Below are positions 1-64,000 of a stretch of DNA of 64,000 nucleotides, piece after piece. The stretch lies in sequence record PV654397.1, one strand, 5' to 3'. The notes beneath the pieces are model-generated. The model had not been told where the DNA came from and did not search any database. It saw nothing but the letters and a program-made list of their open reading frames with translations. Both the position numbers and the translations under genes were made by a program. Numbering within the stretch: position 1 is the stretch's first letter; each line of letters opens with the position of its first letter.

Positions 1-31
1 GCCCCAAATGAGGCATCAAATGAAATTCAAA

Positions 32-727
32 TTAGACCCACTCTTCCACGCCACCGCGACGTTTGACGAGATACTTACCTTCTTCGTTGCGTGGACCAAG
101 GATGATACCATCAATGAAACCATGTTCACCGTATTCGAGTGCTTCTTCAGCGTTCAACCACAGGTCACGATCCGCATCTTTCAGTAGTTGTTCGTGTGAT
201 ACACCAACTGCTTCAGCAATTTCTTTAGTCAGTAGTGTGTTCAATGCATCAGAGTGTTTCAAGGAAATCTTCTGATCAGTAATCAGACCCTGAGTACCGG
301 AACTTACTTGGTGACACATGAAGTAAGAACGCTTCCCGCCTAGACGGAAACCTTTAGTACCAACTACTGATTGTGTATAGCAACCCATTGATGCTGCATA
401 ACCCATTACTACTGTACGGATAGGAGATACACAAGACTTAGCAATGTCAGCGATACCTAAACCTGCGTGTACTGAACCACCAGGAGAACTAATGTAGAAG
501 GTAATTGGTTCAGAACCCTGAGAATCCAACCACACCAATTGTTGCTTGATGATATGTGCCATTTGGTCATTGAAGTCAGTATCAAGGAAAATGATACGGT
601 CTTGCATCATACGAGATGCTAGATCATAAGTACGTTCTGCACCATTAACTTTTTCAACTACATAAGGAATAGAAATGTCGCGAACTTCACCACCAGCATA
701 ACCACCAAAATTGAATTGTTCAACCAT
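32..727 (-). CDS. clpP: ATP-dependent Clp protease proteolytic subunit
   Basis: IPYVVE..ERTYDL.SR..DRIIFL N-terminus, SPGGSV, catalytic Ser (AASMG), His (MCHQ), Asp (DRDLW), EALEYG..ID. Confidence 0.95.
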   Translation of the reverse strand: MVEQFNFGGYAGGEVRDISIPYVVEKVNGAERTYDLASRMMQDRIIFLDTDFNDQMAHIIKQQLVWLDSQGSEPITFYISSPGGSVHAGLGIADIAKSCVSPIRTVVMGYAASMGCYTQSVVGTKGFRLGGKRSYFMCHQVSSGTQGLITDQKISLKHSDALNTLLTKEIAEAVGVSHEQLLKDADRDLWLNAEEALEYGEHGFIDGIILGPRNEEGKYLVKRRGGVEEWV

Positions 728-761
728 TGTTATTTTCCTCTATTGTTTCATTGATGTGAGT

Positions 762-789
762 ATTATATCACAGTGTTCGTATTTGTCTA
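762..789 (-). promoter_or_regulatory. sigma70-type promoter of clpP
   Basis: TAGACA-N16-TATAAT with extended -10 TGA. Confidence 0.65.
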
Positions 790-1170
790 CAAGTTTCTTA
801 AAAAATCGAGTAAACCGCAAATTGTATGTTTATTAAACATATCGTGGTCAATCTTTAACAACTTAACCATAGCATTATCATACACCGTAGAGTCGGTAAT
901 GTCAAACAAAGAATTTGTGTAATAACGTTCATTTTCTACATAAATGTATAATTCATTTGATTTGTCAAGATCTTCATAGAAGTTAGCATCAAAGTACTCT
1001 GCATTTCCATCAATCCAAACCTCAACTGAATCATCATCTAAGCAGTAGTTTCTTGCTTCTTTTGAATATATTTCCAGCTTTCTGGCTGCACTGGAGTAAT
1101 GTTTATAACCATTAATTACGTACTTTATTTCATCATTGTACTCAATTACATACACAACGATATTTTCCAT
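787..1170 (-). CDS. hypothetical protein
   Basis: 127-aa ORF, start overlaps upstream stop. Confidence 0.7.
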   Translation of the reverse strand: MENIVVYVIEYNDEIKYVINGYKHYSSAARKLEIYSKEARNYCLDDDSVEVWIDGNAEYFDANFYEDLDKSNELYIYVENERYYTNSLFDITDSTVYDNAMVKLLKIDHDMFNKHTICGLLDFLRNL

Positions 1171-1565
1171 CAGTACACCCCTATTGACGCAAGAGTATGA
1201 AGAAATTCATATCGTATACCAACTGGGATGTCATCAAAATCAATCTCAATCATTCTTAGTGAATTTGAAAATTGTTCGTATTTAAAGAACGTATTAATTG
1301 ATAAAGTACTGAATGGTAACACATCACCACGACTATCATCATGTACAAGAACATACACCTTTCCCACAAATGAATCCAAATCGTCTGCTTGTCTTACATC
1401 ACTGGTGAAGTTATACCTATCTTTCATCACAGTGCCAGTACCATCAGGATTGTAGTATTGGGTTTTATCACAAGAGTATAGTATACGCATACCCCATCGT
1501 CGATACAAATGACAGCTACCCAATATAACAAGCATTTTGTCTTTTATATGCAATGTATATATCAT
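1170..1565 (-). CDS. hypothetical protein
   Basis: 131-aa ORF in operon context. Confidence 0.7.
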   Translation of the reverse strand: MIYTLHIKDKMLVILGSCHLYRRWGMRILYSCDKTQYYNPDGTGTVMKDRYNFTSDVRQADDLDSFVGKVYVLVHDDSRGDVLPFSTLSINTFFKYEQFSNSLRMIEIDFDDIPVGIRYEFLHTLASIGVY

Positions 1566-1574
1566 AGTAATTCC

Positions 1575-2366
1575 TTAGATTTCAAATACAAATTTAGGAT
1601 CGTAATCGAAGTTCTCACATGCACCACTGTAAGATTCATAACCTCTTGGATTACAAATGATACGAGTTTTCCCAATGTTGTAGTCAAAGCTACTATGAAC
1701 GTGACCATGAATCCAAACATCAGCACCCAAATCTTCGATGTACTGGTCCATATCAGAACAATAACATCCATTCAGTGAGTCATTCTTGTATCTCGGAGAT
1801 ACACTCTGATAACTTGGTGCATGATGTGTTACCACCACAACCTTGAAATCATTATCATTCATTAGACGAACTGTGTTAACTGAATTTTTGATAAATTGTT
1901 TATCCTGATGATGCATGAACTCAACATCATCAGGTTTGAGCTTACGTTTCCACGGTTCTGATGTTGTTCCATGACGAATGTGTTTATAATCATTCATCTT
2001 TTGTTGAGCATCAAACTTAACCAGTGCGTTGCCTTTATCAAAGTCAGTCCACAGTGTACTACCAACCAGCAGTACACCATCCAGCCATACAAATTTGTTT
2101 TGCAAAAAGATGAAATTTGGAATCTCATCTTGCATATCGGACAGTACTTTATTAGTCTTGTGAATGTTTGAACCGTAGTACTCATGATTACCAGGAACCA
2201 GTACTACATTCTTGAACTGCTTGCACAGGGATTCGATACCAGTACGATAACGACTGCGTTTAGCTTCATCAAAGTCCCCTGCAATAATCAGTACTGTATC
2301 ACTGTAATCACCACTATGGAGGTAATCAGTGCCACCGTGTACGTCTGACGTTACAACAAATTTCAT
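1575..2366 (-). CDS. calcineurin-like metallophosphoesterase
   Basis: SDVH, AGD, GNHE, THH, HGHVH motifs; GAGG SD. Confidence 0.9.
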   Translation of the reverse strand: MKFVVTSDVHGGTDYLHSGDYSDTVLIIAGDFDEAKRSRYRTGIESLCKQFKNVVLVPGNHEYYGSNIHKTNKVLSDMQDEIPNFIFLQNKFVWLDGVLLVGSTLWTDFDKGNALVKFDAQQKMNDYKHIRHGTTSEPWKRKLKPDDVEFMHHQDKQFIKNSVNTVRLMNDNDFKVVVVTHHAPSYQSVSPRYKNDSLNGCYCSDMDQYIEDLGADVWIHGHVHSSFDYNIGKTRIICNPRGYESYSGACENFDYDPKFVFEI

Positions 2367-2385
2367 AATTACCTCCTATAAATGA

Positions 2386-3804
2386 TTAACCAAGTGATTC
2401 AAGAATACTGTTAGAGAACACCTCAACAGCACTATCACGAATTTCTAAGATACGAGTATAGTCGTCACAGGTGTTTTTGTCAAATCTAAATTCAATAAAC
2501 ACTGGTAAAAATAGTGATGGCTCGCCAGTTCTCTTATCGAACACAATATCATTGCACTCTACTGTCACTACTTGACCAATGAGTTCTTGCATTCTTTCCC
2601 AAATGGTTTTAAACGTCCATTCTGCGTCTTTCTCTTTAATTCCAGTACCTACATTAACTTTCAATGTACCACAAGCACTTTCCAGTTGTAAAGAACCAAG
2701 GCTACCTTTACGCTTACCTTCACCTTCATTGAAACCAACAATACGCAAGTCCAATTGCATTTTAAGTTTCATTTTCAATTGCTTAGGAGAAGTGTGAGAT
2801 TTCCATATACCATCTTCACATTTCAGTACTGAACCCTCTTCACCTTCGTTCATTAGTTCACTATTGTACTCAAATGCTTCTTTGATGTTTAGAACTTTAC
2901 GGAATCCAACCATACGAACAAAATCACTACCGAGTTCGTTAATTGCATCTACTAAGATCTCGCGGCGTTCTTTACGTTTTACATTCCATACACCTTCACA
3001 AAATGCATCATATGGAACAACATCCCATAGAACGAATACAGTACGCATTGCTTCATTTTGACTGATGCTATCTTTACCAGCTTTCTGAATGATACCGTTA
3101 CCAGTAGTGCGTGGGAGAATGGTTTCTCCATCATTGTCCAGTACTACACCTTCACCCATAAAGACTACACCACTACTAAAACGTTCATCTTTACTTTGGA
3201 TGATGTGAGCAAGACCTGCCATTTCACCATCACGACAACCCAGGAAGTCGTATAGTTTGCCATTACGGGATGTAGAAGTTAATGAACCATTAATGACAAC
3301 GTGGTTCAAGTACTGACCATCCATCTTCACTTCTGATATAGCATAACCATAATCTTTGAAGTTAATGTTCTTTGCAGTCTTTTTGTCAATCAAAGAACAA
3401 CGCATGTATGGTTCGTCTTTGATGAAACCTTTCCCGAACACATCATTACAGTTCTTTTCTTGGATACCACAATCAAGGTTCTTCGTGAGCATTTTACGAA
3501 GAACTTCCTGGTCATCTTCTGATACAGAACCCAGTACTGAAGAAATGAAGTCACGCCCAGCATTTCCGGTCACACCACGTTTGTAAATGCATTCTAGCTT
3601 ATCAATTGCTTCGTCTAATGTCATATGTTGGTATAGATCATCAGCTTGTGGTAGCTTTTTATATCCACTTACAATTGAAGGGTCTAGTGTATATTTCAGT
3701 ACTTTTTGTAATGTTTGATTATCTTTGTTTTGTTCAAGGATAGCTTTTTTACCCAGAGTACTGCTAGTATTTTTAATGCTTTCAAGAATTGCTAAAATGC
3801 TCAT
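2386..3804 (-). CDS. lig: ATP-dependent DNA ligase (T4 gp30-like)
   Basis: EVKMDG adenylation motif, MGEG, WDVV, EGSVLK, C-terminal OB fold with VGTG and LFLPVF..R.DK. Confidence 0.95.
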   Translation of the reverse strand: MSILAILESIKNTSSTLGKKAILEQNKDNQTLQKVLKYTLDPSIVSGYKKLPQADDLYQHMTLDEAIDKLECIYKRGVTGNAGRDFISSVLGSVSEDDQEVLRKMLTKNLDCGIQEKNCNDVFGKGFIKDEPYMRCSLIDKKTAKNINFKDYGYAISEVKMDGQYLNHVVINGSLTSTSRNGKLYDFLGCRDGEMAGLAHIIQSKDERFSSGVVFMGEGVVLDNDGETILPRTTGNGIIQKAGKDSISQNEAMRTVFVLWDVVPYDAFCEGVWNVKRKERREILVDAINELGSDFVRMVGFRKVLNIKEAFEYNSELMNEGEEGSVLKCEDGIWKSHTSPKQLKMKLKMQLDLRIVGFNEGEGKRKGSLGSLQLESACGTLKVNVGTGIKEKDAEWTFKTIWERMQELIGQVVTVECNDIVFDKRTGEPSLFLPVFIEFRFDKNTCDDYTRILEIRDSAVEVFSNSILESLG

Positions 3805-3815
3805 TGTATATTCCC

Positions 3816-5018
3816 TTATAGATAATACTTTCCAATGTAAAGTTTATTACTTAGTGATAGCTGGACGTGACAAGGTTTTTCTTGGTAGTAACGAGTTGAT
3901 GCTGTTTTATTTTCAGTTGGTGGGAAGAAAGGAGAACGGTATCCATTCCATGTACCAAATGATACATGTTCGTTTAAATCCACATCCATTGTCATAATTC
4001 CATTAGCATCAATTTCAACTGGATATGCACTGTATCGTTCAAATGTATCAGTGTATTGAAGAATATAATCACCATTACGACCATAATAACTTCTGGTTGT
4101 ATTGTTCTTTACACCAAAGAAAACACGATATGCTTGGTCACCAACTTTAGTCATGAACGGTACGTTCTCGTTGAATCGTCCATTACTCATTATATCATCA
4201 GGATTGATTTCTTCGTACTTTACTTTCAAATCTTGTGCTTTAAACGACTTATCACTTATCAGTACTGGAATATTGCTTTCACATAATGGGTTACTGCGAT
4301 TTCGTTGGATATTTTGCCAAAATGCATTAGCTTTAACAATTTCATCTTGAACTGTAGTTTTTACATTCAGTGCAGCACTTGGTTCTAACGCATAAGTTTC
4401 AAGACGAGCATTAAGAGCATATGTCCCACGAGTAGTATTATATACTAAGTGATACTTGGAACTCTTATCAGAAAATGAAAACTCTTTAGTTTTCTTGATA
4501 CAAATAGCATTTACTTTACCACAATAATAGTAATCTTCCTTATTGTGTCTAAAACCATCACCCACTTTCAATTTAGAAACAACTTCTTTTTGATGTTCTT
4601 TCTTATTCTCCTTCTCAACCAATTTAGCAAAGGTTTTAGTTTTACCGTTAATTAGTTCTAAACTATTATTAAAGAACATAGGTTCAACAAATACACCCTT
4701 AACAATATCATTGTTGATGATAAGGTCGTTCATGTTTTTAGCACTCACCAAGAACTCGAAACCTTCAGGGTGACGTATGGTGAAGTATGTTTCGCGAGCA
4801 TGAACAGTGAGCTTATGTACCACAGAAAACCCAATTGTAGGCACATTATCAATCCATAGTGAAGGTAGATTGTTTTTCTTAGCCCAGTACTCGGCCTTTT
4901 CTTTTTTAGTCTCAAACGCTTTTGTGTGTGATTTTGTGGCATCTATAATGTAACCAGTAACTTGGTTATGATTTACATATGAACGAGCCACAAATAACTT
5001 CTCTGGAAAATCCATCAA
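3816..5018 (-). CDS. hypothetical protein
   Basis: 400-aa ORF, no recognised catalytic motif. Confidence 0.8.
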   Translation of the reverse strand: MMDFPEKLFVARSYVNHNQVTGYIIDATKSHTKAFETKKEKAEYWAKKNNLPSLWIDNVPTIGFSVVHKLTVHARETYFTIRHPEGFEFLVSAKNMNDLIINNDIVKGVFVEPMFFNNSLELINGKTKTFAKLVEKENKKEHQKEVVSKLKVGDGFRHNKEDYYYCGKVNAICIKKTKEFSFSDKSSKYHLVYNTTRGTYALNARLETYALEPSAALNVKTTVQDEIVKANAFWQNIQRNRSNPLCESNIPVLISDKSFKAQDLKVKYEEINPDDIMSNGRFNENVPFMTKVGDQAYRVFFGVKNNTTRSYYGRNGDYILQYTDTFERYSAYPVEIDANGIMTMDVDLNEHVSFGTWNGYRSPFFPPTENKTASTRYYQEKPCHVQLSLSNKLYIGKYYL

Positions 5019-5434
5019 ACAGTCCTCATTGTGCTAATTGCTTTTAATGTGTTAAACAATGCACCATATTTTACTTGCATTAGTTGATCCCCAGCAGGAA
5101 GATTCATACGCATAACAGACATGTCTTCAACCATTTCAGATGTACATAGTACTGCTACACATGTAGTTGCATCATTTAATCCGGCTTCATTGAATTTAGC
5201 GAATGGCACTTTTCCCTGCTTACAAAGGTCATCATAATAAGAATTTAACTTATCATGACCACCAGCATTTAGTACTACAATAGTTTCGTGGTCATAATAC
5301 CATTCATCAATAATAGTACTGAAAGCAGTACCTTCATATTCTTTAATTAGTTTTATGCCAGCATGAAATGCTTGAATGCCAGCTTGGACACCTTGACAGT
5401 ACATGTTTGTTAAGCAATATAATTTCATTTCCAT
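5015..5434 (-). CDS. putative peptidyl-tRNA hydrolase type 2 (Pth2)-like protein
   Basis: QAGIQAFHA, W...HETIVVLN.G, F.EAGLNDATTCVAV pattern resembles Pth2 fold. Confidence 0.55.
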   Translation of the reverse strand: MEMKLYCLTNMYCQGVQAGIQAFHAGIKLIKEYEGTAFSTIIDEWYYDHETIVVLNAGGHDKLNSYYDDLCKQGKVPFAKFNEAGLNDATTCVAVLCTSEMVEDMSVMRMNLPAGDQLMQVKYGALFNTLKAISTMRTV

Positions 5435-5652
5435 ACCTCTTGTTTTTCTACAAACCCTTTACCATCACAATGTGGACAAGCATAATAACTGCGATAGTCT
5501 TCAGATGGAACTTGTTGTGTACCATTACATGTAGGGCACACTTTACGTGCTCCAGAAATAATACGTTCATGGTGTTCAGCTTGTTTTGCTGAATCAAAAA
5601 TACGACCATCTTCAGTTTGGTATTTTTCTACCATAACTTGAATTACTTTCAT
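5425..5652 (-). CDS. small DnaJ-type zinc-finger protein
   Basis: CPTCNG...CPHCDGKG. Confidence 0.75.
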   Translation of the reverse strand: MKVIQVMVEKYQTEDGRIFDSAKQAEHHERIISGARKVCPTCNGTQQVPSEDYRSYYACPHCDGKGFVEKQEVWK

Positions 5653-5662
5653 TTCTATTTCC

Positions 5663-5932
5663 TTATAAAAATGTTAAATCTTCAGTACTTAATTGTAATA
5701 ATTTACCATCATATTCAATTTCAACATATACATTTTGGTCATAAACAGCAACTACACGACTAATAACTCCACTCTTCACCACATTCTTTTTGTAGTTGAA
5801 TTCAACTGAGCAACCAATAAGTTTCTTTGATAGAATCTCACGTATTTGATTAGCATGGTCTTTTAGGATAGAATTAATAGATTTTTTCACAACATATCTA
5901 TCATTTAAGTATTTTTTAACTACATCATGCAT
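5663..5932 (-). CDS. family C paralog
   Basis: helix then KKLIGCSVEF; ATG 5932 after AGGT SD. Confidence 0.7.
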   Translation of the reverse strand: MHDVVKKYLNDRYVVKKSINSILKDHANQIREILSKKLIGCSVEFNYKKNVVKSGVISRVVAVYDQNVYVEIEYDGKLLQLSTEDLTFL

Positions 5933-5936
5933 ATTA

Positions 5937-6680
5937 TTACCTTTTGAAGCGGTTAAATGAGTACTCATCTTTTTCTTTACGTAAGTATCTCATCCCACCA
6001 CTTTGGGGAGTTGCAAGAGTCAAATCACCAGTTAAGAACTGACTATCAATCCAGATACGATTACCATAAATGAGTGGGTCGGATACTGCGGTATGACCAC
6101 TAAAGACGCAATGGATACCATCAAGTCTAGGGACGTAATATGTGTTATTTTTCTTGCAGTAGTCGAATGTATCACGGTCCCACAAGCACTTCTCAATTAT
6201 ATCAGCACTAAGTGATTTTGTCCCACTAACGAAACGTTCCCATGTGGTATATTCCAAAGGAACACCAGCATGAACCAGTCCAATCTTCAATCCTCGGTGA
6301 TTGATTTGGATAATCATAGGGAGATCCTTTAAGTACTGACGGAAGAACTGTATACCTGTCTCACCAACTTCATCAATGAACTTATCTCCACCATTTTGTA
6401 CCCAACAGTGATGCCAGTCACGGTGAGTTTCAGAATCAACGCACATGATCTCGTGGTTACCAGCAATCATAAAACGGTTTTCACCGAAAAGGAATTCAAA
6501 CAGTAGTTTGGAATTCTGGTCACCACGGTCAATAACATCACCTACACAAAAAACATAGTCATTATTGGTGATACCAAATTCTTTCTTGGTAGCATCCCAC
6601 AGTTTTCCATTGCCGTGTAAATCACCAACGATATATAAATCTTTATCATCCGGTACTGTAACTTCCAAAAAATGTTTCAT
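5937..6680 (-). CDS. Ser/Thr protein phosphatase (NinI/PphA-like)
   Basis: GDLHG, GDVIDRG, GNHE, HAG, FSGHT; ATG 6680 overlaps upstream TAA. Confidence 0.92.
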   Translation of the reverse strand: MKHFLEVTVPDDKDLYIVGDLHGNGKLWDATKKEFGITNNDYVFCVGDVIDRGDQNSKLLFEFLFGENRFMIAGNHEIMCVDSETHRDWHHCWVQNGGDKFIDEVGETGIQFFRQYLKDLPMIIQINHRGLKIGLVHAGVPLEYTTWERFVSGTKSLSADIIEKCLWDRDTFDYCKKNNTYYVPRLDGIHCVFSGHTAVSDPLIYGNRIWIDSQFLTGDLTLATPQSGGMRYLRKEKDEYSFNRFKR

Positions 6681-6934
6681 TATTGTTCCAACCATATAAT
6701 GTTAGTGTGTTTTGTAACTTGTGTACCTGCAAAAGAACCATCTTTAAGATACGTATTAACTTTGAAACGCCATTCACCACCGCTAATATACATATCAGCG
6801 ATAATGTACTTCCCATAACCCCTTGAGTTTATCAAACGTACTTCTTGTCCAATATACTTCGGCTTCAAATCATTAATAAAATCATCAGCCAAAGACATAA
6901 GATATCGCAAATGTGAATAGTCGGTGTTGAACAT
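6680..6934 (-). CDS. family C paralog
   Basis: DLKPKYIGQEVRL; TAATG-coupled start. Confidence 0.7.
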   Translation of the reverse strand: MFNTDYSHLRYLMSLADDFINDLKPKYIGQEVRLINSRGYGKYIIADMYISGGEWRFKVNTYLKDGSFAGTQVTKHTNIIWLEQ

Positions 6935-7149
6935 TATTTCTTTCTCTTGAAGTGGGATATGATATCTTTTGTTATTGAGATAAAAAGATACACCATAGTT
7001 ACAGGCCAAATTATAGCCATTAGTGCTGCTGATTGTAGACTCATTGCAGTTATGATTTCATCTTTGAAACATTTCCAATTCAGTACTAGAAAGTTACATA
7101 TAAATGAGCAAAACGCAACAAATCCATATATTGCAAAAAAGGTAGTCAT
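6934..7149 (-). CDS. small membrane protein
   Basis: two hydrophobic segments, IIWP motif. Confidence 0.75.
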   Translation of the reverse strand: MTTFFAIYGFVAFCSFICNFLVLNWKCFKDEIITAMSLQSAALMAIIWPVTMVYLFISITKDIISHFKRKK

Positions 7150-7151
7150 TA

Positions 7152-7484
7152 TTATTCCTCATCAACTTGAATAAGATATTCTAAACTTATTTCATCACCA
7201 AAGGCAGCGGCATCAATTGCATCGTGATTGATGTATTCTACTTGTGCAATTAAACGTATACCGTATTTCATAATTTCAATAATTCTCATTCTTGTATTGG
7301 GATTTATGTACTGGTAGTATGATTCATACTCTGGATCATCGTCCATTTCCGCATATCGGTTGATGTACTCGTCAGTAAATTTTACTATCTTACCGACGAG
7401 TTCTGTTTCTGCACTTTTATAGAAATCATCTTTCATTTGATGCAACGCAATCAAGTACTGATTATATTGTGCAAGATGTTTCAT
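7152..7484 (-). CDS. family C paralog
   Basis: ETELVGKIVKF. Confidence 0.7.
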   Translation of the reverse strand: MKHLAQYNQYLIALHQMKDDFYKSAETELVGKIVKFTDEYINRYAEMDDDPEYESYYQYINPNTRMRIIEIMKYGIRLIAQVEYINHDAIDAAAFGDEISLEYLIQVDEE

Positions 7485-7486
7485 TG

Positions 7487-8083
7487 TTAATCACAGCTAC
7501 CGGAACTTGAACTAGAGCTTGAATCACAGCTAGAGCTATCATATGAACCAGTATCAGCAGAAGAGATATATGGCGTTACGATTGCTGCGGTGGTGGCTGC
7601 TGTAATAATATGGGAAGTATGGTCGTGTGTACCTTGTTGTGGTTCATCTTGGACTTTGTTTTTATTCTTCCCTTTAGTATAGCGAGCTTTCTTTGTAGTT
7701 TTGGTGTTCTTTGGTGCTTTAGTACTTTTCGGTGCTGCTTTAGGCTTTACTTCATTAACTACAGGAACAACAGTAACATTAACTTTAGGGTCAGATTCAT
7801 CAAGTGCATTGTGAACATTCACTTGCATTTGAACTTCAACTTTAAGTTCTTCTTGTTCTTCAGGAATAACTTTTTCAGGTTCTGGTGTAACCTGATCACG
7901 TTTATCATTAATCATGAAGTTGATATTACGTTCACCTAGCACTAATAAAGTAACGATGGTGAGTACTGGGGTTAGTACTAGACTAAGTAGTACATAGCCG
8001 ATGACACTACGATTGTAATTGTATGCAAGCATACCTGCAATAACTACACCAAGTACACTAATAACTGCTGCGATTGTTAACAT
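7487..8083 (-). CDS. membrane-anchored protein with Lys-rich linker and Ser-rich tail
   Basis: two N-terminal TM segments; C-terminus SYDSSSCDSSSSSSSGSCD. Confidence 0.8.
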   Translation of the reverse strand: MLTIAAVISVLGVVIAGMLAYNYNRSVIGYVLLSLVLTPVLTIVTLLVLGERNINFMINDKRDQVTPEPEKVIPEEQEELKVEVQMQVNVHNALDESDPKVNVTVVPVVNEVKPKAAPKSTKAPKNTKTTKKARYTKGKNKNKVQDEPQQGTHDHTSHIITAATTAAIVTPYISSADTGSYDSSSCDSSSSSSSGSCD

Positions 8084-8387
8084 ATTCTACTCCTTTGTAT
8101 ATAAATTTACCAATATCTTCGATGTATAAACAGATTCCACCTCGATCATTTAACACAAGCCAATCACCAAAACCACAACTGATGTTGCATATATTAAATT
8201 CTTCAATACCATCCGGTGAATACGCAATGAATGGACATATTTCATCTGATATACCATTTACATAGTTATTACATATTAAATCAAATGTATGTGAACTATA
8301 AGAATTATCAGTACTGAAAATGTGCATTAATGAACTAGATAGAATTACTATTGTTTTTTCCCACATTTTTAAAAAATCGTTATTCAC
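8058..8387 (-). CDS. hypothetical protein
   Basis: GTG start after GGAG SD; TGATATAAT upstream near 8420. Confidence 0.7.
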   Translation of the reverse strand: MNNDFLKMWEKTIVILSSSLMHIFSTDNSYSSHTFDLICNNYVNGISDEICPFIAYSPDGIEEFNICNISCGFGDWLVLNDRGGICLYIEDIGKFIYKGVEYVNNRSSY

Positions 8388-8444
8388 AACAACTACTCCA
8401 TGTCAGTGTTGTAATGAAATTATATCACCGAATCAAGATATGTC

Positions 8445-8750
8445 TCATGAGATTCGCATTTCATCCAGATATAAACTACATGCTTCGAAATTGTTGTCAG
8501 CACTTAAACCTAAATCAACCATCAGACCACAATGCGTTCCACAGAATTTCTTTATGTATAGTTTCTTATTGTTTGTACCTAAGTCGTATACATATTCATT
8601 TTCGAAAATAGTTTTTAAATCATTACAAATACTTTTTACTATCTTCATTACATCATTATGATACTCATATGGTATTCCATCTAGTTCATCAATGATAATA
8701 GCAAAACCATTGTCATAGTACTTTAGTTTATTGAATGTTTGTATATCCAT
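8445..8750 (-). CDS. hypothetical protein, probable family C
   Basis: NDLKTIFENEYVY. Confidence 0.65.
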   Translation of the reverse strand: MDIQTFNKLKYYDNGFAIIIDELDGIPYEYHNDVMKIVKSICNDLKTIFENEYVYDLGTNNKKLYIKKFCGTHCGLMVDLGLSADNNFEACSLYLDEMRIS

Positions 8751-9047
8751 TTAATATATAATCTCACTTACTTCTATGGTGTAGACACCATCATCAGTCA
8801 TTAATCTAACTGCAACTTTAATATTACTAGACATTCGTGTAACTATCAATCCAATAATTATACCATTCTTTAAAGTACCATTATGGTATCTAACTTTTAC
8901 TTCAGTTTTATTATCAATTAAGTATCTTCTAATTATGTGTATTTCCGTTCTAAACAGTTCTAAATAAACTTCACTATACTCCTTATCAGAACCATCAGCA
9001 CAGCTATACAATAAATGTACCTGTTCTAACAAAAGTTTTAAATTCAT
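8751..9047 (-). CDS. family C paralog
   Basis: helix then EVKVRY..G.IIG. Confidence 0.7.
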   Translation of the reverse strand: MNLKLLLEQVHLLYSCADGSDKEYSEVYLELFRTEIHIIRRYLIDNKTEVKVRYHNGTLKNGIIIGLIVTRMSSNIKVAVRLMTDDGVYTIEVSEIIY

Positions 9048-9346
9048 AAGAACCTCACAGATTTAATATTACTTGTTACATGTTTAAACACAGTGTTATC
9101 GAACTTGTAAACAATTGTATTAAGTGATTTATGAAAATTAACCTCGCACACTAATGCCTTGGAACCATTGATTGTACAGACCGTGGATGGTAAGTTGTTT
9201 GCTAATATCTCTTTTTCATCTAAACATAGTGAACTAATACAATCATAATAGAGAGGTTCAAGAACTTTTTCAGTACTAAGAAAATCGAAAGCAAGATCAT
9301 CTATTTGTTTTATGTAATTGAATAAATTTTGATAGTACTCATTCAT
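9044..9346 (-). CDS. hypothetical protein, probable family C
   Basis: ATG 9346 after GGA SD. Confidence 0.65.
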   Translation of the reverse strand: MNEYYQNLFNYIKQIDDLAFDFLSTEKVLEPLYYDCISSLCLDEKEILANNLPSTVCTINGSKALVCEVNFHKSLNTIVYKFDNTVFKHVTSNIKSVRFL

Positions 9347-9593
9347 GGTCGATCCTCTTGAATTTAGCATTATTCGAATAAGTATATGAATGTCCAAAAT
9401 CATTTACACCATGCACATTCAATACACCGTCAATGAAATAGATTCGGTCGATTGTTAGTTCACGTTTATAATCCGAATCATCATACCAGCACAGAACACG
9501 AATACCTTTATACTTTGTAGTTAGCTCTTTTTCTAATGTAACTAAGTACTCGATATAACTTTTGAATAGCTCTAAGTCCTGCTCAAACATCAT
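9339..9593 (-). CDS. family C paralog
   Basis: ELTTKYKGIRV. Confidence 0.7.
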   Translation of the reverse strand: MMFEQDLELFKSYIEYLVTLEKELTTKYKGIRVLCWYDDSDYKRELTIDRIYFIDGVLNVHGVNDFGHSYTYSNNAKFKRIDHE

Positions 9594-9850
9594 TGTTCCT
9601 CGTATAATTCCATGTCATCAACTCCAACTTGGCGAATTGCAGTACTTCTTTTAAATGTACCTTTTTCATATAAACATACAGTTAAACGTATTTCACACTT
9701 CAATGCACTGTAATAAATCATATCAATAACACCATATGTTTCATACATTTCTAAGTATACATTTCGTCCTAAGTACTTTTCTTCTAAATCAGTAATTAGA
9801 CTATTGATAAGATTACCTATCTGTGATATATCTGTGTGAAATTTATCCAT
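9590..9850 (-). CDS. family C paralog
   Basis: DLEEKYLGRNV. Confidence 0.7.
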   Translation of the reverse strand: MDKFHTDISQIGNLINSLITDLEEKYLGRNVYLEMYETYGVIDMIYYSALKCEIRLTVCLYEKGTFKRSTAIRQVGVDDMELYEEQ

Positions 9851-10095
9851 TACAATAATCCTCTCACATAAAACATTGATGAAAATAGATAATCTTCAGT
9901 ACTAGAATTTAGTAGTTTATCAAAACTATATTTTTTATGCTTATTTTTATACAAAGACATTCTATAGAATCTTTCTATATTTTCTAAGTATTCATTTCGT
10001 AATAACATCTGTGTTGTTACATTCACTATAATGTACCTTAAAAGAAAAAGGGACCAATATATGATCCCTTTTGTATTAGAAATTACCTTCAGCAA
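9850..10095 (-). CDS. hypothetical protein (start uncertain)
   Basis: fills gap between coupled genes. Confidence 0.4.
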   Translation of the reverse strand: MLKVISNTKGIIYWSLFLLRYIIVNVTTQMLLRNEYLENIERFYRMSLYKNKHKKYSFDKLLNSSTEDYLFSSMFYVRGLL

Positions 10096-11008
10096 CTTGC
10101 ATTACTTTCAACCCAAGTAGCTTACGCCACATGAATACAACTTGTGATCTATCATCATAAACCTTTTTAACATCGTAATGATCAACCACATTTTTCATGT
10201 ACAGGTCGAATTTTACAACATCATCAGGACGTTTGTCATCGATGCCTCGCATAAACAACGCATCATAAGGAACACCCCAATTCTTAAGCCACTGTTCGGT
10301 ATCAGCACGACACCCTTCAGTACGCCCACTCATGACGATAATCTTGCGTTTATGAAAAACTGCTTCAGCGATAACAGATAAAATAACTTCTTCGTCTGGT
10401 GTATCCTGGAGTACAGTACTTTCATCGAACGGGTTACGGCCCCATTTATGAGCAAGAGTACCGTCGATATCAACGATAATAGCAGCTTCTCGTGAATTAC
10501 CATAGTAACCAATGTGCAATGCTTTACTATAATAGTACGTATCTGCCATAGTGTCAATGATATTATCTTGTACTGAACGCTCACGCTGGAGGTTATATTT
10601 CTTACAAAGTTTTACGAACTCTTTAATCTTAAAGAATTCATGAACATCTGCACCACGGTCTTCATTAGGTACAAAATCATCATAGAAGTTCTTTTCTTTG
10701 TAATCATAACCATTATCTATAGCCCATACTTTCCATAGATTACGGAAATGTTGTTTAAGGTTCGTATCGGATATGATGATGTTCCAACCATTCTCTGCTG
10801 CTGAATTTGCTGCACTGAACTGTAAATTAGTTACGTACTGCTCATTAGCATCGTTGAATTTGTAAGCATCATGTGAGCCAGCCATAGATTCACGAATATC
10901 ATCACGGTTGATGTTGATAGTCTTGGATTTGGCTTTTTTAATCTCTTGCACTGCCCATGTAGTTTTACCACACCCAGGCAATCCAACTGTTAGTGTGATA
11001 GTTGGCAT
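10076..11008 (-). CDS. pseT: polynucleotide 5'-kinase/3'-phosphatase
   Basis: GLPGCGKT P-loop, NRDDIR, HAD motif VDIDGT, SGR, YDDR. Confidence 0.95.
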   Translation of the reverse strand: MPTITLTVGLPGCGKTTWAVQEIKKAKSKTININRDDIRESMAGSHDAYKFNDANEQYVTNLQFSAANSAAENGWNIIISDTNLKQHFRNLWKVWAIDNGYDYKEKNFYDDFVPNEDRGADVHEFFKIKEFVKLCKKYNLQRERSVQDNIIDTMADTYYYSKALHIGYYGNSREAAIIVDIDGTLAHKWGRNPFDESTVLQDTPDEEVILSVIAEAVFHKRKIIVMSGRTEGCRADTEQWLKNWGVPYDALFMRGIDDKRPDDVVKFDLYMKNVVDHYDVKKVYDDRSQVVFMWRKLLGLKVMQVAEGNF

Positions 11009-11011
11009 CCT

Positions 11012-11341
11012 TTAATCCTCTAAAAATTTAACATGCTCTATATTATGATATGTGAGCCATTCCTGTGGTGTTCCCTTGCGTATTAAAACACCAATATACG
11101 CAATACCATTAATTAGACCATTACTATCAGTATTCACATCAACTTTCACAATCTCGGAATCGTACCAGTGTTTGAATGTGTAATCCCAACATCTGACTTT
11201 CTTTCCAATAAGATTGCTCTTGTATTTGTCAATCATTTCATCGACGATAGTTTGTACTGAATTTTTAATTTCAGCTTCTACTGACTTTATATATAGTAAA
11301 TTACTTTGTGCATTGTTTATCATTGTATTTCCCAATCCCAA
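11012..11341 (-). CDS. family C paralog
   Basis: KSNLIGKKVRC. Confidence 0.7.
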   Translation of the reverse strand: MGLGNTMINNAQSNLLYIKSVEAEIKNSVQTIVDEMIDKYKSNLIGKKVRCWDYTFKHWYDSEIVKVDVNTDSNGLINGIAYIGVLIRKGTPQEWLTYHNIEHVKFLED

Positions 11342-11537
11342 ATCGCTTGGAGATTTTCACAAGTACAGATTCATCACAACGAATACTAGCAGTATCATTG
11401 GATGAACTGTACTTTAATGGGGTCCACTGTAATTGAGATTCTTCTAGGAACTTGATACATCTGAAATAATCTTTCAAGGAAAGAAATTTAACTACTGACA
11501 TATCCTGAACAATACTATGCTGAACTTCAACTTTCAT
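11301..11537 (-). CDS. hypothetical protein
   Basis: 78-aa ORF after GGAG SD. Confidence 0.6.
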   Translation of the reverse strand: MKVEVQHSIVQDMSVVKFLSLKDYFRCIKFLEESQLQWTPLKYSSSNDTASIRCDESVLVKISKRFGIGKYNDKQCTK

Positions 11538-11546
11538 ATGAACTCC

Positions 11547-11804
11547 TTATAGTGGGTCGAATTTATTTTCACGTTTCGATGTATAGCGAGTTACATCATG
11601 TATTCTCGGCTTAACACCTTTTGGTTTCCTTTTCTTCTTGTATTCAGTACTACTACACCCGAAAGTATTCTCGATTCGTTTCTTACTAATCTTCACACCT
11701 TTCTTAGAGCGTTTGTGCTGTAATTCATCGATTTCTTCTTGTATTTTCCTGAATTCTGTCGGAGAAAGGGAACCGTCATTTTTATACTTAGGTTTAGCCA
11801 TCAC
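11547..11804 (-). CDS. small highly basic protein
   Basis: Lys/Arg-rich 85 aa, GGAG SD. Confidence 0.65.
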   Translation of the reverse strand: MMAKPKYKNDGSLSPTEFRKIQEEIDELQHKRSKKGVKISKKRIENTFGCSSTEYKKKRKPKGVKPRIHDVTRYTSKRENKFDPL

Positions 11805-11830
11805 TTCTCCTTGTGCTAGGCTAGATAGTA

Positions 11831-12973
11831 CTAAAAATCCTTTAGTACAATTTTCATGTACTTAATAAGAGTCTCTTTGTAATCGACTTTCTTATTGTTG
11901 TACATTGCAAAGGCCAAGCCCTGACGATTCAGTTCATTAGTTAAACACTCCTGAACCTTCTTAGCGAATTCCTTTCGCTCCAAGTGCTTGTGTTCCTTGA
12001 CGAAGCTTTCAACTTCATCTTGTAAAGCATTATAGCACGAAAAGACTAGTTGTTCCATTCTTAATATCTTTTGGGTAGCATATTCGTCAGTACTGAACAA
12101 CTGTTTTAAATCATCACTCGAACCATTTAATACAGCTTCATATAAATGGGAATCGATTATAATACTGTCTTTCGTTAAATGCAAAGAACAATACCAGTCG
12201 GTTTTGATTTTGCACATTGTACCATTATTTAGGATGCACACAAAACCTTCAATGTCAAGCATTTTCTTAACTTCTTCAACACTTTCTTTGAATGTAGCAC
12301 GAACAGGGAAAGTGTAATGAATATCTTTACCTGTCATGTTAGTACTGTACTGTGCAAGGCATGGAAACTTGTTACGTAATGCAGAACCACATAATAGTTC
12401 ACCACTCTTGCGATGGCGAACGTTTAGTACAAATATTTGTTCAACCTGGTATGGTAATACAATACGGTACTCTGGACTTGTATACTCCAGATTAACAGTA
12501 TAGCCCAAACGGTCTGCTTCGTCAATGTATTGATACAAATTTTGGTTCTCATTGAGAAGACGAGTACTGTTAATCGCATGATCTGAATACAATGCAGTAT
12601 GTGATTTACAACGAATTACACCATCATTATCACGGTAAGTACTGATTACTGAACCATCCAACTTAGGCATCACTACTGCAATGTCATCGAATGTGGTATC
12701 AGAAGGGAACATTGTAGCAGGATTTTCGTAAGCATTGAAGAACTTTTTCATAGTACGAGCAGCACAACGAATCATATCACCGTCTTCATCAATTTCCCAC
12801 ATAGAACCACGGGTTTCTAATGCATTGGGTTGCATGAAATCGGTATATGATGCTAGACGATAACTGAATACACGATATGTTCCACCAGCAGGACTTTTAT
12901 GATCCACATAAAAGAAAGCCTCACGAGTATTACATAAGTGCATTAAATCTTCATATATTTGTAAAAGGGTCAT
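11831..12973 (-). CDS. rnlA: RNA ligase 1 (T4 Rnl1-like)
   Basis: FSYRLASY, KFFN, PKLDGS, NLEY, EGFV, KIKT.WY. Confidence 0.93.
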   Translation of the reverse strand: MTLLQIYEDLMHLCNTREAFFYVDHKSPAGGTYRVFSYRLASYTDFMQPNALETRGSMWEIDEDGDMIRCAARTMKKFFNAYENPATMFPSDTTFDDIAVVMPKLDGSVISTYRDNDGVIRCKSHTALYSDHAINSTRLLNENQNLYQYIDEADRLGYTVNLEYTSPEYRIVLPYQVEQIFVLNVRHRKSGELLCGSALRNKFPCLAQYSTNMTGKDIHYTFPVRATFKESVEEVKKMLDIEGFVCILNNGTMCKIKTDWYCSLHLTKDSIIIDSHLYEAVLNGSSDDLKQLFSTDEYATQKILRMEQLVFSCYNALQDEVESFVKEHKHLERKEFAKKVQECLTNELNRQGLAFAMYNNKKVDYKETLIKYMKIVLKDF

Positions 12974-13233
12974 TTTATTACCTCTATATCTACATCTGTG
13001 CCATAGTAGGAAACGTAACCATTATCTGAATTACATTGAATTGATAACTCTGATTCATAGTATGTTACTTTGATCACTGTTAGAACTTTTTCATCAATTT
13101 TTCCCGTTAAATAATCCATTTCACGAACACGAACTTTGGTTCCTTTTGGGAGTTCTTGTGCAATTTTATTAACAAGTTCAAAAGCAGCTTCTTCAAGTGT
13201 GTGCAACAATTGCAATCTATCTTGGATATTCAT
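12970..13233 (-). CDS. family C paralog
   Basis: ELPKGTKVRV. Confidence 0.7.
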   Translation of the reverse strand: MNIQDRLQLLHTLEEAAFELVNKIAQELPKGTKVRVREMDYLTGKIDEKVLTVIKVTYYESELSIQCNSDNGYVSYYGTDVDIEVIK

Positions 13234-13234
13234 A

Positions 13235-13924
13235 TTATTTCCACCAAGTTGTATCACGACCACCAGACAAAGATTCATTGTACTGATGCCTGAAATTAGT
13301 ATTTGGATTATTTGTCATTGTACTAATAAAATCAAATTTAACATTCTCTTGAATGTAATTAATAACATTATCTTTAAATTTAATAGTACTGAAATCTAAA
13401 TCCAAATGTTCATACAATACCGGATGACAAAACTCATGTGTACGCAACGATGGCATGGTATCCTTAATGTATTGCACCGTGTTAATCATTGCATTGTATT
13501 CAGGCATAGCACGCATCATCATTAGCTGAAAGTGTTCTTCCTCTGACATTGACTCATCCAAATCAATAACGACTTCATCATTTTTAGAGTCATATACTTT
13601 AATGGAACTCTTGGTTGGATCAAGCATAGCCCACTCTGGATACAGGCATGTTTTCCAAAAAGGATTATTGCACTGAAACATACTAATTAGATTTTGATTT
13701 TTATCAAAAATAGCAAATCCAAGATCCGAACTTGGCTGTACTTCACATACACAAATATCGTAAGGCGAGTCTTCAGTACTGAATGATCCAACTACATTTG
13801 ATATATGTGAATATGGAGTTTCTCTTGATTTTAATTCAAAGGCTCTCTCCATACGATTAACCTGTGGTTGTAATGTAATTACACCCCTCAGTACATATAA
13901 AATTCTATCTAAATCTTTAATCAA
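13235..13924 (-). CDS. isolated family A-motif protein
   Basis: MSEEEHFQLMM. Confidence 0.75.
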   Translation of the reverse strand: MIKDLDRILYVLRGVITLQPQVNRMERAFELKSRETPYSHISNVVGSFSTEDSPYDICVCEVQPSSDLGFAIFDKNQNLISMFQCNNPFWKTCLYPEWAMLDPTKSSIKVYDSKNDEVVIDLDESMSEEEHFQLMMMRAMPEYNAMINTVQYIKDTMPSLRTHEFCHPVLYEHLDLDFSTIKFKDNVINYIQENVKFDFISTMTNNPNTNFRHQYNESLSGGRDTTWWK

Positions 13925-13928
13925 AATT

Positions 13929-14228
13929 CTATCCTCTTAGTTTAATAGTACTGGCTGGGTAATCTACCATAGTACTATCTGGTAATCCTATACAGTAATA
14001 AGGAAAATATCCCATCATATTAATACCAATTAACATTCCTGTTTTATATGAAGTATTAATTTCATAGTAGTCGTCTATATCAACCGCCAGTCCATATAAG
14101 GATATGTTACAATCCTTGATGTATCGTTCAAAGATTTTATACATTGATGGGTATACAGTTCCATTGGATTCTCTCACTACATCAGCCAACAACTTTATAG
14201 TACTGTTAATTAAATCTATACTAATCAT
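13929..14228 (-). CDS. probable family C paralog
   Basis: helix then LYGLAVDI, C-terminal YPASTIKL. Confidence 0.65.
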   Translation of the reverse strand: MISIDLINSTIKLLADVVRESNGTVYPSMYKIFERYIKDCNISLYGLAVDIDDYYEINTSYKTGMLIGINMMGYFPYYCIGLPDSTMVDYPASTIKLRG

Positions 14229-14241
14229 CTTTGTACCTGCG

Positions 14242-14266
14242 AAAAAAGACCAGCAAACGCTGGCCT
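14242..14266 (-). terminator. intrinsic terminator
   Basis: GGCCAGC-gttt-GCTGGTC then T6. Confidence 0.8.
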
Positions 14267-14272
14267 AAAAAT

Positions 14273-14554
14273 TTAAATTATTTCATATAGACAATATACA
14301 CCATCAACGCCATCACAAGGAAAATCAACATAGAAATTCACACTAACAGTATCATAATCAATCTCAGTGATGCGTCCGGTTTTACCTACACTCTTCACGA
14401 ATAGGTCAGAGCCAAGATATACAAACTCAAACTCATCTGCATACTCTTTTATAATATCAGCAAAATCACAACCATATCTGGGATCAGTATTAATAATCTC
14501 AAGATATAATGTAATGTATTGTTCGTATGACCATGTGTGTAGGTAAAAATCCAT
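14273..14554 (-). CDS. family C paralog
   Basis: FVYLGSDLFV..G.ITEI. Confidence 0.7.
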   Translation of the reverse strand: MDFYLHTWSYEQYITLYLEIINTDPRYGCDFADIIKEYADEFEFVYLGSDLFVKSVGKTGRITEIDYDTVSVNFYVDFPCDGVDGVYCLYEII

Positions 14555-14563
14555 AACAGTTCC

Positions 14564-15301
14564 TTAGAAATATACCATACCCATCAATTCTGAATCTTCA
14601 GGGCGAGTATAGCCTTGTTTCTTAACTTTAAAGTAGAAGGATTCATTGTCTTCTAAATTATAACGTTTCTTCAAGCAACGGGTATATGTCTGGCAATTAG
14701 GATGAACCCATTCATATATATGAACACCATCTTCATTATAACCATTTATACTACAACGGTTGCCTTCATGTTTCTTGTAGTTCTTGCTTTTCTCGGTAAA
14801 TTCTTTTACAGCAGTAGTACTTGGTGATTTATATTCAAAAGGAACTTCAGTCATACGGAAATAATAATATTGATCGTCTTCATCATATCCCAAGAGCACT
14901 GTGTTAGTTTCACGTACATTGTAATGATTCTTACTTTTCAATTCATTTTCATATATATCTTGAAGTACTTCTGCAAATACTGTAGTACTGTCAGCATTTG
15001 GGTTGGATACACCTGATACTCTTCGTTCAATAATAAAATCAGTATATTTGCGGTCTTCTGCAATGTCTTCATTCATATAAAGACTAACGAACTTATCCTT
15101 GTACGTCTTTACACTGTATTGTTTACTTTGAACTTCGCTATATACATCTGCTAACATATTCTCCTGACCGCACTGCACACCACTTACAGAATAAGCACAT
15201 GCATGTTCAGCCATCACTGATGTTAACATTTGAAAATTTGCCATGTTTAATTCATTCGCCATCTCTGTAGCGAAACGGATACGGTCAAGCACTTTCCACA
15301 C
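14564..15301 (-). CDS. hypothetical protein, possible PD-(D/E)xK-like nuclease
   Basis: AEHACA...LADV...QYSVKT; GTG 15292 after AGGAG is the likelier start. Confidence 0.4.
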   Translation of the reverse strand: MWKVLDRIRFATEMANELNMANFQMLTSVMAEHACAYSVSGVQCGQENMLADVYSEVQSKQYSVKTYKDKFVSLYMNEDIAEDRKYTDFIIERRVSGVSNPNADSTTVFAEVLQDIYENELKSKNHYNVRETNTVLLGYDEDDQYYYFRMTEVPFEYKSPSTTAVKEFTEKSKNYKKHEGNRCSINGYNEDGVHIYEWVHPNCQTYTRCLKKRYNLEDNESFYFKVKKQGYTRPEDSELMGMVYF

Positions 15302-15350
15302 TCCTTGTGTTAGTTATTGTTCCTTATCCATTATTATATCACTACTTGAG

Positions 15351-15596
15351 CTATCGTCCCGCTTTGTAACAATAAAGATTCTCAAATTTAAAGTTCTCTA
15401 TATCACATTCCTCACGAACTCGGTTCTTGTTCCAGAACAGAATACGAATCCTTTCATAATCACGATAAACACTAATAATACTTCTGTGTTTAGATTTATA
15501 ATATTCTTTTACAATATCAATATACATTGACCTAAGTAACGATTTCACTGGATAAGACAAATCCTGTGCCGTAGTAATAAAGTAAATCATATTCAT
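15351..15596 (-). CDS. probable family C paralog (start uncertain)
   Basis: IVKEYYKSK. Confidence 0.55.
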   Translation of the reverse strand: MNMIYFITTAQDLSYPVKSLLRSMYIDIVKEYYKSKHRSIISVYRDYERIRILFWNKNRVREECDIENFKFENLYCYKAGR

Positions 15597-15615
15597 TGTT
15601 TCAGCAATAAGAACT

Positions 15616-15798
15616 TCATTTGTTGTATTTGTCATTGTAATCCTTACATACACTATGTAAAGTAAATCCTAAACCAACACCAACAATTGGGAATAGTAAA
15701 TTAACATACCATGTGTTCATTGTTAAAAAGGAATAAGCACCTGAAGCTGTCAGTACTGCCAGTGAGAAAAGACTCCAGATAAAAAATAATGCTCTCAT
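15616..15798 (-). CDS. small membrane protein
   Basis: two TM segments. Confidence 0.7.
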   Translation of the reverse strand: MRALFFIWSLFSLAVLTASGAYSFLTMNTWYVNLLFPIVGVGLGFTLHSVCKDYNDKYNK

Positions 15799-16085
15799 AA
15801 AAATGTTACCTCGTTAGATGAGTAGTTACGATATATTTGTGAATTATGTTCCACACCATGAATTGTTATATGCCCGTTGTAGAAAAAAGTAATATCTACA
15901 ACTTTGAGTTCTTTACGTTTTTTAGTACTGAAATATCTACCCACTAACGCAGCATATATATAATCCCTGTACTCTTGAGTAATGAATTTATACATATTAT
16001 GATTTGCACTACACTTTTCATCATAAGTATTAGTATATTCTTTCATCAGTATAGCATATGTTTTTTGTATCAATATAATATTCAT
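15795..16085 (-). CDS. family C paralog
   Basis: MNIILIQKTY...ALVGRYF. Confidence 0.75.
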   Translation of the reverse strand: MNIILIQKTYAILMKEYTNTYDEKCSANHNMYKFITQEYRDYIYAALVGRYFSTKKRKELKVVDITFFYNGHITIHGVEHNSQIYRNYSSNEVTFL

Positions 16086-16345
16086 CTATAGTTTAATATT
16101 GAAATGGGTAGACTATATATATGTACGTAAAGTTTATCAACTCTTTCCATATTCACTTTTAAAGTACTTCCAAGACGACTGATGCTATCTATGCGATAAA
16201 GCACGTCATTCAGCATCATTACGGTATCGGTGTAATCTTCACTAAGAGATTCAATGTAGATATCTTCAAGTTTCACATCCGTGCGTGGGATATCTAAATC
16301 CCTCAATAAACGCAGTGTTTGCACGATCAGTTCAGCTTTAGTCAT
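16082..16345 (-). CDS. probable family C paralog
   Basis: ATG 16345 overlaps end of upstream zinc-ribbon gene. Confidence 0.65.
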   Translation of the reverse strand: MTKAELIVQTLRLLRDLDIPRTDVKLEDIYIESLSEDYTDTVMMLNDVLYRIDSISRLGSTLKVNMERVDKLYVHIYSLPISILNYR

Positions 16346-16538
16346 GGATACGCTCACAATTAAGGCAATAAATGCACTCAATGTCAGGTCGCCATGATTT
16401 ATCAAAATCTTTGTGCTGTTCTTCAGTGTATTCCGAATCATCATTGATGGGAAAGAAATCACCAGCACCAGTGGCCCAGTCTGAATCTAAACGGAAACGA
16501 GCTAATTGAGTACTGTTGCAATATGGACATTTATTCAA
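16338..16538 (-). CDS. small zinc-ribbon protein
   Basis: CPYC ... CLNC. Confidence 0.7.
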   Translation of the reverse strand: MNKCPYCNSTQLARFRLDSDWATGAGDFFPINDDSEYTEEQHKDFDKSWRPDIECIYCLNCERIHD

Positions 16539-16815
16539 AATTTATTCCTTCTAACTGATATACGTTTAATGAAAATGACCCACTATTATTATCGCATCTG
16601 AAACACAGTGTTAAAGAACCATTAAAACTAACAACATCAGTACATATACATTTTTCACCATTGGATATGATAGATTTTCCTATATATAAATCTCTTACTA
16701 TAGTACGGTAATGTTGCCATAAAAAATAATACACACTTTCATAGTACTCATCTTTTACATATGACAAGTATAAGAATTTATAAAATACTTGTATTTCCTT
16801 TAAGTTGTTTTTCAT
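16531..16815 (-). CDS. family C paralog
   Basis: KEIQVFYK...DLYIGKSI. Confidence 0.75.
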   Translation of the reverse strand: MKNNLKEIQVFYKFLYLSYVKDEYYESVYYFLWQHYRTIVRDLYIGKSIISNGEKCICTDVVSFNGSLTLCFRCDNNSGSFSLNVYQLEGINFE

Positions 16816-17086
16816 TCTCCAACTCCAGTAAATTTACACCAATCCAACCCTGTCCTTCTGTATATAATTCTAATCGTAGCTTACCACTATGACTGACAAC
16901 ATCTTTACAAGTGTAAATTCTACCATCACGAACAATGCGAACACTACCGTAATACGCTTTTAATTCATCTAAAAAATCAATCCATATCGTTCGAAAGGTT
17001 TCATAATAGTGATAGTCTTTAGGATCAGTATGAGAGTACTCCATGTATAAAACTCTATATGTGAATTGTATATCATTAAGATTCAT
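16778..17086 (-). CDS. family C paralog
   Basis: MNLNDIQFTY. Confidence 0.75.
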   Translation of the reverse strand: MNLNDIQFTYRVLYMEYSHTDPKDYHYYETFRTIWIDFLDELKAYYGSVRIVRDGRIYTCKDVVSHSGKLRLELYTEGQGWIGVNLLELENEKQLKGNTSIL

Positions 17087-17096
17087 ATGTCAATCC

Positions 17097-17408
17097 TTAT
17101 AGGTCCGTTAACTTCAAAACTTTGATCTCCATAAATTCCCTATCAGTTTTTTCAAGAAATTCTACATGGATAATACCTTGATAAGATTTGACACCTGAAT
17201 ATTCGAATATATCATCTCCATCAGTGTAAGTACTGTAATTCTTTTTTATATATTCAGCAATAGAATCTAAGTAATCATAGTAATTATGAATAAATGGTGA
17301 TTCTTTTGATTCTACATGTTCACCAATCTTCCCACTAAAAAGATACATGTCATACAAACCGTATATATTTTTATATGTGAATTGAACATCATTCAAATTT
17401 AATTTCAA
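17097..17408 (-). CDS. family C paralog
   Basis: LNLNDVQFTY. Confidence 0.75.
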   Translation of the reverse strand: MKLNLNDVQFTYKNIYGLYDMYLFSGKIGEHVESKESPFIHNYYDYLDSIAEYIKKNYSTYTDGDDIFEYSGVKSYQGIIHVEFLEKTDREFMEIKVLKLTDL

Positions 17409-17665
17409 GGGAATATCTCCAGAGGAACACTCGTAAATCCAAAATCTGTGAAGAACTGTACCTCAACTTTACCATCGAGCTTAATGATTATATCTGAAAA
17501 TTCTGCATGATCGTTATTAATAATTACAGTACTGAATTTTTCTTTAATCCTCTCACGCACAGTATTAATCATTTCATTACATGTATCTTCTAAAAATATA
17601 CTATTATTTTTATTTGCTAGGTCACGAATGCACTTGAATGTTAATTGGAAATCTTTATAATTCAT
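17405..17665 (-). CDS. family C paralog
   Basis: MNYKDFQLTF. Confidence 0.75.
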   Translation of the reverse strand: MNYKDFQLTFKCIRDLANKNNSIFLEDTCNEMINTVRERIKEKFSTVIINNDHAEFSDIIIKLDGKVEVQFFTDFGFTSVPLEIFP

Positions 17666-17931
17666 ATATTCACCAAATCCACAGAGAATAGGTCGTTATC
17701 AAATTTATATGAAAGTACTAATCTACCACCGAAACTATCTACTCTAAGTATCTTTCGTTTTTTTCCATTAATGACAATTTCAGTATTAACAAAATACTCA
17801 CGTAATTCTTCTAGATAATTTGACCATATTTTATGGGTAAACGCATTTTTATTAATTGTGTTAGTACTTCGGTGATTGTGGTGTAATTTAAATAATTCCA
17901 TATAAGTGAATTGTATATGTTTGTAATTCAT
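17662..17931 (-). CDS. family C paralog
   Basis: MNYKHIQFTY. Confidence 0.75.
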   Translation of the reverse strand: MNYKHIQFTYMELFKLHHNHRSTNTINKNAFTHKIWSNYLEELREYFVNTEIVINGKKRKILRVDSFGGRLVLSYKFDNDLFSVDLVNI

Positions 17932-17943
17932 ATTTCCCCTTAC

Positions 17944-17972
17944 AAAAATAGCCCGAACTTATGTCGGGCTAT
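17944..17972 (-). terminator. intrinsic terminator
   Basis: ATAGCCCGA-cataagt-TCGGGCTAT then T-run. Confidence 0.8.
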
Positions 17973-17977
17973 ATGTA

Positions 17978-18592
17978 TTATTCATCGTCATCATCGTCGT
18001 CGAGATCTAGGTAAATGTCACTATCACCATCATCGAAGTACTCAACCACTACACCAGGAATGTTCAGTGCTGTGAACATCGCATCATATTTTTCATCAGA
18101 TGGGATAAGAACAAACTCATCAATGCTTTGAATTTCAGGCATACGATCTTCAGGAATACCCATTTGCAATAAGGATTGGATGATTTTTTCTTTGTATTCT
18201 TGGAACTTCTCTTCTGATTCAAAATCCATAATAAGTTGTGCTACATAACCATCTTCGTTACCAAATGCGATTGACATTTGTGCATCAGTACCGACATATG
18301 ACCATGTACGCTTGCCAGTATTTTTCTCAATGAAGTTCTGAATTTCAAGAACGATTTCATGACGAGAACTATTGGCAATGTTGTTAAGGTTAGCAACACC
18401 AGCAATAATTTCTGAACTGTCATTGGATTCTTCGAATGTGCCATAGTCACCTAATACATATTGAACACCATCACAATGTAATGCATATGCATAATCCAAA
18501 TCAGCAAGTGAATCACACTTACCACGGATTGGGCGTAGGGAAAGCCCTAGGCGAAGATAACGAAAGTATGTATTAGTATTTGTATTTGTCAA
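17978..18592 (-). CDS. hypothetical protein with acidic tail
   Basis: TTG start 7 nt after AGGAG; ends DLDDDDDDE. Confidence 0.7.
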   Translation of the reverse strand: MTNTNTNTYFRYLRLGLSLRPIRGKCDSLADLDYAYALHCDGVQYVLGDYGTFEESNDSSEIIAGVANLNNIANSSRHEIVLEIQNFIEKNTGKRTWSYVGTDAQMSIAFGNEDGYVAQLIMDFESEEKFQEYKEKIIQSLLQMGIPEDRMPEIQSIDEFVLIPSDEKYDAMFTALNIPGVVVEYFDDGDSDIYLDLDDDDDDE

Positions 18593-18881
18593 CGTAATGC
18601 TCCTTAACAATATAAAAGTAGTTGCTGTTGTTGTCAAAAAAGATGACTAATCCTTTGTAGACATTTACACCAATCTTGATTTGGCATATTTTATTCGATT
18701 TACAAGCCTCAGTCAATAACATTTTGTGCTCTTTACTGAAAGTGTGGAAGAGTGGTTTTACATGCCACATCTCCACACCATCTAGTACTGGAAAATGTTC
18801 ACTGAATTTGATCATTGATTCTTGCAAAAAATAACCTGTTAGATTCGAATCATCAGACATGTAAGTTCGCCAGGAAGTCAA
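18573..18881 (-). CDS. hypothetical protein
   Basis: ORF in operon context. Confidence 0.6.
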   Translation of the reverse strand: MTSWRTYMSDDSNLTGYFLQESMIKFSEHFPVLDGVEMWHVKPLFHTFSKEHKMLLTEACKSNKICQIKIGVNVYKGLVIFFDNNSNYFYIVKEHYVDKYKY

Positions 18882-19146
18882 TTACTTCGTCATGTGTTAA
18901 CTTATCACTACGCTCTAGAACATTGATGATGAATGGTGTTTGACTATATAATTCAGCCAGAAACGCAACTTCATCAGATGTATAAGAATATCCCATAGGA
19001 ACAACTTGTGCAGTCCAGTTTCCTAAAGTTTTGTTTGCAATGATTGCAACCACCGTATTACCTTTGAATTCAACATGGATTGAACGGAAACCCGAATCCT
19101 CATTCTGATCCCAAAGTACTGGGTTAGTTTTAAACAGTACTGACAT
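18853..19146 (-). CDS. hypothetical protein
   Basis: 97-aa ORF. Confidence 0.7.
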   Translation of the reverse strand: MSVLFKTNPVLWDQNEDSGFRSIHVEFKGNTVVAIIANKTLGNWTAQVVPMGYSYTSDEVAFLAELYSQTPFIINVLERSDKLTHDEVIDFLANLHV

Positions 19147-19148
19147 AG

Positions 19149-19682
19149 TTATTTCCTCATGTATTTTATTACATCTTCAAATAGTTTAGTTTTCAGTGCA
19201 TCATCATTACCAGGTAGAAAAGTACTGAAGCTATTAAAATCTTCATTCTTGGCAAACTCACGCATCTGTGTGGAACTGTAGCGACTTATATTTCGGTCAA
19301 TTCCAGCTTGAACTGCCTTGATTGAACAAAAATTATATAACTTCCCATTGTACGTGTCAAGTGTTTTTTGGAATGGTTCAAGTCTATCTGAACCACATAT
19401 GAAAAGAACATCTAAGTACTTTCCATCCAGTTCTCTCATTATATCAAACAGATTATCTTCTGTATAGATATTTTCTTGTACAGATGGGTAAAATCCTTCT
19501 GTATAGTACATTTTCAGTTCAGGAGGTAATGGGTTTTTGATGGCATCAGTACTGGTACTAAGGAATATTTTCAAATCAGCATTGTACTGTTCTTGTAGTG
19601 CTTGTGCTTTTTCAAACACTAAGCCATGTCCGTGATGTATTGGGTTACATCTCATGAATGATAGTATACATGTTTCTTTCAT
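19149..19682 (-). CDS. HIGH-motif nucleotidyltransferase (cytidylyltransferase/NMNAT-like)
   Basis: RCNPIHHGH, CGSDR, SSTQMR. Confidence 0.85.
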   Translation of the reverse strand: MKETCILSFMRCNPIHHGHGLVFEKAQALQEQYNADLKIFLSTSTDAIKNPLPPELKMYYTEGFYPSVQENIYTEDNLFDIMRELDGKYLDVLFICGSDRLEPFQKTLDTYNGKLYNFCSIKAVQAGIDRNISRYSSTQMREFAKNEDFNSFSTFLPGNDDALKTKLFEDVIKYMRK

Positions 19683-20203
19683 ATGTTCTTCATCACCTGA
19701 CCAATAGATTTAAGATGGTTGATTTTAGCTGGAGTCAAATACTTATCCAGTACTATTAAACAACTAGGGAATGGAGCACTGTCAGTCTTTTTATCTGGTT
19801 CTTCAGGGATACCGAACTTTAAGCGACCTTTTATAAAACAAATACAATCACAAACTTTCGCAGCATAATCCTGAAAGGCTATAGTATCAGTTCTTGATGG
19901 TACGAGAATCAGTACTGTAGCACCTTTGTTATATGCATCAACTGCCTTAGATAACCACGTTTTCAAATCACTGTACGGTGGGTTGAGCCACACGATATTG
20001 TTTCCCCAGTCCTGTTCAAGTGAATTGTCTTCTGGTGTAAAGAACTTATCACACAATGCAGTTTCTTTGACACACGCTGCATCTAGTGTAAATTCCCAGA
20101 GTTCATCCAAATCTTCAAAGAAATCCTTTGGAGTAGTCCAGTTATCTTTTCCAGTACTGAAATGTACTGATTGTTTTTTCTTCGAAGCATCCTTCTTCGA
20201 CAT
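19679..20203 (-). CDS. phage DNA N6-adenine methyltransferase (PF05869-type)
   Basis: WTTP, FTLDAA, WLNPPYS, LVPSRT, GRLKF, APFPS. Confidence 0.92.
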   Translation of the reverse strand: MSKKDASKKKQSVHFSTGKDNWTTPKDFFEDLDELWEFTLDAACVKETALCDKFFTPEDNSLEQDWGNNIVWLNPPYSDLKTWLSKAVDAYNKGATVLILVPSRTDTIAFQDYAAKVCDCICFIKGRLKFGIPEEPDKKTDSAPFPSCLIVLDKYLTPAKINHLKSIGQVMKNI

Positions 20204-20219
20204 ACATAATTTCCTTTGA

Positions 20220-20765
20220 TTATAGACAGTTAAGTACTATGTCATCAAAAGTACTACTGTCAATGTTGTATTCATATAAAAATTTAAAATGTGATCCATA
20301 ACGCATCATCAGATTAAACTCTTCTTCAGTATTAAATTTGTAATCATGAAGAGTTTCAAGGGTACATGTTAAACCTAAAAACTCAATAATTTCTGATGTT
20401 ACATCATTTCCTGAATTGAAGTATTTAACCCAAACACATTTTCCTTGTGGGTTGAATTTTCTATATTCTCCTTCTAGTTCTCCATTGACGATATGTGCTT
20501 TCGCACTGATTAGATTATTACTATAACGCTCTTCGTAGTAGTTCCCATAACGAGCTTTAAGAATTGTAGGCTTCTTGGTTGGAAATAACTTAATGGAAGT
20601 TAATTCAAAACCGCACTGCAACTCTTTGATGTACGAAATACATCCCTTTTCTTTAATCACAACAAAACCAGTAAAATTCTCTTGGTCTTGGTTCTGATTG
20701 TCTGAATCAACAAATTCTAGTGTTTTATAAGTGACGCTTTTAGATTTTTTAATAAATGACATCAT
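20220..20765 (-). CDS. protein with MORN/YwqK-like repeat and family A-like C-terminal motif
   Basis: NGELEGEYRKFNPQGKCVWVKYFNSG; NTEEEFNLMM. Confidence 0.65.
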   Translation of the reverse strand: MMSFIKKSKSVTYKTLEFVDSDNQNQDQENFTGFVVIKEKGCISYIKELQCGFELTSIKLFPTKKPTILKARYGNYYEERYSNNLISAKAHIVNGELEGEYRKFNPQGKCVWVKYFNSGNDVTSEIIEFLGLTCTLETLHDYKFNTEEEFNLMMRYGSHFKFLYEYNIDSSTFDDIVLNCL

Positions 20766-20820
20766 TATTCCTATGGAAACATCAATGACTGTACATGGCG
20801 TTGACTGCATCAACACCAGT

Positions 20821-20851
20821 CGAATTATACACGCTTCGCATGTCTAATTCG
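20821..20851 (-). promoter_or_regulatory. hairpin with GCGAAGC loop and TATAAT in one arm
   Basis: CGAATTAGACATGC-GAA-GCGTGTATAATTCG. Confidence 0.6.
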
Positions 20852-21384
20852 ACGAAAGTACTATGATTTGTTTTAATTAATATTGACGGGGTTTGCTTGA
20901 GCATATTTCATCCCCCCGCAGGGGAAAGAACAAAAAAAAGTTTGACGCTGGTGGCCTTCACATAGTTCATATCACGAATTCTCTTACGAGGCGAAAGCGG
21001 GTTGCTCTGTTTCTCTCTATCGCGGTTCTTGTAGCAACGGTCGTCGGTCTTAAACATCCCGACACATAATACAAATACCATATGACCAGTACTTGTATTT
21101 GATTTCACGAATTTTGGACGCAACTATATTGTATAAATTACGACCGCAAATTTCTCATGAAATCTCCCTTAGATAATTGGTAAGGTGCGATCCTTATATG
21201 TCTATCGAGGAACTCTCTTTATCCTATTGGAGTTCTTTATACAGCCGCATTGCCGTGAGTGGTTCAAACTATGCCATCATCTAACGGGTTTCATTTGCTG
21301 TTCGTACTGAAAGGACTACTCATCTACCCTCTACTTTTCGAGTGGATTAGGCTTTAATCATTTCCATATGGAACCTTTCAGGAT
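20852..21384. ncRNA. putative large structured non-coding RNA or cis element (unclassified)
   Basis: GC-richer intergenic island with several perfect helices, no credible ORF. Confidence 0.45.
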
Positions 21385-21419
21385 TAAAAAAAGGCGACAA
21401 CATATTCTGCTGTCACCTT
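21385..21419 (-). terminator. intrinsic terminator
   Basis: AAGGTGACAGC-agaatat-GTTGTCGCCTT then T-run. Confidence 0.8.
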
Positions 21420-21421
21420 AC

Positions 21422-21449
21422 ATTATATCATAAACTTATGGTCTGTCTC
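21422..21449 (-). promoter_or_regulatory. extended -10 promoter directly upstream of terminator
   Basis: GAGACA-N16-TATAAT with TGA extension. Confidence 0.5.
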
Positions 21450-22296
21450 AGTTGTATTCTGTTTTTTCAGTGAAATTAGTTAAGATATCTGCACTTAAGC
21501 TTCTCATAACCTCAATCTTACTTGGCATGAACCTGTGCTTGTTTTTTACATACAACTCATCATCTTCAATGAAAGATGTGAACATGAATACCATATCTTC
21601 ACGTGGAATTGAGAGAATATTACAGTTTTCATTTTCAGCAACAGGGGAATCATTGTAGTACTTAGAGAATGCAGTACTTTGACGACCGATTATGATAGAA
21701 TTTCGGATTAGAAAATTACTACAGTACTGAAAATCTTTGTAGTACTTGTCAAGGATATATGGCATTATCGCTTCTTTCACTTCTTCATATCCATTGGTAC
21801 TATCAATTTCAGTACAATAATCTTCTCGGTCTTTTTTCCCTCGATGATTATCAAACTCGTACTCAAAGAATAAATTTTTATTTAATGAATCATTTGAACC
21901 AACTGATCCACTATAGTATGATTTTCTATCATTCATTCGATCATCGGGGCATGATGCATACATAGAAATGTCATGTGTTGACGTACCGATATAAATTTTC
22001 TTAGTAATGTGATTGTACGCGATGTAATCATAATCTTGTACTCCAGTGAGCATTAACTGGAACATCAATTCATCAGGAACATCAATTAACGGGTACTCAA
22101 ACTTCGAATATCTACTACGACAGAAATTCTTTTCAAATGCTCGATATGCGATGAAATCTTTTAGGTTTGTAATAGATTCATGCTCATGTGTACTACTGGT
22201 GCGTACATTGACATTAGTAGACGAGCAATACCCTTCAGATTCTTCTGCGTAGTCATAATAACCCTTATTGTAGTCAACGATTAGATAAAGTTTCAT
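21448..22296 (-). CDS. hypothetical protein
   Basis: 282-aa ORF, GGAG SD. Confidence 0.8.
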   Translation of the reverse strand: MKLYLIVDYNKGYYDYAEESEGYCSSTNVNVRTSSTHEHESITNLKDFIAYRAFEKNFCRSRYSKFEYPLIDVPDELMFQLMLTGVQDYDYIAYNHITKKIYIGTSTHDISMYASCPDDRMNDRKSYYSGSVGSNDSLNKNLFFEYEFDNHRGKKDREDYCTEIDSTNGYEEVKEAIMPYILDKYYKDFQYCSNFLIRNSIIIGRQSTAFSKYYNDSPVAENENCNILSIPREDMVFMFTSFIEDDELYVKNKHRFMPSKIEVMRSLSADILTNFTEKTEYN

Positions 22297-22308
22297 ATAT
22301 CTCCAGAC

Positions 22309-22340
22309 AAAAAAAAGACGAGATATTATATCCCGTCCTT
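22309..22340 (-). terminator. intrinsic terminator with TATAAT in loop
   Basis: GACGGGA-tataata-TCTCGTC then T-run. Confidence 0.75.
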
Positions 22341-22347
22341 TGGTTTA

Positions 22348-22653
22348 TTAGTGGCTTGCCCAGCAGTAAACAGGACGTAGATTTTCCATTGGGTTTACTT
22401 CAGGCTTCAGTACTGTAACACGAACTTCATACGGAGTACCATCTGCATGATGGAACGTTTCGTAATGAATACTCTCAATGAAGGTTTCATATTCTTCTTG
22501 AGAACGTGAACGAACTGATGGGGAATATTTCTTTTTGGTATCTGATTTTAGTGTAACACTTACTAGTTCTGATTCTTCACCATTTTCAAGTTTATTGAAA
22601 TCGAACTCTGGTACACCTTCAAACATATCAAATTTCATTCCGTTGTCTTCCAT
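22348..22653 (-). CDS. hypothetical protein
   Basis: 101-aa ORF, AGGA SD. Confidence 0.75.
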   Translation of the reverse strand: MEDNGMKFDMFEGVPEFDFNKLENGEESELVSVTLKSDTKKKYSPSVRSRSQEEYETFIESIHYETFHHADGTPYEVRVTVLKPEVNPMENLRPVYCWASH

Positions 22654-22704
22654 TTTAAATTCCTTTTTATATAATGTTAGTTAGATAGTTTTTAATAAAT
22701 CAGA

Positions 22705-23091
22705 TTAGATTACGTCATACGGTAGAGTACCGTGACGGAATTTATCAAGTTGTGCAAGAACTTCTTTTCGTTCAACAATCTCTGGCACATCTTCTTGCAG
22801 TTGGTCACATACTTCAACGATGAAATCCCAATCGCTCTCACAACTCACACGTACTGCTTCAATTGTTTTCCAATCAGCACTAATTTCACCTTCAGGATTT
22901 ACATACGAAGGCCATACCTTTCCATAGTCTTGTACTGATTTGTCGTTAAGAACACGAATAGCATTGAAAATCTGTCCAGTACTGAAGTGTTTAGTATTCT
23001 TCATGTCTTCTAAGCAACATAGCTTAGGTTCACCCTGGACTTCAATCAGAAGTACACCACCAATAGCTTTTAGAACAGAACTTGTATTCAT
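22705..23091 (-). CDS. hypothetical protein
   Basis: 128-aa ORF, GGAG SD. Confidence 0.75.
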   Translation of the reverse strand: MNTSSVLKAIGGVLLIEVQGEPKLCCLEDMKNTKHFSTGQIFNAIRVLNDKSVQDYGKVWPSYVNPEGEISADWKTIEAVRVSCESDWDFIVEVCDQLQEDVPEIVERKEVLAQLDKFRHGTLPYDVI

Positions 23092-23124
23092 CTATATCTC
23101 CATTTATCAAAAAAAGATGTGAAC

Positions 23125-23152
23125 ATTATATCACAAGGAATTGTCATGTCCA
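23125..23152 (-). promoter_or_regulatory. sigma70-type promoter
   Basis: TGGACA-N16-TATAAT with TGA extension. Confidence 0.65.
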
Positions 23153-23162
23153 CAATATTTTA

Positions 23163-23456
23163 TCAAATAGTCAAACTTTCGTGCCAGTTATTGAAATCGT
23201 TAATAGCCAGCATAAACATATTCTCATCATTAAATTCTAGAATATGTTCATTGTATAAGTAGCTAATGTACTTATTACTACAATGTTTGCTATTCATAAT
23301 TAGCATTTCAACTGCACGTTCATACGAACATGGGCTGAGATACAATTTTGTTCCATCAGGGTGCTCAATCTCCACTGCACCAGGTGGAATAAAACGTTCA
23401 CCAGTATAAGGGATATACGGCTCTGTTTTGAAAATAAGTTTGAATTTAGTATCCAT
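23163..23456 (-). CDS. hypothetical protein
   Basis: 97-aa ORF. Confidence 0.7.
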   Translation of the reverse strand: MDTKFKLIFKTEPYIPYTGERFIPPGAVEIEHPDGTKLYLSPCSYERAVEMLIMNSKHCSNKYISYLYNEHILEFNDENMFMLAINDFNNWHESLTI

Positions 23457-23472
23457 ACCAAATCCTCCATAA

Positions 23473-24321
23473 TTACATTGTTTCTTTTATGTTGCGTAAC
23501 ATAGTATTAACTATGTTCATCTTCCCGCCTAACTTGAAGTAATATTCCAATTTATTAATAATATTACTTTTTAATATCTCAAATATTTGATATTCATTTG
23601 TTTCGAAACTAAGTTCGAATTGGAAAGTATATAAATTGTTGAATAGATGTACCAACGATGCATCAGGTGATTCCATTGTAAATGTGTAGTTGGCACGATA
23701 ACCAGTACTAATCACTACTTCCGATGATTCACCTTTCATGGATATGTCAATATTATACATCATTGGGCGACCAGTTGCAATATCTTTCATTCGGAAGAAT
23801 GCAGTACTACGATACACAACACCATCTTCGGTAACCTTTTCTTGTATAGTTATATTTGAAACTTCACTCTCTTTGAATTTGGATTCGAATGAATGAATAC
23901 GATTTGATTTTTCATCATCCGTATACATAGTGCATGTATATTTTCCAAAATCATCTCTAGATGTATATGATTTATCGCTGGCGGTTTTATAAAACGAAAC
24001 CCCATTGATGTGTTCTTCTTTGTACATCATTGTGTCATTGGATTTGTAGTATGAACAATTAGGTGTTGAAAGAGATTCAAAATTGTTCACATCATGACAG
24101 TAAGAAATAGAAGAATCGCTATACAGTACTACATCACGAATTGCAACTTCTTTTGAAGTACCTTTTTTGACAGAAATTTGAAAGTCATTGCATGGGAAGA
24201 TTCTATATCCATCGTATGTATCTGATGTACTGATACCAAATGGTGTTGGGGAATTCAGAAATTCGTTGATATGTTCAAGTACTGAATACTTTTTGAAATT
24301 ACGAAAATCTGTTGTATCCAT
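23473..24321 (-). CDS. hypothetical protein
   Basis: 282-aa ORF, AGGAG SD. Confidence 0.8.
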   Translation of the reverse strand: MDTTDFRNFKKYSVLEHINEFLNSPTPFGISTSDTYDGYRIFPCNDFQISVKKGTSKEVAIRDVVLYSDSSISYCHDVNNFESLSTPNCSYYKSNDTMMYKEEHINGVSFYKTASDKSYTSRDDFGKYTCTMYTDDEKSNRIHSFESKFKESEVSNITIQEKVTEDGVVYRSTAFFRMKDIATGRPMMYNIDISMKGESSEVVISTGYRANYTFTMESPDASLVHLFNNLYTFQFELSFETNEYQIFEILKSNIINKLEYYFKLGGKMNIVNTMLRNIKETM

Positions 24322-24348
24322 AGTAATACAATCTCCTAAATTTCGGAC

Positions 24349-24377
24349 AAAAAATTAGTCGAGAATAAATCTCGACT
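24349..24377 (-). terminator. intrinsic terminator
   Basis: AGTCGAGA-tttat-TCTCGACT then AA-T6. Confidence 0.7.
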
Positions 24378-24486
24378 TGTGTTTTACTTTACCATTCTTC
24401 ATTGCTTTTTTACGGTCCACATGTGTTTGAGGTTTATTAAACTCATTCATATGCTTTTGTACAAAGTTGTTTACATTTTTAGCCAT
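24355..24486 (-). CDS. 43-aa basic protein missed by ORF track
   Basis: MAKNVNNFVQKHMNEFNKPQTHVDRKKAMKNGKVKHKSRFILD; GGAG SD. Confidence 0.75.
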   Translation of the reverse strand: MAKNVNNFVQKHMNEFNKPQTHVDRKKAMKNGKVKHKSRFILD

Positions 24487-24488
24487 AC

Positions 24489-24962
24489 TTACTCCAAATC
24501 GGGATCTTTAACTGTTAGGCTTTCAATATCACTTGCGTAAAGAACTACATTAGTTTGTGTCTCTGATACTTTAAAATCATGATAACTATCTTTCACTTTA
24601 AAATTATCCAAAATAAACCCTTTACTACAACACATCATGATTTTATCATCTTTGATAGTGTATGTATTCTTTTTCTTACGTACTTCAGATTGTGGGGTAA
24701 TATTATCATTGTTACGAATAACACAATCAATGTACTCGTCATTTGTACTCATAGGCATACCCATGATAAACGAATTACTAGTACTGATTGTTAGTATGAA
24801 AACATTAGTATTTGGATTGTGAAAGAAGTCGTGCATAGTTTTACTGCATAAAAACAAGCACTGAATTATGTCCTTTACATTGAACATTATATCATGAACT
24901 TTGAATGCGTCCAACTCTAAAATGTCATCTATCTTTCCATTCTCAACAGTTTTAATCTCCAT
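24489..24962 (-). CDS. hypothetical protein
   Basis: 157-aa ORF. Confidence 0.75.
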   Translation of the reverse strand: MEIKTVENGKIDDILELDAFKVHDIMFNVKDIIQCLFLCSKTMHDFFHNPNTNVFILTISTSNSFIMGMPMSTNDEYIDCVIRNNDNITPQSEVRKKKNTYTIKDDKIMMCCSKGFILDNFKVKDSYHDFKVSETQTNVVLYASDIESLTVKDPDLE

Positions 24963-25004
24963 GATCTATCCTTGATCTTCAAAGGCACTCCATGTGCACA
25001 TATA

Positions 25005-25505
25005 TTAGGTCACAGCTTTGTATTTCTCCATTGCTTCGGTGATATTCAATACTGCTTGCGGTACGTCACTTTTGTTGTATGCAGTGGTTAGTTTTTCCAT
25101 GTTATTGAGAAGACTTAGAAACAATGGAAGTACTTCTGCATTGTCACTGAAGTTACAATCATTGACAGTACTCAATTGGAATAACTCACCTGCATCAACA
25201 TTGAGTGTGTTGTATTCTTTAACAATGTTTTCTTCAGTATTGAAGATGTAGAATACAGTCCCCATGTGGTGTAAGTATACACCAGTATCATTCTGAATAT
25301 GACATGGGGTGATTACAATTGCTGTGTTATCAATATTATTTACTATTGTCAAACGAAGACTATGTAACCCAAAGATTACAGTACAATCCTTTGTACTGTG
25401 TTGGATCTGGTCACTAGTAAAGGAAGACCCACTATGATTTTTAGATCCATTTAGTATTTCTTTGATAATTTTAAATGAATACTTCATCGAATTAGTTAAA
25501 AGCAT
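25005..25505 (-). CDS. family A paralog
   Basis: DAGELFQLSTV. Confidence 0.8.
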   Translation of the reverse strand: MLLTNSMKYSFKIIKEILNGSKNHSGSSFTSDQIQHSTKDCTVIFGLHSLRLTIVNNIDNTAIVITPCHIQNDTGVYLHHMGTVFYIFNTEENIVKEYNTLNVDAGELFQLSTVNDCNFSDNAEVLPLFLSLLNNMEKLTTAYNKSDVPQAVLNITEAMEKYKAVT

Positions 25506-25905
25506 GAACTTTACCTTTAAGTAAATTAATTAATGTTCGCATAGATTCAGTACTGACAGTACCAAAATCAACACCTAAGCACTCGTATTGAAAGAACTCA
25601 ATAGAATCAATTGAGTCCAAAGGAATCTCAACAACCTGATTCCCTATACCAGACATAGTAACATTGCTTTTATTAATCGTCAAGAAGTTTTTTGAATAAG
25701 TATTAAATTTTAGTGAAATCGCATCGGGGTGCTTTGTAACAATGCAGTACTGGGAGCCATACACATATAGTACTTTACTTTCACTAAGATCCGTTTTAAA
25801 AAAATGAATCCCATTGAAGTATTTCTCATTGGCTTTCATCGCCGCGATTAGTTCATCTGTTGTTGTTAACCTTGTTTCGTTCTTCGTTAAACTGTTGAAA
25901 AGCAT
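25492..25905 (-). CDS. family A paralog
   Basis: DSIEFFQYECL. Confidence 0.75.
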   Translation of the reverse strand: MLFNSLTKNETRLTTTDELIAAMKANEKYFNGIHFFKTDLSESKVLYVYGSQYCIVTKHPDAISLKFNTYSKNFLTINKSNVTMSGIGNQVVEIPLDSIDSIEFFQYECLGVDFGTVSTESMRTLINLLKGKVHAFN

Positions 25906-26326
25906 AGAATACTACCTTAACCATTTGTAGTGTTTCAGACATTACTTCTGATGAAAATTCAACATCATTGAATTTCAGCATAGTGTTCTGTGTAAAGAAA
26001 GTTGCTTCTAAGTCTTCCAGATTGAAGGGTTCATCAAACAAATTAGTACTGAACATGTCAGTCTTCTTCTTGTATGTGAACAAGAATTTGGAATTATAAC
26101 GAAGAACTATTTCATCTTTATTAACCAAAATACGTGCAATGTTCTGACGTGTCAATGTGGTAATGTTTAAATTGAACACGTTCTTGCGTGTTTCAGTGAT
26201 ATCAACAAAATACCCATCTCCCTGATGGATATTACATCGTACATCCAACCCTTTCTGTACTGTATTGAACAGTGCATCTTGAATAAAATAATTTGCTGTA
26301 TCGATGTTTCCTAAAATGTCTAACAT
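25853..26326 (-). CDS. family A paralog (degenerate motif)
   Basis: DLEATFFTQNTM. Confidence 0.65.
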   Translation of the reverse strand: MLDILGNIDTANYFIQDALFNTVQKGLDVRCNIHQGDGYFVDITETRKNVFNLNITTLTRQNIARILVNKDEIVLRYNSKFLFTYKKKTDMFSTNLFDEPFNLEDLEATFFTQNTMLKFNDVEFSSEVMSETLQMVKVVFYAFQQFNEERNKVNNNR

Positions 26327-26838
26327 AACTTCTCCTTGATTGCTGTCATATTTAGAAGAAATTCTTCAAGCAATTCCTCTGTAACATACTCAACATACCA
26401 GAATATCACAATATCTTTTGAAAGTCGAGTATTCTTAAAAATATCTACTAACTCTTTGTAGTACTCAAGATCATATACATCTTTTATAATTAGTGAGTAC
26501 TGAAATAGTGATTCTTCAGTTAACTTAAATTCTGGATATAGTAAGTCATTAAATTCTAATGATTCTGATTGTACTTTTATTTTAGTGAAGTCATTTGTTA
26601 ATCCACCATTACATCCATATAATGCAGCGTAATTCACGAACTTGGCTTTTGGATTAAAATCAAGAACAGTTTCACCATTATATGACAATCGGTGGAACGC
26701 CGTGAACTTTGTAATTTGCCACGGTTGCTTAATATCTAAGTCATTTATGTCTTTATTATTGTACATAAGAACAGTGAATATTTCAGCAATCTTCAATAAT
26801 AATTTAGTACGTGCTAGTACTGTCATAGGTTCAATCAT
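26320..26838 (-). CDS. family A paralog
   Basis: LTEESLFQYSLI. Confidence 0.8.
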   Translation of the reverse strand: MIEPMTVLARTKLLLKIAEIFTVLMYNNKDINDLDIKQPWQITKFTAFHRLSYNGETVLDFNPKAKFVNYAALYGCNGGLTNDFTKIKVQSESLEFNDLLYPEFKLTEESLFQYSLIIKDVYDLEYYKELVDIFKNTRLSKDIVIFWYVEYVTEELLEEFLLNMTAIKEKLC

Positions 26839-27251
26839 TATACACCTTCATATTCATCAAGGAAATCTTCGATGATCATTTCTGCGTCATCCATGTGCAT
26901 AGCATCAACTTCAACAATGCGAACCTTAGACGTATCCCAAATCATATAGCTAGGAACTGTATCTGGTTCGTAATCGTTTTTGTACTGAACTGCATCATAG
27001 CCGTTAATTTCGCAGTACTCAATCACTCCACGCCATTCGTCGTCACTGCCCATATCCGTCCACAGAAGCACGTTATCAACATCAACTTCTAAGGTATGTA
27101 AGTATACTGTATCAGCGTCAACAACGTTCAGTGGGCTTCTCAGCTTGCGTAATGCAGCTTCTAAAGCACTGTGTTTGCCACCCATATGAAGGCCACCATA
27201 CGGGATATAAAAGTTATCAATTTTTACAGTACTCGCATGATACAGTTTCAT
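26838..27251 (-). CDS. putative ADP-ribosyltransferase-fold protein (ART-PolyVal-like)
   Basis: LYHAS, GLHMG, GYDAVQYKNDYE...SY.IWD. Confidence 0.55.
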   Translation of the reverse strand: MKLYHASTVKIDNFYIPYGGLHMGGKHSALEAALRKLRSPLNVVDADTVYLHTLEVDVDNVLLWTDMGSDDEWRGVIEYCEINGYDAVQYKNDYEPDTVPSYMIWDTSKVRIVEVDAMHMDDAEMIIEDFLDEYEGV

Positions 27252-27260
27252 TATTCATTC

Positions 27261-27845
27261 CTATTTCAGTACTTTGACCAGGGCTTTAACCGCTGTTTCA
27301 AGTTGTGCAAAGTCGTTGATTGTAAGATAATGAATACCCAATGTACTCATTTCTGAATCTATTTTACTATACAAATCGAACATGTCAAGTAGATATTGAT
27401 ATGTATATGACTCCGATGACACACATGATTCTTGAAATAGACGTTCTTCCATATCATTTACTACTTCATCATTTGCGTCTCGAATCACACCATCTTTGTA
27501 TGTGTAGTAAATCTCATCCCATTCATCTGATAAGCGGAATAGTAAAGGTTTACCATTAAACATCTCAAGGTCATATGCATTGACTTCACTCAATAACATA
27601 TCATCAGGATCAGGTGTGAAATCGAATTGAGCGAGTGAAGAACCATCATAATCCTTAAGGAATACACCAATAGCATTCAATTTAACTTCGCCATAATTGC
27701 CATTCTTGAACTTTACACGAATATTAATATCAATGTTTTGAACAGTATCATCATCTTGGAATTGATAATCAATTTTATACTTTTCCCAAAGTTTTTTAAT
27801 ATCTTTAAAGTACTTAATTTTACTTTCTATTTCTTTAAAGTTCAT
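27261..27845 (-). CDS. family A paralog
   Basis: MEERLFQESCV. Confidence 0.8.
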   Translation of the reverse strand: MNFKEIESKIKYFKDIKKLWEKYKIDYQFQDDDTVQNIDINIRVKFKNGNYGEVKLNAIGVFLKDYDGSSLAQFDFTPDPDDMLLSEVNAYDLEMFNGKPLLFRLSDEWDEIYYTYKDGVIRDANDEVVNDMEERLFQESCVSSESYTYQYLLDMFDLYSKIDSEMSTLGIHYLTINDFAQLETAVKALVKVLK

Positions 27846-28437
27846 CTGGAACCGCCATCTCTTGTATGTTCTTGCATTTTATCATTGCACAATTAGTATG
27901 TAAAATGATAGCGTACTTGTGTAATGATTTAATTTTATAACACTCATTAAGTACTGAAATGATTCCCCATAACTCTTCTACATCAATAGTGATAGGTTCA
28001 CTAGTACTAAGTTGCATTAGTGCTGCTTCCACATCATCTTTGTTATTGATTTTGAACTGCATACCACGTTTCAGTATTTTGGTTTTTGGGTTATACTCTG
28101 CCATTACATCACCTTCAGGGTAACCCTCGTGTAATAATAATGTAGTCTCATAATCTCCACAATTGAAATTAATTTCATCATAGTCAGGAACACAAATCAT
28201 TCCTTCACCATATTGATTATCTACTGATTCGATTGTTAAAATACGCTGATGTTCATTACTCAGGATAATAGAATCATGCCAGTACTGCGTAGTGAATTTA
28301 CTACGTTTCTTTTGACAGCACATACTTGACATGGGACCATACTTTTTATATAGGGACTTCTTGAATGCTATCGCATCAGGAGCCACCTTAATAACTTCTC
28401 GAATTAGGTCAATAGCTTCTTGATAACTTTTTCTCAT
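27835..28437 (-). CDS. family A paralog (degenerate motif)
   Basis: VEAALMQLSTS; ATGA-coupled start. Confidence 0.7.
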   Translation of the reverse strand: MRKSYQEAIDLIREVIKVAPDAIAFKKSLYKKYGPMSSMCCQKKRSKFTTQYWHDSIILSNEHQRILTIESVDNQYGEGMICVPDYDEINFNCGDYETTLLLHEGYPEGDVMAEYNPKTKILKRGMQFKINNKDDVEAALMQLSTSEPITIDVEELWGIISVLNECYKIKSLHKYAIILHTNCAMIKCKNIQEMAVPDEL

Positions 28438-28985
28438 TTGTCGTACCCATATAAAATATGATCTAAAGTGCATTGAACTTCTTCATGGAAGAACAGTGGG
28501 TAAATTTGTATCAATTTTTCTTTAAGTTCAAGTGAATGGCATAATTCTAATGCTTTGATACAATCTTCATATTGAACTAAGCTATGTATTGTACTTAACT
28601 GGAAATGTTGTTCTTCAGAGTAAGCTAAATCATATACCAAATTATCATCTAAAAGGTTTGATTTCTTTGAAGGATCAAGTACTGTGTTGCTATGACCTAC
28701 CCAGAAAAATGCATTGGTGTTCATATTATTACAACCCCAACCTGCCCCCATTTTCTGGTGAATAGCAAAGACACAACTATCATAGAGATTAATACCAAGA
28801 CGCTCTTCGTTGACATAAATCGTAACACCATCGATTGTCATGGTTATTTGGAAACGCATTGAACCTTCACTTCGTGAACGTGCACAGAAGCCAAGATAAC
28901 GGTTGATAATTGTATTGATTTTATCTGCCCATCCTTCCACATCTTTGGATGCACATAATTTAAAAAGATCATGACTTTGATTCAT
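28434..28985 (-). CDS. family A paralog
   Basis: SEEQHFQLSTIH. Confidence 0.8.
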   Translation of the reverse strand: MNQSHDLFKLCASKDVEGWADKINTIINRYLGFCARSRSEGSMRFQITMTIDGVTIYVNEERLGINLYDSCVFAIHQKMGAGWGCNNMNTNAFFWVGHSNTVLDPSKKSNLLDDNLVYDLAYSEEQHFQLSTIHSLVQYEDCIKALELCHSLELKEKLIQIYPLFFHEEVQCTLDHILYGYDK

Positions 28986-28996
28986 GTAGTTCTCCG

Positions 28997-29578
28997 TTAA
29001 TCAAGCATAAGTGGCATCATCGCCCATATCTTTTTCATAATCATATCTTCAGTAAAAACAAACGTTTTAGGTGCAGTATATGATATTGACAACCCAAATG
29101 GAAGTACGATTGCATCATCAATTATATTATGAATATCAAACCATGTTTTTACACAATCATATGGTGGAAGTTCATGTATTGTACTTAACTGAAAGTATTG
29201 TTCTTCACCAAATGTACTGCAATCAATATCACAAATTTTAGTGAATTGTTGATTCCATTTAGATATAATACTGTTTTTATTATTGAACATATTAGTTCTA
29301 TGCATGAAACCATTTCTGCTAATATGATTTGATATTGCGTTTTCTTCAATATCATTGCTTATTTTAAAATTCATGTCAAAGTTGTAGTGCGAACTCGACG
29401 ATTCTTTGAATTTTAAATGAAAATAACGATTGTTATTAATTTCCATTTCAATACAAAACACATCTGAATCAAAACGATTAAACTTGTAATCGTTGTCTTC
29501 AGGTAGAGTCTGTAATTTTTTCATAACACCAAGCATAGGGTGCACTAAGCTTCTAATAAAATCATTAGTTATTTTCAT
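28997..29578 (-). CDS. family A paralog
   Basis: GEEQYFQLSTIH. Confidence 0.8.
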   Translation of the reverse strand: MKITNDFIRSLVHPMLGVMKKLQTLPEDNDYKFNRFDSDVFCIEMEINNNRYFHLKFKESSSSHYNFDMNFKISNDIEENAISNHISRNGFMHRTNMFNNKNSIISKWNQQFTKICDIDCSTFGEEQYFQLSTIHELPPYDCVKTWFDIHNIIDDAIVLPFGLSISYTAPKTFVFTEDMIMKKIWAMMPLMLD

Positions 29579-30071
29579 AGTATTCCTTTAGAACTTTAAA
29601 TGATTCAACAATACTATCTTGTGTGTAATTAGAACTATATACAATTGCATTTGATTTGATTGACCACAGATATGACATAAAGGTTATAACACTACTACAT
29701 GAACTTAATGTATTGTTTTGGAATTCATTTTCTTCAATGTTATCAGTACTGGTATTGATGAATTGGATAGTATCTTGTTTCTGATTAGACATTGAAACTA
29801 AAGTACAATCAGTATAAGGAGTGTACAAAAACGTCTCATTACTAATTGAACTATCATTAGTATATGATGGTTTGGTAATATAAATCAAACGCATGATATC
29901 ACGCTCAATACCCGATTTACGACTTTCCACTAAAGAAATCATATCTATATTTTTCATATGATCAACATTGACATGGAACTTTTTGTTTAGAATTACATCT
30001 TTTGGGGAATTTTTATATGAAGATAAGATCTCATACATCTCAACTAATTCTCGTGCATTTAATAAACTCAT
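29565..30071 (-). CDS. family A paralog
   Basis: IEENEFQNNTL. Confidence 0.75.
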   Translation of the reverse strand: MSLLNARELVEMYEILSSYKNSPKDVILNKKFHVNVDHMKNIDMISLVESRKSGIERDIMRLIYITKPSYTNDSSISNETFLYTPYTDCTLVSMSNQKQDTIQFINTSTDNIEENEFQNNTLSSCSSVITFMSYLWSIKSNAIVYSSNYTQDSIVESFKVLKEYYENN

Positions 30072-30496
30072 GTTTTGTCTCTTAATGAAAGAATATCCTT
30101 AGTATAAACTGATATAGAAATGTGATTGTATTTCATCATTAATTTATACACATAAGAAGCTAGTACTAAATCGTAAATTAATTTAGTATCATACAGTACT
30201 CCGTATTGTAAAGCAAGTGAATCAATATCATCTTTACTTTCAATATCCAGAAATGTGCCGAAATATGTAGTACCGTGGAGATGAAAATTGGAATTAATGC
30301 AATCAATGCATTCATTGTCCAACAGAGTAGATGATGATGCCCTCGGTGAATCCCAAATAGTCACTGCGTGTATGCCCTCAACGAACAAATCTATCCATAT
30401 TTTGTGTCGTTGTCTTTTTTTTGTTTTATAATTTTCTGGATTTGAAAGTGTAGTTTCAATTATATCCCATATGTATAAGCATTCATCTCTTGTCAT
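30068..30496 (-). CDS. family A paralog (degenerate motif)
   Basis: DIDSLALQYGVLYD. Confidence 0.65.
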   Translation of the reverse strand: MTRDECLYIWDIIETTLSNPENYKTKKRQRHKIWIDLFVEGIHAVTIWDSPRASSSTLLDNECIDCINSNFHLHGTTYFGTFLDIESKDDIDSLALQYGVLYDTKLIYDLVLASYVYKLMMKYNHISISVYTKDILSLRDKT

Positions 30497-31074
30497 TATA
30501 GCACCTTGTCCATTGCTGCATTTAATGCTTTTAAACGATCAACATTCAAAGTATTGAAGATGTACGTTCCTAAAATGTGGAAATCGAACTGGTTCTTTTT
30601 GTATGTGTGATAAATTAAACTACAAAAAACAACAGTACTAAGAACCTCTTCCGGTATAACGGTGCTCATCTGAAACAGTTCTTCATCAACTGTACTTGAT
30701 TCTGGATTGATAGCTTTTAACTCATACTCTTTATCACCGAATAGTACTTTAATATTATATAAAACACCAACAGTACTAATATGAAATGGATGGTGTGAAA
30801 AACTTCCATCATCATTAATTTGGATATCGGATCTAATCTCGCACTCTTCATTACTTTTACTATTATTTTTTACAATACAAATATTCCTGGCACCAGAAAT
30901 AGTAAGAATACCGTGATCGTAATATTCTTTGGACATACATTTAGATGAAAATGACACATCACGAATGAGGTAATGTTTGTTAATTTCTTTTGCACTACCA
31001 ACAATGTGTAGCATCTTTGTACTGATATCATATAGCTGTTGGTGGCGGTCTGTCATATAACTATAAGCGTTCAT
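30496..31074 (-). CDS. family A paralog
   Basis: VDEELFQMSTVI. Confidence 0.8.
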   Translation of the reverse strand: MNAYSYMTDRHQQLYDISTKMLHIVGSAKEINKHYLIRDVSFSSKCMSKEYYDHGILTISGARNICIVKNNSKSNEECEIRSDIQINDDGSFSHHPFHISTVGVLYNIKVLFGDKEYELKAINPESSTVDEELFQMSTVIPEEVLSTVVFCSLIYHTYKKNQFDFHILGTYIFNTLNVDRLKALNAAMDKVL

Positions 31075-31645
31075 ATGTATCCTTGATGTTTTTGATTGCC
31101 GTGTGTAGCTCTTTTAATGTATCGGATTCACAGTTAATGAACTTACTATACATTACCAATTCGCCAGTGTCAATAGCTTTTGCAGTTTCATAGCAAAGCA
31201 TCATGTACTCAAATTCCTTGAAGTTGTCAAGTACTGATCTCTGGAAAATGTATGCTTCACGAATGTCTTCACTTTGATCTAGTTCTGGTGGAATTTCCAA
31301 ATATGTATCATTCTCTACGTCATCAAAATTAGATTCAACAATTCGATTAATATCTTCGTGTAAAGCATTGACAAATATCATGTTTGGAGTAATGGAACCG
31401 ATTTGCTCACTATGCCTTGATGTGCGGATATACATTGCCATAGTATCCCATGAACCTTTTTTCGTCGTTCCATAATCGTAAACTTTATAAGACTCCAGTA
31501 CTACTGAACCAAAACGATATGGTGATTTGCATTCAACTTTAAGACGATAATTTCCAATAGGCTCATGTTCAGTAATGTTGTGCTTTTCAGATAGTTCTGC
31601 AATGTCATGCATCAATTTCATAATTTGAATGTGTTCAGCTTGCAT
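31061..31645 (-). CDS. family A paralog
   Basis: REAYIFQRSVL. Confidence 0.8.
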   Translation of the reverse strand: MQAEHIQIMKLMHDIAELSEKHNITEHEPIGNYRLKVECKSPYRFGSVVLESYKVYDYGTTKKGSWDTMAMYIRTSRHSEQIGSITPNMIFVNALHEDINRIVESNFDDVENDTYLEIPPELDQSEDIREAYIFQRSVLDNFKEFEYMMLCYETAKAIDTGELVMYSKFINCESDTLKELHTAIKNIKDTYERL

Positions 31646-32208
31646 TATAAGTCCTCTAATTTAACAGGTACATGTTCATTGATGAACGTCTTAAGAGCCA
31701 GTACTAGATCTTCTAATTCTTCTGTACTGAATTTTAATATAGTTTTAAAGATTATCAATTCATTTCTTTCTATAATCTTTGGAATTTCATATGCTAACAT
31801 AAGATTGCGAACAGTACCAGCGTTGTGTATGAGGTTCGCATTGAATAAAAGTACATCGTACTCGTCTTTTTTAATTTTATAATTGTACTCTTCAATTACT
31901 TCATGTGTGTATGTATTCTTATAGGCAATTTTATTTTTATGAAATTTATAACCAACAGTAACACTATCATCATAAAATGTAGAACGATAATCTTGTTTTC
32001 TATCGCCGGACGAAATGATGTGTAATGCTGTGTATTTGTCCTCAACATCTAACTCAATGTTTGCATAACTGTTAACGGTTTCATTCTTTAGGACGTTAAT
32101 GTTATATTTCTCATTAACTTTAATGTACTGGCGTGCACCATTATCATCAATGAACTTAAAACAATGCTTTACCAACAATGTGATTTCTTTAATTAATTCA
32201 GTACTCAT
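31645..32208 (-). CDS. family A paralog (degenerate motif)
   Basis: EYDVLLFNANLIH. Confidence 0.65.
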   Translation of the reverse strand: MSTELIKEITLLVKHCFKFIDDNGARQYIKVNEKYNINVLKNETVNSYANIELDVEDKYTALHIISSGDRKQDYRSTFYDDSVTVGYKFHKNKIAYKNTYTHEVIEEYNYKIKKDEYDVLLFNANLIHNAGTVRNLMLAYEIPKIIERNELIIFKTILKFSTEELEDLVLALKTFINEHVPVKLEDL

Positions 32209-32235
32209 ATCTTCTCCTGTACTCTGTTAAAAGCG

Positions 32236-32264
32236 ATTATAACACACCTGAATGCTCATGTAAA
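32236..32264 (-). promoter_or_regulatory. sigma70 promoter
   Basis: TTTACA-N17-TATAAT. Confidence 0.8.
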
Positions 32265-32275
32265 GCACTAAACAC

Positions 32276-32296
32276 AAAAAGACCCATGAGGGTCTT
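32276..32296 (-). terminator. intrinsic terminator
   Basis: AAGACCC-tcat-GGGTCTT then T-run. Confidence 0.75.
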
Positions 32297-32814
32297 TATT
32301 TTGGTAAAACGCTGTCAATGTACGCTAGAGCCTCATCTCGGAGGTACGTTCCATCTATTGTTATGTAATAGTTCTTAGGGATATCACTACCAATCTTCTC
32401 GTAAATTTTCATACATGATATCACATCTTCATCACAAATGGTACTCAATTGAAACTGTACTTCATCAGTTAAAGGTACGATATCATGTTTAGATGGGGGG
32501 TTGGTATTTTCATTCAAAACAATATCAAACAAATTAGGAGTATTCTTTGACGAAATGTAACGATGTTTACTACGAATTACCATTCTCGACAGAGAAATAC
32601 TGGAACTCCATCTTGGGTCCACATCTTCGTATGTTAACGCAATTAACATTTCATAATAATCTTGGAATTTCATTGATGCATAATATGTTTTGTCCTCACC
32701 GTACATTCCAAATGATTTGAATTCAATGTCACCTACATTGTGTGTATCGCTATCACTATTCACGAATTTTAACAGACTGTTGATTAGTCTGATTAGAATA
32801 TCATCTTTATTCAT
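32296..32814 (-). CDS. family A paralog
   Basis: LTDEVQFQLSTI. Confidence 0.8.
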   Translation of the reverse strand: MNKDDILIRLINSLLKFVNSDSDTHNVGDIEFKSFGMYGEDKTYYASMKFQDYYEMLIALTYEDVDPRWSSSISLSRMVIRSKHRYISSKNTPNLFDIVLNENTNPPSKHDIVPLTDEVQFQLSTICDEDVISCMKIYEKIGSDIPKNYYITIDGTYLRDEALAYIDSVLPK

Positions 32815-33373
32815 TATCAGATAACTCCCTGTGCATGTTGTATAAATCTCTAAAGTCCTGATAGAAATCTTTTTCTTCAAGAATATCTTTTAAACTAGGA
32901 ATCTCATCCATAATCTCATCGATATCAGTTTCAATAGTAAAACCTGATTTATAATTTTGTAAGAGATAACTAAAAGCAACAAGATAAAGAATTTCATTTG
33001 GTTTATGAATTAACATGTGTTGGAACATAACTGATTCTAAATCAGATTCAGTACTAAGGTCAGCATAACATGTATCGTTGGTGTCAATTCGTACTGTACT
33101 TGAATTTGGATTCCATGTAAAGCAATGTGTTCCAACTGTTCCCAAACATCCTACTCTTGTACTATCATTTGTTCCCAAAAAGATATAAAAATACGTTTCA
33201 TCTGTATAATCGTATTTTTGTACTTTACCTTTTTTAAGGCATAAATCATTATCCTTTCGAAAAGTTTTAGATGATAGTGTATCAATGATGCACATTAATG
33301 TTTTTGCAAATGCAATACAATGACGTAATTCAAGTCTATGGAAATTATAATTAGTAAAATTCATAAAATTCAT
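32807..33373 (-). CDS. family A paralog
   Basis: LESVMFQHMLIH. Confidence 0.8.
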   Translation of the reverse strand: MNFMNFTNYNFHRLELRHCIAFAKTLMCIIDTLSSKTFRKDNDLCLKKGKVQKYDYTDETYFYIFLGTNDSTRVGCLGTVGTHCFTWNPNSSTVRIDTNDTCYADLSTESDLESVMFQHMLIHKPNEILYLVAFSYLLQNYKSGFTIETDIDEIMDEIPSLKDILEEKDFYQDFRDLYNMHRELSDNE

Positions 33374-33915
33374 AATTGTACCTTCAATATTTTATCAGCA
33401 ATTGATATAACCTTATCACTGAATACATTACCAATCTCAATTCTTATATACATCGCAGGTGGAATCTTTCCCTGAAGTGCATAATATGTTTGTATACCTA
33501 AGTACTCATTATTTGATAATGAAAATTTGATTCTCTCCATATCTATGTCTGATTTTGGTAAATCTAAGAATTCATGATGGTAGTCAACATTTTCAGTGTA
33601 TATCTGTTCGACGTAATTTGAATAGTCACTACTAATGTAGATGCTATCATCACGAACAATTACTTTATAATCAGAAGGTTCAAACTTATCTTTAGGAGAA
33701 AAGAAGACATCATCTATCTTCTCTTCTCGGACACCGAATAACAATTTACCATCGTACTTTACATCAAGCATACTACCTAGAATAGTAATTACACAATGAT
33801 CATCAATATTATGACGTAAAGAACGAGTCTTGTATTTTGGGTTAATGAAAATTTTCATTAATTTTATACAAATGTCGGCAATGCATTTTACATTATCATT
33901 TTCTATGTACATCAA
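33370..33915 (-). CDS. probable family A paralog (degenerate motif)
   Basis: DIDMERIKFSLS at the equivalent position. Confidence 0.6.
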   Translation of the reverse strand: MMYIENDNVKCIADICIKLMKIFINPKYKTRSLRHNIDDHCVITILGSMLDVKYDGKLLFGVREEKIDDVFFSPKDKFEPSDYKVIVRDDSIYISSDYSNYVEQIYTENVDYHHEFLDLPKSDIDMERIKFSLSNNEYLGIQTYYALQGKIPPAMYIRIEIGNVFSDKVISIADKILKVQL

Positions 33916-34378
33916 AAACCCTCTTTAATTCTTTTACATTTTTAATGAATACTTTCATTGCAGAGATCTCAAAAGATAATGATTTAAAATTGCAGTACTT
34001 TTTAAAGTACGACATAATGAATAGCATCTTGAGTTCTTTTTCTGTGTAAATTAAACTATTTTGAAAGTAACTTTCTTCTGATAAATCATCAAGAAACGGA
34101 TATAAAACTCCATTTGGAGTCAAGAACATGACACGTTCACTCCAAGATCTAAATGAAATGTAATCAGTCTTACCACATTCATATAAGGAGTTTATCATGC
34201 CATCAATCATTAAGGAGAACTCAATACTGTATCCTAATCGTTGACATTTGTATCTCTTATCTTCTTTCTTTGTAATTACGAAGTGGCGACCCAATGAGTC
34301 TTTGTTATCGAAAATGAAATCAACTGTCTCTAAACACTCCTTAGCGAACTTCATAGTTTCTCTGTACTTTCGGTTCAT
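33896..34378 (-). CDS. family A paralog
   Basis: LSEESYFQNSLIY. Confidence 0.8.
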   Translation of the reverse strand: MNRKYRETMKFAKECLETVDFIFDNKDSLGRHFVITKKEDKRYKCQRLGYSIEFSLMIDGMINSLYECGKTDYISFRSWSERVMFLTPNGVLYPFLDDLSEESYFQNSLIYTEKELKMLFIMSYFKKYCNFKSLSFEISAMKVFIKNVKELKRVFDVHRK

Positions 34379-34791
34379 TAGTCTCTCCAAACTTTACCAG
34401 GGAAGTGTTTCTCGTAGAACTCATTATCACTTAACATATAATCAGGTGTTTCTACTTCTATGGGTTTGTAGAATGTTTCTGGAATGTGTGTGATTTTATT
34501 TGGTTGTACTTTATGTTCGCGTAAAACCTTCTGTATAGCTCCTAGACGTTGTAAATCAATACAGCCCGGTAGAACTAAGCTGTACTGAAATAGCTCATCA
34601 GGGGTCATTATAGATACATCTTTGGCTTGTTTGATTTTATTGTTGGCATTAATGAATATATCAAATCCAAGTACTGCATTATAGCTTACATATGTTGTTT
34701 TGTTTTTGTCAATAGCTGCACTTAAACTATATCCATATATTCCATGTTGGTCAACAATGCATCGTTGCATAATTTTAATCATTTCGAACAT
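34378..34791 (-). CDS. family A paralog
   Basis: TPDELFQYSLV. Confidence 0.8.
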   Translation of the reverse strand: MFEMIKIMQRCIVDQHGIYGYSLSAAIDKNKTTYVSYNAVLGFDIFINANNKIKQAKDVSIMTPDELFQYSLVLPGCIDLQRLGAIQKVLREHKVQPNKITHIPETFYKPIEVETPDYMLSDNEFYEKHFPGKVWRD

Positions 34792-35137
34792 AATTTACCT
34801 CGTATGTGTTATAATTCCACGTTTTAACACTATCCATTTGTATATCCTGAACTTCATGGAAATATTTAAGTACCTTCTGGTATTCCATTAGTTCGTACAC
34901 ATCGTCAGTATTGACAGTGCTCTCCTGAAACAATTCCTCTTCTGATAAAGTACTATAATCAGGGATTTTTATTTCAGAATATATCTCATTCATATATGAA
35001 TCATTTTGGTAAATCTGTAGATAAAACTGATTATATTCAGGGATATAGGTTACGAAATGGTTCTTGATGAATTCATATCTTGAAGCAAAGCAATCATTGC
35101 CATCCGTCATGTACTGAATTGTTGTTGTATTATGCAT
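34775..35137 (-). CDS. family A paralog
   Basis: LSEEELFQESTV. Confidence 0.8.
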   Translation of the reverse strand: MHNTTTIQYMTDGNDCFASRYEFIKNHFVTYIPEYNQFYLQIYQNDSYMNEIYSEIKIPDYSTLSEEELFQESTVNTDDVYELMEYQKVLKYFHEVQDIQMDSVKTWNYNTYEVNYVRND

Positions 35138-35612
35138 TCAAATAATCCACGCATTTATGGTATACATCTAAATCTAAAAAGAATCGTTGTTTGTATTTGT
35201 AATGATGAAGTAGTGCACCATAAAGTAATATAGCATTAAGTACTTTTGCATCATGAATACAAGACCCTTGGAAGTACATTTCTTCTGTCATGAAAACTAA
35301 CTCATTGTACGGGATAAGCACTGAATCTCTAAATGTATCAATGTTAATCTTCAAATCGGACCCTTGGCAATATGAAATATATTCACCTCGGTAATGAAAG
35401 TCATTATCGTCAAAGTACTCAGCATATACTTGATTGTTCCTATTATTTTTAAAGGCAAGTCTTCCTTTGGTTGAACTGAATTGGTCATATTGGAACATTC
35501 CACCAAAAGGCATTCCACCGAAAGGTTGGGGACTTCTGAACTCCTTTGCAATGCGATGAATGTTAGATGCAAATTCTAAAACACCATCGTAATCATATTC
35601 TGTTGTAATCAT
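35130..35612 (-). CDS. family A paralog
   Basis: TEEMYFQGSCIH. Confidence 0.8.
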   Translation of the reverse strand: MITTEYDYDGVLEFASNIHRIAKEFRSPQPFGGMPFGGMFQYDQFSSTKGRLAFKNNRNNQVYAEYFDDNDFHYRGEYISYCQGSDLKINIDTFRDSVLIPYNELVFMTEEMYFQGSCIHDAKVLNAILLYGALLHHYKYKQRFFLDLDVYHKCVDYLNA

Positions 35613-36088
35613 AGACCATTTTTCTCCATGTACTCAATGATTTCATCTACGAAGTTTAAATCCATATAGAATCTATCATTTGCGTCATTGAGTTCATCTT
35701 TAAGTACTGTAAAAATTGTAGAACTAAACACGATTCTCTCATTGTACAAAGTACTGTACTGGAAGAATTCTTCTTCTGATCTAACATTAAATGTGTCATA
35801 TTCATCATCATCATTAGATCTAGGATGATAGTACTTAAAACTATCAGATGTATGGAAACAATATGAGATAAAATCCCCTGATGGTGCATCGTCAAGTACA
35901 CGAATACCACAGAAATTCTCATCTGTAGTATGCAACAAATTGCTATTCATTGACAAATAATTTTTGTACGCATAAAGTGTGCATCGTGGGAGAATTATAT
36001 TCTCTTTAACTGTTACAAAGAACTTATGAAGTTTAATGATATTTTGTGCGATTTTTTGTGCATTGCTAAATGATAGGTCTTTGGACAT
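35609..36088 (-). CDS. family A paralog
   Basis: SEEEFFQYSTLY. Confidence 0.8.
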   Translation of the reverse strand: MSKDLSFSNAQKIAQNIIKLHKFFVTVKENIILPRCTLYAYKNYLSMNSNLLHTTDENFCGIRVLDDAPSGDFISYCFHTSDSFKYYHPRSNDDDEYDTFNVRSEEEFFQYSTLYNERIVFSSTIFTVLKDELNDANDRFYMDLNFVDEIIEYMEKNGL

Positions 36089-36121
36089 TGTGATATAACC
36101 CTTTACAATTAATATAAAGAG

Positions 36122-36151
36122 ATTATATCACAAAGATTTGGAGGGTGTCAA
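36122..36151 (-). promoter_or_regulatory. sigma70 promoter
   Basis: TTGACA-N18-TATAAT with TGA extension. Confidence 0.75.
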
Positions 36152-36681
36152 GAGTTCTCACGAAGTTCTACCATTTCTTTCCATACTAAATGGTAATCTT
36201 CTAAGTCCAGATAGAAGTCTTCATTTAAGTGCTCATATAAGTACTTGTACATGAATAGTACACCTAAATTGTATTCAGTATTAAGTAATGATTGTTGGAA
36301 GTAGTTTTCTTCATTTAGTTCTATATCCATGAACTCAAATCTACCTAGACCTTTTAATGTACGTATCTCAACATGTGAAGTATCTGTTTTACTGAAGCAC
36401 ATGAATCCACCTCTAAATTCGGGATCATATTCACATTCATACTGTCCACTGTTATTATAGAAATCTCTCCCATTTACTTTATCTTTTGGCTTTAGAACTG
36501 ATACATGAATGTCGTCATCTTTGTACATTGAATGATTTATCTTTTTTAAACATTTTATCTTATTTTCTTTAATGTACTTGATAATATCAATTATATCTTG
36601 TGCAGTACTGATAGCTGCCTCAAACGTATCCAACTTAAGATGATTGTATAGAGTTCCCTCGTTCTTTATTTTATCTAACAT
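36148..36681 (-). CDS. family A paralog
   Basis: NEENYFQQSLL. Confidence 0.8.
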   Translation of the reverse strand: MLDKIKNEGTLYNHLKLDTFEAAISTAQDIIDIIKYIKENKIKCLKKINHSMYKDDDIHVSVLKPKDKVNGRDFYNNSGQYECEYDPEFRGGFMCFSKTDTSHVEIRTLKGLGRFEFMDIELNEENYFQQSLLNTEYNLGVLFMYKYLYEHLNEDFYLDLEDYHLVWKEMVELRENS

Positions 36682-36688
36682 ACTAACC

Positions 36689-37027
36689 TCATAGTTCATA
36701 CATCTTTGATTTGAATTGCATTGGTCCACCAACTTCACATGGATAATTTTCCATAATACGATTCAAAAGTATCTGGTACTGTTGTAGTACTTCAATTTCC
36801 AAATGTATACTACTATCCAGTACTAATGACTCCTGGAACAATTCACCTGTATCTAAACATGAAAAATCATTTATAGTTAGCATTGGCTTATCATTGGTAC
36901 GCAATGTAAATGATTCCTCATTTCGGATTAATGTACAGAATTCATTATGTTTTCTGTTATAATTCATTTTAACCAATAATAACTTAGTGTGAGTTGCGTA
37001 CATTATTTTTACTAATTCAGTCTTCAT
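36689..37027 (-). CDS. family A paralog (short form)
   Basis: DTGELFQESLVL. Confidence 0.8.
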   Translation of the reverse strand: MKTELVKIMYATHTKLLLVKMNYNRKHNEFCTLIRNEESFTLRTNDKPMLTINDFSCLDTGELFQESLVLDSSIHLEIEVLQQYQILLNRIMENYPCEVGGPMQFKSKMYEL

Positions 37028-37376
37028 AACGGAATAAAATTCTCCTGTACTGCTCCGGCTTAGTACTCAATCTCTTCACCGGATAATTGTCGAAGATCCT
37101 TTTCATTTCTTTCTGGATTAAACAAAGAAAATCAAAATCACAATAGTATTTTTTATCCCATACTAAACTTTCTTGAAACAACTCATCTTCTTGCATTAGC
37201 GTAGTATCAATTGTATCTTCACGTGTATTTGAGTACGCTTCATGACATTGAAAACCATCCTCGGATAATCCTAATGTATATGCCGCCATTTCAAACATAT
37301 CATCATTTGTCTTTAACGAAAGTAAACAACAAACGTATTTTTTCGTTGTGTAGTAAGTAATGCTAATGGTATTCAT
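37017..37376 (-). CDS. family A paralog (short form)
   Basis: QEDELFQESLVWD. Confidence 0.8.
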   Translation of the reverse strand: MNTISITYYTTKKYVCCLLSLKTNDDMFEMAAYTLGLSEDGFQCHEAYSNTREDTIDTTLMQEDELFQESLVWDKKYYCDFDFLCLIQKEMKRIFDNYPVKRLSTKPEQYRRILFRYED

Positions 37377-37381
37377 TGGAT

Positions 37382-37984
37382 TTAAACCTCAGTATAAAGC
37401 TTACAATAGCTTTCATCGAAATCAAAAATACTTCTCAAGAACTGACAAAGGTCAGTAAAAATATTTACATTTGCTATATACACATTATCAAATTCTGTTC
37501 TTTCGAAGAATGTATGCATAGAATTTGTAATATATCTCATTGCAGATTCACGCTGCATTGTTATATCATTTGTGAACATCGCATCTTCATCAGTACTGAC
37601 TAATTCAATATCAAATGATTGCATATATGGGATACTCTTCCCTAGTGCAAAGCTATCACCGTATGATGCTTCAACTGCACCTTTAGAATACACCAATTGA
37701 TATAAGTCCGAAATAGGGTTATAAAAAGTACGACATATTGATGAACATAATTTATTATCTATCCAAAAGAAAACCCTATTTGTATTACCGTCAAATGCTA
37801 TACGCAATCCATCACCATCTAACGATATATCACCATCGAGATTAAAAGAGAACTGAACTAATGCTTTTTCTAAGTCCATTCTTTTGTGATAAATGATTTC
37901 TTGCATATAGATAATATCATTTACTAATTTCTTAAAATACAAATGAACCTCAGTACTACAACATTTATTTGCATTTAATAACAT
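37382..37984 (-). CDS. family A paralog (degenerate motif)
   Basis: TDEDAMFTNDI. Confidence 0.65.
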   Translation of the reverse strand: MLLNANKCCSTEVHLYFKKLVNDIIYMQEIIYHKRMDLEKALVQFSFNLDGDISLDGDGLRIAFDGNTNRVFFWIDNKLCSSICRTFYNPISDLYQLVYSKGAVEASYGDSFALGKSIPYMQSFDIELVSTDEDAMFTNDITMQRESAMRYITNSMHTFFERTEFDNVYIANVNIFTDLCQFLRSIFDFDESYCKLYTEV

Positions 37985-38529
37985 AGTAGATCCTTATACA
38001 TTGCATGTATTCTTACAATGTCTCTGTAATAACTCATATCTTCACGATTATCATTAAAAACAGTAACACTGAACACAGCAGTACTAATTGAACTATCAAC
38101 AATGTACTCTTTTAATTTATTATAAAGATATATGCACTTAGTAGATGTATCATCCCACATAAGACTATTTTGAAAGATGTTTTCTTCTGTGTTAGGATAT
38201 AAGTACTGCTCAATCTTGTACCCCAATGAACTATCACAGTTTTTATATACAGAAATAGATGGGACATTCATATTGCACATAATACTAATAACATTATCAT
38301 TGTATGTAGAAATTAAACTGGTACTGGATGCTACACTTTCATCGTAATTCAGTACTGAAATTCTTGCATTATCTGTGCAGTACAGATGTTTCATTCCACC
38401 TCTCATAGCCATAGTAAGAAATTTATCAGTGAACCATATTCCTTTTGTTTTCAGTATAGTTTCATGCATAAGATAAGTTTCAATGAAGATTTTTACACGC
38501 TCAAATGCCAAGTCAAGTTCATTGTACAT
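37975..38529 (-). CDS. family A paralog
   Basis: TEENIFQNSLMWD. Confidence 0.8.
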   Translation of the reverse strand: MYNELDLAFERVKIFIETYLMHETILKTKGIWFTDKFLTMAMRGGMKHLYCTDNARISVLNYDESVASSTSLISTYNDNVISIMCNMNVPSISVYKNCDSSLGYKIEQYLYPNTEENIFQNSLMWDDTSTKCIYLYNKLKEYIVDSSISTAVFSVTVFNDNREDMSYYRDIVRIHAMYKDLLCY

Positions 38530-38746
38530 AACGGATATCCTTCTGTAAAGAATCAATATATTCTTTAACAACTTGTTCCTGATACTGTGTACCCAAATAC
38601 ATCAGTACTTTTAACTCTTTGAATTCAGTACTATATGAGTTGATTTGCATCATTCTTTTAGAGTATATACCGAATAGTTTGTTAATGTCATCTTGGTCTA
38701 TTATTTTCATAAATTCTCTTTTTGACCTTATTTTGTAAGTACTCAA
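38519..38746 (-). CDS. family B paralog
   Basis: YLGTQYQEQVV. Confidence 0.8.
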   Translation of the reverse strand: MSTYKIRSKREFMKIIDQDDINKLFGIYSKRMMQINSYSTEFKELKVLMYLGTQYQEQVVKEYIDSLQKDIRYVQ

Positions 38747-38915
38747 TATAACCCTTCATCGCAACATCCTGTTTGTTAGAGCCAACGAAGAACAAAAGCT
38801 TGTATTCATGATAATTCATATTGGGCTTAGTGTTGAACCATATATCCCACACTGCACTCACAGTTCTTGTATATTCAATTCTATTAAATGTCTTTGAATA
38901 CTTCATCGAAATCAA
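38688..38915 (-). CDS. family B paralog
   Basis: FVGSNKQDVAM. Confidence 0.75.
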   Translation of the reverse strand: MISMKYSKTFNRIEYTRTVSAVWDIWFNTKPNMNYHEYKLLFFVGSNKQDVAMKGYIEYLQNKVKKRIYENNRPR

Positions 38916-39420
38916 CCTTTAATAAATTGATATTTAAATTACTGTTAAATGCCATCTGTAATTCCATATAGAACTGAATGATAGCATAGTTTGGTTCAGT
39001 ACAAGAAAGTTGAAAGCACTGTTCGTCGAATGAATGATAGTTATATTTTGGCATATTAATAGTGTACATTACTTCAGGATGCCCCCACTTCATAGCGTAT
39101 ACACTAATGTCATTGTTCTTTTTCTTTTTCTTAAACGATAATTGTTGGATATTACCATCTTTATCAAGTAAAATAGAATTACCCGATACTGAAGAACCAA
39201 TTGAAAGCAATGATGTATCAATGACGTGTTTCTCACGTATCTCACACTTCTGGAATGCACCATTCCCTTGTAGAAGTTTATGGAAATCGTACTTCTCACT
39301 AATAACTGTACTAGGATCAATTAATCCAGTACTGCATTTTTTCAGTACTGGTACGATAGTGCGAATCTTTTTTGATAAATCTTGTAATGCATCATAATCA
39401 TTAATGTTAATTTTTCTCAA
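38884..39420 (-). CDS. family A paralog
   Basis: FDEQCFQLSCT. Confidence 0.8.
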   Translation of the reverse strand: MRKININDYDALQDLSKKIRTIVPVLKKCSTGLIDPSTVISEKYDFHKLLQGNGAFQKCEIREKHVIDTSLLSIGSSVSGNSILLDKDGNIQQLSFKKKKKNNDISVYAMKWGHPEVMYTINMPKYNYHSFDEQCFQLSCTEPNYAIIQFYMELQMAFNSNLNINLLKVDFDEVFKDI

Positions 39421-39863
39421 ACGGATGCCTCTTCTATAGTAACGAAATCAACTAACCTATCAAGTTTTTCAGTGTCTAGGTAAAATATATCCAGTACTGA
39501 CTTCTGATATAGTACACTAAATGTACATAGATTGTCTAGTGTTCCTTCATTATAAACAGTACTTCCCTGGAAGTACCCTTCTTCTGTACTCAGAGATAAA
39601 ATATCAGAAATTTTAAAAGATTCTTCATTCTCATGACGCTCTATCGTAACTTCATCATATTTTCTGTTCAATGAAATATAATCGTATGCTAATTCAATAG
39701 TACTACAGTTGTTGTTGCTAGTGTCAAATAAAGAATCAATTGTAATCTTCGTGCCATTAGAAACTTCTCTTCGTTCATCATCTACGTATTCAGGATTTTC
39801 TTTGAAGAACTTAACAACTTTTAGAATATCATTTGCTTTCTTGATTGCACTTTCGTAACTCAT
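39417..39863 (-). CDS. family A paralog
   Basis: TEEGYFQGSTVY. Confidence 0.8.
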   Translation of the reverse strand: MSYESAIKKANDILKVVKFFKENPEYVDDERREVSNGTKITIDSLFDTSNNNCSTIELAYDYISLNRKYDEVTIERHENEESFKISDILSLSTEEGYFQGSTVYNEGTLDNLCTFSVLYQKSVLDIFYLDTEKLDRLVDFVTIEEASV

Positions 39864-40303
39864 TTTTTTCTGGACTCCATATATATCACCTGATTTAGTT
39901 CATATACATAATCTAAATCAATGAATATAGAATTATTAAAGTTCTCTTTCAGGAATGCATTAAAAACTACTAAAGCTCTTAACGCCCCATTTGGGTATAT
40001 AGTACTGTACTGGAAGTAAGCATCTTCTGAATTTAAAAATAGTACTTCTTCTTCTGTGAATTCAAAATATTTGCCATCTTCCTCTATAGAATAGAAAGTT
40101 CCAGAATCCCATACGAAGTACTTGAATTCCAAATCATAATCATGTGACTCGTACTTATATTCATTACCTAATCCTAGTATATCTGTTCCAACACTTATAG
40201 TACTAATATATGCCCCTTTATAGTCTAAGTACTTTACATTATTTTGAAAGAACTTTACTATATTAACTAATTCTTCAGCGTGCTTAAGAACACTTTCGTA
40301 CAT
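39860..40303 (-). CDS. family A paralog
   Basis: SEDAYFQYSTIY. Confidence 0.8.
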   Translation of the reverse strand: MYESVLKHAEELVNIVKFFQNNVKYLDYKGAYISTISVGTDILGLGNEYKYESHDYDLEFKYFVWDSGTFYSIEEDGKYFEFTEEEVLFLNSEDAYFQYSTIYPNGALRALVVFNAFLKENFNNSIFIDLDYVYELNQVIYMESRKK

Positions 40304-40617
40304 TATATTTCAATCTCTATATATTTTTGGGTAATTAAGTAATCCCAGTAGTACTTCACTTGTTTTTGTATCTCAAGTAAAGCATAAAAATTAATTCTCT
40401 TATCCCATACAAGTGATTCCTGAAAAATAAATGATTCATGATCATCTCTGTAATCGCATTCAAGGAAGTCAGGAATATAATCACAATCGTGAAGATATTC
40501 AATCATTAAAGATTCATTACATCTTCTAATGGCAAGGAGCTGGAAATTATCATGATCGAAGAAATACATTAAACTAATTGTACCAGGAATGTACTGAATA
40601 CTGTATAAGAATTTCAT
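40303..40617 (-). CDS. family A paralog (short form)
   Basis: ESFIFQESLVWD. Confidence 0.8.
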   Translation of the reverse strand: MKFLYSIQYIPGTISLMYFFDHDNFQLLAIRRCNESLMIEYLHDCDYIPDFLECDYRDDHESFIFQESLVWDKRINFYALLEIQKQVKYYWDYLITQKYIEIEI

Positions 40618-41057
40618 CGTTTGCCCTTATATGCTTCACGTACATATTCATAATCCAAATAAAATCTTGTACTATCAATACTTTTAAAGTACCACATAAT
40701 AACTAAAGTATCTAGTACTTCATCATCATACAAAGTACTATTCTGAAAGTAATACTCTTCACTATCCCACGGACCTTTCAGTACTTCAAAGTTCAATTTT
40801 AAAGGTCTGCTGCGATTATAAAAACGGATTTCACCACCATAAGCATAACTGATAAATTCTGCATCTGGATTGTATTGTGAAAAATCTGCGGGACTTTTGG
40901 AATTCAGCCCAAGAATAACTGTAGTTGTGGTAAAATCACTATCCTTGTAGTAGTTACCATTCTCGGCTTTGTATACTTCTTCGAACTTCCCAGCCTTGAT
41001 ATCTTCAATATATACCTGTAGTTCTTTTGCTTTATCCAGAGCACTTTGTAATGACAT
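40614..41057 (-). CDS. family A paralog
   Basis: WDSEEYYFQNSTLY. Confidence 0.8.
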   Translation of the reverse strand: MSLQSALDKAKELQVYIEDIKAGKFEEVYKAENGNYYKDSDFTTTTVILGLNSKSPADFSQYNPDAEFISYAYGGEIRFYNRSRPLKLNFEVLKGPWDSEEYYFQNSTLYDDEVLDTLVIMWYFKSIDSTRFYLDYEYVREAYKGKR

Positions 41058-41523
41058 TATCTTCCCCTACAGTATTCTCTACGTATTCATAATCGAAATA
41101 GAAACTATCAGAACCAATACTTTTAAAGTACCACATAATTACAATAACATCTAATTCTTCTTCATTGTACACAGTACTGTTCTGGAAGTAATATTCTTCA
41201 CTATCCCACGGACCTTCTAGTACTGAATACGGAATGATTGTGTCATAATCATCGTAATCAGGGCTGTAAATTATAATATCTTCATCTCTACAATAACTAA
41301 TGTACTGATTGTACATATGATATTCACAGTCATCAGTATCACCCGTATCAGTGTGTAGTACTAATGTTTCTGCACATATCTCTGACTCATCATAATCGTC
41401 GCGGTCTTTTACAAAAAATTCAGTATCAGATGTTTTATACACACCAGGCACTGAACCTTCTTGTACCATAATCATGTACTCATGAATCTTCTTTGCTTCT
41501 TTCAATGCACTTTCTAATGACAT
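41032..41523 (-). CDS. family A paralog
   Basis: WDSEEYYFQNSTVY. Confidence 0.8.
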   Translation of the reverse strand: MSLESALKEAKKIHEYMIMVQEGSVPGVYKTSDTEFFVKDRDDYDESEICAETLVLHTDTGDTDDCEYHMYNQYISYCRDEDIIIYSPDYDDYDTIIPYSVLEGPWDSEEYYFQNSTVYNEEELDVIVIMWYFKSIGSDSFYFDYEYVENTVGEDNVITKCSG

Positions 41524-41525
41524 TA

Positions 41526-41966
41526 CTAATCCCCTGTACTTAAATATTCACATGCTCCCCAGTCAAGGAAGAAGGGTTCAAAATTCAATTCCTTAAAGTA
41601 CCACAAAACAACCAAGGAATCAAGCATTTCTTGGTTAAAAATAAGACTCTGTTGGAAGTAATACTCTTCAGTACCCCACGGCCCATCAAGTACCCCGAAG
41701 TCAACAGGTGTATTTGATGTGTCAAAAGTAATCTTAGTACCTGGAATATATACAAAAAAACTAGTATATTGACTACATGAAGAGTACTGTATAGTATTGT
41801 CTTTATCATGGCCCATAAGTAAAATATCATCAGAGTATGTCTTTATACCTGATAGATAATACTCATTACCAAATGCACTTACTTTATCACCATAGAAACC
41901 ACTTTTTATGTTATCGTGGAAGTGATGTATTTTGTGTGCCAGTTTAAGTGCACTTGCTAAACTCAT
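41526..41966 (-). CDS. family A paralog
   Basis: WGTEEYYFQQSLIF. Confidence 0.8.
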   Translation of the reverse strand: MSLASALKLAHKIHHFHDNIKSGFYGDKVSAFGNEYYLSGIKTYSDDILLMGHDKDNTIQYSSCSQYTSFFVYIPGTKITFDTSNTPVDFGVLDGPWGTEEYYFQQSLIFNQEMLDSLVVLWYFKELNFEPFFLDWGACEYLSTGD

Positions 41967-42433
41967 ATATCCTCTTTAATAACTCGTAGTAGATCCAAGT
42001 CCAGATAGAAGCTAGGACAATCGGTATTATTAAAGTACCACAGAATGACAAGCTTGTCAAGCACATATTCCTCGTAGATAGTATTCTGCTGGAAGTAGAA
42101 CTCTTCACTTCCCCAGTCATTATCCAGTACTGAATACGGAAGATGTTTCTCTGCTGCACCAGTTATAATGTCAGTATATTGTATTAAAATATCAGCATCA
42201 CGACAGAAGTACATGTAATTATCTTCCAGGTTAACATCACACCCAGTGAGTGTTGTTTCAGAAGAATCTAAGTTTTCTTCGTACATGTGAATGTACTCAC
42301 TACTGTCATCGTATATCATTCGACAATAAGCTTTACCTTCCTTGAATAGATACCCATTGAGTTGATTGAGTACTATTTCCTTTTTACATAAATCAATTAA
42401 CTTAGCAATTTCTAATGCTCTTGCAAAACTCAT
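41963..42433 (-). CDS. family A paralog
   Basis: WGSEEFYFQQNTIY. Confidence 0.8.
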   Translation of the reverse strand: MSFARALEIAKLIDLCKKEIVLNQLNGYLFKEGKAYCRMIYDDSSEYIHMYEENLDSSETTLTGCDVNLEDNYMYFCRDADILIQYTDIITGAAEKHLPYSVLDNDWGSEEFYFQQNTIYEEYVLDKLVILWYFNNTDCPSFYLDLDLLRVIKEDI

Positions 42434-42434
42434 A

Positions 42435-42620
42435 TCAACTCCTGTGTTGTGTCTTGATATAATCTCGGTAAACCATGTGAATATTAGCTATATACAATTC
42501 ACTAATATCATATGTACCGAAGTACATATCATTCCTAATGCTGTTGTTATGTCTAATATCAATTACGAATCGTCGAAGTATTGTATTCATAAATGATTCC
42601 ATTTGTTCTTTTTTATTCAT
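42435..42620 (-). CDS. small hypothetical protein
   Basis: 61 aa, ATGA-coupled. Confidence 0.65.
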   Translation of the reverse strand: MNKKEQMESFMNTILRRFVIDIRHNNSIRNDMYFGTYDISELYIANIHMVYRDYIKTQHRS

Positions 42621-42961
42621 AGCTTAAAACGATACCTATCTTTGGAATCAGTCTCTATGCAGATTCTTCTATATTCTTTCATCTTCTGTTGGAGTTCAAT
42701 TACTTCCTCTAGTGTACACAAGTACTTCTTGTCAAATATTAATGACTCTTGAAATATTTCAGCCTCACCCTGTACTGTTGTATAGTCTTTCATATTTTCT
42801 ACAATTGTTCCTTTGGACTGATAATCAATGAAACTAAAGTAAGCACCATTAAATTTAATGTACTGATCCATTTTGTGTTCATAATCACCTTTGTTAAGAT
42901 TGCAATACACTTCCAGTGAAGTACTAATCTTAGGTATAAACATTGAATAATCATATTTCAT
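42617..42961 (-). CDS. family A paralog (short form)
   Basis: EAEIFQESLIFD. Confidence 0.8.
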   Translation of the reverse strand: MKYDYSMFIPKISTSLEVYCNLNKGDYEHKMDQYIKFNGAYFSFIDYQSKGTIVENMKDYTTVQGEAEIFQESLIFDKKYLCTLEEVIELQQKMKEYRRICIETDSKDRYRFKL

Positions 42962-42962
42962 A

Positions 42963-43328
42963 TTACTTACCTGCATTGAAATAATAGTTACTTGTTGTTG
43001 GGGTAGATGTATCAAAGGTGTTTTCTTTAACATATCTCTTCATTTCATTTTGTATAAAAATCATATCTTCTATTGTACATGAGTACTTATTCTTGTCAAA
43101 CACCAAAGAAGCTTGAAATAGTTCAACATCATCCAGTACTGTATAATCTGTAATACTTTCAGAGTTATAGTCGAAGTCATCATGCAATACATCAATGAAA
43201 TTAAAACACAAATCCGAGTACTGAATATATAAACTCAACTCATGTTCCGAATCACCCTTGACAAGATTACAGCACAAATCCCACCCCGTTCTGGACTTAC
43301 AAACGTACATTGAATAATCATATGTCAT
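42963..43328 (-). CDS. family A paralog (short form)
   Basis: DVELFQASLVFD. Confidence 0.8.
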   Translation of the reverse strand: MTYDYSMYVCKSRTGWDLCCNLVKGDSEHELSLYIQYSDLCFNFIDVLHDDFDYNSESITDYTVLDDVELFQASLVFDKNKYSCTIEDMIFIQNEMKRYVKENTFDTSTPTTSNYYFNAGK

Positions 43329-43684
43329 TCTGGTATTCCTATATTGAATTTGTATTCTTGATTAATACTGACATTGCCTTTATTCAAAGAGTCATACTCT
43401 TTCATTTCATTTTGTATTGCAATAACTTCTTCAAATGTACACAAGTACTTCTTATCAAATACTAATGACTCCTGGAATAGTTCAGCGGCATCCATTACTG
43501 TATAATCCGGCATATCCTGATGCGGATACTGTAATGAATTGTAATCAATGAATGTAAATTTACCCTGAGTGAAATGAATATACTCATTTGCACTGTGCAT
43601 CAAATCACCTTTGTTTAAATTACAAAAGTACTGAAAACTGTTCTTAAAAGAATGTACTGATATTACAAAATCAAATTCCATCAC
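43325..43684 (-). CDS. family A paralog (short form)
   Basis: AAELFQESLVFD. Confidence 0.8.
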   Translation of the reverse strand: MMEFDFVISVHSFKNSFQYFCNLNKGDLMHSANEYIHFTQGKFTFIDYNSLQYPHQDMPDYTVMDAAELFQESLVFDKKYLCTFEEVIAIQNEMKEYDSLNKGNVSINQEYKFNIGIPE

Positions 43685-44064
43685 TCTTCTCCTAGATTAA
43701 AAAATTTCCAGAAATCAACTTCACCAGTACTGCACCAGATATCTATACATTCCTTGTGAATACATTTAATTCTATGCTGGATTTCAACCATCTCTTCTAA
43801 TGTACAGATGTACTTCTTATCAAATACTAATGCCTCCTGAAACAGTGCAGCATCATCAAGTACTGTATAGTCCTGCATCTCGATAGATATCCCATGAAAC
43901 CCAGTACTAAAATCCATCAAATAAAAGTCAGCATTCCAGTACTTTAAAATCTTGTCCCTGGCGTAGTTTAAATCACCCTTGTATAAGTTACAATGCGTAA
44001 CTAACTCACCAGTGTACATGAATGTCCTTGCACAAAATTCATTATATTTTATTTGCATCTTCAT
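43681..44064 (-). CDS. family A paralog (short form)
   Basis: DAALFQEALVFD. Confidence 0.8.
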   Translation of the reverse strand: MKMQIKYNEFCARTFMYTGELVTHCNLYKGDLNYARDKILKYWNADFYLMDFSTGFHGISIEMQDYTVLDDAALFQEALVFDKKYICTLEEMVEIQHRIKCIHKECIDIWCSTGEVDFWKFFNLGEE

Positions 44065-44109
44065 TTCAATCGTAATCTCTACTATAATTAATAAGGTAAA
44101 CGCCAATAT

Positions 44110-44268
44110 AAGGAGAACGTTTGCGGCGGGGTATTTTTTGTTTCAGGAAACATGANNNNNNNNNNNNNNNNNNNNNNNNNNNNNNNNNNNNNNNNNNNNN
44201 NNNNNACATGTTTTTCAGCGAAAATTTTTTTGACCCCCCCCTGCGGCCTGTGAAAACAAAACGTCTCT
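44110..44268. other. 50-N assembly gap (44156-44205) flanked by imperfect inverted repeat
   Basis: AAACATG left and CATGTTT right, GGCGGGGT versus ACCCCCCC.TGC, GAGAACGTTT versus AAACGTCTC. Confidence 0.7.
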
Positions 44269-44491
44269 ATTTATTCAGCCTAGAAAGCTTGATTTCTTCA
44301 ATCCTTTTCATCGCACAAAGCCTTCGACTCGTCTTCTCGTATATATTCAATACTCGTTGTACTGCATTATCTGCATCATCTGCAACTGCAATCTGAACCA
44401 AATATGTATCCTTCAAAATCGAATCCATCATGTATTCAAAACCTTTCACACTATAACAATATACCACTTCCGGCTCTTCAAACGTAATCAT
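44267..44491 (-). CDS. small hypothetical protein
   Basis: 74 aa. Confidence 0.65.
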   Translation of the reverse strand: MITFEEPEVVYCYSVKGFEYMMDSILKDTYLVQIAVADDADNAVQRVLNIYEKTSRRLCAMKRIEEIKLSRLNK

Positions 44492-44681
44492 AATTCCAAT
44501 CCCCTATCCCATCTAACCTTCTAAGATATCTTGCGTAAATTATTTCGAAATATCTGTGCAACGAAATTACGGATTGCTCATAATCATCATTCCTGTACAT
44601 TGTGCATGTAAGAAAATCATTTAAACCGTAATCTAAACTGCACTTGAACTTCTCCTTTGCAACATCTCTAAAATTATCCAT
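44478..44681 (-). CDS. small hypothetical protein
   Basis: 67 aa, GAGGA SD. Confidence 0.65.
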   Translation of the reverse strand: MDNFRDVAKEKFKCSLDYGLNDFLTCTMYRNDDYEQSVISLHRYFEIIYARYLRRLDGIGDWNYDYV

Positions 44682-44835
44682 AATATGTCCTCTGCACAGC
44701 GTAGGTGTACTGTGAACTCAGCACCGTTAATAGGTAATCTATGTTGTAAGCACGATTTCCTCGTTGACTAGCACGACTAGAATAAAGAATATTATCCACA
44801 TATGTATCGAACTGTTCTTCAAATAACTCTTTCAT
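44674..44835 (-). CDS. 53-aa protein missed by ORF track
   Basis: MKELFEEQFDTYVDNILYSS...QRTYYG; fills gap between coupled genes. Confidence 0.55.
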   Translation of the reverse strand: MKELFEEQFDTYVDNILYSSRASQRGNRAYNIDYLLTVLSSQYTYAVQRTYYG

Positions 44836-44844
44836 CAGCACCCT

Positions 44845-45399
44845 TTAGCACCCTTTAACAACTTTTGAAATGTAATCTTCTAATGCACCAATGTTCTTTG
44901 TATTCGTTCGAACTAAAAGATAACTTAAATTCTCGAACTCCTGAACATAATGCTTAACAGCGTACATGCATCGTAATTCAAAATCTGTATGAACCGTTTT
45001 GTACTGAAATAACATCTCTTCTGAAGCATCTAAAAGCTCTGTAGCTTGTTCTGTACTGAACTTAAAGGGATTCTGTACTCCTGAACTAAAACACTTTTGT
45101 TCGTTCGTCTGGACACCCTGTGATAGATATAATCCTGTGCTACCATCTTGTGTTGATATCGAATTGAAACCATTACTTGCAACCATTAAATCTGAACTCA
45201 ATACAAATAATAATTTATCTTCCTTATGAATTAATAAATCTGACTTCAGGGATTTTATTCCTGTACTGGTTATATCACCTATACTAAGATTGTCACTGAA
45301 CTTCTCAGCGTTGTTCGCAATGCTCTGGACAAGATTTTTTAATCTCTTAATGGCACTTCTGTCTTTTTCTAATGTATCTAATAAACTCATTGAACTCAT
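44845..45399 (-). CDS. family A paralog
   Basis: SEEMLFQYKTVH. Confidence 0.8.
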   Translation of the reverse strand: MSSMSLLDTLEKDRSAIKRLKNLVQSIANNAEKFSDNLSIGDITSTGIKSLKSDLLIHKEDKLLFVLSSDLMVASNGFNSISTQDGSTGLYLSQGVQTNEQKCFSSGVQNPFKFSTEQATELLDASEEMLFQYKTVHTDFELRCMYAVKHYVQEFENLSYLLVRTNTKNIGALEDYISKVVKGC

Positions 45400-45409
45400 T
45401 GTACTTTCC

Positions 45410-45754
45410 TTACATATTTGTACCGAACAAAACGGAACTTTGAATGCCATTAATCGACACTTCATGTACATATATATTTTGTCTGAATACCTGAAGCAAT
45501 TGAACTAAACTTTGTTGCATAATAATATGCATCGCTAAATTATCAAAGGCCGTTTCGTGTTGGAATCGTGCAGCTTCATCTTCTATGAAATTCGGAACTT
45601 GGACTGGATTCTCAAAATTTGTCCTTGTACTGAACTGTACATCATTGTCCTGTACCTTAATACCATATGAATTATCATTGTTATCAACTACATCAAATTC
45701 AATTAAACTACCATCTTTACTGACGTTTACTATATAAACTGAAAATCTACTCAT
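45410..45754 (-). CDS. family A paralog (short form)
   Basis: DEAARFQHETA. Confidence 0.75.
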   Translation of the reverse strand: MSRFSVYIVNVSKDGSLIEFDVVDNNDNSYGIKVQDNDVQFSTRTNFENPVQVPNFIEDEAARFQHETAFDNLAMHIIMQQSLVQLLQVFRQNIYVHEVSINGIQSSVLFGTNM

Positions 45755-46269
45755 AATCCTATTTCCTTTAAATCTTCCAAAAATGTTTCATAATCACTTA
45801 AGGAAAAAAAGATATCCGTATCGATGTTCGCATCTAATACATTATACAAATTCTGCATCTGTAACACATCAGGAGCATCAATCAATGATTGCTGGAAATA
45901 TGCAGCTTCATCTTCTAAAATATCCCTGAATGTTCTCTCTCGTACTCTGTGGTGTACTGAATTGAATATTGTTTTCTCATCCTTAAGCATTGGTAGGTAT
46001 CGAATGTACATGTGTTCTCTTAGCTCAGGACTGATGGAACCCCTGAACTGTAACACGTATTCGAAGCACATAGCAACATCCTGAAGGTAATTGGCACTGT
46101 AATTATTGCTGTAAACAATCTTATGACTTCTGAACTCATCATCATTTCTGAACCAATTGTCACCTACTCTGGTGTACTTATGACTAAGCAATCCACCCTC
46201 TAACGCTTTGATGATCTTCAAAATGTTGTGTGCAAATGCATATGATGTATTGTACTTGGCCTGATACAT
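45751..46269 (-). CDS. family A paralog
   Basis: DEAAYFQQSLI; ATG 46269 after GAGG. Confidence 0.8.
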   Translation of the reverse strand: MYQAKYNTSYAFAHNILKIIKALEGGLLSHKYTRVGDNWFRNDDEFRSHKIVYSNNYSANYLQDVAMCFEYVLQFRGSISPELREHMYIRYLPMLKDEKTIFNSVHHRVRERTFRDILEDEAAYFQQSLIDAPDVLQMQNLYNVLDANIDTDIFFSLSDYETFLEDLKEIGL

Positions 46270-46282
46270 GTGTGCCTCAACC

Positions 46283-46477
46283 TTATCTTGTGTTAAAATA
46301 TTCACTGAAATGATTATAACACAAAAGCACCACGATGTTAAGCACTCTGTTGTCAAAATCATCTTGTGATGTAGGATGCAAGGACGCATTGATGTTAAAA
46401 TTCACTATATCATTGTGGAATTGGTATGTGAACAAATCAAACTTCGTATGCCTTTGTTTGATATCATAGGCGGTCAT
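46283..46477 (-). CDS. small hypothetical protein
   Basis: 64 aa. Confidence 0.55.
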   Translation of the reverse strand: MTAYDIKQRHTKFDLFTYQFHNDIVNFNINASLHPTSQDDFDNRVLNIVVLLCYNHFSEYFNTR

Positions 46478-46478
46478 A

Positions 46479-47087
46479 TTATATATTCAACCCTTTAACA
46501 ATGGAAATAAATTCTTTGTAAACATTTTCAGGTAAAGCTCTACTACCATAAAGAACACTAAATTCAGGTAACATATCCGAAATCTCTTTCGCTAAATTTA
46601 TTTCATCCCTGAACATTTGCACAGGCATGATATCCTGTACCAATGATAACTGAAAGAAAAATGATTCAATATCTTCATGCACCTCTGAATTTAAATAAAT
46701 CTCTTCTGGAAACTGGGCTGTACTGTAATAATAAAATACATCAATTCTTTTTTCATTATTTTGTACAAGAGGTAAATTTCTTTCGTCTCTCTTATTAATA
46801 TTTGTTTTCCATGACTCAATGTTATTCGGAACCCAAAACTCATAAGGTGTCTTCTCTCCTGAAATATTATCCAGCTTCAATCCATAATATTCACTTTCGC
46901 CGTACTTTTGCTTCAAAACAATACCTGTACTACTGATGTTTACAATGTACGTATCAACAATCCCTTCTGTGGTAAAAGGAATATTTAACTCTGAACCTTC
47001 AGGGTACTTAGCATTGAATGCATCTAATGCTTTACTTAGCACTGGAATTGTATTTGTACTGTACTTCATTAATTGGTCTATGTTCAT
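46479..47087 (-). CDS. family A paralog
   Basis: IESFFFQLSLV. Confidence 0.8.
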   Translation of the reverse strand: MNIDQLMKYSTNTIPVLSKALDAFNAKYPEGSELNIPFTTEGIVDTYIVNISSTGIVLKQKYGESEYYGLKLDNISGEKTPYEFWVPNNIESWKTNINKRDERNLPLVQNNEKRIDVFYYYSTAQFPEEIYLNSEVHEDIESFFFQLSLVQDIMPVQMFRDEINLAKEISDMLPEFSVLYGSRALPENVYKEFISIVKGLNI

Positions 47088-47659
47088 TTTAATTCCCCTG
47101 TAATCACTGCATTTACTGCACTTGATGCAAATAAACTGATATTTGAACGATACATATCGTACACTGTACTTTCTTTCTTGTGCACAATGAAATCATAAAG
47201 ATCGACGAATGCAGGAATAATAATCTTGAATGATTTATTTGGGTACGTCCCAAAATCAACTGTACTCAATTTTGCAACGAGCATAACAACAAAGATTTCT
47301 TCTGGACTATGCAATGTACTGTACTGAAAATATTCCTCAGCACTCATGGCACTTATTGCATTTATATCTTGTGTTTGTAATGTAATATTAAGATATTCAA
47401 AAATAGAATAAAACTCTGATTTTGTTTGTATTTTGTATTTGTCAATTGGGGTATCTCTCATGAACCATAAACGATCTTGTCCATAAAAAGGAATGATTGA
47501 ATTTGGGGAAGCCAGAAATACTTCTTCTCTATCAATATCCTTTAACTCAATTTGCATACCGGATGAATTGGCAATAATTAATTCATTAAAAATATAATGA
47601 ACCTTGTGTACAATCTCTTGTACTGAATTGAAATCATCTGGTATTTTAAAATTTTCCAT
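47084..47659 (-). CDS. family A paralog
   Basis: SAEEYFQYSTLH. Confidence 0.8.
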   Translation of the reverse strand: MENFKIPDDFNSVQEIVHKVHYIFNELIIANSSGMQIELKDIDREEVFLASPNSIIPFYGQDRLWFMRDTPIDKYKIQTKSEFYSIFEYLNITLQTQDINAISAMSAEEYFQYSTLHSPEEIFVVMLVAKLSTVDFGTYPNKSFKIIIPAFVDLYDFIVHKKESTVYDMYRSNISLFASSAVNAVITGELK

Positions 47660-47686
47660 AGGTATCTCCTTAAAAAATGATTACAC

Positions 47687-47715
47687 ATTGTACCATGCAT
47701 TTGTACTCGTGTCAA
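47687..47715 (-). promoter_or_regulatory. sigma70 promoter
   Basis: TTGACA-N17-TACAAT with TG extension; GTAC in spacer and in -10. Confidence 0.8.
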
Positions 47716-47717
47716 AC

Positions 47718-47746
47718 AAAAAAAGCCCATATCTTACGATACAGGC
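47718..47746 (-). terminator. intrinsic terminator
   Basis: GCCTGTATC-gtaa-GATATGGGC then T-run. Confidence 0.8.
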
Positions 47747-48231
47747 ATGTTTATTTGAATTTCATTGTACAAATCATCAATATATAGACATGAAAACGAT
47801 AAACTTTCTTTAACTATATTGTTGTGATAAAGCATTTTAAATGCAATATAGAAAAATAAATCAATATCATCATGTACTAAATTCTGCTGGAACCACCACT
47901 CTTCTGTTAAATCTTGTGCATTAAAATCATCAGGAACTACAATTGACGACATATCAGCATCTTCTTTGTACTCAAACCACATGTCGTCATTTGGATAACG
48001 TTCATGCTTCTCTGGGTAACAATTGCTGGGATTAAATGCTAAAATATAAAATGCCGTCGCAGAATGTTCTTTATTATAAAATGAATTATTCCACACCTGA
48101 TACCTTTCACCAACATCAAACTCTTTTGATACTGATGTTATTGCACATAATGTACGATATATTGTTTCTATTTTGTGAACAAATTTAAAGGCTGCATCTA
48201 AACTGAACTCTAAATCAGACATGCGGTGCAT
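47734..48231 (-). CDS. family A paralog
   Basis: LTEEWWFQQNLVH. Confidence 0.8.
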   Translation of the reverse strand: MHRMSDLEFSLDAAFKFVHKIETIYRTLCAITSVSKEFDVGERYQVWNNSFYNKEHSATAFYILAFNPSNCYPEKHERYPNDDMWFEYKEDADMSSIVVPDDFNAQDLTEEWWFQQNLVHDDIDLFFYIAFKMLYHNNIVKESLSFSCLYIDDLYNEIQINMPVS

Positions 48232-48551
48232 AAAATTACCTCAACTAAAATAAGAACGGTATTGAATTCGATGCAACCTTTGATACCTTGATTGTACATG
48301 TACTTTGCTACTACATATTTCTGTACTAAATTATAATTATTAAATTCCTCAAAATTGTAATTTAGAATGAAATTTGTACTCAAAAATAACTTATGCATCT
48401 CTAATGCACTCTGATAATATTTGTACAACTCTCTGATATCAATACTTTGTAAATCACTTTGTTCATATCTATGATAAGGAATGGCTTCAATTTCAATACT
48501 ATAAAACCATTCTCTTAACTTCTTAATATCAAATGTATTATTCAGCTTCAT
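48210..48551 (-). CDS. hypothetical protein
   Basis: 113 aa, overlaps both neighbours. Confidence 0.65.
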   Translation of the reverse strand: MKLNNTFDIKKLREWFYSIEIEAIPYHRYEQSDLQSIDIRELYKYYQSALEMHKLFLSTNFILNYNFEEFNNYNLVQKYVVAKYMYNQGIKGCIEFNTVLILVEVILCTACLI

Positions 48552-49107
48552 AACTCAATACCTCCATTAAGCACTCATAAACACCATCAATCGCATAAGC
48601 ACAAAAACTGAAATTAATTTTGTTATTCTTGTGTAATGGACTATTGTATACTGTACTCAACATAACACTATAAAACAAAGAACGTTCATGTGTAAATAAT
48701 GATTCCTGAAAAAATGCTTCCTCTGATTTAATTTTATTATATTCAATCGATTGATCATTAGAATAAAATGAATCTTGATTTGAATTGTACCATGTGTAAT
48801 CCAAATCATTCTTTGATATAACTGGTGTTGGATTAAACTGTAAAAGACTAATAACACTACGGGCATTTGGGGTATCAGGTGTATTGAATCGTTTGTCAAA
48901 ATAACTTGTGCACGCAATATGTGAATCAAAATCAGATGGTTTAAACCCCATGAATGCGTTAATGATTCTTGTATATGGTTTTTTATTATGTGCTGCTTTT
49001 TGTACATTATATAAGGCTGCAACAATACAAGCTAACTTTTGTCCCATTAGGATTGCATTAGCGTAGGTGTACTGAATTTCATTGCTGGTACGGTACTTCG
49101 AGATCAT
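48538..49107 (-). CDS. family A paralog
   Basis: SEEAFFQESLF. Confidence 0.8.
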   Translation of the reverse strand: MISKYRTSNEIQYTYANAILMGQKLACIVAALYNVQKAAHNKKPYTRIINAFMGFKPSDFDSHIACTSYFDKRFNTPDTPNARSVISLLQFNPTPVISKNDLDYTWYNSNQDSFYSNDQSIEYNKIKSEEAFFQESLFTHERSLFYSVMLSTVYNSPLHKNNKINFSFCAYAIDGVYECLMEVLSYEAE

Positions 49108-49429
49108 GGAACAGCCTCACTTTGCCTAACTCGTCATTGGATATTAATTCGTTAACAGCTTTCTGTATATTCCTTAATAATAGCACATCAAATCCTTTTG
49201 TGTCAAGCACACATTGCATTTGGAAGAATTCTTCTTCTGATAATGTATTAAAATCCACAAAATTGTCTAATATTACGTCATTATCCAAATGTGCCATGTG
49301 CCATGTATTTCTTTCGGAGCGTTTAATAAAATTCCATCCATCTGGATAATCGGGTTCTAATTCTACATATATCCCTGATAATGTATAAAGCATTTTATAC
49401 TTCATAACTATTGTACTCATTGCTTTCAC
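49079..49429 (-). CDS. family A paralog (short form)
   Basis: LSEEEFFQMQCV. Confidence 0.8.
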   Translation of the reverse strand: MKAMSTIVMKYKMLYTLSGIYVELEPDYPDGWNFIKRSERNTWHMAHLDNDVILDNFVDFNTLSEEEFFQMQCVLDTKGFDVLLLRNIQKAVNELISNDELGKVRLFHDLEVPYQQ

Positions 49430-49737
49430 TGTACGTCGATGTCATAATACGCTCCTACTTCATAATCTTTCTTGCTTTGGAATTCATTAACGACTTTCTG
49501 TATATTTCTTAATGTTACCATGTCATGTCCGTACATGTCAACCACCAATTGCATTTGGAAAAATTCTTCTTCAGATAATGTATTAAAATCTATAAAATAA
49601 TCCGTAACAACATGTGCGTCTAAATTTGCCATGTACCATTGATTGGTATCGACCTCTTTAACCAAATTCCATGCATCTGAATCGGATTCTAATTCTACAT
49701 ATATTAATGTTAATGTATACAGCATTTTATACTTCAT
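49426..49737 (-). CDS. family A paralog (short form)
   Basis: LSEEEFFQMQLV. Confidence 0.8.
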   Translation of the reverse strand: MKYKMLYTLTLIYVELESDSDAWNLVKEVDTNQWYMANLDAHVVTDYFIDFNTLSEEEFFQMQLVVDMYGHDMVTLRNIQKVVNEFQSKKDYEVGAYYDIDVQ

Positions 49738-50233
49738 AACTATATCCTTGCATTAATAAATCATAAACGTTTGAAAGGTGCGGAATTTTGATATAAAATT
49801 TAAAACCCTTAATTAAAGGATTCGCGTACAATGAACTGAATAACTTTAGATAATGTATTTGACGAGGACTGTATAATAACGATTTCTGAAATAATTCAGC
49901 ACTACAATCTGAACTAATATCAATTAAATCAATTCGTGCTTCTACTTCATCATCTTGTTTCAAAACATAAAAGAAATAATCGTTTGTGTTGACCCACAAA
50001 TACCCTTCACTATTTTCGTATATAACAGGAGATGCTTGTTCTGGATTGCCTTGGGCAAATGCTGCAAAACAAACTTTTGCATTACTTTCATCTTTAAACA
50101 TAAACGATAATTTATCATATCTATCTTCTATGCGTAAATCACCTATAAAAATGTACTTATGCATAGAATGATTATTCTTGAGCATAAGCATTACTGTACT
50201 AATCTTGTGTGCTAATAATTCTATCTCATTCAT
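49727..50233 (-). CDS. family A paralog
   Basis: SAELFQKSLLY. Confidence 0.8.
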   Translation of the reverse strand: MNEIELLAHKISTVMLMLKNNHSMHKYIFIGDLRIEDRYDKLSFMFKDESNAKVCFAAFAQGNPEQASPVIYENSEGYLWVNTNDYFFYVLKQDDEVEARIDLIDISSDCSAELFQKSLLYSPRQIHYLKLFSSLYANPLIKGFKFYIKIPHLSNVYDLLMQGYSYEV

Positions 50234-50239
50234 ATATTA

Positions 50240-50320
50240 TTACCTATTGATAGATACATCGTCATTGACTTCTAATTCAACATAAATCATATCTTTTGTA
50301 TACAGCATTTTATACTTCAT
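50240..50320 (-). pseudogene. truncated copy of the 49426-49737 paralog
   Basis: MKYKMLYTKDMIYVELEVNDDVSINR-stop; 43-bp exact repeat 49714-49756 and 50297-50339. Confidence 0.7.
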
Positions 50321-50870
50321 AACTATATCCTTGCATTAAAAGATCATAAGCAATATCAACTAATTCTAAACGAATGAAAAATTTTAAATTATCTTTCAAT
50401 GGATTCAAATGCATTGTACTAAACAACATAAGATACTTCATTTGATTTGTATTGTATATTAGGGATGTCTGAAATACTTCTGCTTCATTGTAAGGATCAA
50501 TGAATTTTATACCTTCTTCACTATAATCCGTTTTGGAATTTTGATATATAAAATAATCATCACCATAATTGTACCACAAATAACCTTCAAAACTGGAATC
50601 AAATTCTGAATTTTCATTTCGCATTAAAGGTGATACTGAAATTGGATTTGAACCAACTGTTGCACAAACCTCAATGAAAGCATCTTCATTTCCCTTAACT
50701 TCTTCTTTGATTTTATCATTGTACTGTCCTGCAAAACCAGCTTTTACTTCCAAATATAAACTACTCCCAACTTTATTAATTCTTAAAAGGGAACTCTGTA
50801 CTGTATTCGCATTGTTCAGCACTAACGATATTGTGCAAATCTTATGTACCAATAACTCAATATCATTCAT
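50310..50870 (-). CDS. family A paralog
   Basis: EAEVFQTSLIY. Confidence 0.8.
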   Translation of the reverse strand: MNDIELLVHKICTISLVLNNANTVQSSLLRINKVGSSLYLEVKAGFAGQYNDKIKEEVKGNEDAFIEVCATVGSNPISVSPLMRNENSEFDSSFEGYLWYNYGDDYFIYQNSKTDYSEEGIKFIDPYNEAEVFQTSLIYNTNQMKYLMLFSTMHLNPLKDNLKFFIRLELVDIAYDLLMQGYSYEV

Positions 50871-50881
50871 ATTGGTATTCC

Positions 50882-51064
50882 TTAATTTGGTGGATTTGGA
50901 TGTAATAACTGATCTATATAATTTAAATGTTCTATTGTAACTAATGAAAGATAATAATTGTAATTATCTATACCACCCTTTAAATGTATATTGTAATACA
51001 TCTTGATACTTACTAATAAAGAATCATTTAAATCATTTATTGCTTTTGTATTAACGGTTTTCAT
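50882..51064 (-). CDS. small hypothetical protein
   Basis: 60 aa, TAATG-coupled. Confidence 0.6.
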   Translation of the reverse strand: MKTVNTKAINDLNDSLLVSIKMYYNIHLKGGIDNYNYYLSLVTIEHLNYIDQLLHPNPPN

Positions 51065-51186
51065 TAATGTTCTTCTCTTAAAAAACGCTTAATGGCACAA
51101 TCTAAATAAAAATCATAATACATCATATCTCTATTCTTAACCCATACACAATAATCTGCATTAATATTTCTTAATAATATATTCAT
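51064..51186 (-). CDS. 40-aa protein missed by ORF track
   Basis: MNILLRNINADYCVWVKNRDMMYYDFYLDCAIKRFLREEH. Confidence 0.5.
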   Translation of the reverse strand: MNILLRNINADYCVWVKNRDMMYYDFYLDCAIKRFLREEH

Positions 51187-51203
51187 ATTATAATCTTCAC
51201 ACC

Positions 51204-51614
51204 CTAATCGTGCCATTTAATAGGATACTCCGTTCCATTTATTGTATAAGATATAATCCATCCGTAATGAATAGGATGATTTTTGTCTGAATCAGGAATA
51301 AAATATAAAGATGTACTGGGGTTATAACTGAATAAATCGTTGTTACCAATTGTAAAATGTGATAACTCAATCTTCCTTGTACCTGTACTTGGACGAAGAA
51401 CATTCTTAACACCGAAGACTGTACCTTGATATTTCTCGGAAAATTCAAACAATGCATCTGCAATTAAATCACGAAACTCCGCATGTATGGTTTCAAAAAA
51501 ATCTATATTACACGATGTTTTAATATCCTTGAACTCCTTATATAAAGAGCTTCTTGTATTCAAAAGAAATATTACTTTTTTAAGATCCTGAACTATTTCT
51601 GGATTCATATTCAT
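51204..51614 (-). CDS. hypothetical protein, family C-like
   Basis: FSEKYQGTVF. Confidence 0.65.
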   Translation of the reverse strand: MNMNPEIVQDLKKVIFLLNTRSSLYKEFKDIKTSCNIDFFETIHAEFRDLIADALFEFSEKYQGTVFGVKNVLRPSTGTRKIELSHFTIGNNDLFSYNPSTSLYFIPDSDKNHPIHYGWIISYTINGTEYPIKWHD

Positions 51615-51843
51615 TTATCTCATTCTGTAACTTATGCATCAAAATTTGTATATTAATTTTTCGTCCAAGGTGATTGAGAAATTTCTGTACCATTTCTTCT
51701 TGTACTGATGTACCAAGATAAAATAACATATTAAATTCCGATAACCTCAGAGCAAAATCGTCATCTCCCCCTTGTAAACAAAAATCCCTGTACTTTGATG
51801 CATACAAATAACGGTTTATTTTTTTGTACATTTGGGTCTGCAT
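51580..51843 (-). CDS. family B paralog
   Basis: YLGTSVQEEMV. Confidence 0.8.
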   Translation of the reverse strand: MQTQMYKKINRYLYASKYRDFCLQGGDDDFALRLSEFNMLFYLGTSVQEEMVQKFLNHLGRKINIQILMHKLQNEINEYESRNSSGS

Positions 51844-52028
51844 TGTATCTCCTTTTTCATGCACCTTATTAGATTATCAACGTATTGATCCTGTACTATT
51901 GTCCCTAGATAAAATGATACTTCGAACTCTGATAATTTTATATTGAAAGGATCTACATATACATCTTTAATAAACTCTTTGTACTTCAACATATATGCAT
52001 TAGGTATATTCTTATATATCGATTTCAA
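51816..52028 (-). CDS. family B paralog
   Basis: YLGTIVQDQYV. Confidence 0.8.
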   Translation of the reverse strand: MKSIYKNIPNAYMLKYKEFIKDVYVDPFNIKLSEFEVSFYLGTIVQDQYVDNLIRCMKKEIQCRPKCTKK

Positions 52029-52323
52029 TGATCCTCCCTGACATACCTTGTATTAGCTTATCATACATATCGAGCATCACTTTTTGAATACTAATTAATA
52101 CTGGCATCGTGCAAATATCAATGTCGTATATTAAGCTGTACTGGAATAATTCCTCTTCCTGCATGTGTACTAAATTAGGTAAAAGATAATTGTCTGCCTC
52201 TTCATCCTGGTACTTGAAATGCATAACACCATCCTTTTTGTACAAAAGAATGTCAATATCACCTAACTCTTCTGCATAACCAAAAATACATATACTCGAT
52301 GTTTTTGCTATATTAAATTTCAT
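52012..52323 (-). CDS. family A paralog (short form)
   Basis: QEEELFQYSLIYD. Confidence 0.8.
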   Translation of the reverse strand: MKFNIAKTSSICIFGYAEELGDIDILLYKKDGVMHFKYQDEEADNYLLPNLVHMQEEELFQYSLIYDIDICTMPVLISIQKVMLDMYDKLIQGMSGRIIEIDI

Positions 52324-52332
52324 ATTCTTCTC

Positions 52333-52656
52333 TTATATGTAGAATTCACATACGCGTTGAACAAAATTCTTTGGAAGATGACAATGTGCAATCATCTGCT
52401 TTTGTACTTCCTTCATGTCTTCGAATGTAAATCCTAAAGAATCATCATGTACTAACAAGTACTGAAACTCTTCTTCTTCAGAGATAGAACATAAATTCGG
52501 TACTGAAATTGTTTTTGCTTTTCTTGCACCCAATTTCCAATGAAAAGAATTATTGCATTTTCTGTACTCAAATATCTTCAACCCAGAACCTGTATTAAAA
52601 TCAGCTACTACAATGTAACATGAATTCTTACGTACAATACAATTGAACTTACGCAT
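52333..52656 (-). CDS. family A paralog (short form)
   Basis: SEEEEFQYLLVHD. Confidence 0.8.
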   Translation of the reverse strand: MRKFNCIVRKNSCYIVVADFNTGSGLKIFEYRKCNNSFHWKLGARKAKTISVPNLCSISEEEEFQYLLVHDDSLGFTFEDMKEVQKQMIAHCHLPKNFVQRVCEFYI

Positions 52657-52901
52657 TATCTCCACCTCTCTCCGTCTGTACAAGAGTACTGGTACGTTGT
52701 CGTTAGGGTAGGGACCATGTTTGTAATGGGCATGTTGTTAACAATAACCGTAACAGGCATAAGAATCGTCTCTACTCTACTCTGTCCTGTCCTTGTACAA
52801 TTCATCTTCTGCATTTCATCTGAATCCATGAAATACAATACAAATGGTGCAATCCCAAGAACAATACACAAGACGATAAGGAAATTTAAAAAATTCAACA
52901 T
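52656..52901 (-). CDS. small membrane-anchored protein
   Basis: N-terminal TM segment, Cys pair. Confidence 0.7.
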   Translation of the reverse strand: MLNFLNFLIVLCIVLGIAPFVLYFMDSDEMQKMNCTRTGQSRVETILMPVTVIVNNMPITNMVPTLTTTYQYSCTDGERWR

Positions 52902-52930
52902 AATTTTTACCCCATGATTAACGTACAGGT

Positions 52931-52959
52931 ACTATATCAGTAATGAAAAGTACTGTCAA
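52931..52959 (-). promoter_or_regulatory. sigma70 promoter
   Basis: TTGACA-N17-TATAGT with TGA extension; AGTACT shares the last A of -35. Confidence 0.8.
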
Positions 52960-52960
52960 G

Positions 52961-53335
52961 CTAGTATTGCACTGTTCTAATGAAAGTACCTTTACTCATG
53001 GATTTAAGCTTATGAACCTCTTCCTGCATACCCTTAATTAACCCTAAAGGTATAGGTAAATCATGTACTAAGCTGTACTGAAAGTATTCTTCTTCAGATA
53101 AAGTACTAACATCTGGAATGCCAATTTTAGTTAGATAATCTTGATGTGTTGACCAATAAATTATATCTTCAGTACTATTGTACTCCCCATATACTGAACA
53201 ATATTGATGAATATCTTTCCTGTACCCTTGAGCAATAAAGAACTTATCTACTGCATTACCAGCATTAATAGAATTCACTTCGATTGTCACAGTACTTGAG
53301 CTTGTTTTTCCTTTACTATGCATATTAATCCCCAA
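52961..53335 (-). CDS. family A paralog (short form)
   Basis: LSEEEYFQYSLVHD. Confidence 0.8.
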   Translation of the reverse strand: MGINMHSKGKTSSSTVTIEVNSINAGNAVDKFFIAQGYRKDIHQYCSVYGEYNSTEDIIYWSTHQDYLTKIGIPDVSTLSEEEYFQYSLVHDLPIPLGLIKGMQEEVHKLKSMSKGTFIRTVQY

Positions 53336-53511
53336 ATTAGATATCGAACACTATCAGCTTGATAGTTAGTTCCTACTGTGTGTTTTAATATTAACTCATC
53401 TTTCAGTACTGAACATTCTGCATTAGATATAGGAAGAGAATTAATTCTTTGAATTTCTGGTCGCAAAATACCGCGAAGCTTGCGGTAATCTTCGTATGAT
53501 AATATTTTCAT
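53287..53511 (-). CDS. family B paralog
   Basis: TVGTNYQADSV. Confidence 0.8.
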   Translation of the reverse strand: MKILSYEDYRKLRGILRPEIQRINSLPISNAECSVLKDELILKHTVGTNYQADSVRYLIWGLICIVKEKQAQVL

Positions 53512-53514
53512 TGT

Positions 53515-53859
53515 TTAGTACTCAACGATGTGTTCTTCATAATCACCATTAGGCTCCTGTTTAGATTCTTTCATTAGTACTACCATTTTATGTACTAATG
53601 GCATAGGAAACTCCAAATCCCATACTAATGATTCTTGAAAGTATTCCTCTTCAGATAAAGTACTTAAATCTTTAATATCAACGTGCTTGTATATTTTATT
53701 TTCGTAATTAACAAATGATATATATAAATCACTAACATAAGAATCATAGGTAATTGTGAATGGTTTACCCTTGTAATCCATTACATCTCTACATAGACTA
53801 CTTTTGATATATGTATGTTCAAATGATTTATATACCTTGAGTTGTATATTAGTTTTCAT
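53515..53859 (-). CDS. family A paralog (short form)
   Basis: LSEEEYFQESLVWD. Confidence 0.8.
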   Translation of the reverse strand: MKTNIQLKVYKSFEHTYIKSSLCRDVMDYKGKPFTITYDSYVSDLYISFVNYENKIYKHVDIKDLSTLSEEEYFQESLVWDLEFPMPLVHKMVVLMKESKQEPNGDYEEHIVEY

Positions 53860-54100
53860 ATTTCTCTTTATTAGCTTGTTTAGATTGTGTGGTTTTATAG
53901 TGAATTAAATCTATTAATGTAATCAAGTACAACGTCAAATAGTACTCTTGTTGATCTGTACCTAATGATACAAAGAACTTGTGCTCATAGATTAAAACCT
54001 GTTTCTCTTCAAATGGACATTTAATCCTCTGTATAGGCTTAAGTAAATGATAGTACTTATTAAATCTATGATACATTTCTAGTTCTGTCAGTACTTTCAT
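53849..54100 (-). CDS. family B paralog
   Basis: LGTDQQE. Confidence 0.8.
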   Translation of the reverse strand: MKVLTELEMYHRFNKYYHLLKPIQRIKCPFEEKQVLIYEHKFFVSLGTDQQEYYLTLYLITLIDLIHYKTTQSKQANKEKYEN

Positions 54101-54101
54101 A

Positions 54102-54323
54102 TTAAACACGTACTCCATTAGCTGTAGCATCACGTAAAGCTGTCAAATACTTCTGTACTGCTTGCTCTTGCTTATTTGTACCTAAAAGTATATACATCCA
54201 TAATTCACTGTAATGTACATCTTCTGTATAAGGGTTGTTGTAACTTTTTGATAATATAGCATCAAATTCAGATGCATGAACCCTTGCGAACTTAAGCATA
54301 TCTTGTTGTGTTATGATTCTCAT
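54102..54323 (-). CDS. family B paralog
   Basis: LGTNKQE. Confidence 0.8.
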   Translation of the reverse strand: MRIITQQDMLKFARVHASEFDAILSKSYNNPYTEDVHYSELWMYILLGTNKQEQAVQKYLTALRDATANGVRV

Positions 54324-54535
54324 ATCTTTTCCTGTACTATCTGCATAAGAATCTCTATGTGTGAATTAACAGTTCTCTCTTGATGCTGTGTTCCTAAGAG
54401 TGTCAGTACTATCATATCTGAACGCAAAAGATTTTTCTGAAGTTCACTTATATCAGTTCTTGAATCAAGTGCCATATATTTGTGATTATTCTTCCTGAAT
54501 AGTGCCAAGTACTCTTGATTTGATATTTCCTTCAT
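54320..54535 (-). CDS. family B paralog
   Basis: LGTQHQE. Confidence 0.8.
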   Translation of the reverse strand: MKEISNQEYLALFRKNNHKYMALDSRTDISELQKNLLRSDMIVLTLLGTQHQERTVNSHIEILMQIVQEKI

Positions 54536-54762
54536 AGTTTATCCCTGATGCCATTTAAAAGTGCTCTAATATGCTCCTGTACGAATTTGTACTGACTGTC
54601 TGTTCCTAGAGTGAGTAGTAATCTTAAATCTGAACTTTTGATATGATATTCTAAATCATTATTTGATTCTTGCATCAGTTTCTTAAAGGATGAGAAGTTT
54701 GCAGCCATTAGTTCAATGTATTCTGCTGTTCCTAGGGGTTTGTGTATTGGCTGTTTGTGCAT
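54532..54762 (-). CDS. family B paralog
   Basis: LGTDSQY. Confidence 0.8.
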   Translation of the reverse strand: MHKQPIHKPLGTAEYIELMAANFSSFKKLMQESNNDLEYHIKSSDLRLLLTLGTDSQYKFVQEHIRALLNGIRDKL

Positions 54763-54974
54763 TTTAATTTTATTACCCTTTTGAGTGTATTAATGTAATT
54801 ATACACATTGGCTTCTTGATAGTTAGTTCCCAGTGTAGCTTGAACATAGATTTCATTTAACTTAATAATTTTATCAGTATCTGGTAGTTTTGATGTGTTA
54901 ATGGCAAATAACTTCAAAAACAGTCCATTTAAGATTGTTAGGTATTCTTCGTCGGTAATGATTCGCATTTGCAT
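54732..54974 (-). CDS. family B paralog
   Basis: LGTNYQE. Confidence 0.8.
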   Translation of the reverse strand: MQMRIITDEEYLTILNGLFLKLFAINTSKLPDTDKIIKLNEIYVQATLGTNYQEANVYNYINTLKRVIKLKCTNSQYTNP

Positions 54975-55180
54975 TGGATAAACCTTTTTAGTTCTTTGAT
55001 GTAATCATTAATATTGTATTCTTGATAGTTAGTCCCTAGTGTAGCTTGAACATAGATTTCACTCATTAGAATATTTTTTTCTTCATCAAGTAAATCTGTG
55101 GTCTTTGCTATATACAATTTTAGAATTAAACTACTTAATAGTTCGTGGTATTCACTTGGTGAAAGGATTTTCATTTGCAT
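54938..55180 (-). CDS. family B paralog
   Basis: LGTNYQE. Confidence 0.8.
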   Translation of the reverse strand: MQMKILSPSEYHELLSSLILKLYIAKTTDLLDEEKNILMSEIYVQATLGTNYQEYNINDYIKELKRFIQCKCESLPTKNT

Positions 55181-55386
55181 GTTCTCAGTACAGATTCTTT
55201 AAGTTCATCGATGTAGTCCTCAACGAATTGCTCTTGGAAGTTAGTTCCAACATATAAAAGAACTCTTAAATCTGCTCTAAGTAACTCTTTTTCATCCTCA
55301 TCTATATCAGACAATGTTATGTTTAAGAATTTACTTGTATTAAAGATTAACAATTCTGTTTGTTCACTGTGGTTTAAAATTTTCAT
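55171..55386 (-). CDS. family B paralog
   Basis: VGTNFQE. Confidence 0.8.
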   Translation of the reverse strand: MKILNHSEQTELLIFNTSKFLNITLSDIDEDEKELLRADLRVLLYVGTNFQEQFVEDYIDELKESVLRTCK

Positions 55387-55594
55387 AATCTCTTTTTGCT
55401 TTCCTCGCCAAAAGGTACATATACGATTCTTCGTATTGTGCTTGGAAGTTTGTGTTTAAGAGTCGAAACAACTTCTGTTCTTCTAGAACGAGTTGCTTAT
55501 CTTCATAACAACGGTAGCGTATCAACTTTTTGTATTCGATGTTGATTACATCCATTACTATAAGCCCATGTTCATCATCTGTCAAGTGCTTCAT
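55364..55594 (-). CDS. family B paralog
   Basis: LNTNFQA. Confidence 0.8.
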   Translation of the reverse strand: MKHLTDDEHGLIVMDVINIEYKKLIRYRCYEDKQLVLEEQKLFRLLNTNFQAQYEESYMYLLARKAKRDYENFKPQ

Positions 55595-55833
55595 GCTTTT
55601 TTTCTTTTCCTGATGTGTTTAGTTAAAAGGTATATTAGTTTTCTGATGTATTCTTCTTGATAGTTTGTTCCTAGGAGTGCAAGAAGTTTTGCTTCAACTA
55701 AAGCTAATTGACGTTCTTCAAATGTGTGTTCCAGTATGTACTTTGGGTTTGATTTTTTAGAAATTGCACTATTAGTTTTCATTACAATCTTATGATATTC
55801 ATTAACTGTTAGGATTTTTAAATTCTTGAGCAT
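55591..55833 (-). CDS. family B paralog
   Basis: LGTNYQE. Confidence 0.8.
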   Translation of the reverse strand: MLKNLKILTVNEYHKIVMKTNSAISKKSNPKYILEHTFEERQLALVEAKLLALLGTNYQEEYIRKLIYLLTKHIRKRKKA

Positions 55834-56059
55834 GTATCTTTTCCTTTATAGAGAATTTAAGATATCGAAGCATACTTTCAATGTAATACTCTTGTCTGTC
55901 AGTTCCAAGAAAGTACAGGAGTTGAATGTATAAAACTTCTGCACTCCTTTCGGCATGTGACTTGTTTGTGTCGTTTGGAAGTTGATTTGTAAGTTTTCTG
56001 GATTTAATTAATCGTTCTTTTAACTCATCGTCTGTTAAGTATATCATTTTATTTTGCAT
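55802..56059 (-). CDS. family B paralog
   Basis: LGTDRQE. Confidence 0.8.
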   Translation of the reverse strand: MQNKMIYLTDDELKERLIKSRKLTNQLPNDTNKSHAERSAEVLYIQLLYFLGTDRQEYYIESMLRYLKFSIKEKIHAQEFKNPNS

Positions 56060-56279
56060 TTACTTTTTCCTTAATACTCATTACAAGATGTTCAATCATA
56101 TTTTGAACCATAAATTCTTGTTTATCAGTTCCAAGAACGTATGGTAGCTTCTGAAACAATACATTCGCAGACATTTCATATATTGATTGATTTGGAACGA
56201 ACTTAAGAGTAATGTTATTGGCTTTTAACATCTTCTCTTGAAATTCTTCATTCGTTAAGTATATCATTTCACTTTGCAT
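56049..56279 (-). CDS. family B paralog
   Basis: LGTDKQE. Confidence 0.8.
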   Translation of the reverse strand: MQSEMIYLTNEEFQEKMLKANNITLKFVPNQSIYEMSANVLFQKLPYVLGTDKQEFMVQNMIEHLVMSIKEKVNAK

Positions 56280-56505
56280 TTACTTTTTCCATAATAGTAA
56301 TTTTGAGATATTTAATTATACGTTCAACGTGATACTCCTGCCTATCAGTTCCAAGAAGGTATGGTAATGACTGGAATAAAACTTCTGCACTCCTTTCTGC
56401 TGGGGTTTGGTTTGGGTTGTGTGGAAGATATTTTGTAAGTTTTTTGGATTTATCTAGTCTTTCTGTTAACTCATCATGTGTTAAGTATATCATTTCATTT
56501 TGCAT
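56269..56505 (-). CDS. family B paralog
   Basis: LGTDRQE. Confidence 0.8.
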   Translation of the reverse strand: MQNEMIYLTHDELTERLDKSKKLTKYLPHNPNQTPAERSAEVLFQSLPYLLGTDRQEYHVERIIKYLKITIMEKVNAK

Positions 56506-56732
56506 TTAATGTTTCTTACATAAATTGTCTGGATTAAACAATCAATCCAAGTTTGAATATATTGGTTTTGATACTGTGTGCCTAAGAGACTCTGCATTTT
56601 AAACTCTGCTTCAAGTTCATATCTCTTTTCTATAGAAAAGCTCAAATGACCATATTCTTTATCGTATCTTCTCAGTGCTTCCCCAATTCTATCAAATCTT
56701 TCTGCTAATCTGATGTTATTCACAATATTCAT
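56490..56732 (-). CDS. family B paralog
   Basis: LGTQYQN. Confidence 0.8.
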   Translation of the reverse strand: MNIVNNIRLAERFDRIGEALRRYDKEYGHLSFSIEKRYELEAEFKMQSLLGTQYQNQYIQTWIDCLIQTIYVRNIKCKMK

Positions 56733-57007
56733 CGATCAGTACACCTCAGTGGTTGGGTCATTTGATGAAAGTACAGCTTACCTTTGATTTCCAATAGTAA
56801 CTCAGCAATTAATCGATTTACTTCTGGCTCTTGATAGTTTGTTCCCAATAATACACCCATCTTTAACTCACGCATCATAATCATTTTCTTACTGTGTTGA
56901 ATTTTTTGGTTGTGATAGATTGTATTACGTTTGTGCGTAATTTTTGTCATACGCTCGGTATATTCATCTTTACTTAAATTGATCATTTGCATGTTCATCA
57001 ACCTCAC
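56729..57007 (-). CDS. family B paralog
   Basis: LGTNYQE. Confidence 0.8.
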   Translation of the reverse strand: MRLMNMQMINLSKDEYTERMTKITHKRNTIYHNQKIQHSKKMIMMRELKMGVLLGTNYQEPEVNRLIAELLLEIKGKLYFHQMTQPLRCTDR

Positions 57008-57218
57008 ATTTATTTTCGATACAAATCATGAGTTCTCTAAGATAGTTTTTTATCTTACCTTCCTGATGGTTCGTCCCCAGGAAGTTGCATAACTCTGCTT
57101 CTATTATTTTGATTCTTCTGGTGTCAGGTTTCAATCTTTTGTTATTGAAGATTTGAATCCTTATATCCCTTGATGCATTTAAACGTTTTTGATATTCATG
57201 GAAAGATAAATTAATCAT
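56970..57218 (-). CDS. family B paralog
   Basis: LGTNHQE. Confidence 0.8.
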   Translation of the reverse strand: MINLSFHEYQKRLNASRDIRIQIFNNKRLKPDTRRIKIIEAELCNFLGTNHQEGKIKNYLRELMICIENKCEVDEHANDQFK

Positions 57219-57433
57219 TTACTTTGTATCTCTCTCTTGAGGGCATCAATTAACAACAGTACAGCATTCTCTTGATAGTTTGTTCCTAAGACTGAAAGCA
57301 TCTTAATCTCATTTACTACAATCAACTTCTTTGAGCGTTCAATAATGTTACTATTATAAACGGCGTTACGTGCTGGATAAGTTTTTGCAAGACGTTCATA
57401 ATATTCATCTTTACTTAAATTAATCATTTGCAT
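57215..57433 (-). CDS. family B paralog
   Basis: LGTNYQE. Confidence 0.8.
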   Translation of the reverse strand: MQMINLSKDEYYERLAKTYPARNAVYNSNIIERSKKLIVVNEIKMLSVLGTNYQENAVLLLIDALKREIQSK

Positions 57434-57642
57434 TTACTTTTGACCTCCTTGACTAATGCATCAACCCACATGTCTATATACATTTGTTGATAGTTTGTCC
57501 CTATGAGTGCCCCTGCATAGAGTTCAGCTATCATTGCATGTTTTAGGTTGGCAGGGATGCTCTTATCAGATTGAATCTTTACTCTTCTGTTGGCACATGT
57601 TTTCAGGAGTCTGATGTATTCAAAGCCTTGTAATTTTCTCAT
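57424..57642 (-). CDS. family B paralog
   Basis: IGTNYQQ. Confidence 0.8.
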   Translation of the reverse strand: MRKLQGFEYIRLLKTCANRRVKIQSDKSIPANLKHAMIAELYAGALIGTNYQQMYIDMWVDALVKEVKSKCK

Positions 57643-57854
57643 TCTTTTGATATCACCTTGTTACGTAAGGCACTTAACAATACGTCAGTGTAGATGTTTT
57701 GATAGTTTGTTCCTACGAAAGCACCCAACTTCATTTCAGCTATTATAACACATTTATCCTCTTGTGCAATAGACTTGTCTAAAGAAATACTAACAACTTT
57801 CCTTCTTATAGCTTGTAACCTCCAATGATACTGATACTCATTTAGGGTTATCAT
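57639..57854 (-). CDS. family B paralog
   Basis: VGTNYQN. Confidence 0.8.
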   Translation of the reverse strand: MITLNEYQYHWRLQAIRRKVVSISLDKSIAQEDKCVIIAEMKLGAFVGTNYQNIYTDVLLSALRNKVISKE

Positions 57855-58089
57855 TCTCTCGCCTCCATATCTCGGTTCTAATGTGTTGACATTGTGCTTC
57901 GATGAACATATCTATTGATTTGGCAATTGCGTTTTTATCTGTGCCAGTCATCAGTACAAGCATCTCGGCCTCACAGTGAAGTAAACGCATGATATCATAG
58001 GGTAATATTCCAGATACCGTGTCATAGTGTTTCTGTGCCAGTGTCTGTAATAGTTTACAATACATTTTGTGATTTAGTCTGTGTCGCAT
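57838..58089 (-). CDS. family B paralog (variant)
   Basis: MTGTDKNA. Confidence 0.7.
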   Translation of the reverse strand: MRHRLNHKMYCKLLQTLAQKHYDTVSGILPYDIMRLLHCEAEMLVLMTGTDKNAIAKSIDMFIEAQCQHIRTEIWRRENDNPK

Positions 58090-58325
58090 TTTTTATTCCA
58101 TTCTTTTTTGGCCTTGATGGTTTTATATTGGATTTGGTTTCTTAATGCTGATAAGTATCGTTGAATGAACAGATCTTGATAGTTTGTTCCAATGAATTTC
58201 ATAAGATAAAGTTCACCGTTGATAACATCCACTTCAGGTGCACCATATAAGGCATTGTTTTTTCTAAGGGCATGGATTAAAGAGAATAGGGCAGTTTGAT
58301 ACTCAACTCCTGATAAAGTCTTCAT
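58074..58325 (-). CDS. family B paralog
   Basis: IGTNYQD. Confidence 0.8.
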   Translation of the reverse strand: MKTLSGVEYQTALFSLIHALRKNNALYGAPEVDVINGELYLMKFIGTNYQDLFIQRYLSALRNQIQYKTIKAKKEWNKKCDTD

Positions 58326-58560
58326 GTTTTGTGAGCCAATAATCATCTAGTTTATCCTGTATAACATTCATTAATTGTTCGACATATTCTGTGCAAAACT
58401 TATCTTGATATTGAGTCCCCATAAAGTACAGCAACCATAGCTCATTAACTTTAGCTCGCATTTGGTTCCATGTAAGGCTGGGGTCATCGTAGACTATCCT
58501 TGCTATAGGGGTTAGTTTACGGACTATAGTTTCATATTCATCTAGTGTTAAGTGTTTCAT
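58303..58560 (-). CDS. family B paralog
   Basis: MGTQYQD. Confidence 0.8.
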   Translation of the reverse strand: MKHLTLDEYETIVRKLTPIARIVYDDPSLTWNQMRAKVNELWLLYFMGTQYQDKFCTEYVEQLMNVIQDKLDDYWLTKHEDFIRS

Positions 58561-58781
58561 TTACCTAAATCCCTGACATGACATTTTAAGGCCGTGATGT
58601 GGTTGTCAACCATAACCTCCTGATAGTTTGTTCCTACAAATGGTATTAATGTTGAGTCTGTTAGTATAACATACTTTTCATTGGATGTTAGTGATTCATC
58701 ATCGTAAACTTGAAGTCTAAAGTTCTTCCCTTGTTCTAATCGTTTAAGATATTCTTGGGTGTTTATGTCTTTCATTTGCAT
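58557..58781 (-). CDS. family B paralog
   Basis: VGTNYQE. Confidence 0.8.
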   Translation of the reverse strand: MQMKDINTQEYLKRLEQGKNFRLQVYDDESLTSNEKYVILTDSTLIPFVGTNYQEVMVDNHITALKCHVRDLGK

Positions 58782-58990
58782 TTGTCCCTTATTAGATCAG
58801 TGAGGGCAACTATGTGTGCAACAACATACTCTTCCTGAAAGTTCGTCCCCAGTACAGCCATCATGCGTATATCGGTGGTGTTTATCCTGTGTTCCCTTAC
58901 ACATAAACCTTCTGTGTGAGGAAGTGTAAAATATTTGTTTATTGCAGCAATGATAATTTTATTCTTCTCGTAATTACTTAAATGTTTCAT
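58772..58990 (-). CDS. family B paralog
   Basis: LGTNFQE. Confidence 0.8.
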   Translation of the reverse strand: MKHLSNYEKNKIIIAAINKYFTLPHTEGLCVREHRINTTDIRMMAVLGTNFQEEYVVAHIVALTDLIRDKCK

Positions 58991-59199
58991 AGTTTGCTCT
59001 TAATGTATTTCTGGAGTGCAATTATATACTCATTCAAGAAGTGCTCCTGATAATCTGTGCCGAGGAATGCACCCAATAGTATATCATTTTCCAATACTAA
59101 TGCTAAGTTCAAATCATCAGTCTCTTCATATACTATGAGAATTTCAAGTTGTCTTGCAGCGACGCGTTCGGTATATAGATTTGAGTTAATGCTATTCAT
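58987..59199 (-). CDS. family B paralog
   Basis: LGTDYQE. Confidence 0.8.
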   Translation of the reverse strand: MNSINSNLYTERVAARQLEILIVYEETDDLNLALVLENDILLGAFLGTDYQEHFLNEYIIALQKYIKSKL

Positions 59200-59408
59200 A
59201 GTTTACTCTTAATGTAATTCTGGAGTGCAATTAAGTATTCCCCTACATAATACACCTGAAAGTCTGTATCCAAAAATGCACCCATAAGTAAATCTTTTTC
59301 TAATACCCTTGATAAGTTAAGGTCTGCATTTGAATTGTATATAATTAAGATTTTATTCTGGACAGAAACAAAACGTATCTTATATTCTTCTGGTGTTAAA
59401 AAAATCAT
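59196..59408 (-). CDS. family B paralog
   Basis: LDTDFQV. Confidence 0.8.
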   Translation of the reverse strand: MIFLTPEEYKIRFVSVQNKILIIYNSNADLNLSRVLEKDLLMGAFLDTDFQVYYVGEYLIALQNYIKSKL

Positions 59409-59614
59409 AGTTTACTCTTAATATCTTCTATTAAAAAATGAATCCAATCGTCAACATACTCTTCCTGATGGTTTGTGTTCAGTACAGCCAACATGCGGAT
59501 CTCTGCTCTTGCAACTTGGATTTCAGTTTTAGAAAGGTCTTTGCTGATATCAAACATTAAGTCCATGTATTTCAAGATAAGACCGAATGATTGGGTTCGT
59601 GTTATAGTTTTCAT
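59405..59614 (-). CDS. family B paralog
   Basis: LNTNHQE. Confidence 0.8.
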   Translation of the reverse strand: MKTITRTQSFGLILKYMDLMFDISKDLSKTEIQVARAEIRMLAVLNTNHQEEYVDDWIHFLIEDIKSKL

Positions 59615-59811
59615 TGTTTCCTCGTGGACAATATTTCATTTTTCAATGCATCCATATATTGAATCACCCATCTTCCCTGATAGCTTGTACCCAATGTAAT
59701 CAAAAGGTATAACTCAATTCGTTCTAAGTTTGTGTCTGTGTTATAAATCTTTACCATGTTTTTACGTAACAGTTCTTGATAATCTTCTTTATTTAAAATA
59801 CGCATTTTCAT
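59611..59811 (-). CDS. family B paralog
   Basis: LGTSYQG. Confidence 0.8.
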   Translation of the reverse strand: MKMRILNKEDYQELLRKNMVKIYNTDTNLERIELYLLITLGTSYQGRWVIQYMDALKNEILSTRKQ

Positions 59812-60005
59812 AGTCTACCTTTTATGTCCCTTCGTAATTCTTGTAAGTATAGTTCGATATACTTTTCTTGATAGTTAGTTCCTATGAAAAGTTTCATAAC
59901 CAATTCACGCTTATATGCAATACCACGGATATGTGACATATGTAGGATATATGCCATGTTGGATATGAGTGTGTGGTTGTGCTCTTCTTGAGTTAAAATA
60001 CGCAT
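59808..60005 (-). CDS. family B paralog (first gene of the array)
   Basis: IGTNYQE; GGAG SD. Confidence 0.8.
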   Translation of the reverse strand: MRILTQEEHNHTLISNMAYILHMSHIRGIAYKRELVMKLFIGTNYQEKYIELYLQELRRDIKGRL

Positions 60006-60035
60006 AGGGACTCCATTAAAAATAATATCAATCCA

Positions 60036-60063
60036 ATAATATACGATTCATATAAAAAGTCAA
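60036..60063 (-). promoter_or_regulatory. sigma70 promoter of family B array
   Basis: TTGACT-N16-TATTAT. Confidence 0.7.
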
Positions 60064-60254
60064 TAACATTTTATAAGTAATACCCCTTTATCGAAGTCGC
60101 TAAGGTTACCCGCCCTTTAGCCCCCTACGCATTTTGCCATAGTCCAATCCCTTTTTATTCATAAAAGTCAAGGGATTACCTATGCATTTTTTTAACGCTG
60201 AAGTTTAAAAATGCCTTGACTTTTTTATGATTCAGTACTAAATCCCTTTACGCA

Positions 60255-60464
60255 TTAATCCTTCGTTACGCTTACGATTATCTGTGTATCCCCATAGTCC
60301 TGCCATACTTCCACGCCAGCCGTCGCCCTGGTTAGTCGTGCTGTCATCTGCTTAATGGTCTTAGGCTTTAGTGGAACCTGTTGCAGTACTGTACGCATAG
60401 TATCATCGACGTTATCGTGTACGCCTGCAATAGTGCCTAGGACGCTGTATACTGTATAGAACAT
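60255..60464 (-). CDS. early hypothetical protein
   Basis: 69 aa, GGAGG SD. Confidence 0.75.
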   Translation of the reverse strand: MFYTVYSVLGTIAGVHDNVDDTMRTVLQQVPLKPKTIKQMTARLTRATAGVEVWQDYGDTQIIVSVTKD

Positions 60465-60532
60465 ATGTATGCCCTCCTGATATAGTTAAGGCCGCTACAA
60501 GGCGGCCTATGATGTTTGGTGATGTGTAACGC

Positions 60533-60934
60533 TTACAGTCCTAAGATAGTGCGTGCTTCGTTACGTTCCGTGCACAGCTGCATGATGTGAGCAAGTAAGT
60601 CCTTGCTAATGTATCCGGTGTTCATAGCTTCACGAATAGATACATCATAAGCACCGAACCCCGTGCGAACGATACGCACATCATTCAGGTTAGTATTATA
60701 GATACCGCCGAGATCAACGGCTTCGAATACTACATCAACAGAATATTCATTGTTGCCATCGTGGAAGTTTTCCAGTGCAATAGTATTGGATACCGCCCAA
60801 CGTTTGCAGTTTCCAATGATGCGGCACTGTTCCGGTTGGATAGTGCCATTACTTACAGCGTACTCCAGTGCATCTTTACCAAAAGTCCGAGCCAGTACTA
60901 AAACGTCAGCGAAGGAAGTGATTGAGAAGGTCAT
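60533..60934 (-). CDS. early hypothetical protein
   Basis: ATG 60934 after AAGGAG. Confidence 0.8.
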   Translation of the reverse strand: MTFSITSFADVLVLARTFGKDALEYAVSNGTIQPEQCRIIGNCKRWAVSNTIALENFHDGNNEYSVDVVFEAVDLGGIYNTNLNDVRIVRTGFGAYDVSIREAMNTGYISKDLLAHIMQLCTERNEARTILGL

Positions 60935-60988
60935 GATAAAACTCCTTAATTTAGGAGGGAGAACCATTTCCCCCTCTCTATGTAAAAC

Positions 60989-61016
60989 ATTATACATGAA
61001 TCTAAGTACTATGCAA
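60989..61016 (-). promoter_or_regulatory. early promoter followed by leader hairpin
   Basis: TTGCAT-N16-TATAAT; AGTACT in spacer and upstream of -35. Confidence 0.8.
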
Positions 61017-61019
61017 GTA

Positions 61020-61355
61020 CTATTTCATTTTAATACCTGGATTCAGGTAACGGTGAGAGCCGTATTCTGGAGAGGTTTCGGTCCAGTACAGTAAATCGAT
61101 AGTCCCTTTAGCGTTAATCTTATCTACCAGCTTATTCATCTTAGCGTATACTACATCAGCATCGATGCGTTTAAAGCCAGTAGCTTTAGTGAAGTAGTAA
61201 TGATTTACTTCGCTATCGTTAAGGATATACCGAGAACCGTCAGCCGTTTGTGCGACAATGAATGAGAATGATACTTTACGATCAAGGCCGTCGCAGTATA
61301 CAGATGAATCATTGGTACGGATGAAAGCTTTAACGATATCGATTGAAGTACTCAT
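61020..61355 (-). CDS. early hypothetical protein
   Basis: 111 aa, AGGAG SD. Confidence 0.8.
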   Translation of the reverse strand: MSTSIDIVKAFIRTNDSSVYCDGLDRKVSFSFIVAQTADGSRYILNDSEVNHYYFTKATGFKRIDADVVYAKMNKLVDKINAKGTIDLLYWTETSPEYGSHRYLNPGIKMK

Positions 61356-61408
61356 GGTGAATCTCCTAACTTTGTGGGCCGTCGCACCGTTGCCGCCCTA
61401 CGAGATAC

Positions 61409-61437
61409 ATTATTGCAGTACTGATATACTTTGTCAA
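61409..61437 (-). promoter_or_regulatory. early promoter
   Basis: TTGACA-N17-AATAAT; AGTACT in spacer. Confidence 0.65.
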
Positions 61438-61546
61438 TACTTTTTTATTAATAGTTTTAGTTCCACCAGCAGATAGTTACTCACCGTTATTAACTATATA
61501 TTTTGGATACACCTATGCACCCTGTGGGCTAGTTTTTGTCTATGCG

Positions 61547-61588
61547 TATATAATAGCAAAGGGACTGACCGGAGTCAATCCCTTTTTT
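61547..61588 (-). repeat. terminator-promoter cassette, copy 1 (42-bp exact repeat)
   Basis: hairpin with UCCG loop carrying TTGACT-N17-TATTAT; identical at 63807-63848. Confidence 0.85.
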
Positions 61589-61601
61589 TATTCTTTTTTT
61601 G

Positions 61602-61802
61602 TTAGATGATTCTCCAATCATCAACGATCATGGTAAGATACCGAACCAGTGATTCGAGTGATTCGTGTTCTCGATAGTCTGCCGCTCCACCAGCGGTACA
61701 AGTACAGCCGATTAAGCCGTTTTGTAGTTCCTGGATCTTTACGTCGATCTGGTTGGCTTTAGCTTCTTTCAGTACTTCAACCAGGGCGATAGCGATAGAC
61801 AT
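61602..61802 (-). CDS. early hypothetical protein
   Basis: 66 aa, CxC, GGAG SD. Confidence 0.75.
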   Translation of the reverse strand: MSIAIALVEVLKEAKANQIDVKIQELQNGLIGCTCTAGGAADYREHESLESLVRYLTMIVDDWRII

Positions 61803-61857
61803 AATGTTTTACTCCAAACTATTGGCGGGAGAACTATTCCCCCGCTCTATGTAAAAC

Positions 61858-61885
61858 ATTATACATTACTGGTTAGTACTGTCAA
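61858..61885 (-). promoter_or_regulatory. early promoter followed by leader hairpin
   Basis: TTGACA-N16-TATAAT; AGTACT overlaps -35. Confidence 0.85.
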
Positions 61886-61892
61886 ATAGTTT

Positions 61893-62150
61893 TTATGAAA
61901 TATCTTCGATGTAGTCGGCCCATTTCATTTTTTCAGTACTGTCAATGGCTACCGGATTATTTGGATCAAACCATTCACCATCACCGCAATACATACCCAC
62001 GGCTACGGTTTTATAGCCATCCTGGGCCGTACACCACGACATTGCACGATAGATATGGCCTTTAACTGGTTGCAGTACTGGTAACGTTTTATGGTCTTCT
62101 ACGTAGGCCATAGCTTGAGGATTTACCCGATATTGTGTGAACTGATCCAT
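61893..62150 (-). CDS. early hypothetical protein
   Basis: 85 aa. Confidence 0.75.
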   Translation of the reverse strand: MDQFTQYRVNPQAMAYVEDHKTLPVLQPVKGHIYRAMSWCTAQDGYKTVAVGMYCGDGEWFDPNNPVAIDSTEKMKWADYIEDIS

Positions 62151-62178
62151 TATGTTTCCCCTTGTAGTTAGTAAAGTT

Positions 62179-62207
62179 ATTACATCAGTACTATCAAGCT
62201 ATGTCAA
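62179..62207 (-). promoter_or_regulatory. early promoter
   Basis: TTGACA-N17-TGTAAT; AGTACT in spacer and upstream. Confidence 0.7.
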
Positions 62208-62226
62208 TAGTACTGAAATAAAACTT

Positions 62227-62451
62227 TTAGATTAGATTATTGAGGCCGTCAATGGTAGACTCACTTTCTTCTTTCTCCCATTGTCGGTAGTACTTCCATG
62301 CTTCATGATAGGTGGCGATTAGTTCATCTTTTTGATCCTGGTTACATGCCAGTACTGAATCACGGTGAGCGGTGTTATAGATAGAATCGAATGATTTCTT
62401 CTCTTCTGCCAGGTTAGCTACTTCCCGCATCAGTTCATCAAAGTTAGCCAT
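62227..62451 (-). CDS. early hypothetical protein
   Basis: 74 aa, AGGAG SD. Confidence 0.75.
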   Translation of the reverse strand: MANFDELMREVANLAEEKKSFDSIYNTAHRDSVLACNQDQKDELIATYHEAWKYYRQWEKEESESTIDGLNNLI

Positions 62452-62498
62452 TTTATTACTCCTTTTAGTGGGGGAGGATATCTCCCCCTATGCAAAAC

Positions 62499-62526
62499 AT
62501 TATACTTTGTTTTAGTTATTATGCAA
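62499..62526 (-). promoter_or_regulatory. early promoter followed by leader hairpin
   Basis: AGTAC-TTGCAT-N16-TATAAT. Confidence 0.8.
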
Positions 62527-62782
62527 GTACTTTTTTCATATAAACATTAAATTCTACACCGCCGTAACCTTCCACGATGATATGTTTTGCGTTATCACGT
62601 TTGCACATAGTGAAACCGTTGTTGATATGTTCTGCATTTTCCAGGGCGACATCACCGATAGCGGCACATACGGCACTAATAACAGTATTCCGCAAAGTAC
62701 TGGTATCATTGGCGGTCATAGTAGTTTGCAGTACTACGTTGTCGTATACGTGTGCATTGATAGTGATTTCGATAGTGTTCAT
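62519..62782 (-). CDS. early hypothetical protein
   Basis: ATG 62782 after AGGAG. Confidence 0.75.
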   Translation of the reverse strand: MNTIEITINAHVYDNVVLQTTMTANDTSTLRNTVISAVCAAIGDVALENAEHINNGFTMCKRDNAKHIIVEGYGGVEFNVYMKKVLA

Positions 62783-62834
62783 GGTGTATCTCCTGGACTT
62801 GAGGGGAAACCATTTCCCCCTCTCGATATAAAAC

Positions 62835-62862
62835 ATTATACGTTAATCTAACTACAATGCAA
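62835..62862 (-). promoter_or_regulatory. early promoter followed by leader hairpin
   Basis: AGTAC-TTGCAT-N16-TATAAT. Confidence 0.8.
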
Positions 62863-62869
62863 GTACTTT

Positions 62870-63061
62870 TTAAATTTTATTTCCGATATAGTCCGGTCTA
62901 TTCTTTTCGGTCATACGCTTTGCTAATGTCTGCATATGGCTTATAGCGTTCAAGGTGTCTTCCTCCAGGGATGAATCAAGATAATCAGGATCATTCTTCA
63001 CCTTGCAATGATTATGATATCGTAGTACTGCCAGTACTTTTTTAACTTCTTCTACTGTCAT
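62870..63061 (-). CDS. early hypothetical protein
   Basis: 63 aa. Confidence 0.7.
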   Translation of the reverse strand: MTVEEVKKVLAVLRYHNHCKVKNDPDYLDSSLEEDTLNAISHMQTLAKRMTEKNRPDYIGNKI

Positions 63062-63330
63062 AATAAGTACCCCACTTCGTTAGCTTTCAGGTTAGTATCA
63101 ATCATCAGTGGATTTTTGTAGTTCACAAAACGATTAGTTTTTTCGATAGCAAATCCCATATAATCCAGCTTACTAACAGTACATTCATTCTTAAAAACTT
63201 CTTTCGCTGCATCGATTGCTGATTGCATGGATAACCGACCATCTAAATTAATGTTTCCAAATGATCCACCAGCAGAAGTAGGATTACCGTTCATATCTTT
63301 AATGATCATAGTAGCGGAGTAGCTAGACAT
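63058..63330 (-). CDS. early hypothetical protein
   Basis: 90 aa, AGGA SD. Confidence 0.75.
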   Translation of the reverse strand: MSSYSATMIIKDMNGNPTSAGGSFGNINLDGRLSMQSAIDAAKEVFKNECTVSKLDYMGFAIEKTNRFVNYKNPLMIDTNLKANEVGYLL

Positions 63331-63383
63331 AATTTTGTTTCCTTTTAGTATCGGGGAGAACTATTCTCCCCTTGATGTAAACT

Positions 63384-63411
63384 ATTATACAGTACTGGTA
63401 TACTTTGTCAA
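63384..63411 (-). promoter_or_regulatory. early promoter followed by leader hairpin
   Basis: TTGACA-N16-TATAAT; AGTACT in spacer. Confidence 0.85.
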
Positions 63412-63414
63412 TAC

Positions 63415-63636
63415 TTAATTACGGTTAAAATGATATGTGCCTTTATCATCCTGTACGCCCCATACTGATTTACCATCAACACCAGTGAAGCCGGATTGTA
63501 ATTCAATATGGAAACCATTATTATCAACTACAAAAACTTTTTTATTTTCATCCCGATAACATTGATATTCTGAATCAACATTAAAGGCCGCATCATTCAG
63601 TAGATTGGAAGCGTAAATGCAAGTCATTGTAGTCAT
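63415..63636 (-). CDS. early hypothetical protein
   Basis: 73 aa, AAGGA SD. Confidence 0.75.
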   Translation of the reverse strand: MTTMTCIYASNLLNDAAFNVDSEYQCYRDENKKVFVVDNNGFHIELQSGFTGVDGKSVWGVQDDKGTYHFNRN

Positions 63637-63687
63637 GATTTTATTCCTTATTGCCAGGGAGAACCGTTCCCCCTCTCGATATAAAAC

Positions 63688-63715
63688 ATTATACTTGATT
63701 CTAAGTACAATGCAA
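63688..63715 (-). promoter_or_regulatory. early promoter followed by leader hairpin
   Basis: AGTAC-TTGCAT-N16-TATAAT. Confidence 0.8.
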
Positions 63716-63806
63716 GTACTTTTTAAAAAATAGTTTTCAGTACTGAATACTTATATAATAGATACACTTCCGCACCCTATGGGTCAGTGAGTTATCTCTC
63801 AATGGA

Positions 63807-63848
63807 TATATAATAGCAAAGGGACTGACCGGAGTCAATCCCTTTTTT
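63807..63848 (-). repeat. terminator-promoter cassette, copy 2
   Basis: identical to 61547-61588. Confidence 0.85.
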
Positions 63849-63856
63849 AATCTTTT

Positions 63857-64000
63857 TTATCGTGTTACCTTACTTGCTGCCACATCACGCTTTTTATAGT
63901 ACTGATTCCAGATATTGCTGGTTAAACCGTAATCAAGTACTTTAATAAGTCCATTACGATCCTGGCCGATATTCTGTTTTCTGATATCTCTTATCGTTAG
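63857..64000 (-). CDS. C-terminal fragment of a Ser/Thr protein kinase-like gene (runs off window)
   Basis: RDIRKQNIG catalytic loop and KVLDYG (DFG equivalent); not in ORF track. Confidence 0.7.
   Translation of the reverse strand, partial: LTIRDIRKQNIGQDRNGLIKVLDYGLTSNIWNQYYKKRDVAASKVTR

What the first reader, a model, noticed from the sequence alone, without database searches (positions are those of the whole stretch)
1..64000. AGTACT behaves as a highly iterated palindrome across the whole window
Seen: 7 AGTACT sites in the first 3 kb (993, 1305, 2143, 2177, 2200, 2290, 2825), 9 in 40001-40785 and 21 in 61347-63941. At about 31% GC chance gives roughly 1 per 3 kb. Sites occur in all three reading frames (Ser-Thr AGT ACT, Val-Leu GTA CTN, Gln/Lys/Glu-Tyr NAG TAC) and in non-coding DNA, so this is not a single codon-pair artefact. 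Established: phages usually deplete 6-bp palindromes to avoid restriction, and the closest analogy is cyanobacterial HIP1, which is tied to methyltransferases. Inference: the site is a phage self-mark or binding signal (modification, protection from a phage nuclease, DNA condensation, recombination core). I know of no description of this in phages but cannot search.
Basis: partly seen in the sequence, partly recalled or inferred. Interest (0 to 1): 0.92.

Follow-up and report, generated by a model that had tools for sequence, protein, structure and literature searches.

The report
Iterated AGTACT palindrome in jumbo phages
A whole clade of giant enterobacterial phages, which otherwise purge palindromes from their DNA, keeps the palindrome AGTACT at about ten times the chance frequency (34 times the host's density); this appears undescribed, and its function is not yet known.

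Summary
The window is 100% identical to Escherichia phage WPEC5, a Rak2/PBECO4-like jumbo myovirus. AGTACT is its commonest hexamer: 205 copies against 21 expected, and 173 coding copies against 49±7 after synonymous-codon shuffling. Genome-wide it is the sole outlier among 4096 hexamers (z=49).

The enrichment (8-11x) is shared by every relative tested across at least four named genera that infect Enterobacterales. Sister phages PA5oct and XacN1 avoid the site. About half of all other 6-bp palindromes are depleted in the clade, and at least ten, plus GCGC, are absent from all five genomes analysed.

Flanks are dyad-symmetric (C-AGTACT-G). Sites are conserved above background, and they are densest in sigma70-like early promoters of the terminal repeat.

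"Across the whole window" is wrong. Window 44012-52457 has no AGT at all on the + strand, so about 23 genes have ACT-free coding strands. The nearest permitted variant, AGTACA, is enriched there instead.

Best reading: a selected, DNA-level recognition site for a clade-specific dimeric reader or marker of phage DNA. I found no published description.

The parts
1..43938 (.). AGTACT-rich bulk of the window: 163 sites, about 3.7/kb. Genes are almost all on the - strand.
   Evidence: annotation
19679..20203 (-). Clade-specific orphan Dam-family N6-adenine DNA methyltransferase (PF05869). It is the only remaining encoded candidate writer of the site; its specificity is unknown.
44012..52457 (-). 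Island with no AGT on the + strand, i.e. no ACT on the coding strand. It covers about 23 small, fast-evolving genes (44066-52323). AGTACT count is 0. The surrogate AGTACA occurs 42-44 times on the coding strand.
   Evidence: the same pattern in phAPEC6
44156..44205 (.). Masked run of 50 N. The flanks are continuous (exactly 50 nt apart in the identical record and in relatives). The letters were not looked up.
52458..54508 (.). Short site-rich stretch between the two holes: 14 AGTACT sites in 2 kb.
54509..60233 (-). Second hole. Most of it is a tandem array of about 20 paralogous genes of 70-80 aa each (54320-59808), so it counts as few independent observations. It carries AGTACA x9 on the + strand.
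60103..64000 (.). Inner part of the right 21,662-bp direct terminal repeat: 26 sites in 3.9 kb, the densest class.
60935..61019 (-). Example of an early intergenic region. Two AGTACT sites (61005, 61016) flank the -35 element of a sigma70-like promoter, which is followed by a G-rich hairpin.
63331..63414 (-). Example of an early promoter, TTGACA-N9-AGTACT-G-TATAAT, with the site (63391) in the spacer next to the -10 element.

Best explanation
AGTACT, optimally C-AGTACT-G, is a selection-maintained signal read on duplex DNA. It is most likely the dyad-symmetric recognition site of a dimeric DNA reader specified by the Rak2/PBECO4-like clade of enterobacterial jumbo phages.

The site labels phage DNA about every 340 bp, 34 times the density in the E. 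coli chromosome. That would let a phage function be addressed to phage DNA rather than host DNA.

The same site sits at fixed places in the sigma70-like early promoters of the terminal repeat, where it would act as an operator.

Shown here: the enrichment, its DNA-level nature, its symmetry, its conservation, its clade distribution and its promoter placement. Inferred only: that a protein reads it, which protein, and what the label is used for.
For: - Enrichment survives codon-preserving shuffles. It is unique among 4096 hexamers and among 64 palindromes.
- Sites occur in all three phases and in non-coding DNA.
- Flanks are symmetric in five genomes: C at -1 is 2.5-3.1x enriched in four and 1.8x in CBB, and G at -1 is 0.4-0.5x in all five.
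- Sites are conserved above background. Against PBECO4 it is 76% versus 48% of all hexamers. Across genera it is 37% versus 15% (EJP2) and 25% versus 11% (CBB), with most of the remaining sites lineage-specific.
- Every clade member tested is enriched: AGTACT 850-1313 copies per genome, CAGTACTG 68-425 copies against 1-6 for the reversed control. PA5oct (15 against 97 expected), XacN1 (0 against 92) and T4 are not.
- Host density is 0.086/kb.
- Terminal-repeat intergenic DNA has 11.9 sites/kb. Sites sit at three discrete offsets (-5, +5, +15) from the -35 element.
- In the ACT-free island the nearest permitted variant, AGTACA, is enriched (42 against 12). The pressure for the site therefore acts there too.
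- The Dam-family methyltransferase is conserved in all five genera and absent from both outgroups.
Against: - No reader was identified. Pfam scans of about 30 clade-specific or island proteins gave nothing useful.
- No TetR-type, ScaI-type or Vsr-type protein is encoded.
- No methylome or binding data exist. The one RNA run of raw reads tried held no phage reads.
- 107 genes share the clade-specific distribution, so co-occurrence with the methyltransferase is weak evidence.
- The model does not by itself explain the strand-specific ban on ACT in the island.
- Most sites lie in coding DNA, where an operator role is not obvious.
Confidence: 0.45

Rival explanations
1. Epigenetic mark. The clade's orphan Dam-family methyltransferase methylates AGTACT or GTAC, and the high site density is selected because the methyl marks themselves are used, for example to tell packaged from newly replicated DNA at early promoters or to discriminate strands.
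For: A PF05869 methyltransferase is conserved in all five genera and absent from the outgroups. GATC is depleted (O/E 0.42-0.71), so this enzyme is probably not simply protecting GATC. Sites overlap the -35 and -10 elements, where methylation can change promoter use.
Against: Its specificity is unknown. The other conserved methyltransferase is DNMT3-like, and the clade shows a CpG-depletion signature, so that enzyme is probably not the AGTACT enzyme. AGTATT and AATACT are neither enriched nor clearly depleted.
Confidence: 0.2
2. Molecular drive without function. A very-short-patch-type repair or biased gene conversion keeps converting near-cognate sequences to AGTACT, as has been proposed for cyanobacterial HIP1.
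For: Sites turn over rapidly (63-75% are not shared between genera) while density is maintained. A methyltransferase-associated drive is the standing hypothesis for HIP1 (my own knowledge, not checked here).
Against: No Vsr homologue is present. None of the 18 one-off neighbours is clearly depleted (z from -3.4 to +8). A drive does not predict discrete promoter positions, the higher density in the terminal repeat, or enrichment of one specific surrogate in the island.
Confidence: 0.1
3. Strand-reading enzyme on single-stranded DNA. ACT would be the trinucleotide recognised by the phage's T4-type primase or by a nickase. AGTACT would then be a back-to-back pair: one cryptic T plus a 5-nt primer template on each strand.
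For: Primases are the one known enzyme class that reads strand-specific trinucleotides on DNA (my own knowledge). The 8.4-kb island lacks ACT on one strand only. A T4-like replisome with a TOPRIM primase is encoded.
Against: Trinucleotides are frequent by chance, so no hexamer enrichment is needed. ACT outside the palindrome is not enriched, about 1.1x by my arithmetic. The model explains neither the flank preference nor the promoter placement, and it offers no benefit for banning priming on one strand.
Confidence: 0.08
4. RNA-level signal. An ACU- or GUACU-specific endoribonuclease, from phage or host, cuts site-rich early messages, in the way T4 RegB cuts at GGAG. The ACU-less island messages would be exempt.
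For: In WPEC5, all 16 genes that have 0 ACT where at least 4 are expected lie in the island. A gene pair in EJP2 and Erwinia phage Hallingskeid, 36% identical, is also ACT-free. The island's borders fit gene borders. Site-free messages that escape sequence-specific toxins are an established principle.
Against: The flanks are symmetric, which an RNA signal does not need. Many sites lie upstream of transcription starts. ACU is not avoided in the rest of the genome. The known E. coli ACU-cutter ChpB also cuts ACA (PMC12151602), and ACA is enriched in the island.
Confidence: 0.1
5. Host SlmA decoy. The sites bind the E. coli nucleoid-occlusion factor SlmA, whose consensus GTGAGTACTCAC has AGTACT at its core, and so block cell division.
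For: The 6-bp core is identical, and every clade member examined infects Enterobacterales.
Against: SlmA needs G, T and a purine at the three flanking positions (PMC3020112). The phage genomes hold only 0-2 full sites of this type. SBS-type flanks are about 2-fold depleted, and G at -1 is the rarest base.
Confidence: 0.03
6. Artefact of codon pairs, dipeptides, repeats or paralogous genes.
For: Several tandem paralogue families exist in the genome.
Against: See the codon-shuffle result, the three phases, the intergenic sites, the varied flanks and the enrichment in every 5-kb bin of late structural genes.
Confidence: 0.01

Closest known systems
HIP1 (GCGATCGC), the highly iterated palindrome of cyanobacteria
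   Same: It is a short palindrome that is by far the most over-represented word in the genome. It is dispersed through coding DNA in all frames and through non-coding DNA, and it is shared by a whole clade. Orphan methyltransferases are present in the same genomes, and no agreed function exists.
   Different: This case is in a virus, not a cell. The core is 6 bp (8 bp with its preferred flanks). The rest of the genome is under extreme palindrome avoidance. Sites are concentrated in early promoters. No cognate methyltransferase has been shown, and no sign of a repair-type drive was found.
SlmA-binding sites (GTGAGTACTCAC) of E. coli
   Same: The AGTACT core is identical. Both are palindromes read by a dimer, and both are spread over a chromosome as an address label.
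   Different: The flanking bases that SlmA requires are depleted in the phage sites, and no TetR-type protein is encoded. There are about 1,000 sites per 0.36 Mb here, against tens of sites per 4.6 Mb in E. coli.
Uptake sequences (USS/DUS), Chi and KOPS: over-represented 'self' words of bacterial genomes
   Same: All are short words kept at roughly one per kb or more, which let a machine tell own DNA from foreign DNA.
   Different: Those words are asymmetric and strand-oriented and belong to cells. This word is a palindrome in a phage. Chi itself is also enriched here (37 copies in WPEC5, against roughly 2-3 expected by my own arithmetic).
Restriction-site avoidance in phages
   Same: Both show selection acting on short palindromes in phage DNA. 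This clade shows it strongly for other sites.
   Different: The sign is opposite. AGTACT is the only 6-bp palindrome above 2x in all five genomes, and the sister phages avoid it.
Toxin-site-free messages (for example ACA-less mRNAs and MazF); T4 RegB and GGAG
   Same: The ACT-free island resembles a gene set made immune to a trinucleotide-specific nuclease.
   Different: No ACU-only nuclease is known to me. This comparison concerns the island, not the palindrome itself.

Membership tests
Highly iterated palindrome (HIP1-like element) | A palindromic word that is the extreme outlier of the genome's oligonucleotide spectrum after correcting for composition and codon use | tested here: met
   z=49 against codon shuffles, unique among 4096 hexamers. 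It is the only palindrome above 2x in all five genomes.
Highly iterated palindrome (HIP1-like element) | Dispersed in coding DNA (all frames) and in non-coding DNA, not carried by a longer repeat | tested here: met
   Phases 437/167/306 and 201 intergenic sites. Flanks vary. Every 5-kb bin outside the two holes is enriched.
Highly iterated palindrome (HIP1-like element) | Shared by a clade and absent from its relatives | tested here: met
   All 12 enterobacterial members tested are enriched; PA5oct, XacN1 and T4 are not.
Highly iterated palindrome (HIP1-like element) | A cognate methyltransferase acts on the palindrome | not testable with these tools
   Two conserved orphan methyltransferases are present, but their specificities are unknown. 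The C5 enzyme looks CpG-type.
SlmA-binding site array | A 12-bp site GTRAGTACTYAC, with G, T and a purine at the three flanking positions | tested here: not met
   There are 0-2 full sites per genome and SBS-type flanks are about 2-fold depleted. The requirement is taken from PMC3020112.
ScaI-type restriction-modification system | An AGTACT-specific endonuclease (Pfam RE_ScaI) is encoded | tested here: not met
   No PF09569 match in five genomes at E<=1.
Methyltransferase plus very-short-patch repair drive | A Vsr-type mismatch endonuclease, plus depletion of the one-transition neighbours | tested here: not met
   No PF03852 match. Neighbour z-scores run from -3.4 to +8. Other endonuclease families were not excluded.
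Restriction-site avoidance | The site is under-represented relative to expectation | tested here: not met
   O/E is 8-11 in the clade. It is met in PA5oct (0.15) and XacN1 (0).

The most novel reading that the evidence does not exclude
The palindrome, the ACT-free island and the total absence of GCGC may be parts of one sequence-based self/non-self scheme. This clade of T4-like jumbo phages would use it in place of base hypermodification.

Under this reading, one clade-specific factor reads ACT in two contexts. On duplex DNA it reads a back-to-back pair, AGT·ACT, which labels phage DNA and gates the early promoters. On single-stranded RNA or DNA it reads single ACT or ACU as a nuclease target. 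About 23 early genes are exempt from that nuclease because they carry no ACT at all.
Probability: 0.2. Interest if true: 0.95.

Novelty: new variant of a known kind. Interest (0 to 1): 0.85.

Why it matters
Phages are the textbook case of palindrome avoidance. Here a clade of therapeutically studied jumbo coliphages and Klebsiella phages has deleted GCGC and at least ten 6-bp palindromes completely, yet carries about 1,000 copies of one palindrome.

Some machinery therefore reads or writes AGTACT on phage DNA, and that machinery is not annotated. Finding it would explain how these hmC-less T4 relatives tell their DNA from the host's, or how they time early transcription.

It would also give HIP1-type elements, unexplained for 30 years, a small and tractable model: E. 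coli, lytic phages and synonymous recoding.

The site has practical uses. It is a one-word diagnostic for the clade in metagenomes. ScaI or RsaI digestion of virion DNA is an immediate test for modification.

The ACT-free island is a second unexplained signal. An 8.4-kb run without a trinucleotide whose mean spacing is 49 bp has no precedent that I know of.

Tried and rejected
- **Codon-pair or dipeptide artefact.** Rejected by shuffles and by the intergenic sites.
- **Longer repeat or paralogy.** Rejected for the bulk and for the first hole. Accepted as the reason why the second hole counts as only a few observations.
- **Recent foreign insertion as the cause of the first hole.** Rejected. 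The island is conserved in phAPEC6 at 76-80% identity with the same pattern. Its genes are restricted to Asteriusvirus.
- **m5C deamination decay as the cause of the island.** AGTATT is not enriched while AGTACA is.
- **SlmA.** Rejected on flanks.
- **ScaI-type nuclease, Vsr, TetR-type protein.** None encoded.
- **RNA hairpin instead of DNA dyad.** The -1/+1 pairs show only a modest excess of complementary pairs (10-22%), which is not decisive.
Weakened by its DNMT3 similarity and by the clade's CpG-depletion signature.
Three batches of clade-specific or island proteins gave nothing usable.
- **Expression data.** The only raw-read RNA run offered (X21) held no phage reads, and contigs of X15 only confirm a related phage in that sample.
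- **Helical periodicity of site spacing.** Only a weak excess at 20-24 bp.
- **Literature.** Seven full-text searches and two genome papers of the clade (Sharanji PMC11895373; CBB PMC5259590) found no mention of the palindrome. This is not proof that none exists.
Full report
**Identity and the gap**

The window is 100% identical to Escherichia phage WPEC5 (PV654397.1, 381,326 bp), record positions 299563-363562. WPEC5 is a Rak2/PBECO4/121Q-like jumbo myovirus with T4-like replication and morphogenesis genes. Genes lie almost entirely on the - strand.

The record carries identical 21,662-bp direct terminal repeats, and window 60103-64000 lies in the right one.

The N run 44156-44205 was tested first. 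Its flanks map to record positions 343717 and 343768, exactly 50 nt apart. The same spacing is seen in several relatives listed in both searches. The two sides are therefore continuous.

I did not read the masked letters. WPEC5 was fetched without positions 343701-343779, and close relatives were fetched only to one side of the homologous place. The distant genera fetched whole have no detectable homologue of the neighbouring island genes tested. Family scans of the whole WPEC5 record printed no letters.

**The observation**

AGTACT occurs 205 times in 64 kb. Expectations are 21.4 (zero order), 17.5 (first-order Markov) and 40 (second-order Markov).

- It is the commonest hexamer in the window, and has 205 copies against a median of 21 for the 180 words of the same composition.
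- Shuffling synonymous codons within each gene leaves 48.8±7.1 coding sites against 173 observed in the window, and 252±14 against 910 in the genome.
- Under the same shuffle, AGTACT has z=49 among all 4096 hexamers. The next words are CAGTAC (36) and GTACTG (31), and the next several words (z 11-14) nearly all overlap TTCAGTACTGAA.
- Sites fall in all three codon phases (437/167/306) and in non-coding DNA.

**Anatomy of the site**

The flanks are dyad-symmetric. At -1, C is 2.5-3.1x enriched in four of the five genomes and 1.8x in CBB, while G is 0.4-0.5x in all five. T is mildly preferred at -3 and -4, and the 3' side mirrors this.

CBB accepts A as readily as C at -1. The core is therefore fixed while the flank preference drifts between genera.

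The two flanks are close to independent, with a 10-22% excess of complementary pairs. This fits a dimer reading two half-sites on duplex DNA better than it fits an RNA stem.

**Distribution along the genome**

WPEC5 has 1,122 sites against 128 expected. Densities by region are as follows.

| Region | Sites per kb |
|---|---|
| Bulk coding DNA, including late structural genes | 2.4 |
| Bulk intergenic DNA | 3.1 |
| Terminal-repeat coding DNA | 4.2 |
| Terminal-repeat intergenic DNA | 11.9 |

The terminal-repeat intergenic regions hold sigma70-like promoters, each followed by a G-rich hairpin. AGTACT sits at three discrete offsets from the -35 hexamer. It abuts the hexamer on either side, sharing one letter, or it lies in the spacer next to the -10 element.

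**Evolution**

Sites are conserved above background.

| Comparison | AGTACT sites kept | All hexamers kept |
|---|---|---|
| WPEC5 vs PBECO4 (85.6% identity) | 76% | 48% |
| WPEC5 vs EJP2, orthologous codons | 37% | 15% |
| WPEC5 vs CBB, orthologous codons | 25% | 11% |

In the EJP2 comparison AGTACT ranks 7th of 1,180 hexamers for conservation. Even so, most sites are lineage-specific, so density is maintained through turnover.

Every clade member tested is enriched. These members are PBECO4, 121Q, EJP2, fENko-Kae01, Munch, KP13-7, Erwinia phage Hallingskeid, Yersinia phage fHe-Yen9-04, Serratia phage BF and Pectobacterium phage CBB. CAGTACTG has 68-425 copies per genome, against 1-6 for the reversed control word.

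The related Pseudomonas phage PA5oct has 15 sites against 97 expected, Xanthomonas phage XacN1 has 0 against 92, and T4 has 28. E. coli K-12 has 400 sites in 4.64 Mb. One phage genome thus carries almost three times as many sites as the host chromosome, at 34 times the density.

**Context: extreme palindrome avoidance**

In the five genomes analysed whole, 31-36 of the 64 six-bp palindromes have O/E below 0.5. At least ten are absent from all five, including GAGCTC, GCATGC and TCCGGA. CTGCAG, AGGCCT and CTCGAG are absent from four of the five and have one or two copies in the fifth.

AGTACT is the only six-bp palindrome above 2x in all five. GCGC has 0 copies in all five (219-552 expected) and normal counts in the outgroups.

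This suggests that the DNA is exposed to sequence-specific nucleases and is not protected by a global hypermodification. That makes the retained palindrome the more remarkable.

**The holes**

The second hole (54509-60233) is largely a 20-member tandem paralogue array, so it counts as few independent observations.

The first hole is something else. From 44012 to 52457 the + strand contains no AGT at all. The coding strand of about 23 different genes therefore contains no ACT, where 158 are expected. The mean spacing of AGT in the genome is 49 bp. The run is 174 times that, and the next-longest trinucleotide-free run is 18 times its own mean.

phAPEC6, an independent record that is 76-80% identical here, shows the same pattern over 7.3 kb. 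The island's genes occur only in Asteriusvirus. The one island gene compared is 56% identical at the protein level between sublineages, against 97% for DNA ligase.

In WPEC5, all 16 genes with no ACT where at least 4 are expected lie in this island. In EJP2 and Hallingskeid, an orthologous gene pair only 36% identical is also ACT-free.

AGTACT cannot exist on such a strand. The closest permitted word, AGTACA, is enriched instead: 42 copies against 12 from the bulk rate, in all three phases. AGTATT is not enriched, so the pattern is not deamination decay. The pressure for the palindrome therefore acts inside the island too, and a stronger, strand-specific ban on ACT overrides it.

I cannot explain that ban. 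Two readings fit its strand and trinucleotide character: an ACU-specific ribonuclease from which these messages are exempt, or a strand-reading DNA enzyme such as a primase or nickase. The known E. coli ACU-cutter ChpB also cuts ACA (PMC12151602), and ACA is enriched in the island.

**Candidates for reading or writing the site**

- No RE_ScaI, Vsr or TetR_N homologue is encoded.
- Two orphan methyltransferases are conserved in all five genera and absent from both outgroups.
- The 286-aa C5 enzyme is most similar to the DNMT3 catalytic domain. The clade shows CpG O/E of 0.73-0.89 with CA/TG at 1.19-1.23, a signature absent from the outgroups. It is probably a CpG-type enzyme.
- The Dam-family enzyme (window 19679-20203) remains a candidate. 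GATC is depleted, so it may not be a GATC enzyme.
- 107 genes share the same clade-specific distribution, and those I scanned had no informative domains.
- SlmA, whose site has AGTACT at its core, is excluded by the flanks.

**Verdict**

The enrichment is real, DNA-level, dyad-symmetric, under selection, clade-wide and, as far as the searchable literature shows, undescribed.

I commit to a recognition-site model. A clade-specific dimeric reader, either a binding protein or the Dam-family methyltransferase, uses AGTACT as an address label for phage DNA and as an operator in early promoters. My confidence is about 0.45. The rivals are listed with their tests.

The element works like HIP1 and meets the HIP1 features that could be tested here. 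The methyltransferase link could not be tested.

Noticed in passing
window 44012-52457 (record 343574-352019); phAPEC6 L020:1-7314: An 8.4-kb run has no AGT on the + strand, so the coding strand of about 23 genes has no ACT. The run is 174 times the mean spacing of AGT. It is conserved in an independent relative. No explanation is established.
   Followed up: yes
EJP2 L021:15914-16654 (+); Hallingskeid L057:419-1162 (-): An orthologous gene pair, 36% identical at the protein level and absent from WPEC5, is completely ACT-free in both genera where about 17 ACT are expected in each. No Pfam domain was found.
   Followed up: partly
whole window and all five clade genomes: GCGC has 0 copies in WPEC5, EJP2, Hallingskeid, KP13-7 and CBB (219-552 expected) but normal counts in PA5oct and XacN1. 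It is the only absent 4-mer. This could reflect a host or a phage-encoded GCGC nuclease.
   Followed up: partly
all five clade genomes: At least ten 6-bp palindromes are absent from, or have at most two copies in, all five genomes (for example CTGCAG, GAGCTC, GCATGC, TCCGGA, CTCGAG). GGTACC and CAGCTG are also essentially absent in WPEC5. About half of all 6-bp palindromes have O/E below 0.5.
   Followed up: partly
record 100609-101469 (L005:609-1469, - strand): A compact 286-aa C5 DNA methyltransferase is most similar to the DNMT3A/B catalytic domain and is conserved at 63-77% identity across genera. The clade shows CpG depletion with a TpG/CpA excess that the outgroups lack.
   Followed up: partly
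WPEC5 genome; also the other four clade genomes: The E. coli Chi sequence GCTGGTGG is over-represented: 12 + 25 copies in WPEC5 against roughly 2-3 expected (my own arithmetic). Chi-like words CTGGTG and CACCAG are 4-5x enriched in WPEC5, and CTGGTG is enriched similarly in EJP2, KP13-7 and CBB.
   Followed up: partly
window 60465-63736, intergenic regions of the terminal repeat: Nearly every small early gene has its own sigma70-like promoter, followed about 10 nt downstream by a conserved G-rich stem-loop (GAGAGGGGGAA...TTCTCCCTC) in the 5' leader.
   Followed up: no
window 54320-59808: A tandem array of about 20 paralogous genes of 70-80 aa lies directly inside the right terminal repeat boundary. 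It also holds a 4.5-kb CCG-free run.
   Followed up: partly
whole genome, coding regions: TAAATA and TATTTA are strongly avoided inside genes (z -15 and -12). This fits the T4-type late promoter ATAAATA reported for CBB, and a gp55-like sigma factor is encoded.
   Followed up: no
window 5015-5428 (-): A weak match, just below the family cut-off, to peptidyl-tRNA hydrolase PTH2. It lies next to an RNA-repair set of polynucleotide kinase, RNA ligase and DNA ligase.
   Followed up: no

Follow-up and report, generated by a model that had tools for sequence, protein, structure and literature searches.

Structured RNAs take several distinct roles in phages and mobile elements. In the ColE1 RNA II pre-primer, a promoter lies upstream of the site of action and the folding of a transcript of roughly 0.5 kb appears to decide RNA-DNA hybrid formation, with a G-run involved, while phage T4 typically relies on several origins per genome, including the R-loop origins oriF and oriG, and plasmids carrying such an origin can be amplified by the infecting phage. 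The large orphan RNAs of bacteria and phages (GOLLD, ROOL, OLE, HEARO, and raiA) span several hundred nucleotides with many covarying helices and pseudoknots, are associated with phages or mobile elements, and have an unknown biochemical role. tmRNA is a few hundred nucleotides long and has four pseudoknots; the packaging RNA (pRNA) of phi29 is a 174-nt structured RNA needed in multiple molecules; and HK022 put and lambda nut are antitermination RNAs of about 70 nt that act in cis at the head of long phage operons, in more than one copy per genome. In the jumbo phage PA5oct, RNA-seq revealed four unexplained intergenic transcripts of 236-619 nt (ncRNA001-004), two of which each make up 1-5% of phage reads (PMC7318152). 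Here, we describe a non-coding element of about 0.5 kb, most likely transcribed as a structured RNA, that RaK2-like jumbo phages carry in 3 to 5 copies and that a family of small integrative islands in enterobacterial chromosomes has also picked up.

The locus lies in a 64,000-nt stretch of sequence record PV654397.1 (hereafter, the window) that belongs to an Asteriusvirus jumbo coliphage and starts at base 299563 of Escherichia phage WPEC5. The 801 bases around the element are 100% identical to WPEC5 and 92-99% identical to other Asteriusvirus phages such as PBECO4, 121Q, and G17. The first and last approximately 21 kb of the WPEC5 record (1-21 kb and 360-381 kb) have identical ORF content, which fits the approximately 21-kb direct terminal repeats reported for fEgEco12 (PMC13070987), rendering a unique genome of about 360 kb. 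The gap at 20767-21447 is non-coding and GC-richer than its surroundings, with values of 0.42-0.445 at 20800-21099 against 0.32-0.35 in the flanks. Careful annotations (G17, Munch, and GAP32) leave it empty apart from a terminator, whereas WPEC5, WPEC3, and some other records place 4-7 tiny hypothetical CDSs in it, which are probably over-calls. Indeed, 80 of 92 indels between orthologues are not multiples of three, and variable sites are distributed 88/91/94 by codon phase. A 6-codon mini-ORF behind an SD-like AAGGGAG in the window copy is not conserved in other copies either. The features of the locus are collected in Table 1.

Table 1. Features of the element and of its surroundings, in window coordinates.
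Feature	Position	Strand	Description
Upstream gene	21448-22296	-	
-35-like box	21444-21449	-	GAGACA; overlaps the stop codon of the upstream gene
Extended -10 element	21422-21430	-	TGATATAAT; predicted start near 21415
Hairpin plus U-tract	21384-21419	-	Directly after the promoter; terminator of the upstream gene and 5' hairpin of the transcript; conserved, with compensatory changes, in the positional orthologues (P1 copies)
Core of the structured RNA	20884-21381	-	About 500 nt; one of 4 copies in this genome
Outer helix of the 5' domain	21307-21381	-	21307-11/21377-81 (in the initial annotation); encloses the variable terminal hairpin 21362-73 (in the initial annotation) and helix 21324-26/21348-50; crosses 21304-06/21317-19 (pseudoknot 4)
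Helix group	21198-21301	-	21241-45/21297-301, 21210-14/21231-35 (in the initial annotation) and 21198-200/21248-50; the first and third cross (pseudoknot 3); includes the conserved run CACGGCAAUGCGGC
Hairpin	21181-21196	-	21181-84/21193-96 (in the initial annotation)
Helix around a variable insertion	21101-21164	-	21101-04/21160-64; the invariant AAGGGA (21165-70) lies next to it
Hairpin with loop pairing	20966-21099	-	21068-74/21093-99 (in the initial annotation); its loop (21080-85) pairs with 20968-73, a 7-bp helix, 99.7% paired, with a paralogue-specific sequence (pseudoknot 1)
Crossing helices	20973-21063	-	20973-77/21020-24 and 21001-05/21034-38 (the latter in the initial annotation) cross (pseudoknot 2); plus 20980-82/20989-91 and 21043-45/21061-63
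Conserved 3' end	20884-20924	-	CCCC/GGGG hairpin (20911-24; in the initial annotation) with an invariant G6 run, then the CGUCA motif (a second CGUCA at 20942-46); followed by an AT-rich tract
3' extension	20767-20883	-	Two hairpins, then the RBS and ATG (20766) of the downstream gene; no terminator, so read-through into the hypothetical/Dam methylase/cytidylyltransferase operon is likely
Downstream gene	20220-20766	-	
Helix of the initial annotation, not supported	21038-44/21140-46		The 3' arm lies in an insertion that most copies lack
Annotated tiny CDSs	20782-21357		WPEC5 CDS0568-0571
Tandem paralogous small genes	36.8-43.9 kb and 49.1-59.9 kb		Several arrays of diverged genes (repeat families D1-D6, D8-D10, D12-D17), spaced about 210-480 nt
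Run of 50 N	44156-44205		Masked or a gap
Repeated unit	60953-63858		Repeat families D7, D11, D18: GC-rich hairpin, minus-strand TATAAT-type promoter with a TTGCAT -35, and the motif GTACT; recurs every 0.3-1.5 kb among small minus-strand genes

Comparison with the 4227 covariance models of Rfam 15, including those of RNase P, group I/II introns, hammerhead, GOLLD, ROOL, OLE, HEARO, 6S, and riboswitches, yielded no matches in the window at the gathering thresholds; the best sub-threshold hit was the L20 leader, with 17.8 bits against a threshold of 58.7 (E = 1.2). Nine other copies did not match any family either, while the SRP RNA in the E. coli locus described below scored as a positive control. 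A hammerhead-like CUGANGA was also discarded, because the Asteriusvirus copies have U where the essential C should be. ARAGORN found no tRNA or tmRNA gene in the 64 kb. We found no description of the element in the literature, although its presence in a 10,000-candidate catalogue of virus RNAs (PMC10690425) cannot be excluded.

BLAST searches revealed that the non-coding stretch itself is conserved at about 70% identity in Mimasvirus, Eneladusvirus, Salmonella phage Munch, Xanthomonas phages XbC2 and XaC1, and others, with 4 places per Asteriusvirus record and 5 in the other genera, a multicopy nature that the initial annotation had not noticed. In WPEC5, the copies lie at 71.5, 185.7, 270.1, and 320.4 kb, whereas Munch, GAP32, pEa_SNUABM_50, fHe-Yen9-04, CBB, XbC2, and XaC1 each have five full-length copies. 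A covariance model found three, perhaps four, copies in RaK2 and none in PA5oct, and a pattern scan of IMG/VR added copies from further jumbo-phage contigs, many of them genome-sized. All copies within a genome share one orientation and are evenly spaced. In GAP32, for instance, they sit at 35, 99, 178, 262, and 341 kb of 359 kb, and by our own calculation the chance that five random points on a circle leave no gap under 53 kb is about 0.005. A tree of 65 copies grouped them mainly by genome position across genera and not by genome, which indicates that these are old paralogues held in place (P1 to P5). The window copy is P1, next to the hypothetical/Dam methylase/cytidylyltransferase operon.

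We next assessed the helices by comparative analysis. Single-sequence folding energy was not better than that of shuffles (z = -1.69 on the minus strand and -0.20 on the plus strand), so that the finding would fail by the energy criterion set in the initial annotation and the case rests on covariation. A strand-neutral scan of 57 non-redundant copies (under 93% identity) recovered 14 credible helices with 61 pairs, of which 96.6% are canonical against 73.6% after shuffling (maximum 74.8 in 300 shuffles), and 53 pairs show compensatory double changes. Since these helices were chosen on the same alignment that was scored, we performed an independent check with a covariance model of the 5' half built from the RNAalifold consensus, to which 58 copies were realigned. 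This rendered 97.9% paired cells against 71.8% in shuffles (0 of 500 reach it), with compensatory changes in 20 of 24 pairs, whereas partners slid by 1-3 columns gave 29-44%. Most of the helices proposed in the initial annotation are thus real, as six of them were confirmed by compensatory changes, with all four Watson-Crick types represented in the terminal hairpin of the 5' domain. In contrast, the CCCC/GGGG hairpin is conserved but nearly invariant and gives no evidence either way, and one long-range helix is not supported (Table 1).

Four helix pairs interleave in ABAB order (Table 1; the first as 20966-72/21080-86 with 21068-74/21093-99). All of these are covarying, so the fold probably contains four pseudoknots. 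Long invariant single-stranded runs separate the helices, among them AAGGGA, GAUAGACAUAU, CACGGCAAUGCGGC, AACCCGU, and two CGUCA boxes. Interestingly, the 7-bp loop-strand pairing has a different sequence in different positional paralogues (for example UUCAUGU, CUGAAUU, AUUGUAU, and AUCGAAU), each version being conserved among orthologues across genera, like an address code; if the pairing were intermolecular, it would make each paralogue self-associate.

The initial annotation left the strand unresolved on the grounds of mixed wobble asymmetry, a remark that is correct: we counted 88 GT against 111 AC on the plus-strand reading of the strand-neutral helices and, by pair column, 17 favor minus and 10 favor plus, while some invariant G-T juxtapositions at helix ends would fit the plus strand. 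Such near symmetry is unusual for an RNA and keeps a both-strands or DNA-level reading alive. Promoter evidence, however, points to the minus strand. Nearly every copy has, 10-45 nt to the right in window coordinates, a sigma70-like minus-strand promoter consisting of a GRGACA or GAAAC box, about 14 nt, and TGnTATAAT or TATACT. In the window, the minus-strand promoter noted at 21422 in the initial annotation was confirmed, with 16 nt between GAGACA and a TATAAT preceded by TG. The strict motif occurs 18 times on the minus strand of WPEC5 and never on the plus strand, and it is therefore a normal promoter class of this phage; the repeated unit at the end of the window looks like an early-promoter/terminator cassette of a different promoter class. 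Two conserved TGACG boxes on the plus strand lack a conserved -10, as judged by eye, and were rejected as promoters. The minus strand also folds better in 28 of 41 copies. In P1 copies, the promoter sits just upstream of the terminator hairpin of the previous gene, an arrangement (21384-21451 in the window) conserved in other genera, and transcripts from it would begin inside or at the foot of the terminator stem. Assembled Logan contigs of RNA libraries lie on the element in four runs and, in one wastewater metatranscriptome, on nothing else within the 2.8 kb compared; this shows presence in RNA libraries but not transcription, strand, or ends, and DNA carry-over is possible. We take the RNA to be minus-strand, with good though not full confidence.

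Copies of the element are also found in bacterial chromosomes. Two of 5426 complete E. coli genomes hold a full-length copy with its promoter inside an integrase-bearing island of about 10 kb at ffs (NZ_AP027515.1, 3473-3484 kb; locus L224) that carries the candidate defense systems PDC-M45 and PDC-S16. In the 0.7-kb non-coding stretch after this copy, about 450 nt downstream of the element (L224 about 8330-8400, RNA orientation), there are three close repeats of TTATCGATCG-like units that could be iterons or operators and that we did not see in the phage copies. A scan of one genome per species found further copies in Citrobacter amalonaticus, Silvania hatchlandensis, Enterobacter chinensis, Enterobacteriaceae RIT714, two enterobacterial MAGs, and a 2.8-kb contig filed under a Clostridium MAG, while a plasmid collection gave no match. 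In most of the copies whose neighbors were identified, the element lies downstream of a tyrosine or large serine integrase and faces a CI-like S24 repressor, followed by a Cro-like gene. The E. chinensis island (locus L240, 10.6-20 kb, plus locus L241) is about 10.5 kb long, lies next to nadC, and has no virion genes.

A 286-aa orphan protein marks the same island in Enterobacter, Klebsiella, Raoultella, and Atlantibacter, and every member that we retrieved has the element with its promoter. Most of these islands, about 10 kb where both ends could be seen, share a backbone of integrase, the RNA element, a CI-like S24 repressor, a Cro-like HTH, the 286-aa orphan, a 138-aa LprI-like protein, and a DNA invertase, although the E. 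coli ffs island and the Citrobacter copy differ in gene content. The cargo is variable, namely Kiwa KwaA/KwaB, PDC-M45, PDC-S16, a UvrD-like helicase with an ADP-ribosylglycohydrolase-domain protein, or a PLD nuclease, and the family looks like a possible satellite or defense-island class. Island proteins next to the element have no RaK2-like phage homologues, so only the promoter-plus-RNA module was exchanged. On the tree, the chromosomal copies fall in two places, the P3 clade and a group with the five copies of phage XaC1 and a P3 copy from an uncultured jumbo phage.

Collectively, these data support with fair confidence a new family of conserved, covarying, promoter-driven elements that is most likely transcribed from the minus strand, in line with the novel phage RNA or structured origin proposed in the initial annotation. 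How it works is inference. Our leading yet tentative guess is that each copy is a replication-origin module of the ColE1 RNA II or T4 oriF/oriG kind, in which the promoter fires and the folded transcript, with its invariant G-run and the AT-rich tract after it, controls formation of an RNA-DNA hybrid that primes phage DNA synthesis, and that the islands carry one copy so that an infecting jumbo phage amplifies, and perhaps packages, them. Even spacing, positional persistence of diverged paralogues, orientation kept even where the flanking genes are inverted, the G6 run followed by a GC dip to about 0.24, and adoption as the only phage-like part of the islands fit this reading best. On the other hand, four pseudoknots and long invariant loops are far more elaborate than any known primer RNA, the dip spans about 30 nt and is shallow for a 35% GC genome, GC skew follows gene strand with no break at the copies, and no initiator protein is linked to the element. 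If the element is an origin module, it would give the first handle on how RaK2-like phages start replication. It is conceivable, though less likely than not, that the element is the replication-origin RNA module of these phages, or another essential cis or RNP RNA of theirs, and that the integrase/CI-Cro/invertase islands of Enterobacter, Klebsiella, Citrobacter, and E. coli carrying a single copy beside defense cargo (Kiwa, PDC-M45, and others) are a new class of jumbo-phage satellites that use this one borrowed module to be amplified or mobilized by, or to interfere with, the infecting giant phage.

Close behind, and likewise only possible, is a trans-acting RNA (an RNP scaffold, ribozyme, aptamer or sponge, or a decoy) made from several paralogous genes and needed for phage development, host takeover, or anti-defense, with the island copies as mimics that hijack or poison that function. 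The fold is as intricate as those of ribozymes and large orphan RNAs, the gene has its own promoter and moves as a self-contained module between unrelated mobile elements, the GAP32 P3 copy stands alone before convergent genes, and RNA-library contigs favor the element over its flanks. This reading, however, explains neither the even spacing nor why five diverged paralogues each stay at their own position across genera; no partner protein gene is linked, and there is no terminator after the window copy. Were it correct, the element would be a new RNP or ribozyme candidate with a built-in natural competitor.

A cis-acting 5' leader, either a put/nut-like processive antitermination element or a giant regulatory leader at the head of each long transcription domain, is doubtful. 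The absence of a terminator before the downstream gene in the window, the co-directionality of all four WPEC5 copies with the genes that follow, the many intrinsic terminators annotated between genes in relatives, and the even spacing would fit it, but the GAP32 P3 copy and the island copies run into convergent genes, and the same promoter class drives many genes that have no such leader. Slightly less likely still is a DNA-level element whose single strands or cruciforms fold without being used as RNA, such as a single-strand initiation or recombination site or a binding array. Helices are almost purely Watson-Crick with G-T and A-C about equally rare, as selection on both strands would give, and the P3 copy lies beside the gp46/47 and endonuclease VII genes; yet a conserved promoter is aimed into nearly every copy, pseudoknot-type crossings are hard to form in duplex DNA, and the element is present in RNA libraries. 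A conserved spacer with chance palindromes or small unannotated genes, despite the unremarkable single-sequence z-scores and the four tiny CDSs called in WPEC5, is contradicted by the compensatory changes, far above shuffles and slid controls, by the DNA identity across phage genera, and by the lack of a codon signature.

Large, intricately folded RNAs without a known job are rare, and past examples have led to new biochemistry; this one is conserved across several genera of 350-kb phages that are being isolated for therapy, and it is the only thing these phages share with a widespread family of islands carrying defense genes. The PA5oct ncRNAs show no homology to this family by BLAST, nhmmer, or covariance model, and none to each other. 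Unlike tmRNA, the element has no tRNA-like end detectable by ARAGORN and no conserved tag reading frame. The paralogue-specific loop pairing recalls the loop-loop code of phi29 pRNA, but pRNA comes from a single gene and is known only in phi29-like podoviruses, there is no sequence relation, and the pairing here is complementary within each copy. HK022 put and lambda nut are about 70 nt against about 500 nt, and some copies here face convergent genes. With respect to GOLLD, ROOL, OLE, HEARO, and raiA, none of their Rfam models matches even at E up to 10, and this family has 3-5 diverged copies per genome at fixed positions and is restricted to RaK2-like jumbo phages and one family of enterobacterial islands. 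Finally, this family shows a promoter, a 0.5-kb fold, a G6 run, and then an AT-rich tract, but there is no sequence or Rfam relation to ColE1 RNA II or the T4 origins, the known primer RNAs have no pseudoknots or long invariant loops, and the T4 origins are not homologous to each other, whereas the copies described here are paralogues.

What the first reader, a model, noticed from the sequence alone, without database searches (positions are those of the whole stretch)
25005..53859. About 50 divergent paralogs united by one acidic-FQxS motif (family A)
Seen: 47 ORFs of 100-210 aa carry [LM]-[ST]-E-E-x-hydrophobic-F-Q-x-S-[LT]-[VI] in the C-terminal half, while the N-terminal parts are barely alignable. 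Long and short forms exist, with local sub-clusters (40614-42433; 42617-44064; 49079-50870). Internal sigma70 promoters (32236, 36122, 47687, 52931) indicate early expression. Inference: a library of variable domains on a shared docking helix, for example anti-defence or host-takeover effectors recruited to one common partner. Paralog groups have been noted in similar jumbo phages, but I know of no assigned function.
Basis: partly seen in the sequence, partly recalled or inferred. Interest (0 to 1): 0.88.

Follow-up and report, generated by a model that had tools for sequence, protein, structure and literature searches.

The report
FQ-motif paralog array, jumbo phage
A giant E. coli phage spends about 30 kb on some 45 diverged copies of one small gene family, marked by an invariant Phe-Gln pair, that matches no known protein family or fold; its job is still unknown.

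Summary
The window is identical to Escherichia phage WPEC5, a 121Q/PBECO4-like jumbo phage (Asteriusvirus). On the minus strand, 45 ORFs form one protein family: 44 lie in 25005-53859 and one at 13235-13924. Its consensus is [ST]-E-E-x-[YLF]-F-Q-x-S-[LT]-[VIL]-[YHW]-[DN], and only F-Q is invariant. The N gap lies in an intergenic spacer and breaks no member.

The family is specific to enterobacterial RaK2-like jumbo phages. It has no Pfam match and no significant match to a solved sequence or fold, and PHROGs splits it into at least 31 groups of unknown function. The phAPEC6 orthologues are absent from the published virion proteome. Orthologues are under purifying selection (omega about 0.26). 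Near-consensus sigma-70 promoters sit in the few intergenic gaps.

AlphaFold models place the motif in the most confident part of a compact sheet-plus-helices domain, as an N-capped helix. That argues against a detachable docking peptide, but burial could not be measured.

My best reading, as inference, is an early cytoplasmic library of binders with a conserved helical keel and a variable sheet, probably aimed at host or defence proteins. No partner, expression timing or phenotype could be tested.

The parts
13235..13924 (-).
   Evidence: HMM E 5.5e-16. Leave-one-out E 1.3e-4. F-Q falls in the family column.
25005..32208 (-). Array segment 1. It holds 7 members: 25005-25505, 26320-26838, 27261-27845, 28434-28985, 28997-29578, 30496-31074, 31061-31645. 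Probable degenerate members are 25492-25905 and 29565-30071. ORFs 25853, 27835, 30068 and 31645 have only motif-like variants. ORF 26838-27251 is unrelated.
32236..32297 (-). Hairpin terminator (32297-32278) followed by a sigma-70-like promoter (32264-32236; TTTACA, 17 nt, TATAAT, TG) in an intergenic gap
   Evidence: These are consensus matches only; there is no transcript data.
32296..36088 (-). Array segment 2. It holds 7 members: 32296-32880, 32807-33373, 33896-34390, 34378-34791, 34775-35137, 35130-35612, 35609-36088. ORF 33370-33915 was not detected as a member.
36122..36151 (-). Perfect sigma-70 consensus promoter (TTGACA, 18 nt, TATAAT, with TG) in the gap 36088-36148
   Evidence: 12 of 12 matches.
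36148..44106 (-). Array segment 3. It holds 16 members: 36148-36738, 36689-37027, 37017-37376, 37975-38571, 38884-39420, 39417-39863, 39860-40303, 40303-40617, 40614-41057, 41032-41523, 41526-41966, 41963-42433, 42617-43033, 42963-43328, 43325-43684, 43681-44106. It includes the sub-clusters 40614-42433 and 42617-44106. ORFs 37382-37984, 38519-38746 and 38688-38915 are not members.
   Evidence: The AlphaFold model of 41032-41523 has pLDDT 81 and pTM 0.76.
44156..44205 (.). Assembly gap or masked stretch of 50 N in an intergenic spacer. It breaks no family gene.
   Evidence: The flanks are collinear at 50-nt spacing in the identical record. The letters were not read.
44845..47659 (-). Array segment 4. 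It holds 4 members: 44845-45471, 45751-46389, 46479-47087, 47084-47659. ORF 45410-45754 has a degenerate motif (RFQHE).
47687..47746 (-). Hairpin terminator (47746-47725) followed by a promoter (47715-47687; TTGACA, 17 nt, TACAAT, TG)
47734..52901 (-). Array segment 5. It holds 8 members: 47734-48231, 48538-49107, 49079-49429, 49426-49737, 49727-50233, 50310-50870, 52012-52323, 52333-52683. Interspersed non-members are 48210, 51204, 51580, 51816 and 52656.
52931..52959 (-). Promoter (TTGACA, 17 nt, TATAGT, TG) in the gap 52901-52961
52961..53859 (-). Array segment 6. It holds 2 short-form members: 52961-53335 and 53515-53859.
   Evidence: The AlphaFold model of 53515-53859 has pLDDT 82 and pTM 0.75.

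Best explanation
This is a lineage-specific expansion of one small, mostly acidic, cytoplasmic, non-virion protein family in RaK2-like jumbo phages. It arose by tandem duplication and divergence.

Each protein is a single alpha+beta domain. A five- to seven-stranded antiparallel sheet is the variable part. It is backed by a conserved helix-loop-helix 'keel', and the first helix of that keel is the motif. S-E-E caps and starts the helix. The aromatic residue at -1, the invariant F and the L/T-V/I pair pack against the sheet. Q and S hold a fixed polar contact.

I infer that the genes are read early by host sigma-70 RNA polymerase. I also infer that the paralogs act as stoichiometric binders, each using its own variable sheet surface to bind a different host or defence protein.

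Shown: the family, its distribution, the selection regime, absence from virions, and the promoter consensus. Inferred: burial of the motif, early timing and binder function.
For: Family and enrichment.

Protein-level constraint: synonymous codons vary at F, Q and S, including both serine codon classes.

Tandem origin: for 19 of 45 members the best paralog lies within two ranks, against about 11% by chance.

Real, constrained genes: median omega is 0.26 and median identity to phAPEC6 orthologues is 72%. The same 13-16 genes lie under a 5.6-kb probe in most Asteriusvirus records.

The variable half evolves faster: pooled omega is 0.285 before the motif and 0.221 from the motif onward, against 0.140 in neighbouring genes. 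Identity is 70% in the N part, 82% at the motif and 76% in the C part.

Models: the motif helix lies in the best-predicted blocks.

Not structural virion proteins: orthologues gp404c-gp466c are absent from the 62-protein virion list (PMC7247149).

Cytoplasmic and acidic: median pI is 4.8, and no member has a hydrophobic segment of transmembrane strength apart from a likely N-terminal ORF-extension artefact in 45751-46389.

Promoters. All 13 sites with 11 or more of 12 matches in 24000-64000 are on the coding strand.
Against: There are no expression data: the one RNA run laid had no reads on the stretch. No partner is known, and the homodimer job gave no verdict.

Burial of F, Q and S was not measured, because model coordinates are not exposed.

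The array is syntenic and under purifying selection across the genus, and shows no gross sign of positive selection. Typical anti-defence islands turn over faster.

Invariance of F-Q is partly circular, because detection leans on it. Array ORFs with variants such as MQ, LQ or FN fall below threshold.

Acidity is common among phage early proteins.
Confidence: 0.4

Rival explanations
1. One reading: the conserved motif region is an exposed docking site that recruits every paralog to one common partner, while the variable part selects targets. This would be an adaptor or substrate-receptor library.
For: Strict identity of F and Q across 143 database clusters and 45 window members is more than a hydrophobic core usually needs. 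E-E, Q and S could form one polar patch. The phage encodes its own ClpP-family protease in the same window, which is a conceivable shared machine.
Against: The motif sits in a well-packed helix with very high model confidence, not in a disordered tail. Its hydrophobic neighbours are conserved, which fits a core. No partner has been identified, and no test was run.
Confidence: 0.15
2. The F-Q-x-S helix lines a pocket for a common small ligand such as a nucleotide-derived immune signal, so the proteins act as sponges. Alternatively it forms a minimal catalytic site.
For: An invariant aromatic residue plus Gln and Ser is a plausible base-stacking and hydrogen-bonding set. The proteins are small, early and cytoplasmic, as known phage sponge proteins are (own knowledge, not tested here).
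Against: About 45-64 paralogs per genome are hard to justify for one ligand. There is no fold or sequence match to any known sponge or enzyme. No oligomer was supported (no verdict).
Confidence: 0.1
3. The family serves the phage's own development, for example as regulators, replication or assembly chaperones, or timing factors, rather than acting on host proteins.
For: The array is strongly syntenic and under purifying selection across the genus. A second array surrounds the phage sigma-factor gene elsewhere in the genome.
Against: So many divergent copies are unusual for housekeeping roles. The orthologues are absent from virions. The family evolves about twice as fast as neighbouring genes, and about 5 of 44 members lack a one-to-one orthologue in phAPEC6.
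Confidence: 0.15
4. The array is largely dispensable duplicated DNA, with no function per copy.
For: No function is known, and some copies carry decayed motifs.
Against: Frames are intact, omega is about 0.26, orthologues are retained across about 30 genomes, and constraint acts at the protein level on the motif.
Confidence: 0.05

Closest known systems
PHROGs groups 9317, 12674, 13866, 15629, 22855, 19795 and at least 25 more (all 'unknown function')
   Same: These groups are built from these very proteins and their orthologues. Members match them at E 1e-40 to 1e-155.
   Different: PHROGs splits the family into at least 31 separate groups. The shared F-Q motif and common fold that unite them are not recorded there.
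Lineage-specific expansions in other jumbo phages, such as the roughly 35-copy zinc-ribbon family of Bacillus phage G (PMC7824862) and the 'nearly 10% paralogues' noted for RaK2 (PMC3622015)
   Same: Dozens of small paralogs of unknown role in one giant phage genome.
   Different: The fold and motif are different, and there are no metal ligands. The RaK2 paper names no family or motif.
Multigene families near the genome ends of large eukaryotic DNA viruses, such as ASFV MGF and poxvirus ankyrin/PRANC (own knowledge)
   Same: Tandem arrays of diverged paralogs with a conserved C-terminal module and a variable target-binding part.
   Different: There is no sequence or fold relation, the host is bacterial, and no link to a degradation machine has been shown.
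Polo-box and MAM33/p32 (gC1qBP) folds
   Same: An antiparallel meander sheet is backed by helices. Like p32, the long form has an N-terminal helix, seven strands and C-terminal helices, and is very acidic.
   Different: The matches are weak: Z 5.0-5.3 for polo boxes and 4.3-4.4 for p32/Mam33, below the level the tool treats as meaningful. The long-form model gave a best Z of 3.0. There is no Pfam match.
Polyimmunity loci of small alpha+beta immunity proteins such as SUKH (own knowledge)
   Same: Tandem arrays of small paralogous binders with variable surfaces.
   Different: There is no sequence or fold match. The family was not found in the bacterial genomes scanned. No toxin partner is known.

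Membership tests
Any curated protein family (Pfam-A, NCBIfam) | A profile match above the curated cut-off | tested here: not met
   All 45 members were scanned. No family is matched by more than one member, and none reaches its cut-off.
Any solved structure | A significant sequence or fold match to a PDB chain | tested here: not met
   The best profile-versus-PDB E-value is 0.11. Foldseek gave no hit with E <= 0.001 for either model. VIA-align gave a best Z of 3.0 for the long form and 5.3 for the short form.
MAM33/p32 | Seven antiparallel strands flanked by one N-terminal and two C-terminal helices; acidic | tested here: inconclusive
   The order of secondary-structure elements and the acidity agree. 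The structural Z is only 4.3-4.4 over 88-93 residues. The trimer state was not tested.
Polo-box | A six-stranded sheet plus one helix, with a match to the Pfam POLO_box profile | tested here: not met
   Z is 5.0-5.3 over 70-72 residues, below the tool's caution line. There is no Pfam match.
Short linear docking motif | The motif lies in a disordered or flexible segment outside a folded domain | tested here: not met
   The motif is helical, and the mean pLDDT of the 10-residue blocks that hold it is 94-97 in two independent models.
Short linear docking motif | The motif side chains are solvent-exposed | not testable with these tools
   Model coordinates are not returned. I could only argue from a helical wheel.
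Virion or internal head proteins | Detected in purified particles | tested here: not met
   phAPEC6 orthologues gp404c-gp466c are not among the 62 virion proteins. The second array was not mapped.
Host-polymerase (early) transcription class | A sigma-70 consensus promoter upstream | tested here: met
   Four intergenic sites have 11-12 of 12 matches plus TG.
Host-polymerase (early) transcription class | Transcripts appear early in infection | not testable with these tools
   The RNA run laid had no reads on the stretch; the other runs are contigs.
Known anti-defence proteins | Homology to a characterised inhibitor, or a phenotype against a defence system | not tested
   No anti-defence library is on hand. 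No named family appeared in any search.

The most novel reading that the evidence does not exclude
The family is a phage-encoded library of substrate receptors. The invariant F-Q helix-hairpin would dock all paralogs onto one machine, for example a Clp-type protease built around the phage's own ClpP. The variable sheets would pick different host or defence proteins for removal. This would be a bacterial-virus counterpart of the F-box/PRANC families of large eukaryotic viruses.
Probability: 0.07. Interest if true: 0.9.

Novelty: new variant of a known kind. Interest (0 to 1): 0.6.

Why it matters
About 64 of the 749 annotated features of this phage (roughly 8-9%) belong to one undescribed family. 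There are 45 members in the window and about 19 in a second array. Related phages of Klebsiella, Cronobacter and Pectobacterium carry it, as do uncultured relatives, with up to 34 members in a 20-kb stretch.

A single motif now unites proteins that the databases scatter over dozens of orphan groups. That makes a large block of jumbo-phage dark matter addressable with one design: F-Q mutants, block deletions, and pooled interaction or defence screens. If the paralogs prove to be binders of host proteins, they would be a ready-made natural library of inhibitors on one scaffold.

Tried and rejected
- Expression test: run X23 (raw RNA reads) gave no reads on 31500-37400. The other runs are contigs of mixed strains and say nothing on timing.
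- Homodimer prediction for 41032-41523: score 0.00, no verdict, so it is not evidence either way.
- ESM Atlas look-alikes: no usable hit for two members. The Atlas shape search gave TM <= 0.31 for the long form and <= 0.52 for the short form, with no consistent family.
- A 773-aa database hit (P0008) is a spurious 53-residue tandem repeat, not a relative.
- A DNA-level element was rejected as the cause of motif conservation, because codons vary.
- A Gln-specific protease cleavage site was considered and set aside. The residue after Q is variable and often large, the motif is helical, and the proteins are not processed virion components.
- Scans of bacterial genomes and IMG/VR with the full alignments failed for lack of conserved columns. 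A narrower alignment found no relative in bacterial genomes and only 121Q in IMG/VR.
- Literature searches found no description of the family.
Full report
**Identity and gap.** The window is 100% identical to Escherichia phage WPEC5 (PV654397.1, 381 kb; window x = record x + 299562). About 35 Asteriusvirus (121Q/PBECO4-like) records match at 78-98% nucleotide identity. The N run 44156-44205 lies in a spacer between the start of ORF 43681-44106 and the stop of ORF 44267-44491. In the identical record the two flanks are collinear with exactly 50 bases between them. I used coordinates only and read no letters. No family gene is interrupted.

**Observation.** All genes in the region run on the minus strand.
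- FQxS occurs in 36 of the 65 ORFs in the range. Shuffles gave a mean of 1.33 and a maximum of 7, and only 1 of 83 ORFs elsewhere has it.
- An iterated profile search gives 45 members at E <= 1.3e-9, against a best decoy of 0.003. Forty-four lie in the range and one at 13235-13924.
- F and Q are the only invariant columns.
- Leave-one-out profiles recognise 42 of the 45.
- Across 186 sequences the consensus is D-x-[ST]-x-[LM]-[ST]-E-E-x-[YLF]-F-Q-x-S-[LT]-[VIL]-[YHW]-[DN].
- Codons at F, Q and S vary, including both serine codon classes, so the constraint acts on the protein.
- Several 'non-member' array ORFs carry decayed versions such as FFQYE, EFQNN, RFQHE, MQLST and LQYGV. Two of them score above all decoys.
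The best paralog lies within two ranks for 19 of 45 members, against about 11% by chance.

**Distribution.**
- The whole WPEC5 record has 59 profile matches: the 45 in the window plus a second array at 60-106 kb. About 19 ORFs in that second array show the same motif.
- Other phages give 54 matches in phAPEC6, 36 in Klebsiella phage Muenster, 34 in RaK2, 7 in GAP32, 9 in CBB and none in PA5oct.
- Metagenomic contigs carry 15-34 members per 20 kb.
- Among 1.84 billion cluster representatives only 145 match, and 143 of these carry the motif.
- No relative was found in the bacterial genomes scanned.
- Predicted viral structures with the same fold come from 121Q, RaK2, GAP32, Serratia BF, Yersinia fHe-Yen9 and Erwinia phages. 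All are uncharacterised.

**What it is not.** There are no Pfam or NCBIfam matches and no PDB sequence match. PHROGs scatters the members over at least 31 groups of unknown function. The phAPEC6 orthologues gp404c-gp466c are absent from the published 62-protein virion proteome (PMC7247149).

**Structure.** The long form 41032-41523 is modelled with pLDDT 81 and pTM 0.76. It has an N-terminal helix, seven strands and then helices. The motif helix is at residues 109-115, where block pLDDT reaches 97. The short form 53515-53859 is modelled with pLDDT 82. It has five strands, the motif helix at 70-79, a second helix at 86-98 and a final strand. The shared core is therefore a meander sheet backed by a helix-loop-helix.

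Fold searches give nothing significant. The best Z is 3.0 for the long form. For the short form it is 5.3 to polo boxes and 4.3-4.4 to p32/Mam33.

On a helical wheel, the variable positions -2 and +2 lie opposite F, while positions -4, +3 and +4 share its face. S-E-E is a classical helix N-cap. From this I infer that the motif is the packing face of a core helix.

**Evolution.** Against phAPEC6, 39 members have one-to-one orthologues. Median identity is 72% and median omega is 0.26. Pooled omega is 0.285 before the motif and 0.221 from the motif onward, against 0.140 for 21 neighbouring genes. Nucleotide identity is 79% in the array and 86% in the nearby ligase region. The genes are therefore constrained but evolve about twice as fast as their neighbours, with modest copy turnover.

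**Expression.** Four intergenic gaps hold promoters with 11-12 of 12 matches to the sigma-70 consensus plus an extended -10. Two of them sit just after hairpin terminators. All 13 top-scoring sites in 24000-64000 are on the coding strand. The total count of promoter-like sites does not exceed shuffles, so only these top sites carry weight. No transcript data could be obtained.

**Properties.** Median pI is 4.8 and median net charge is -9. Only 45751-46389 has a strongly hydrophobic stretch, probably an N-terminal ORF-extension artefact.

**Interpretation.** My best reading (confidence 0.4) is an early, cytoplasmic library of binders on one scaffold, with a conserved helical keel and a variable sheet as the working surface, probably aimed at host or defence proteins.

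The strict identity of F and Q is striking, and the phage encodes its own ClpP, so an adaptor library remains the most novel open reading. Ligand sponge (0.1), phage-internal roles (0.15) and junk (0.05) are the other rivals. The homodimer test gave no verdict.

**Novelty.** The paralogy was noted only in general terms for RaK2 (PMC3622015). I found no description of this family, motif or fold.

Noticed in passing
window 51580-59408, plus 38519-38746, 38688-38915 and 59808-60005: There is a second paralog family of roughly 30 tandem ORFs of 65-95 aa that share a [LF]-[YL]-[LV]-G-T-x-x-Q-E core (phrog_4148, unknown function). It lies directly upstream of the FQ array on the same strand.
   Followed up: partly
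PV654397.1 60000-106500 (locus L003), outside the window: A second array of about 19 FQ-motif ORFs of 120-190 aa has the motif nearer the C-terminus. It is interspersed with the phage sigma factor, three HNH endonucleases, tRNAs and a DNA methyltransferase.
   Followed up: partly
window 32-727 (-): This gene is annotated 'head maturation protease' in WPEC5, but it is a clear ClpP-family protein (PF00574, E 1.3e-41). The phAPEC6 proteome lists a different gene (gp227c) as the prohead protease, so this may be a non-virion, phage-encoded ClpP.
   Followed up: partly
window 61558-61585 and 63818-63845 (-): Two identical 28-nt hairpins (12-bp stems) each embed a TTGACT -35 box of a promoter-like site. 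None is expected by chance.
   Followed up: partly
window 39417-39863 and 35130-35612 (-): In these two members the motif reads E-E-G-Y-F-Q-G and E-E-M-Y-F-Q-G. Both fit the TEV protease recognition consensus E-x-x-Y-x-Q-G/S (own knowledge). This is probably coincidence, but it is a practical caution for anyone using TEV-cleavable tags on them.
   Followed up: no
window 26838-27251 (-): An unrelated 137-aa gene (phrog_11632, no Pfam match) is inserted within the array. It begins M-K-L-Y-H-A-S and has a G-G-x-H-x-G-G stretch.
   Followed up: partly
window 44107-44155 and 44206-44266: The spacer around the N gap has G- and C-rich runs and partly inverted words on both sides, which suggests a structured intergenic element. 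I left it alone because of the gap.
   Followed up: no
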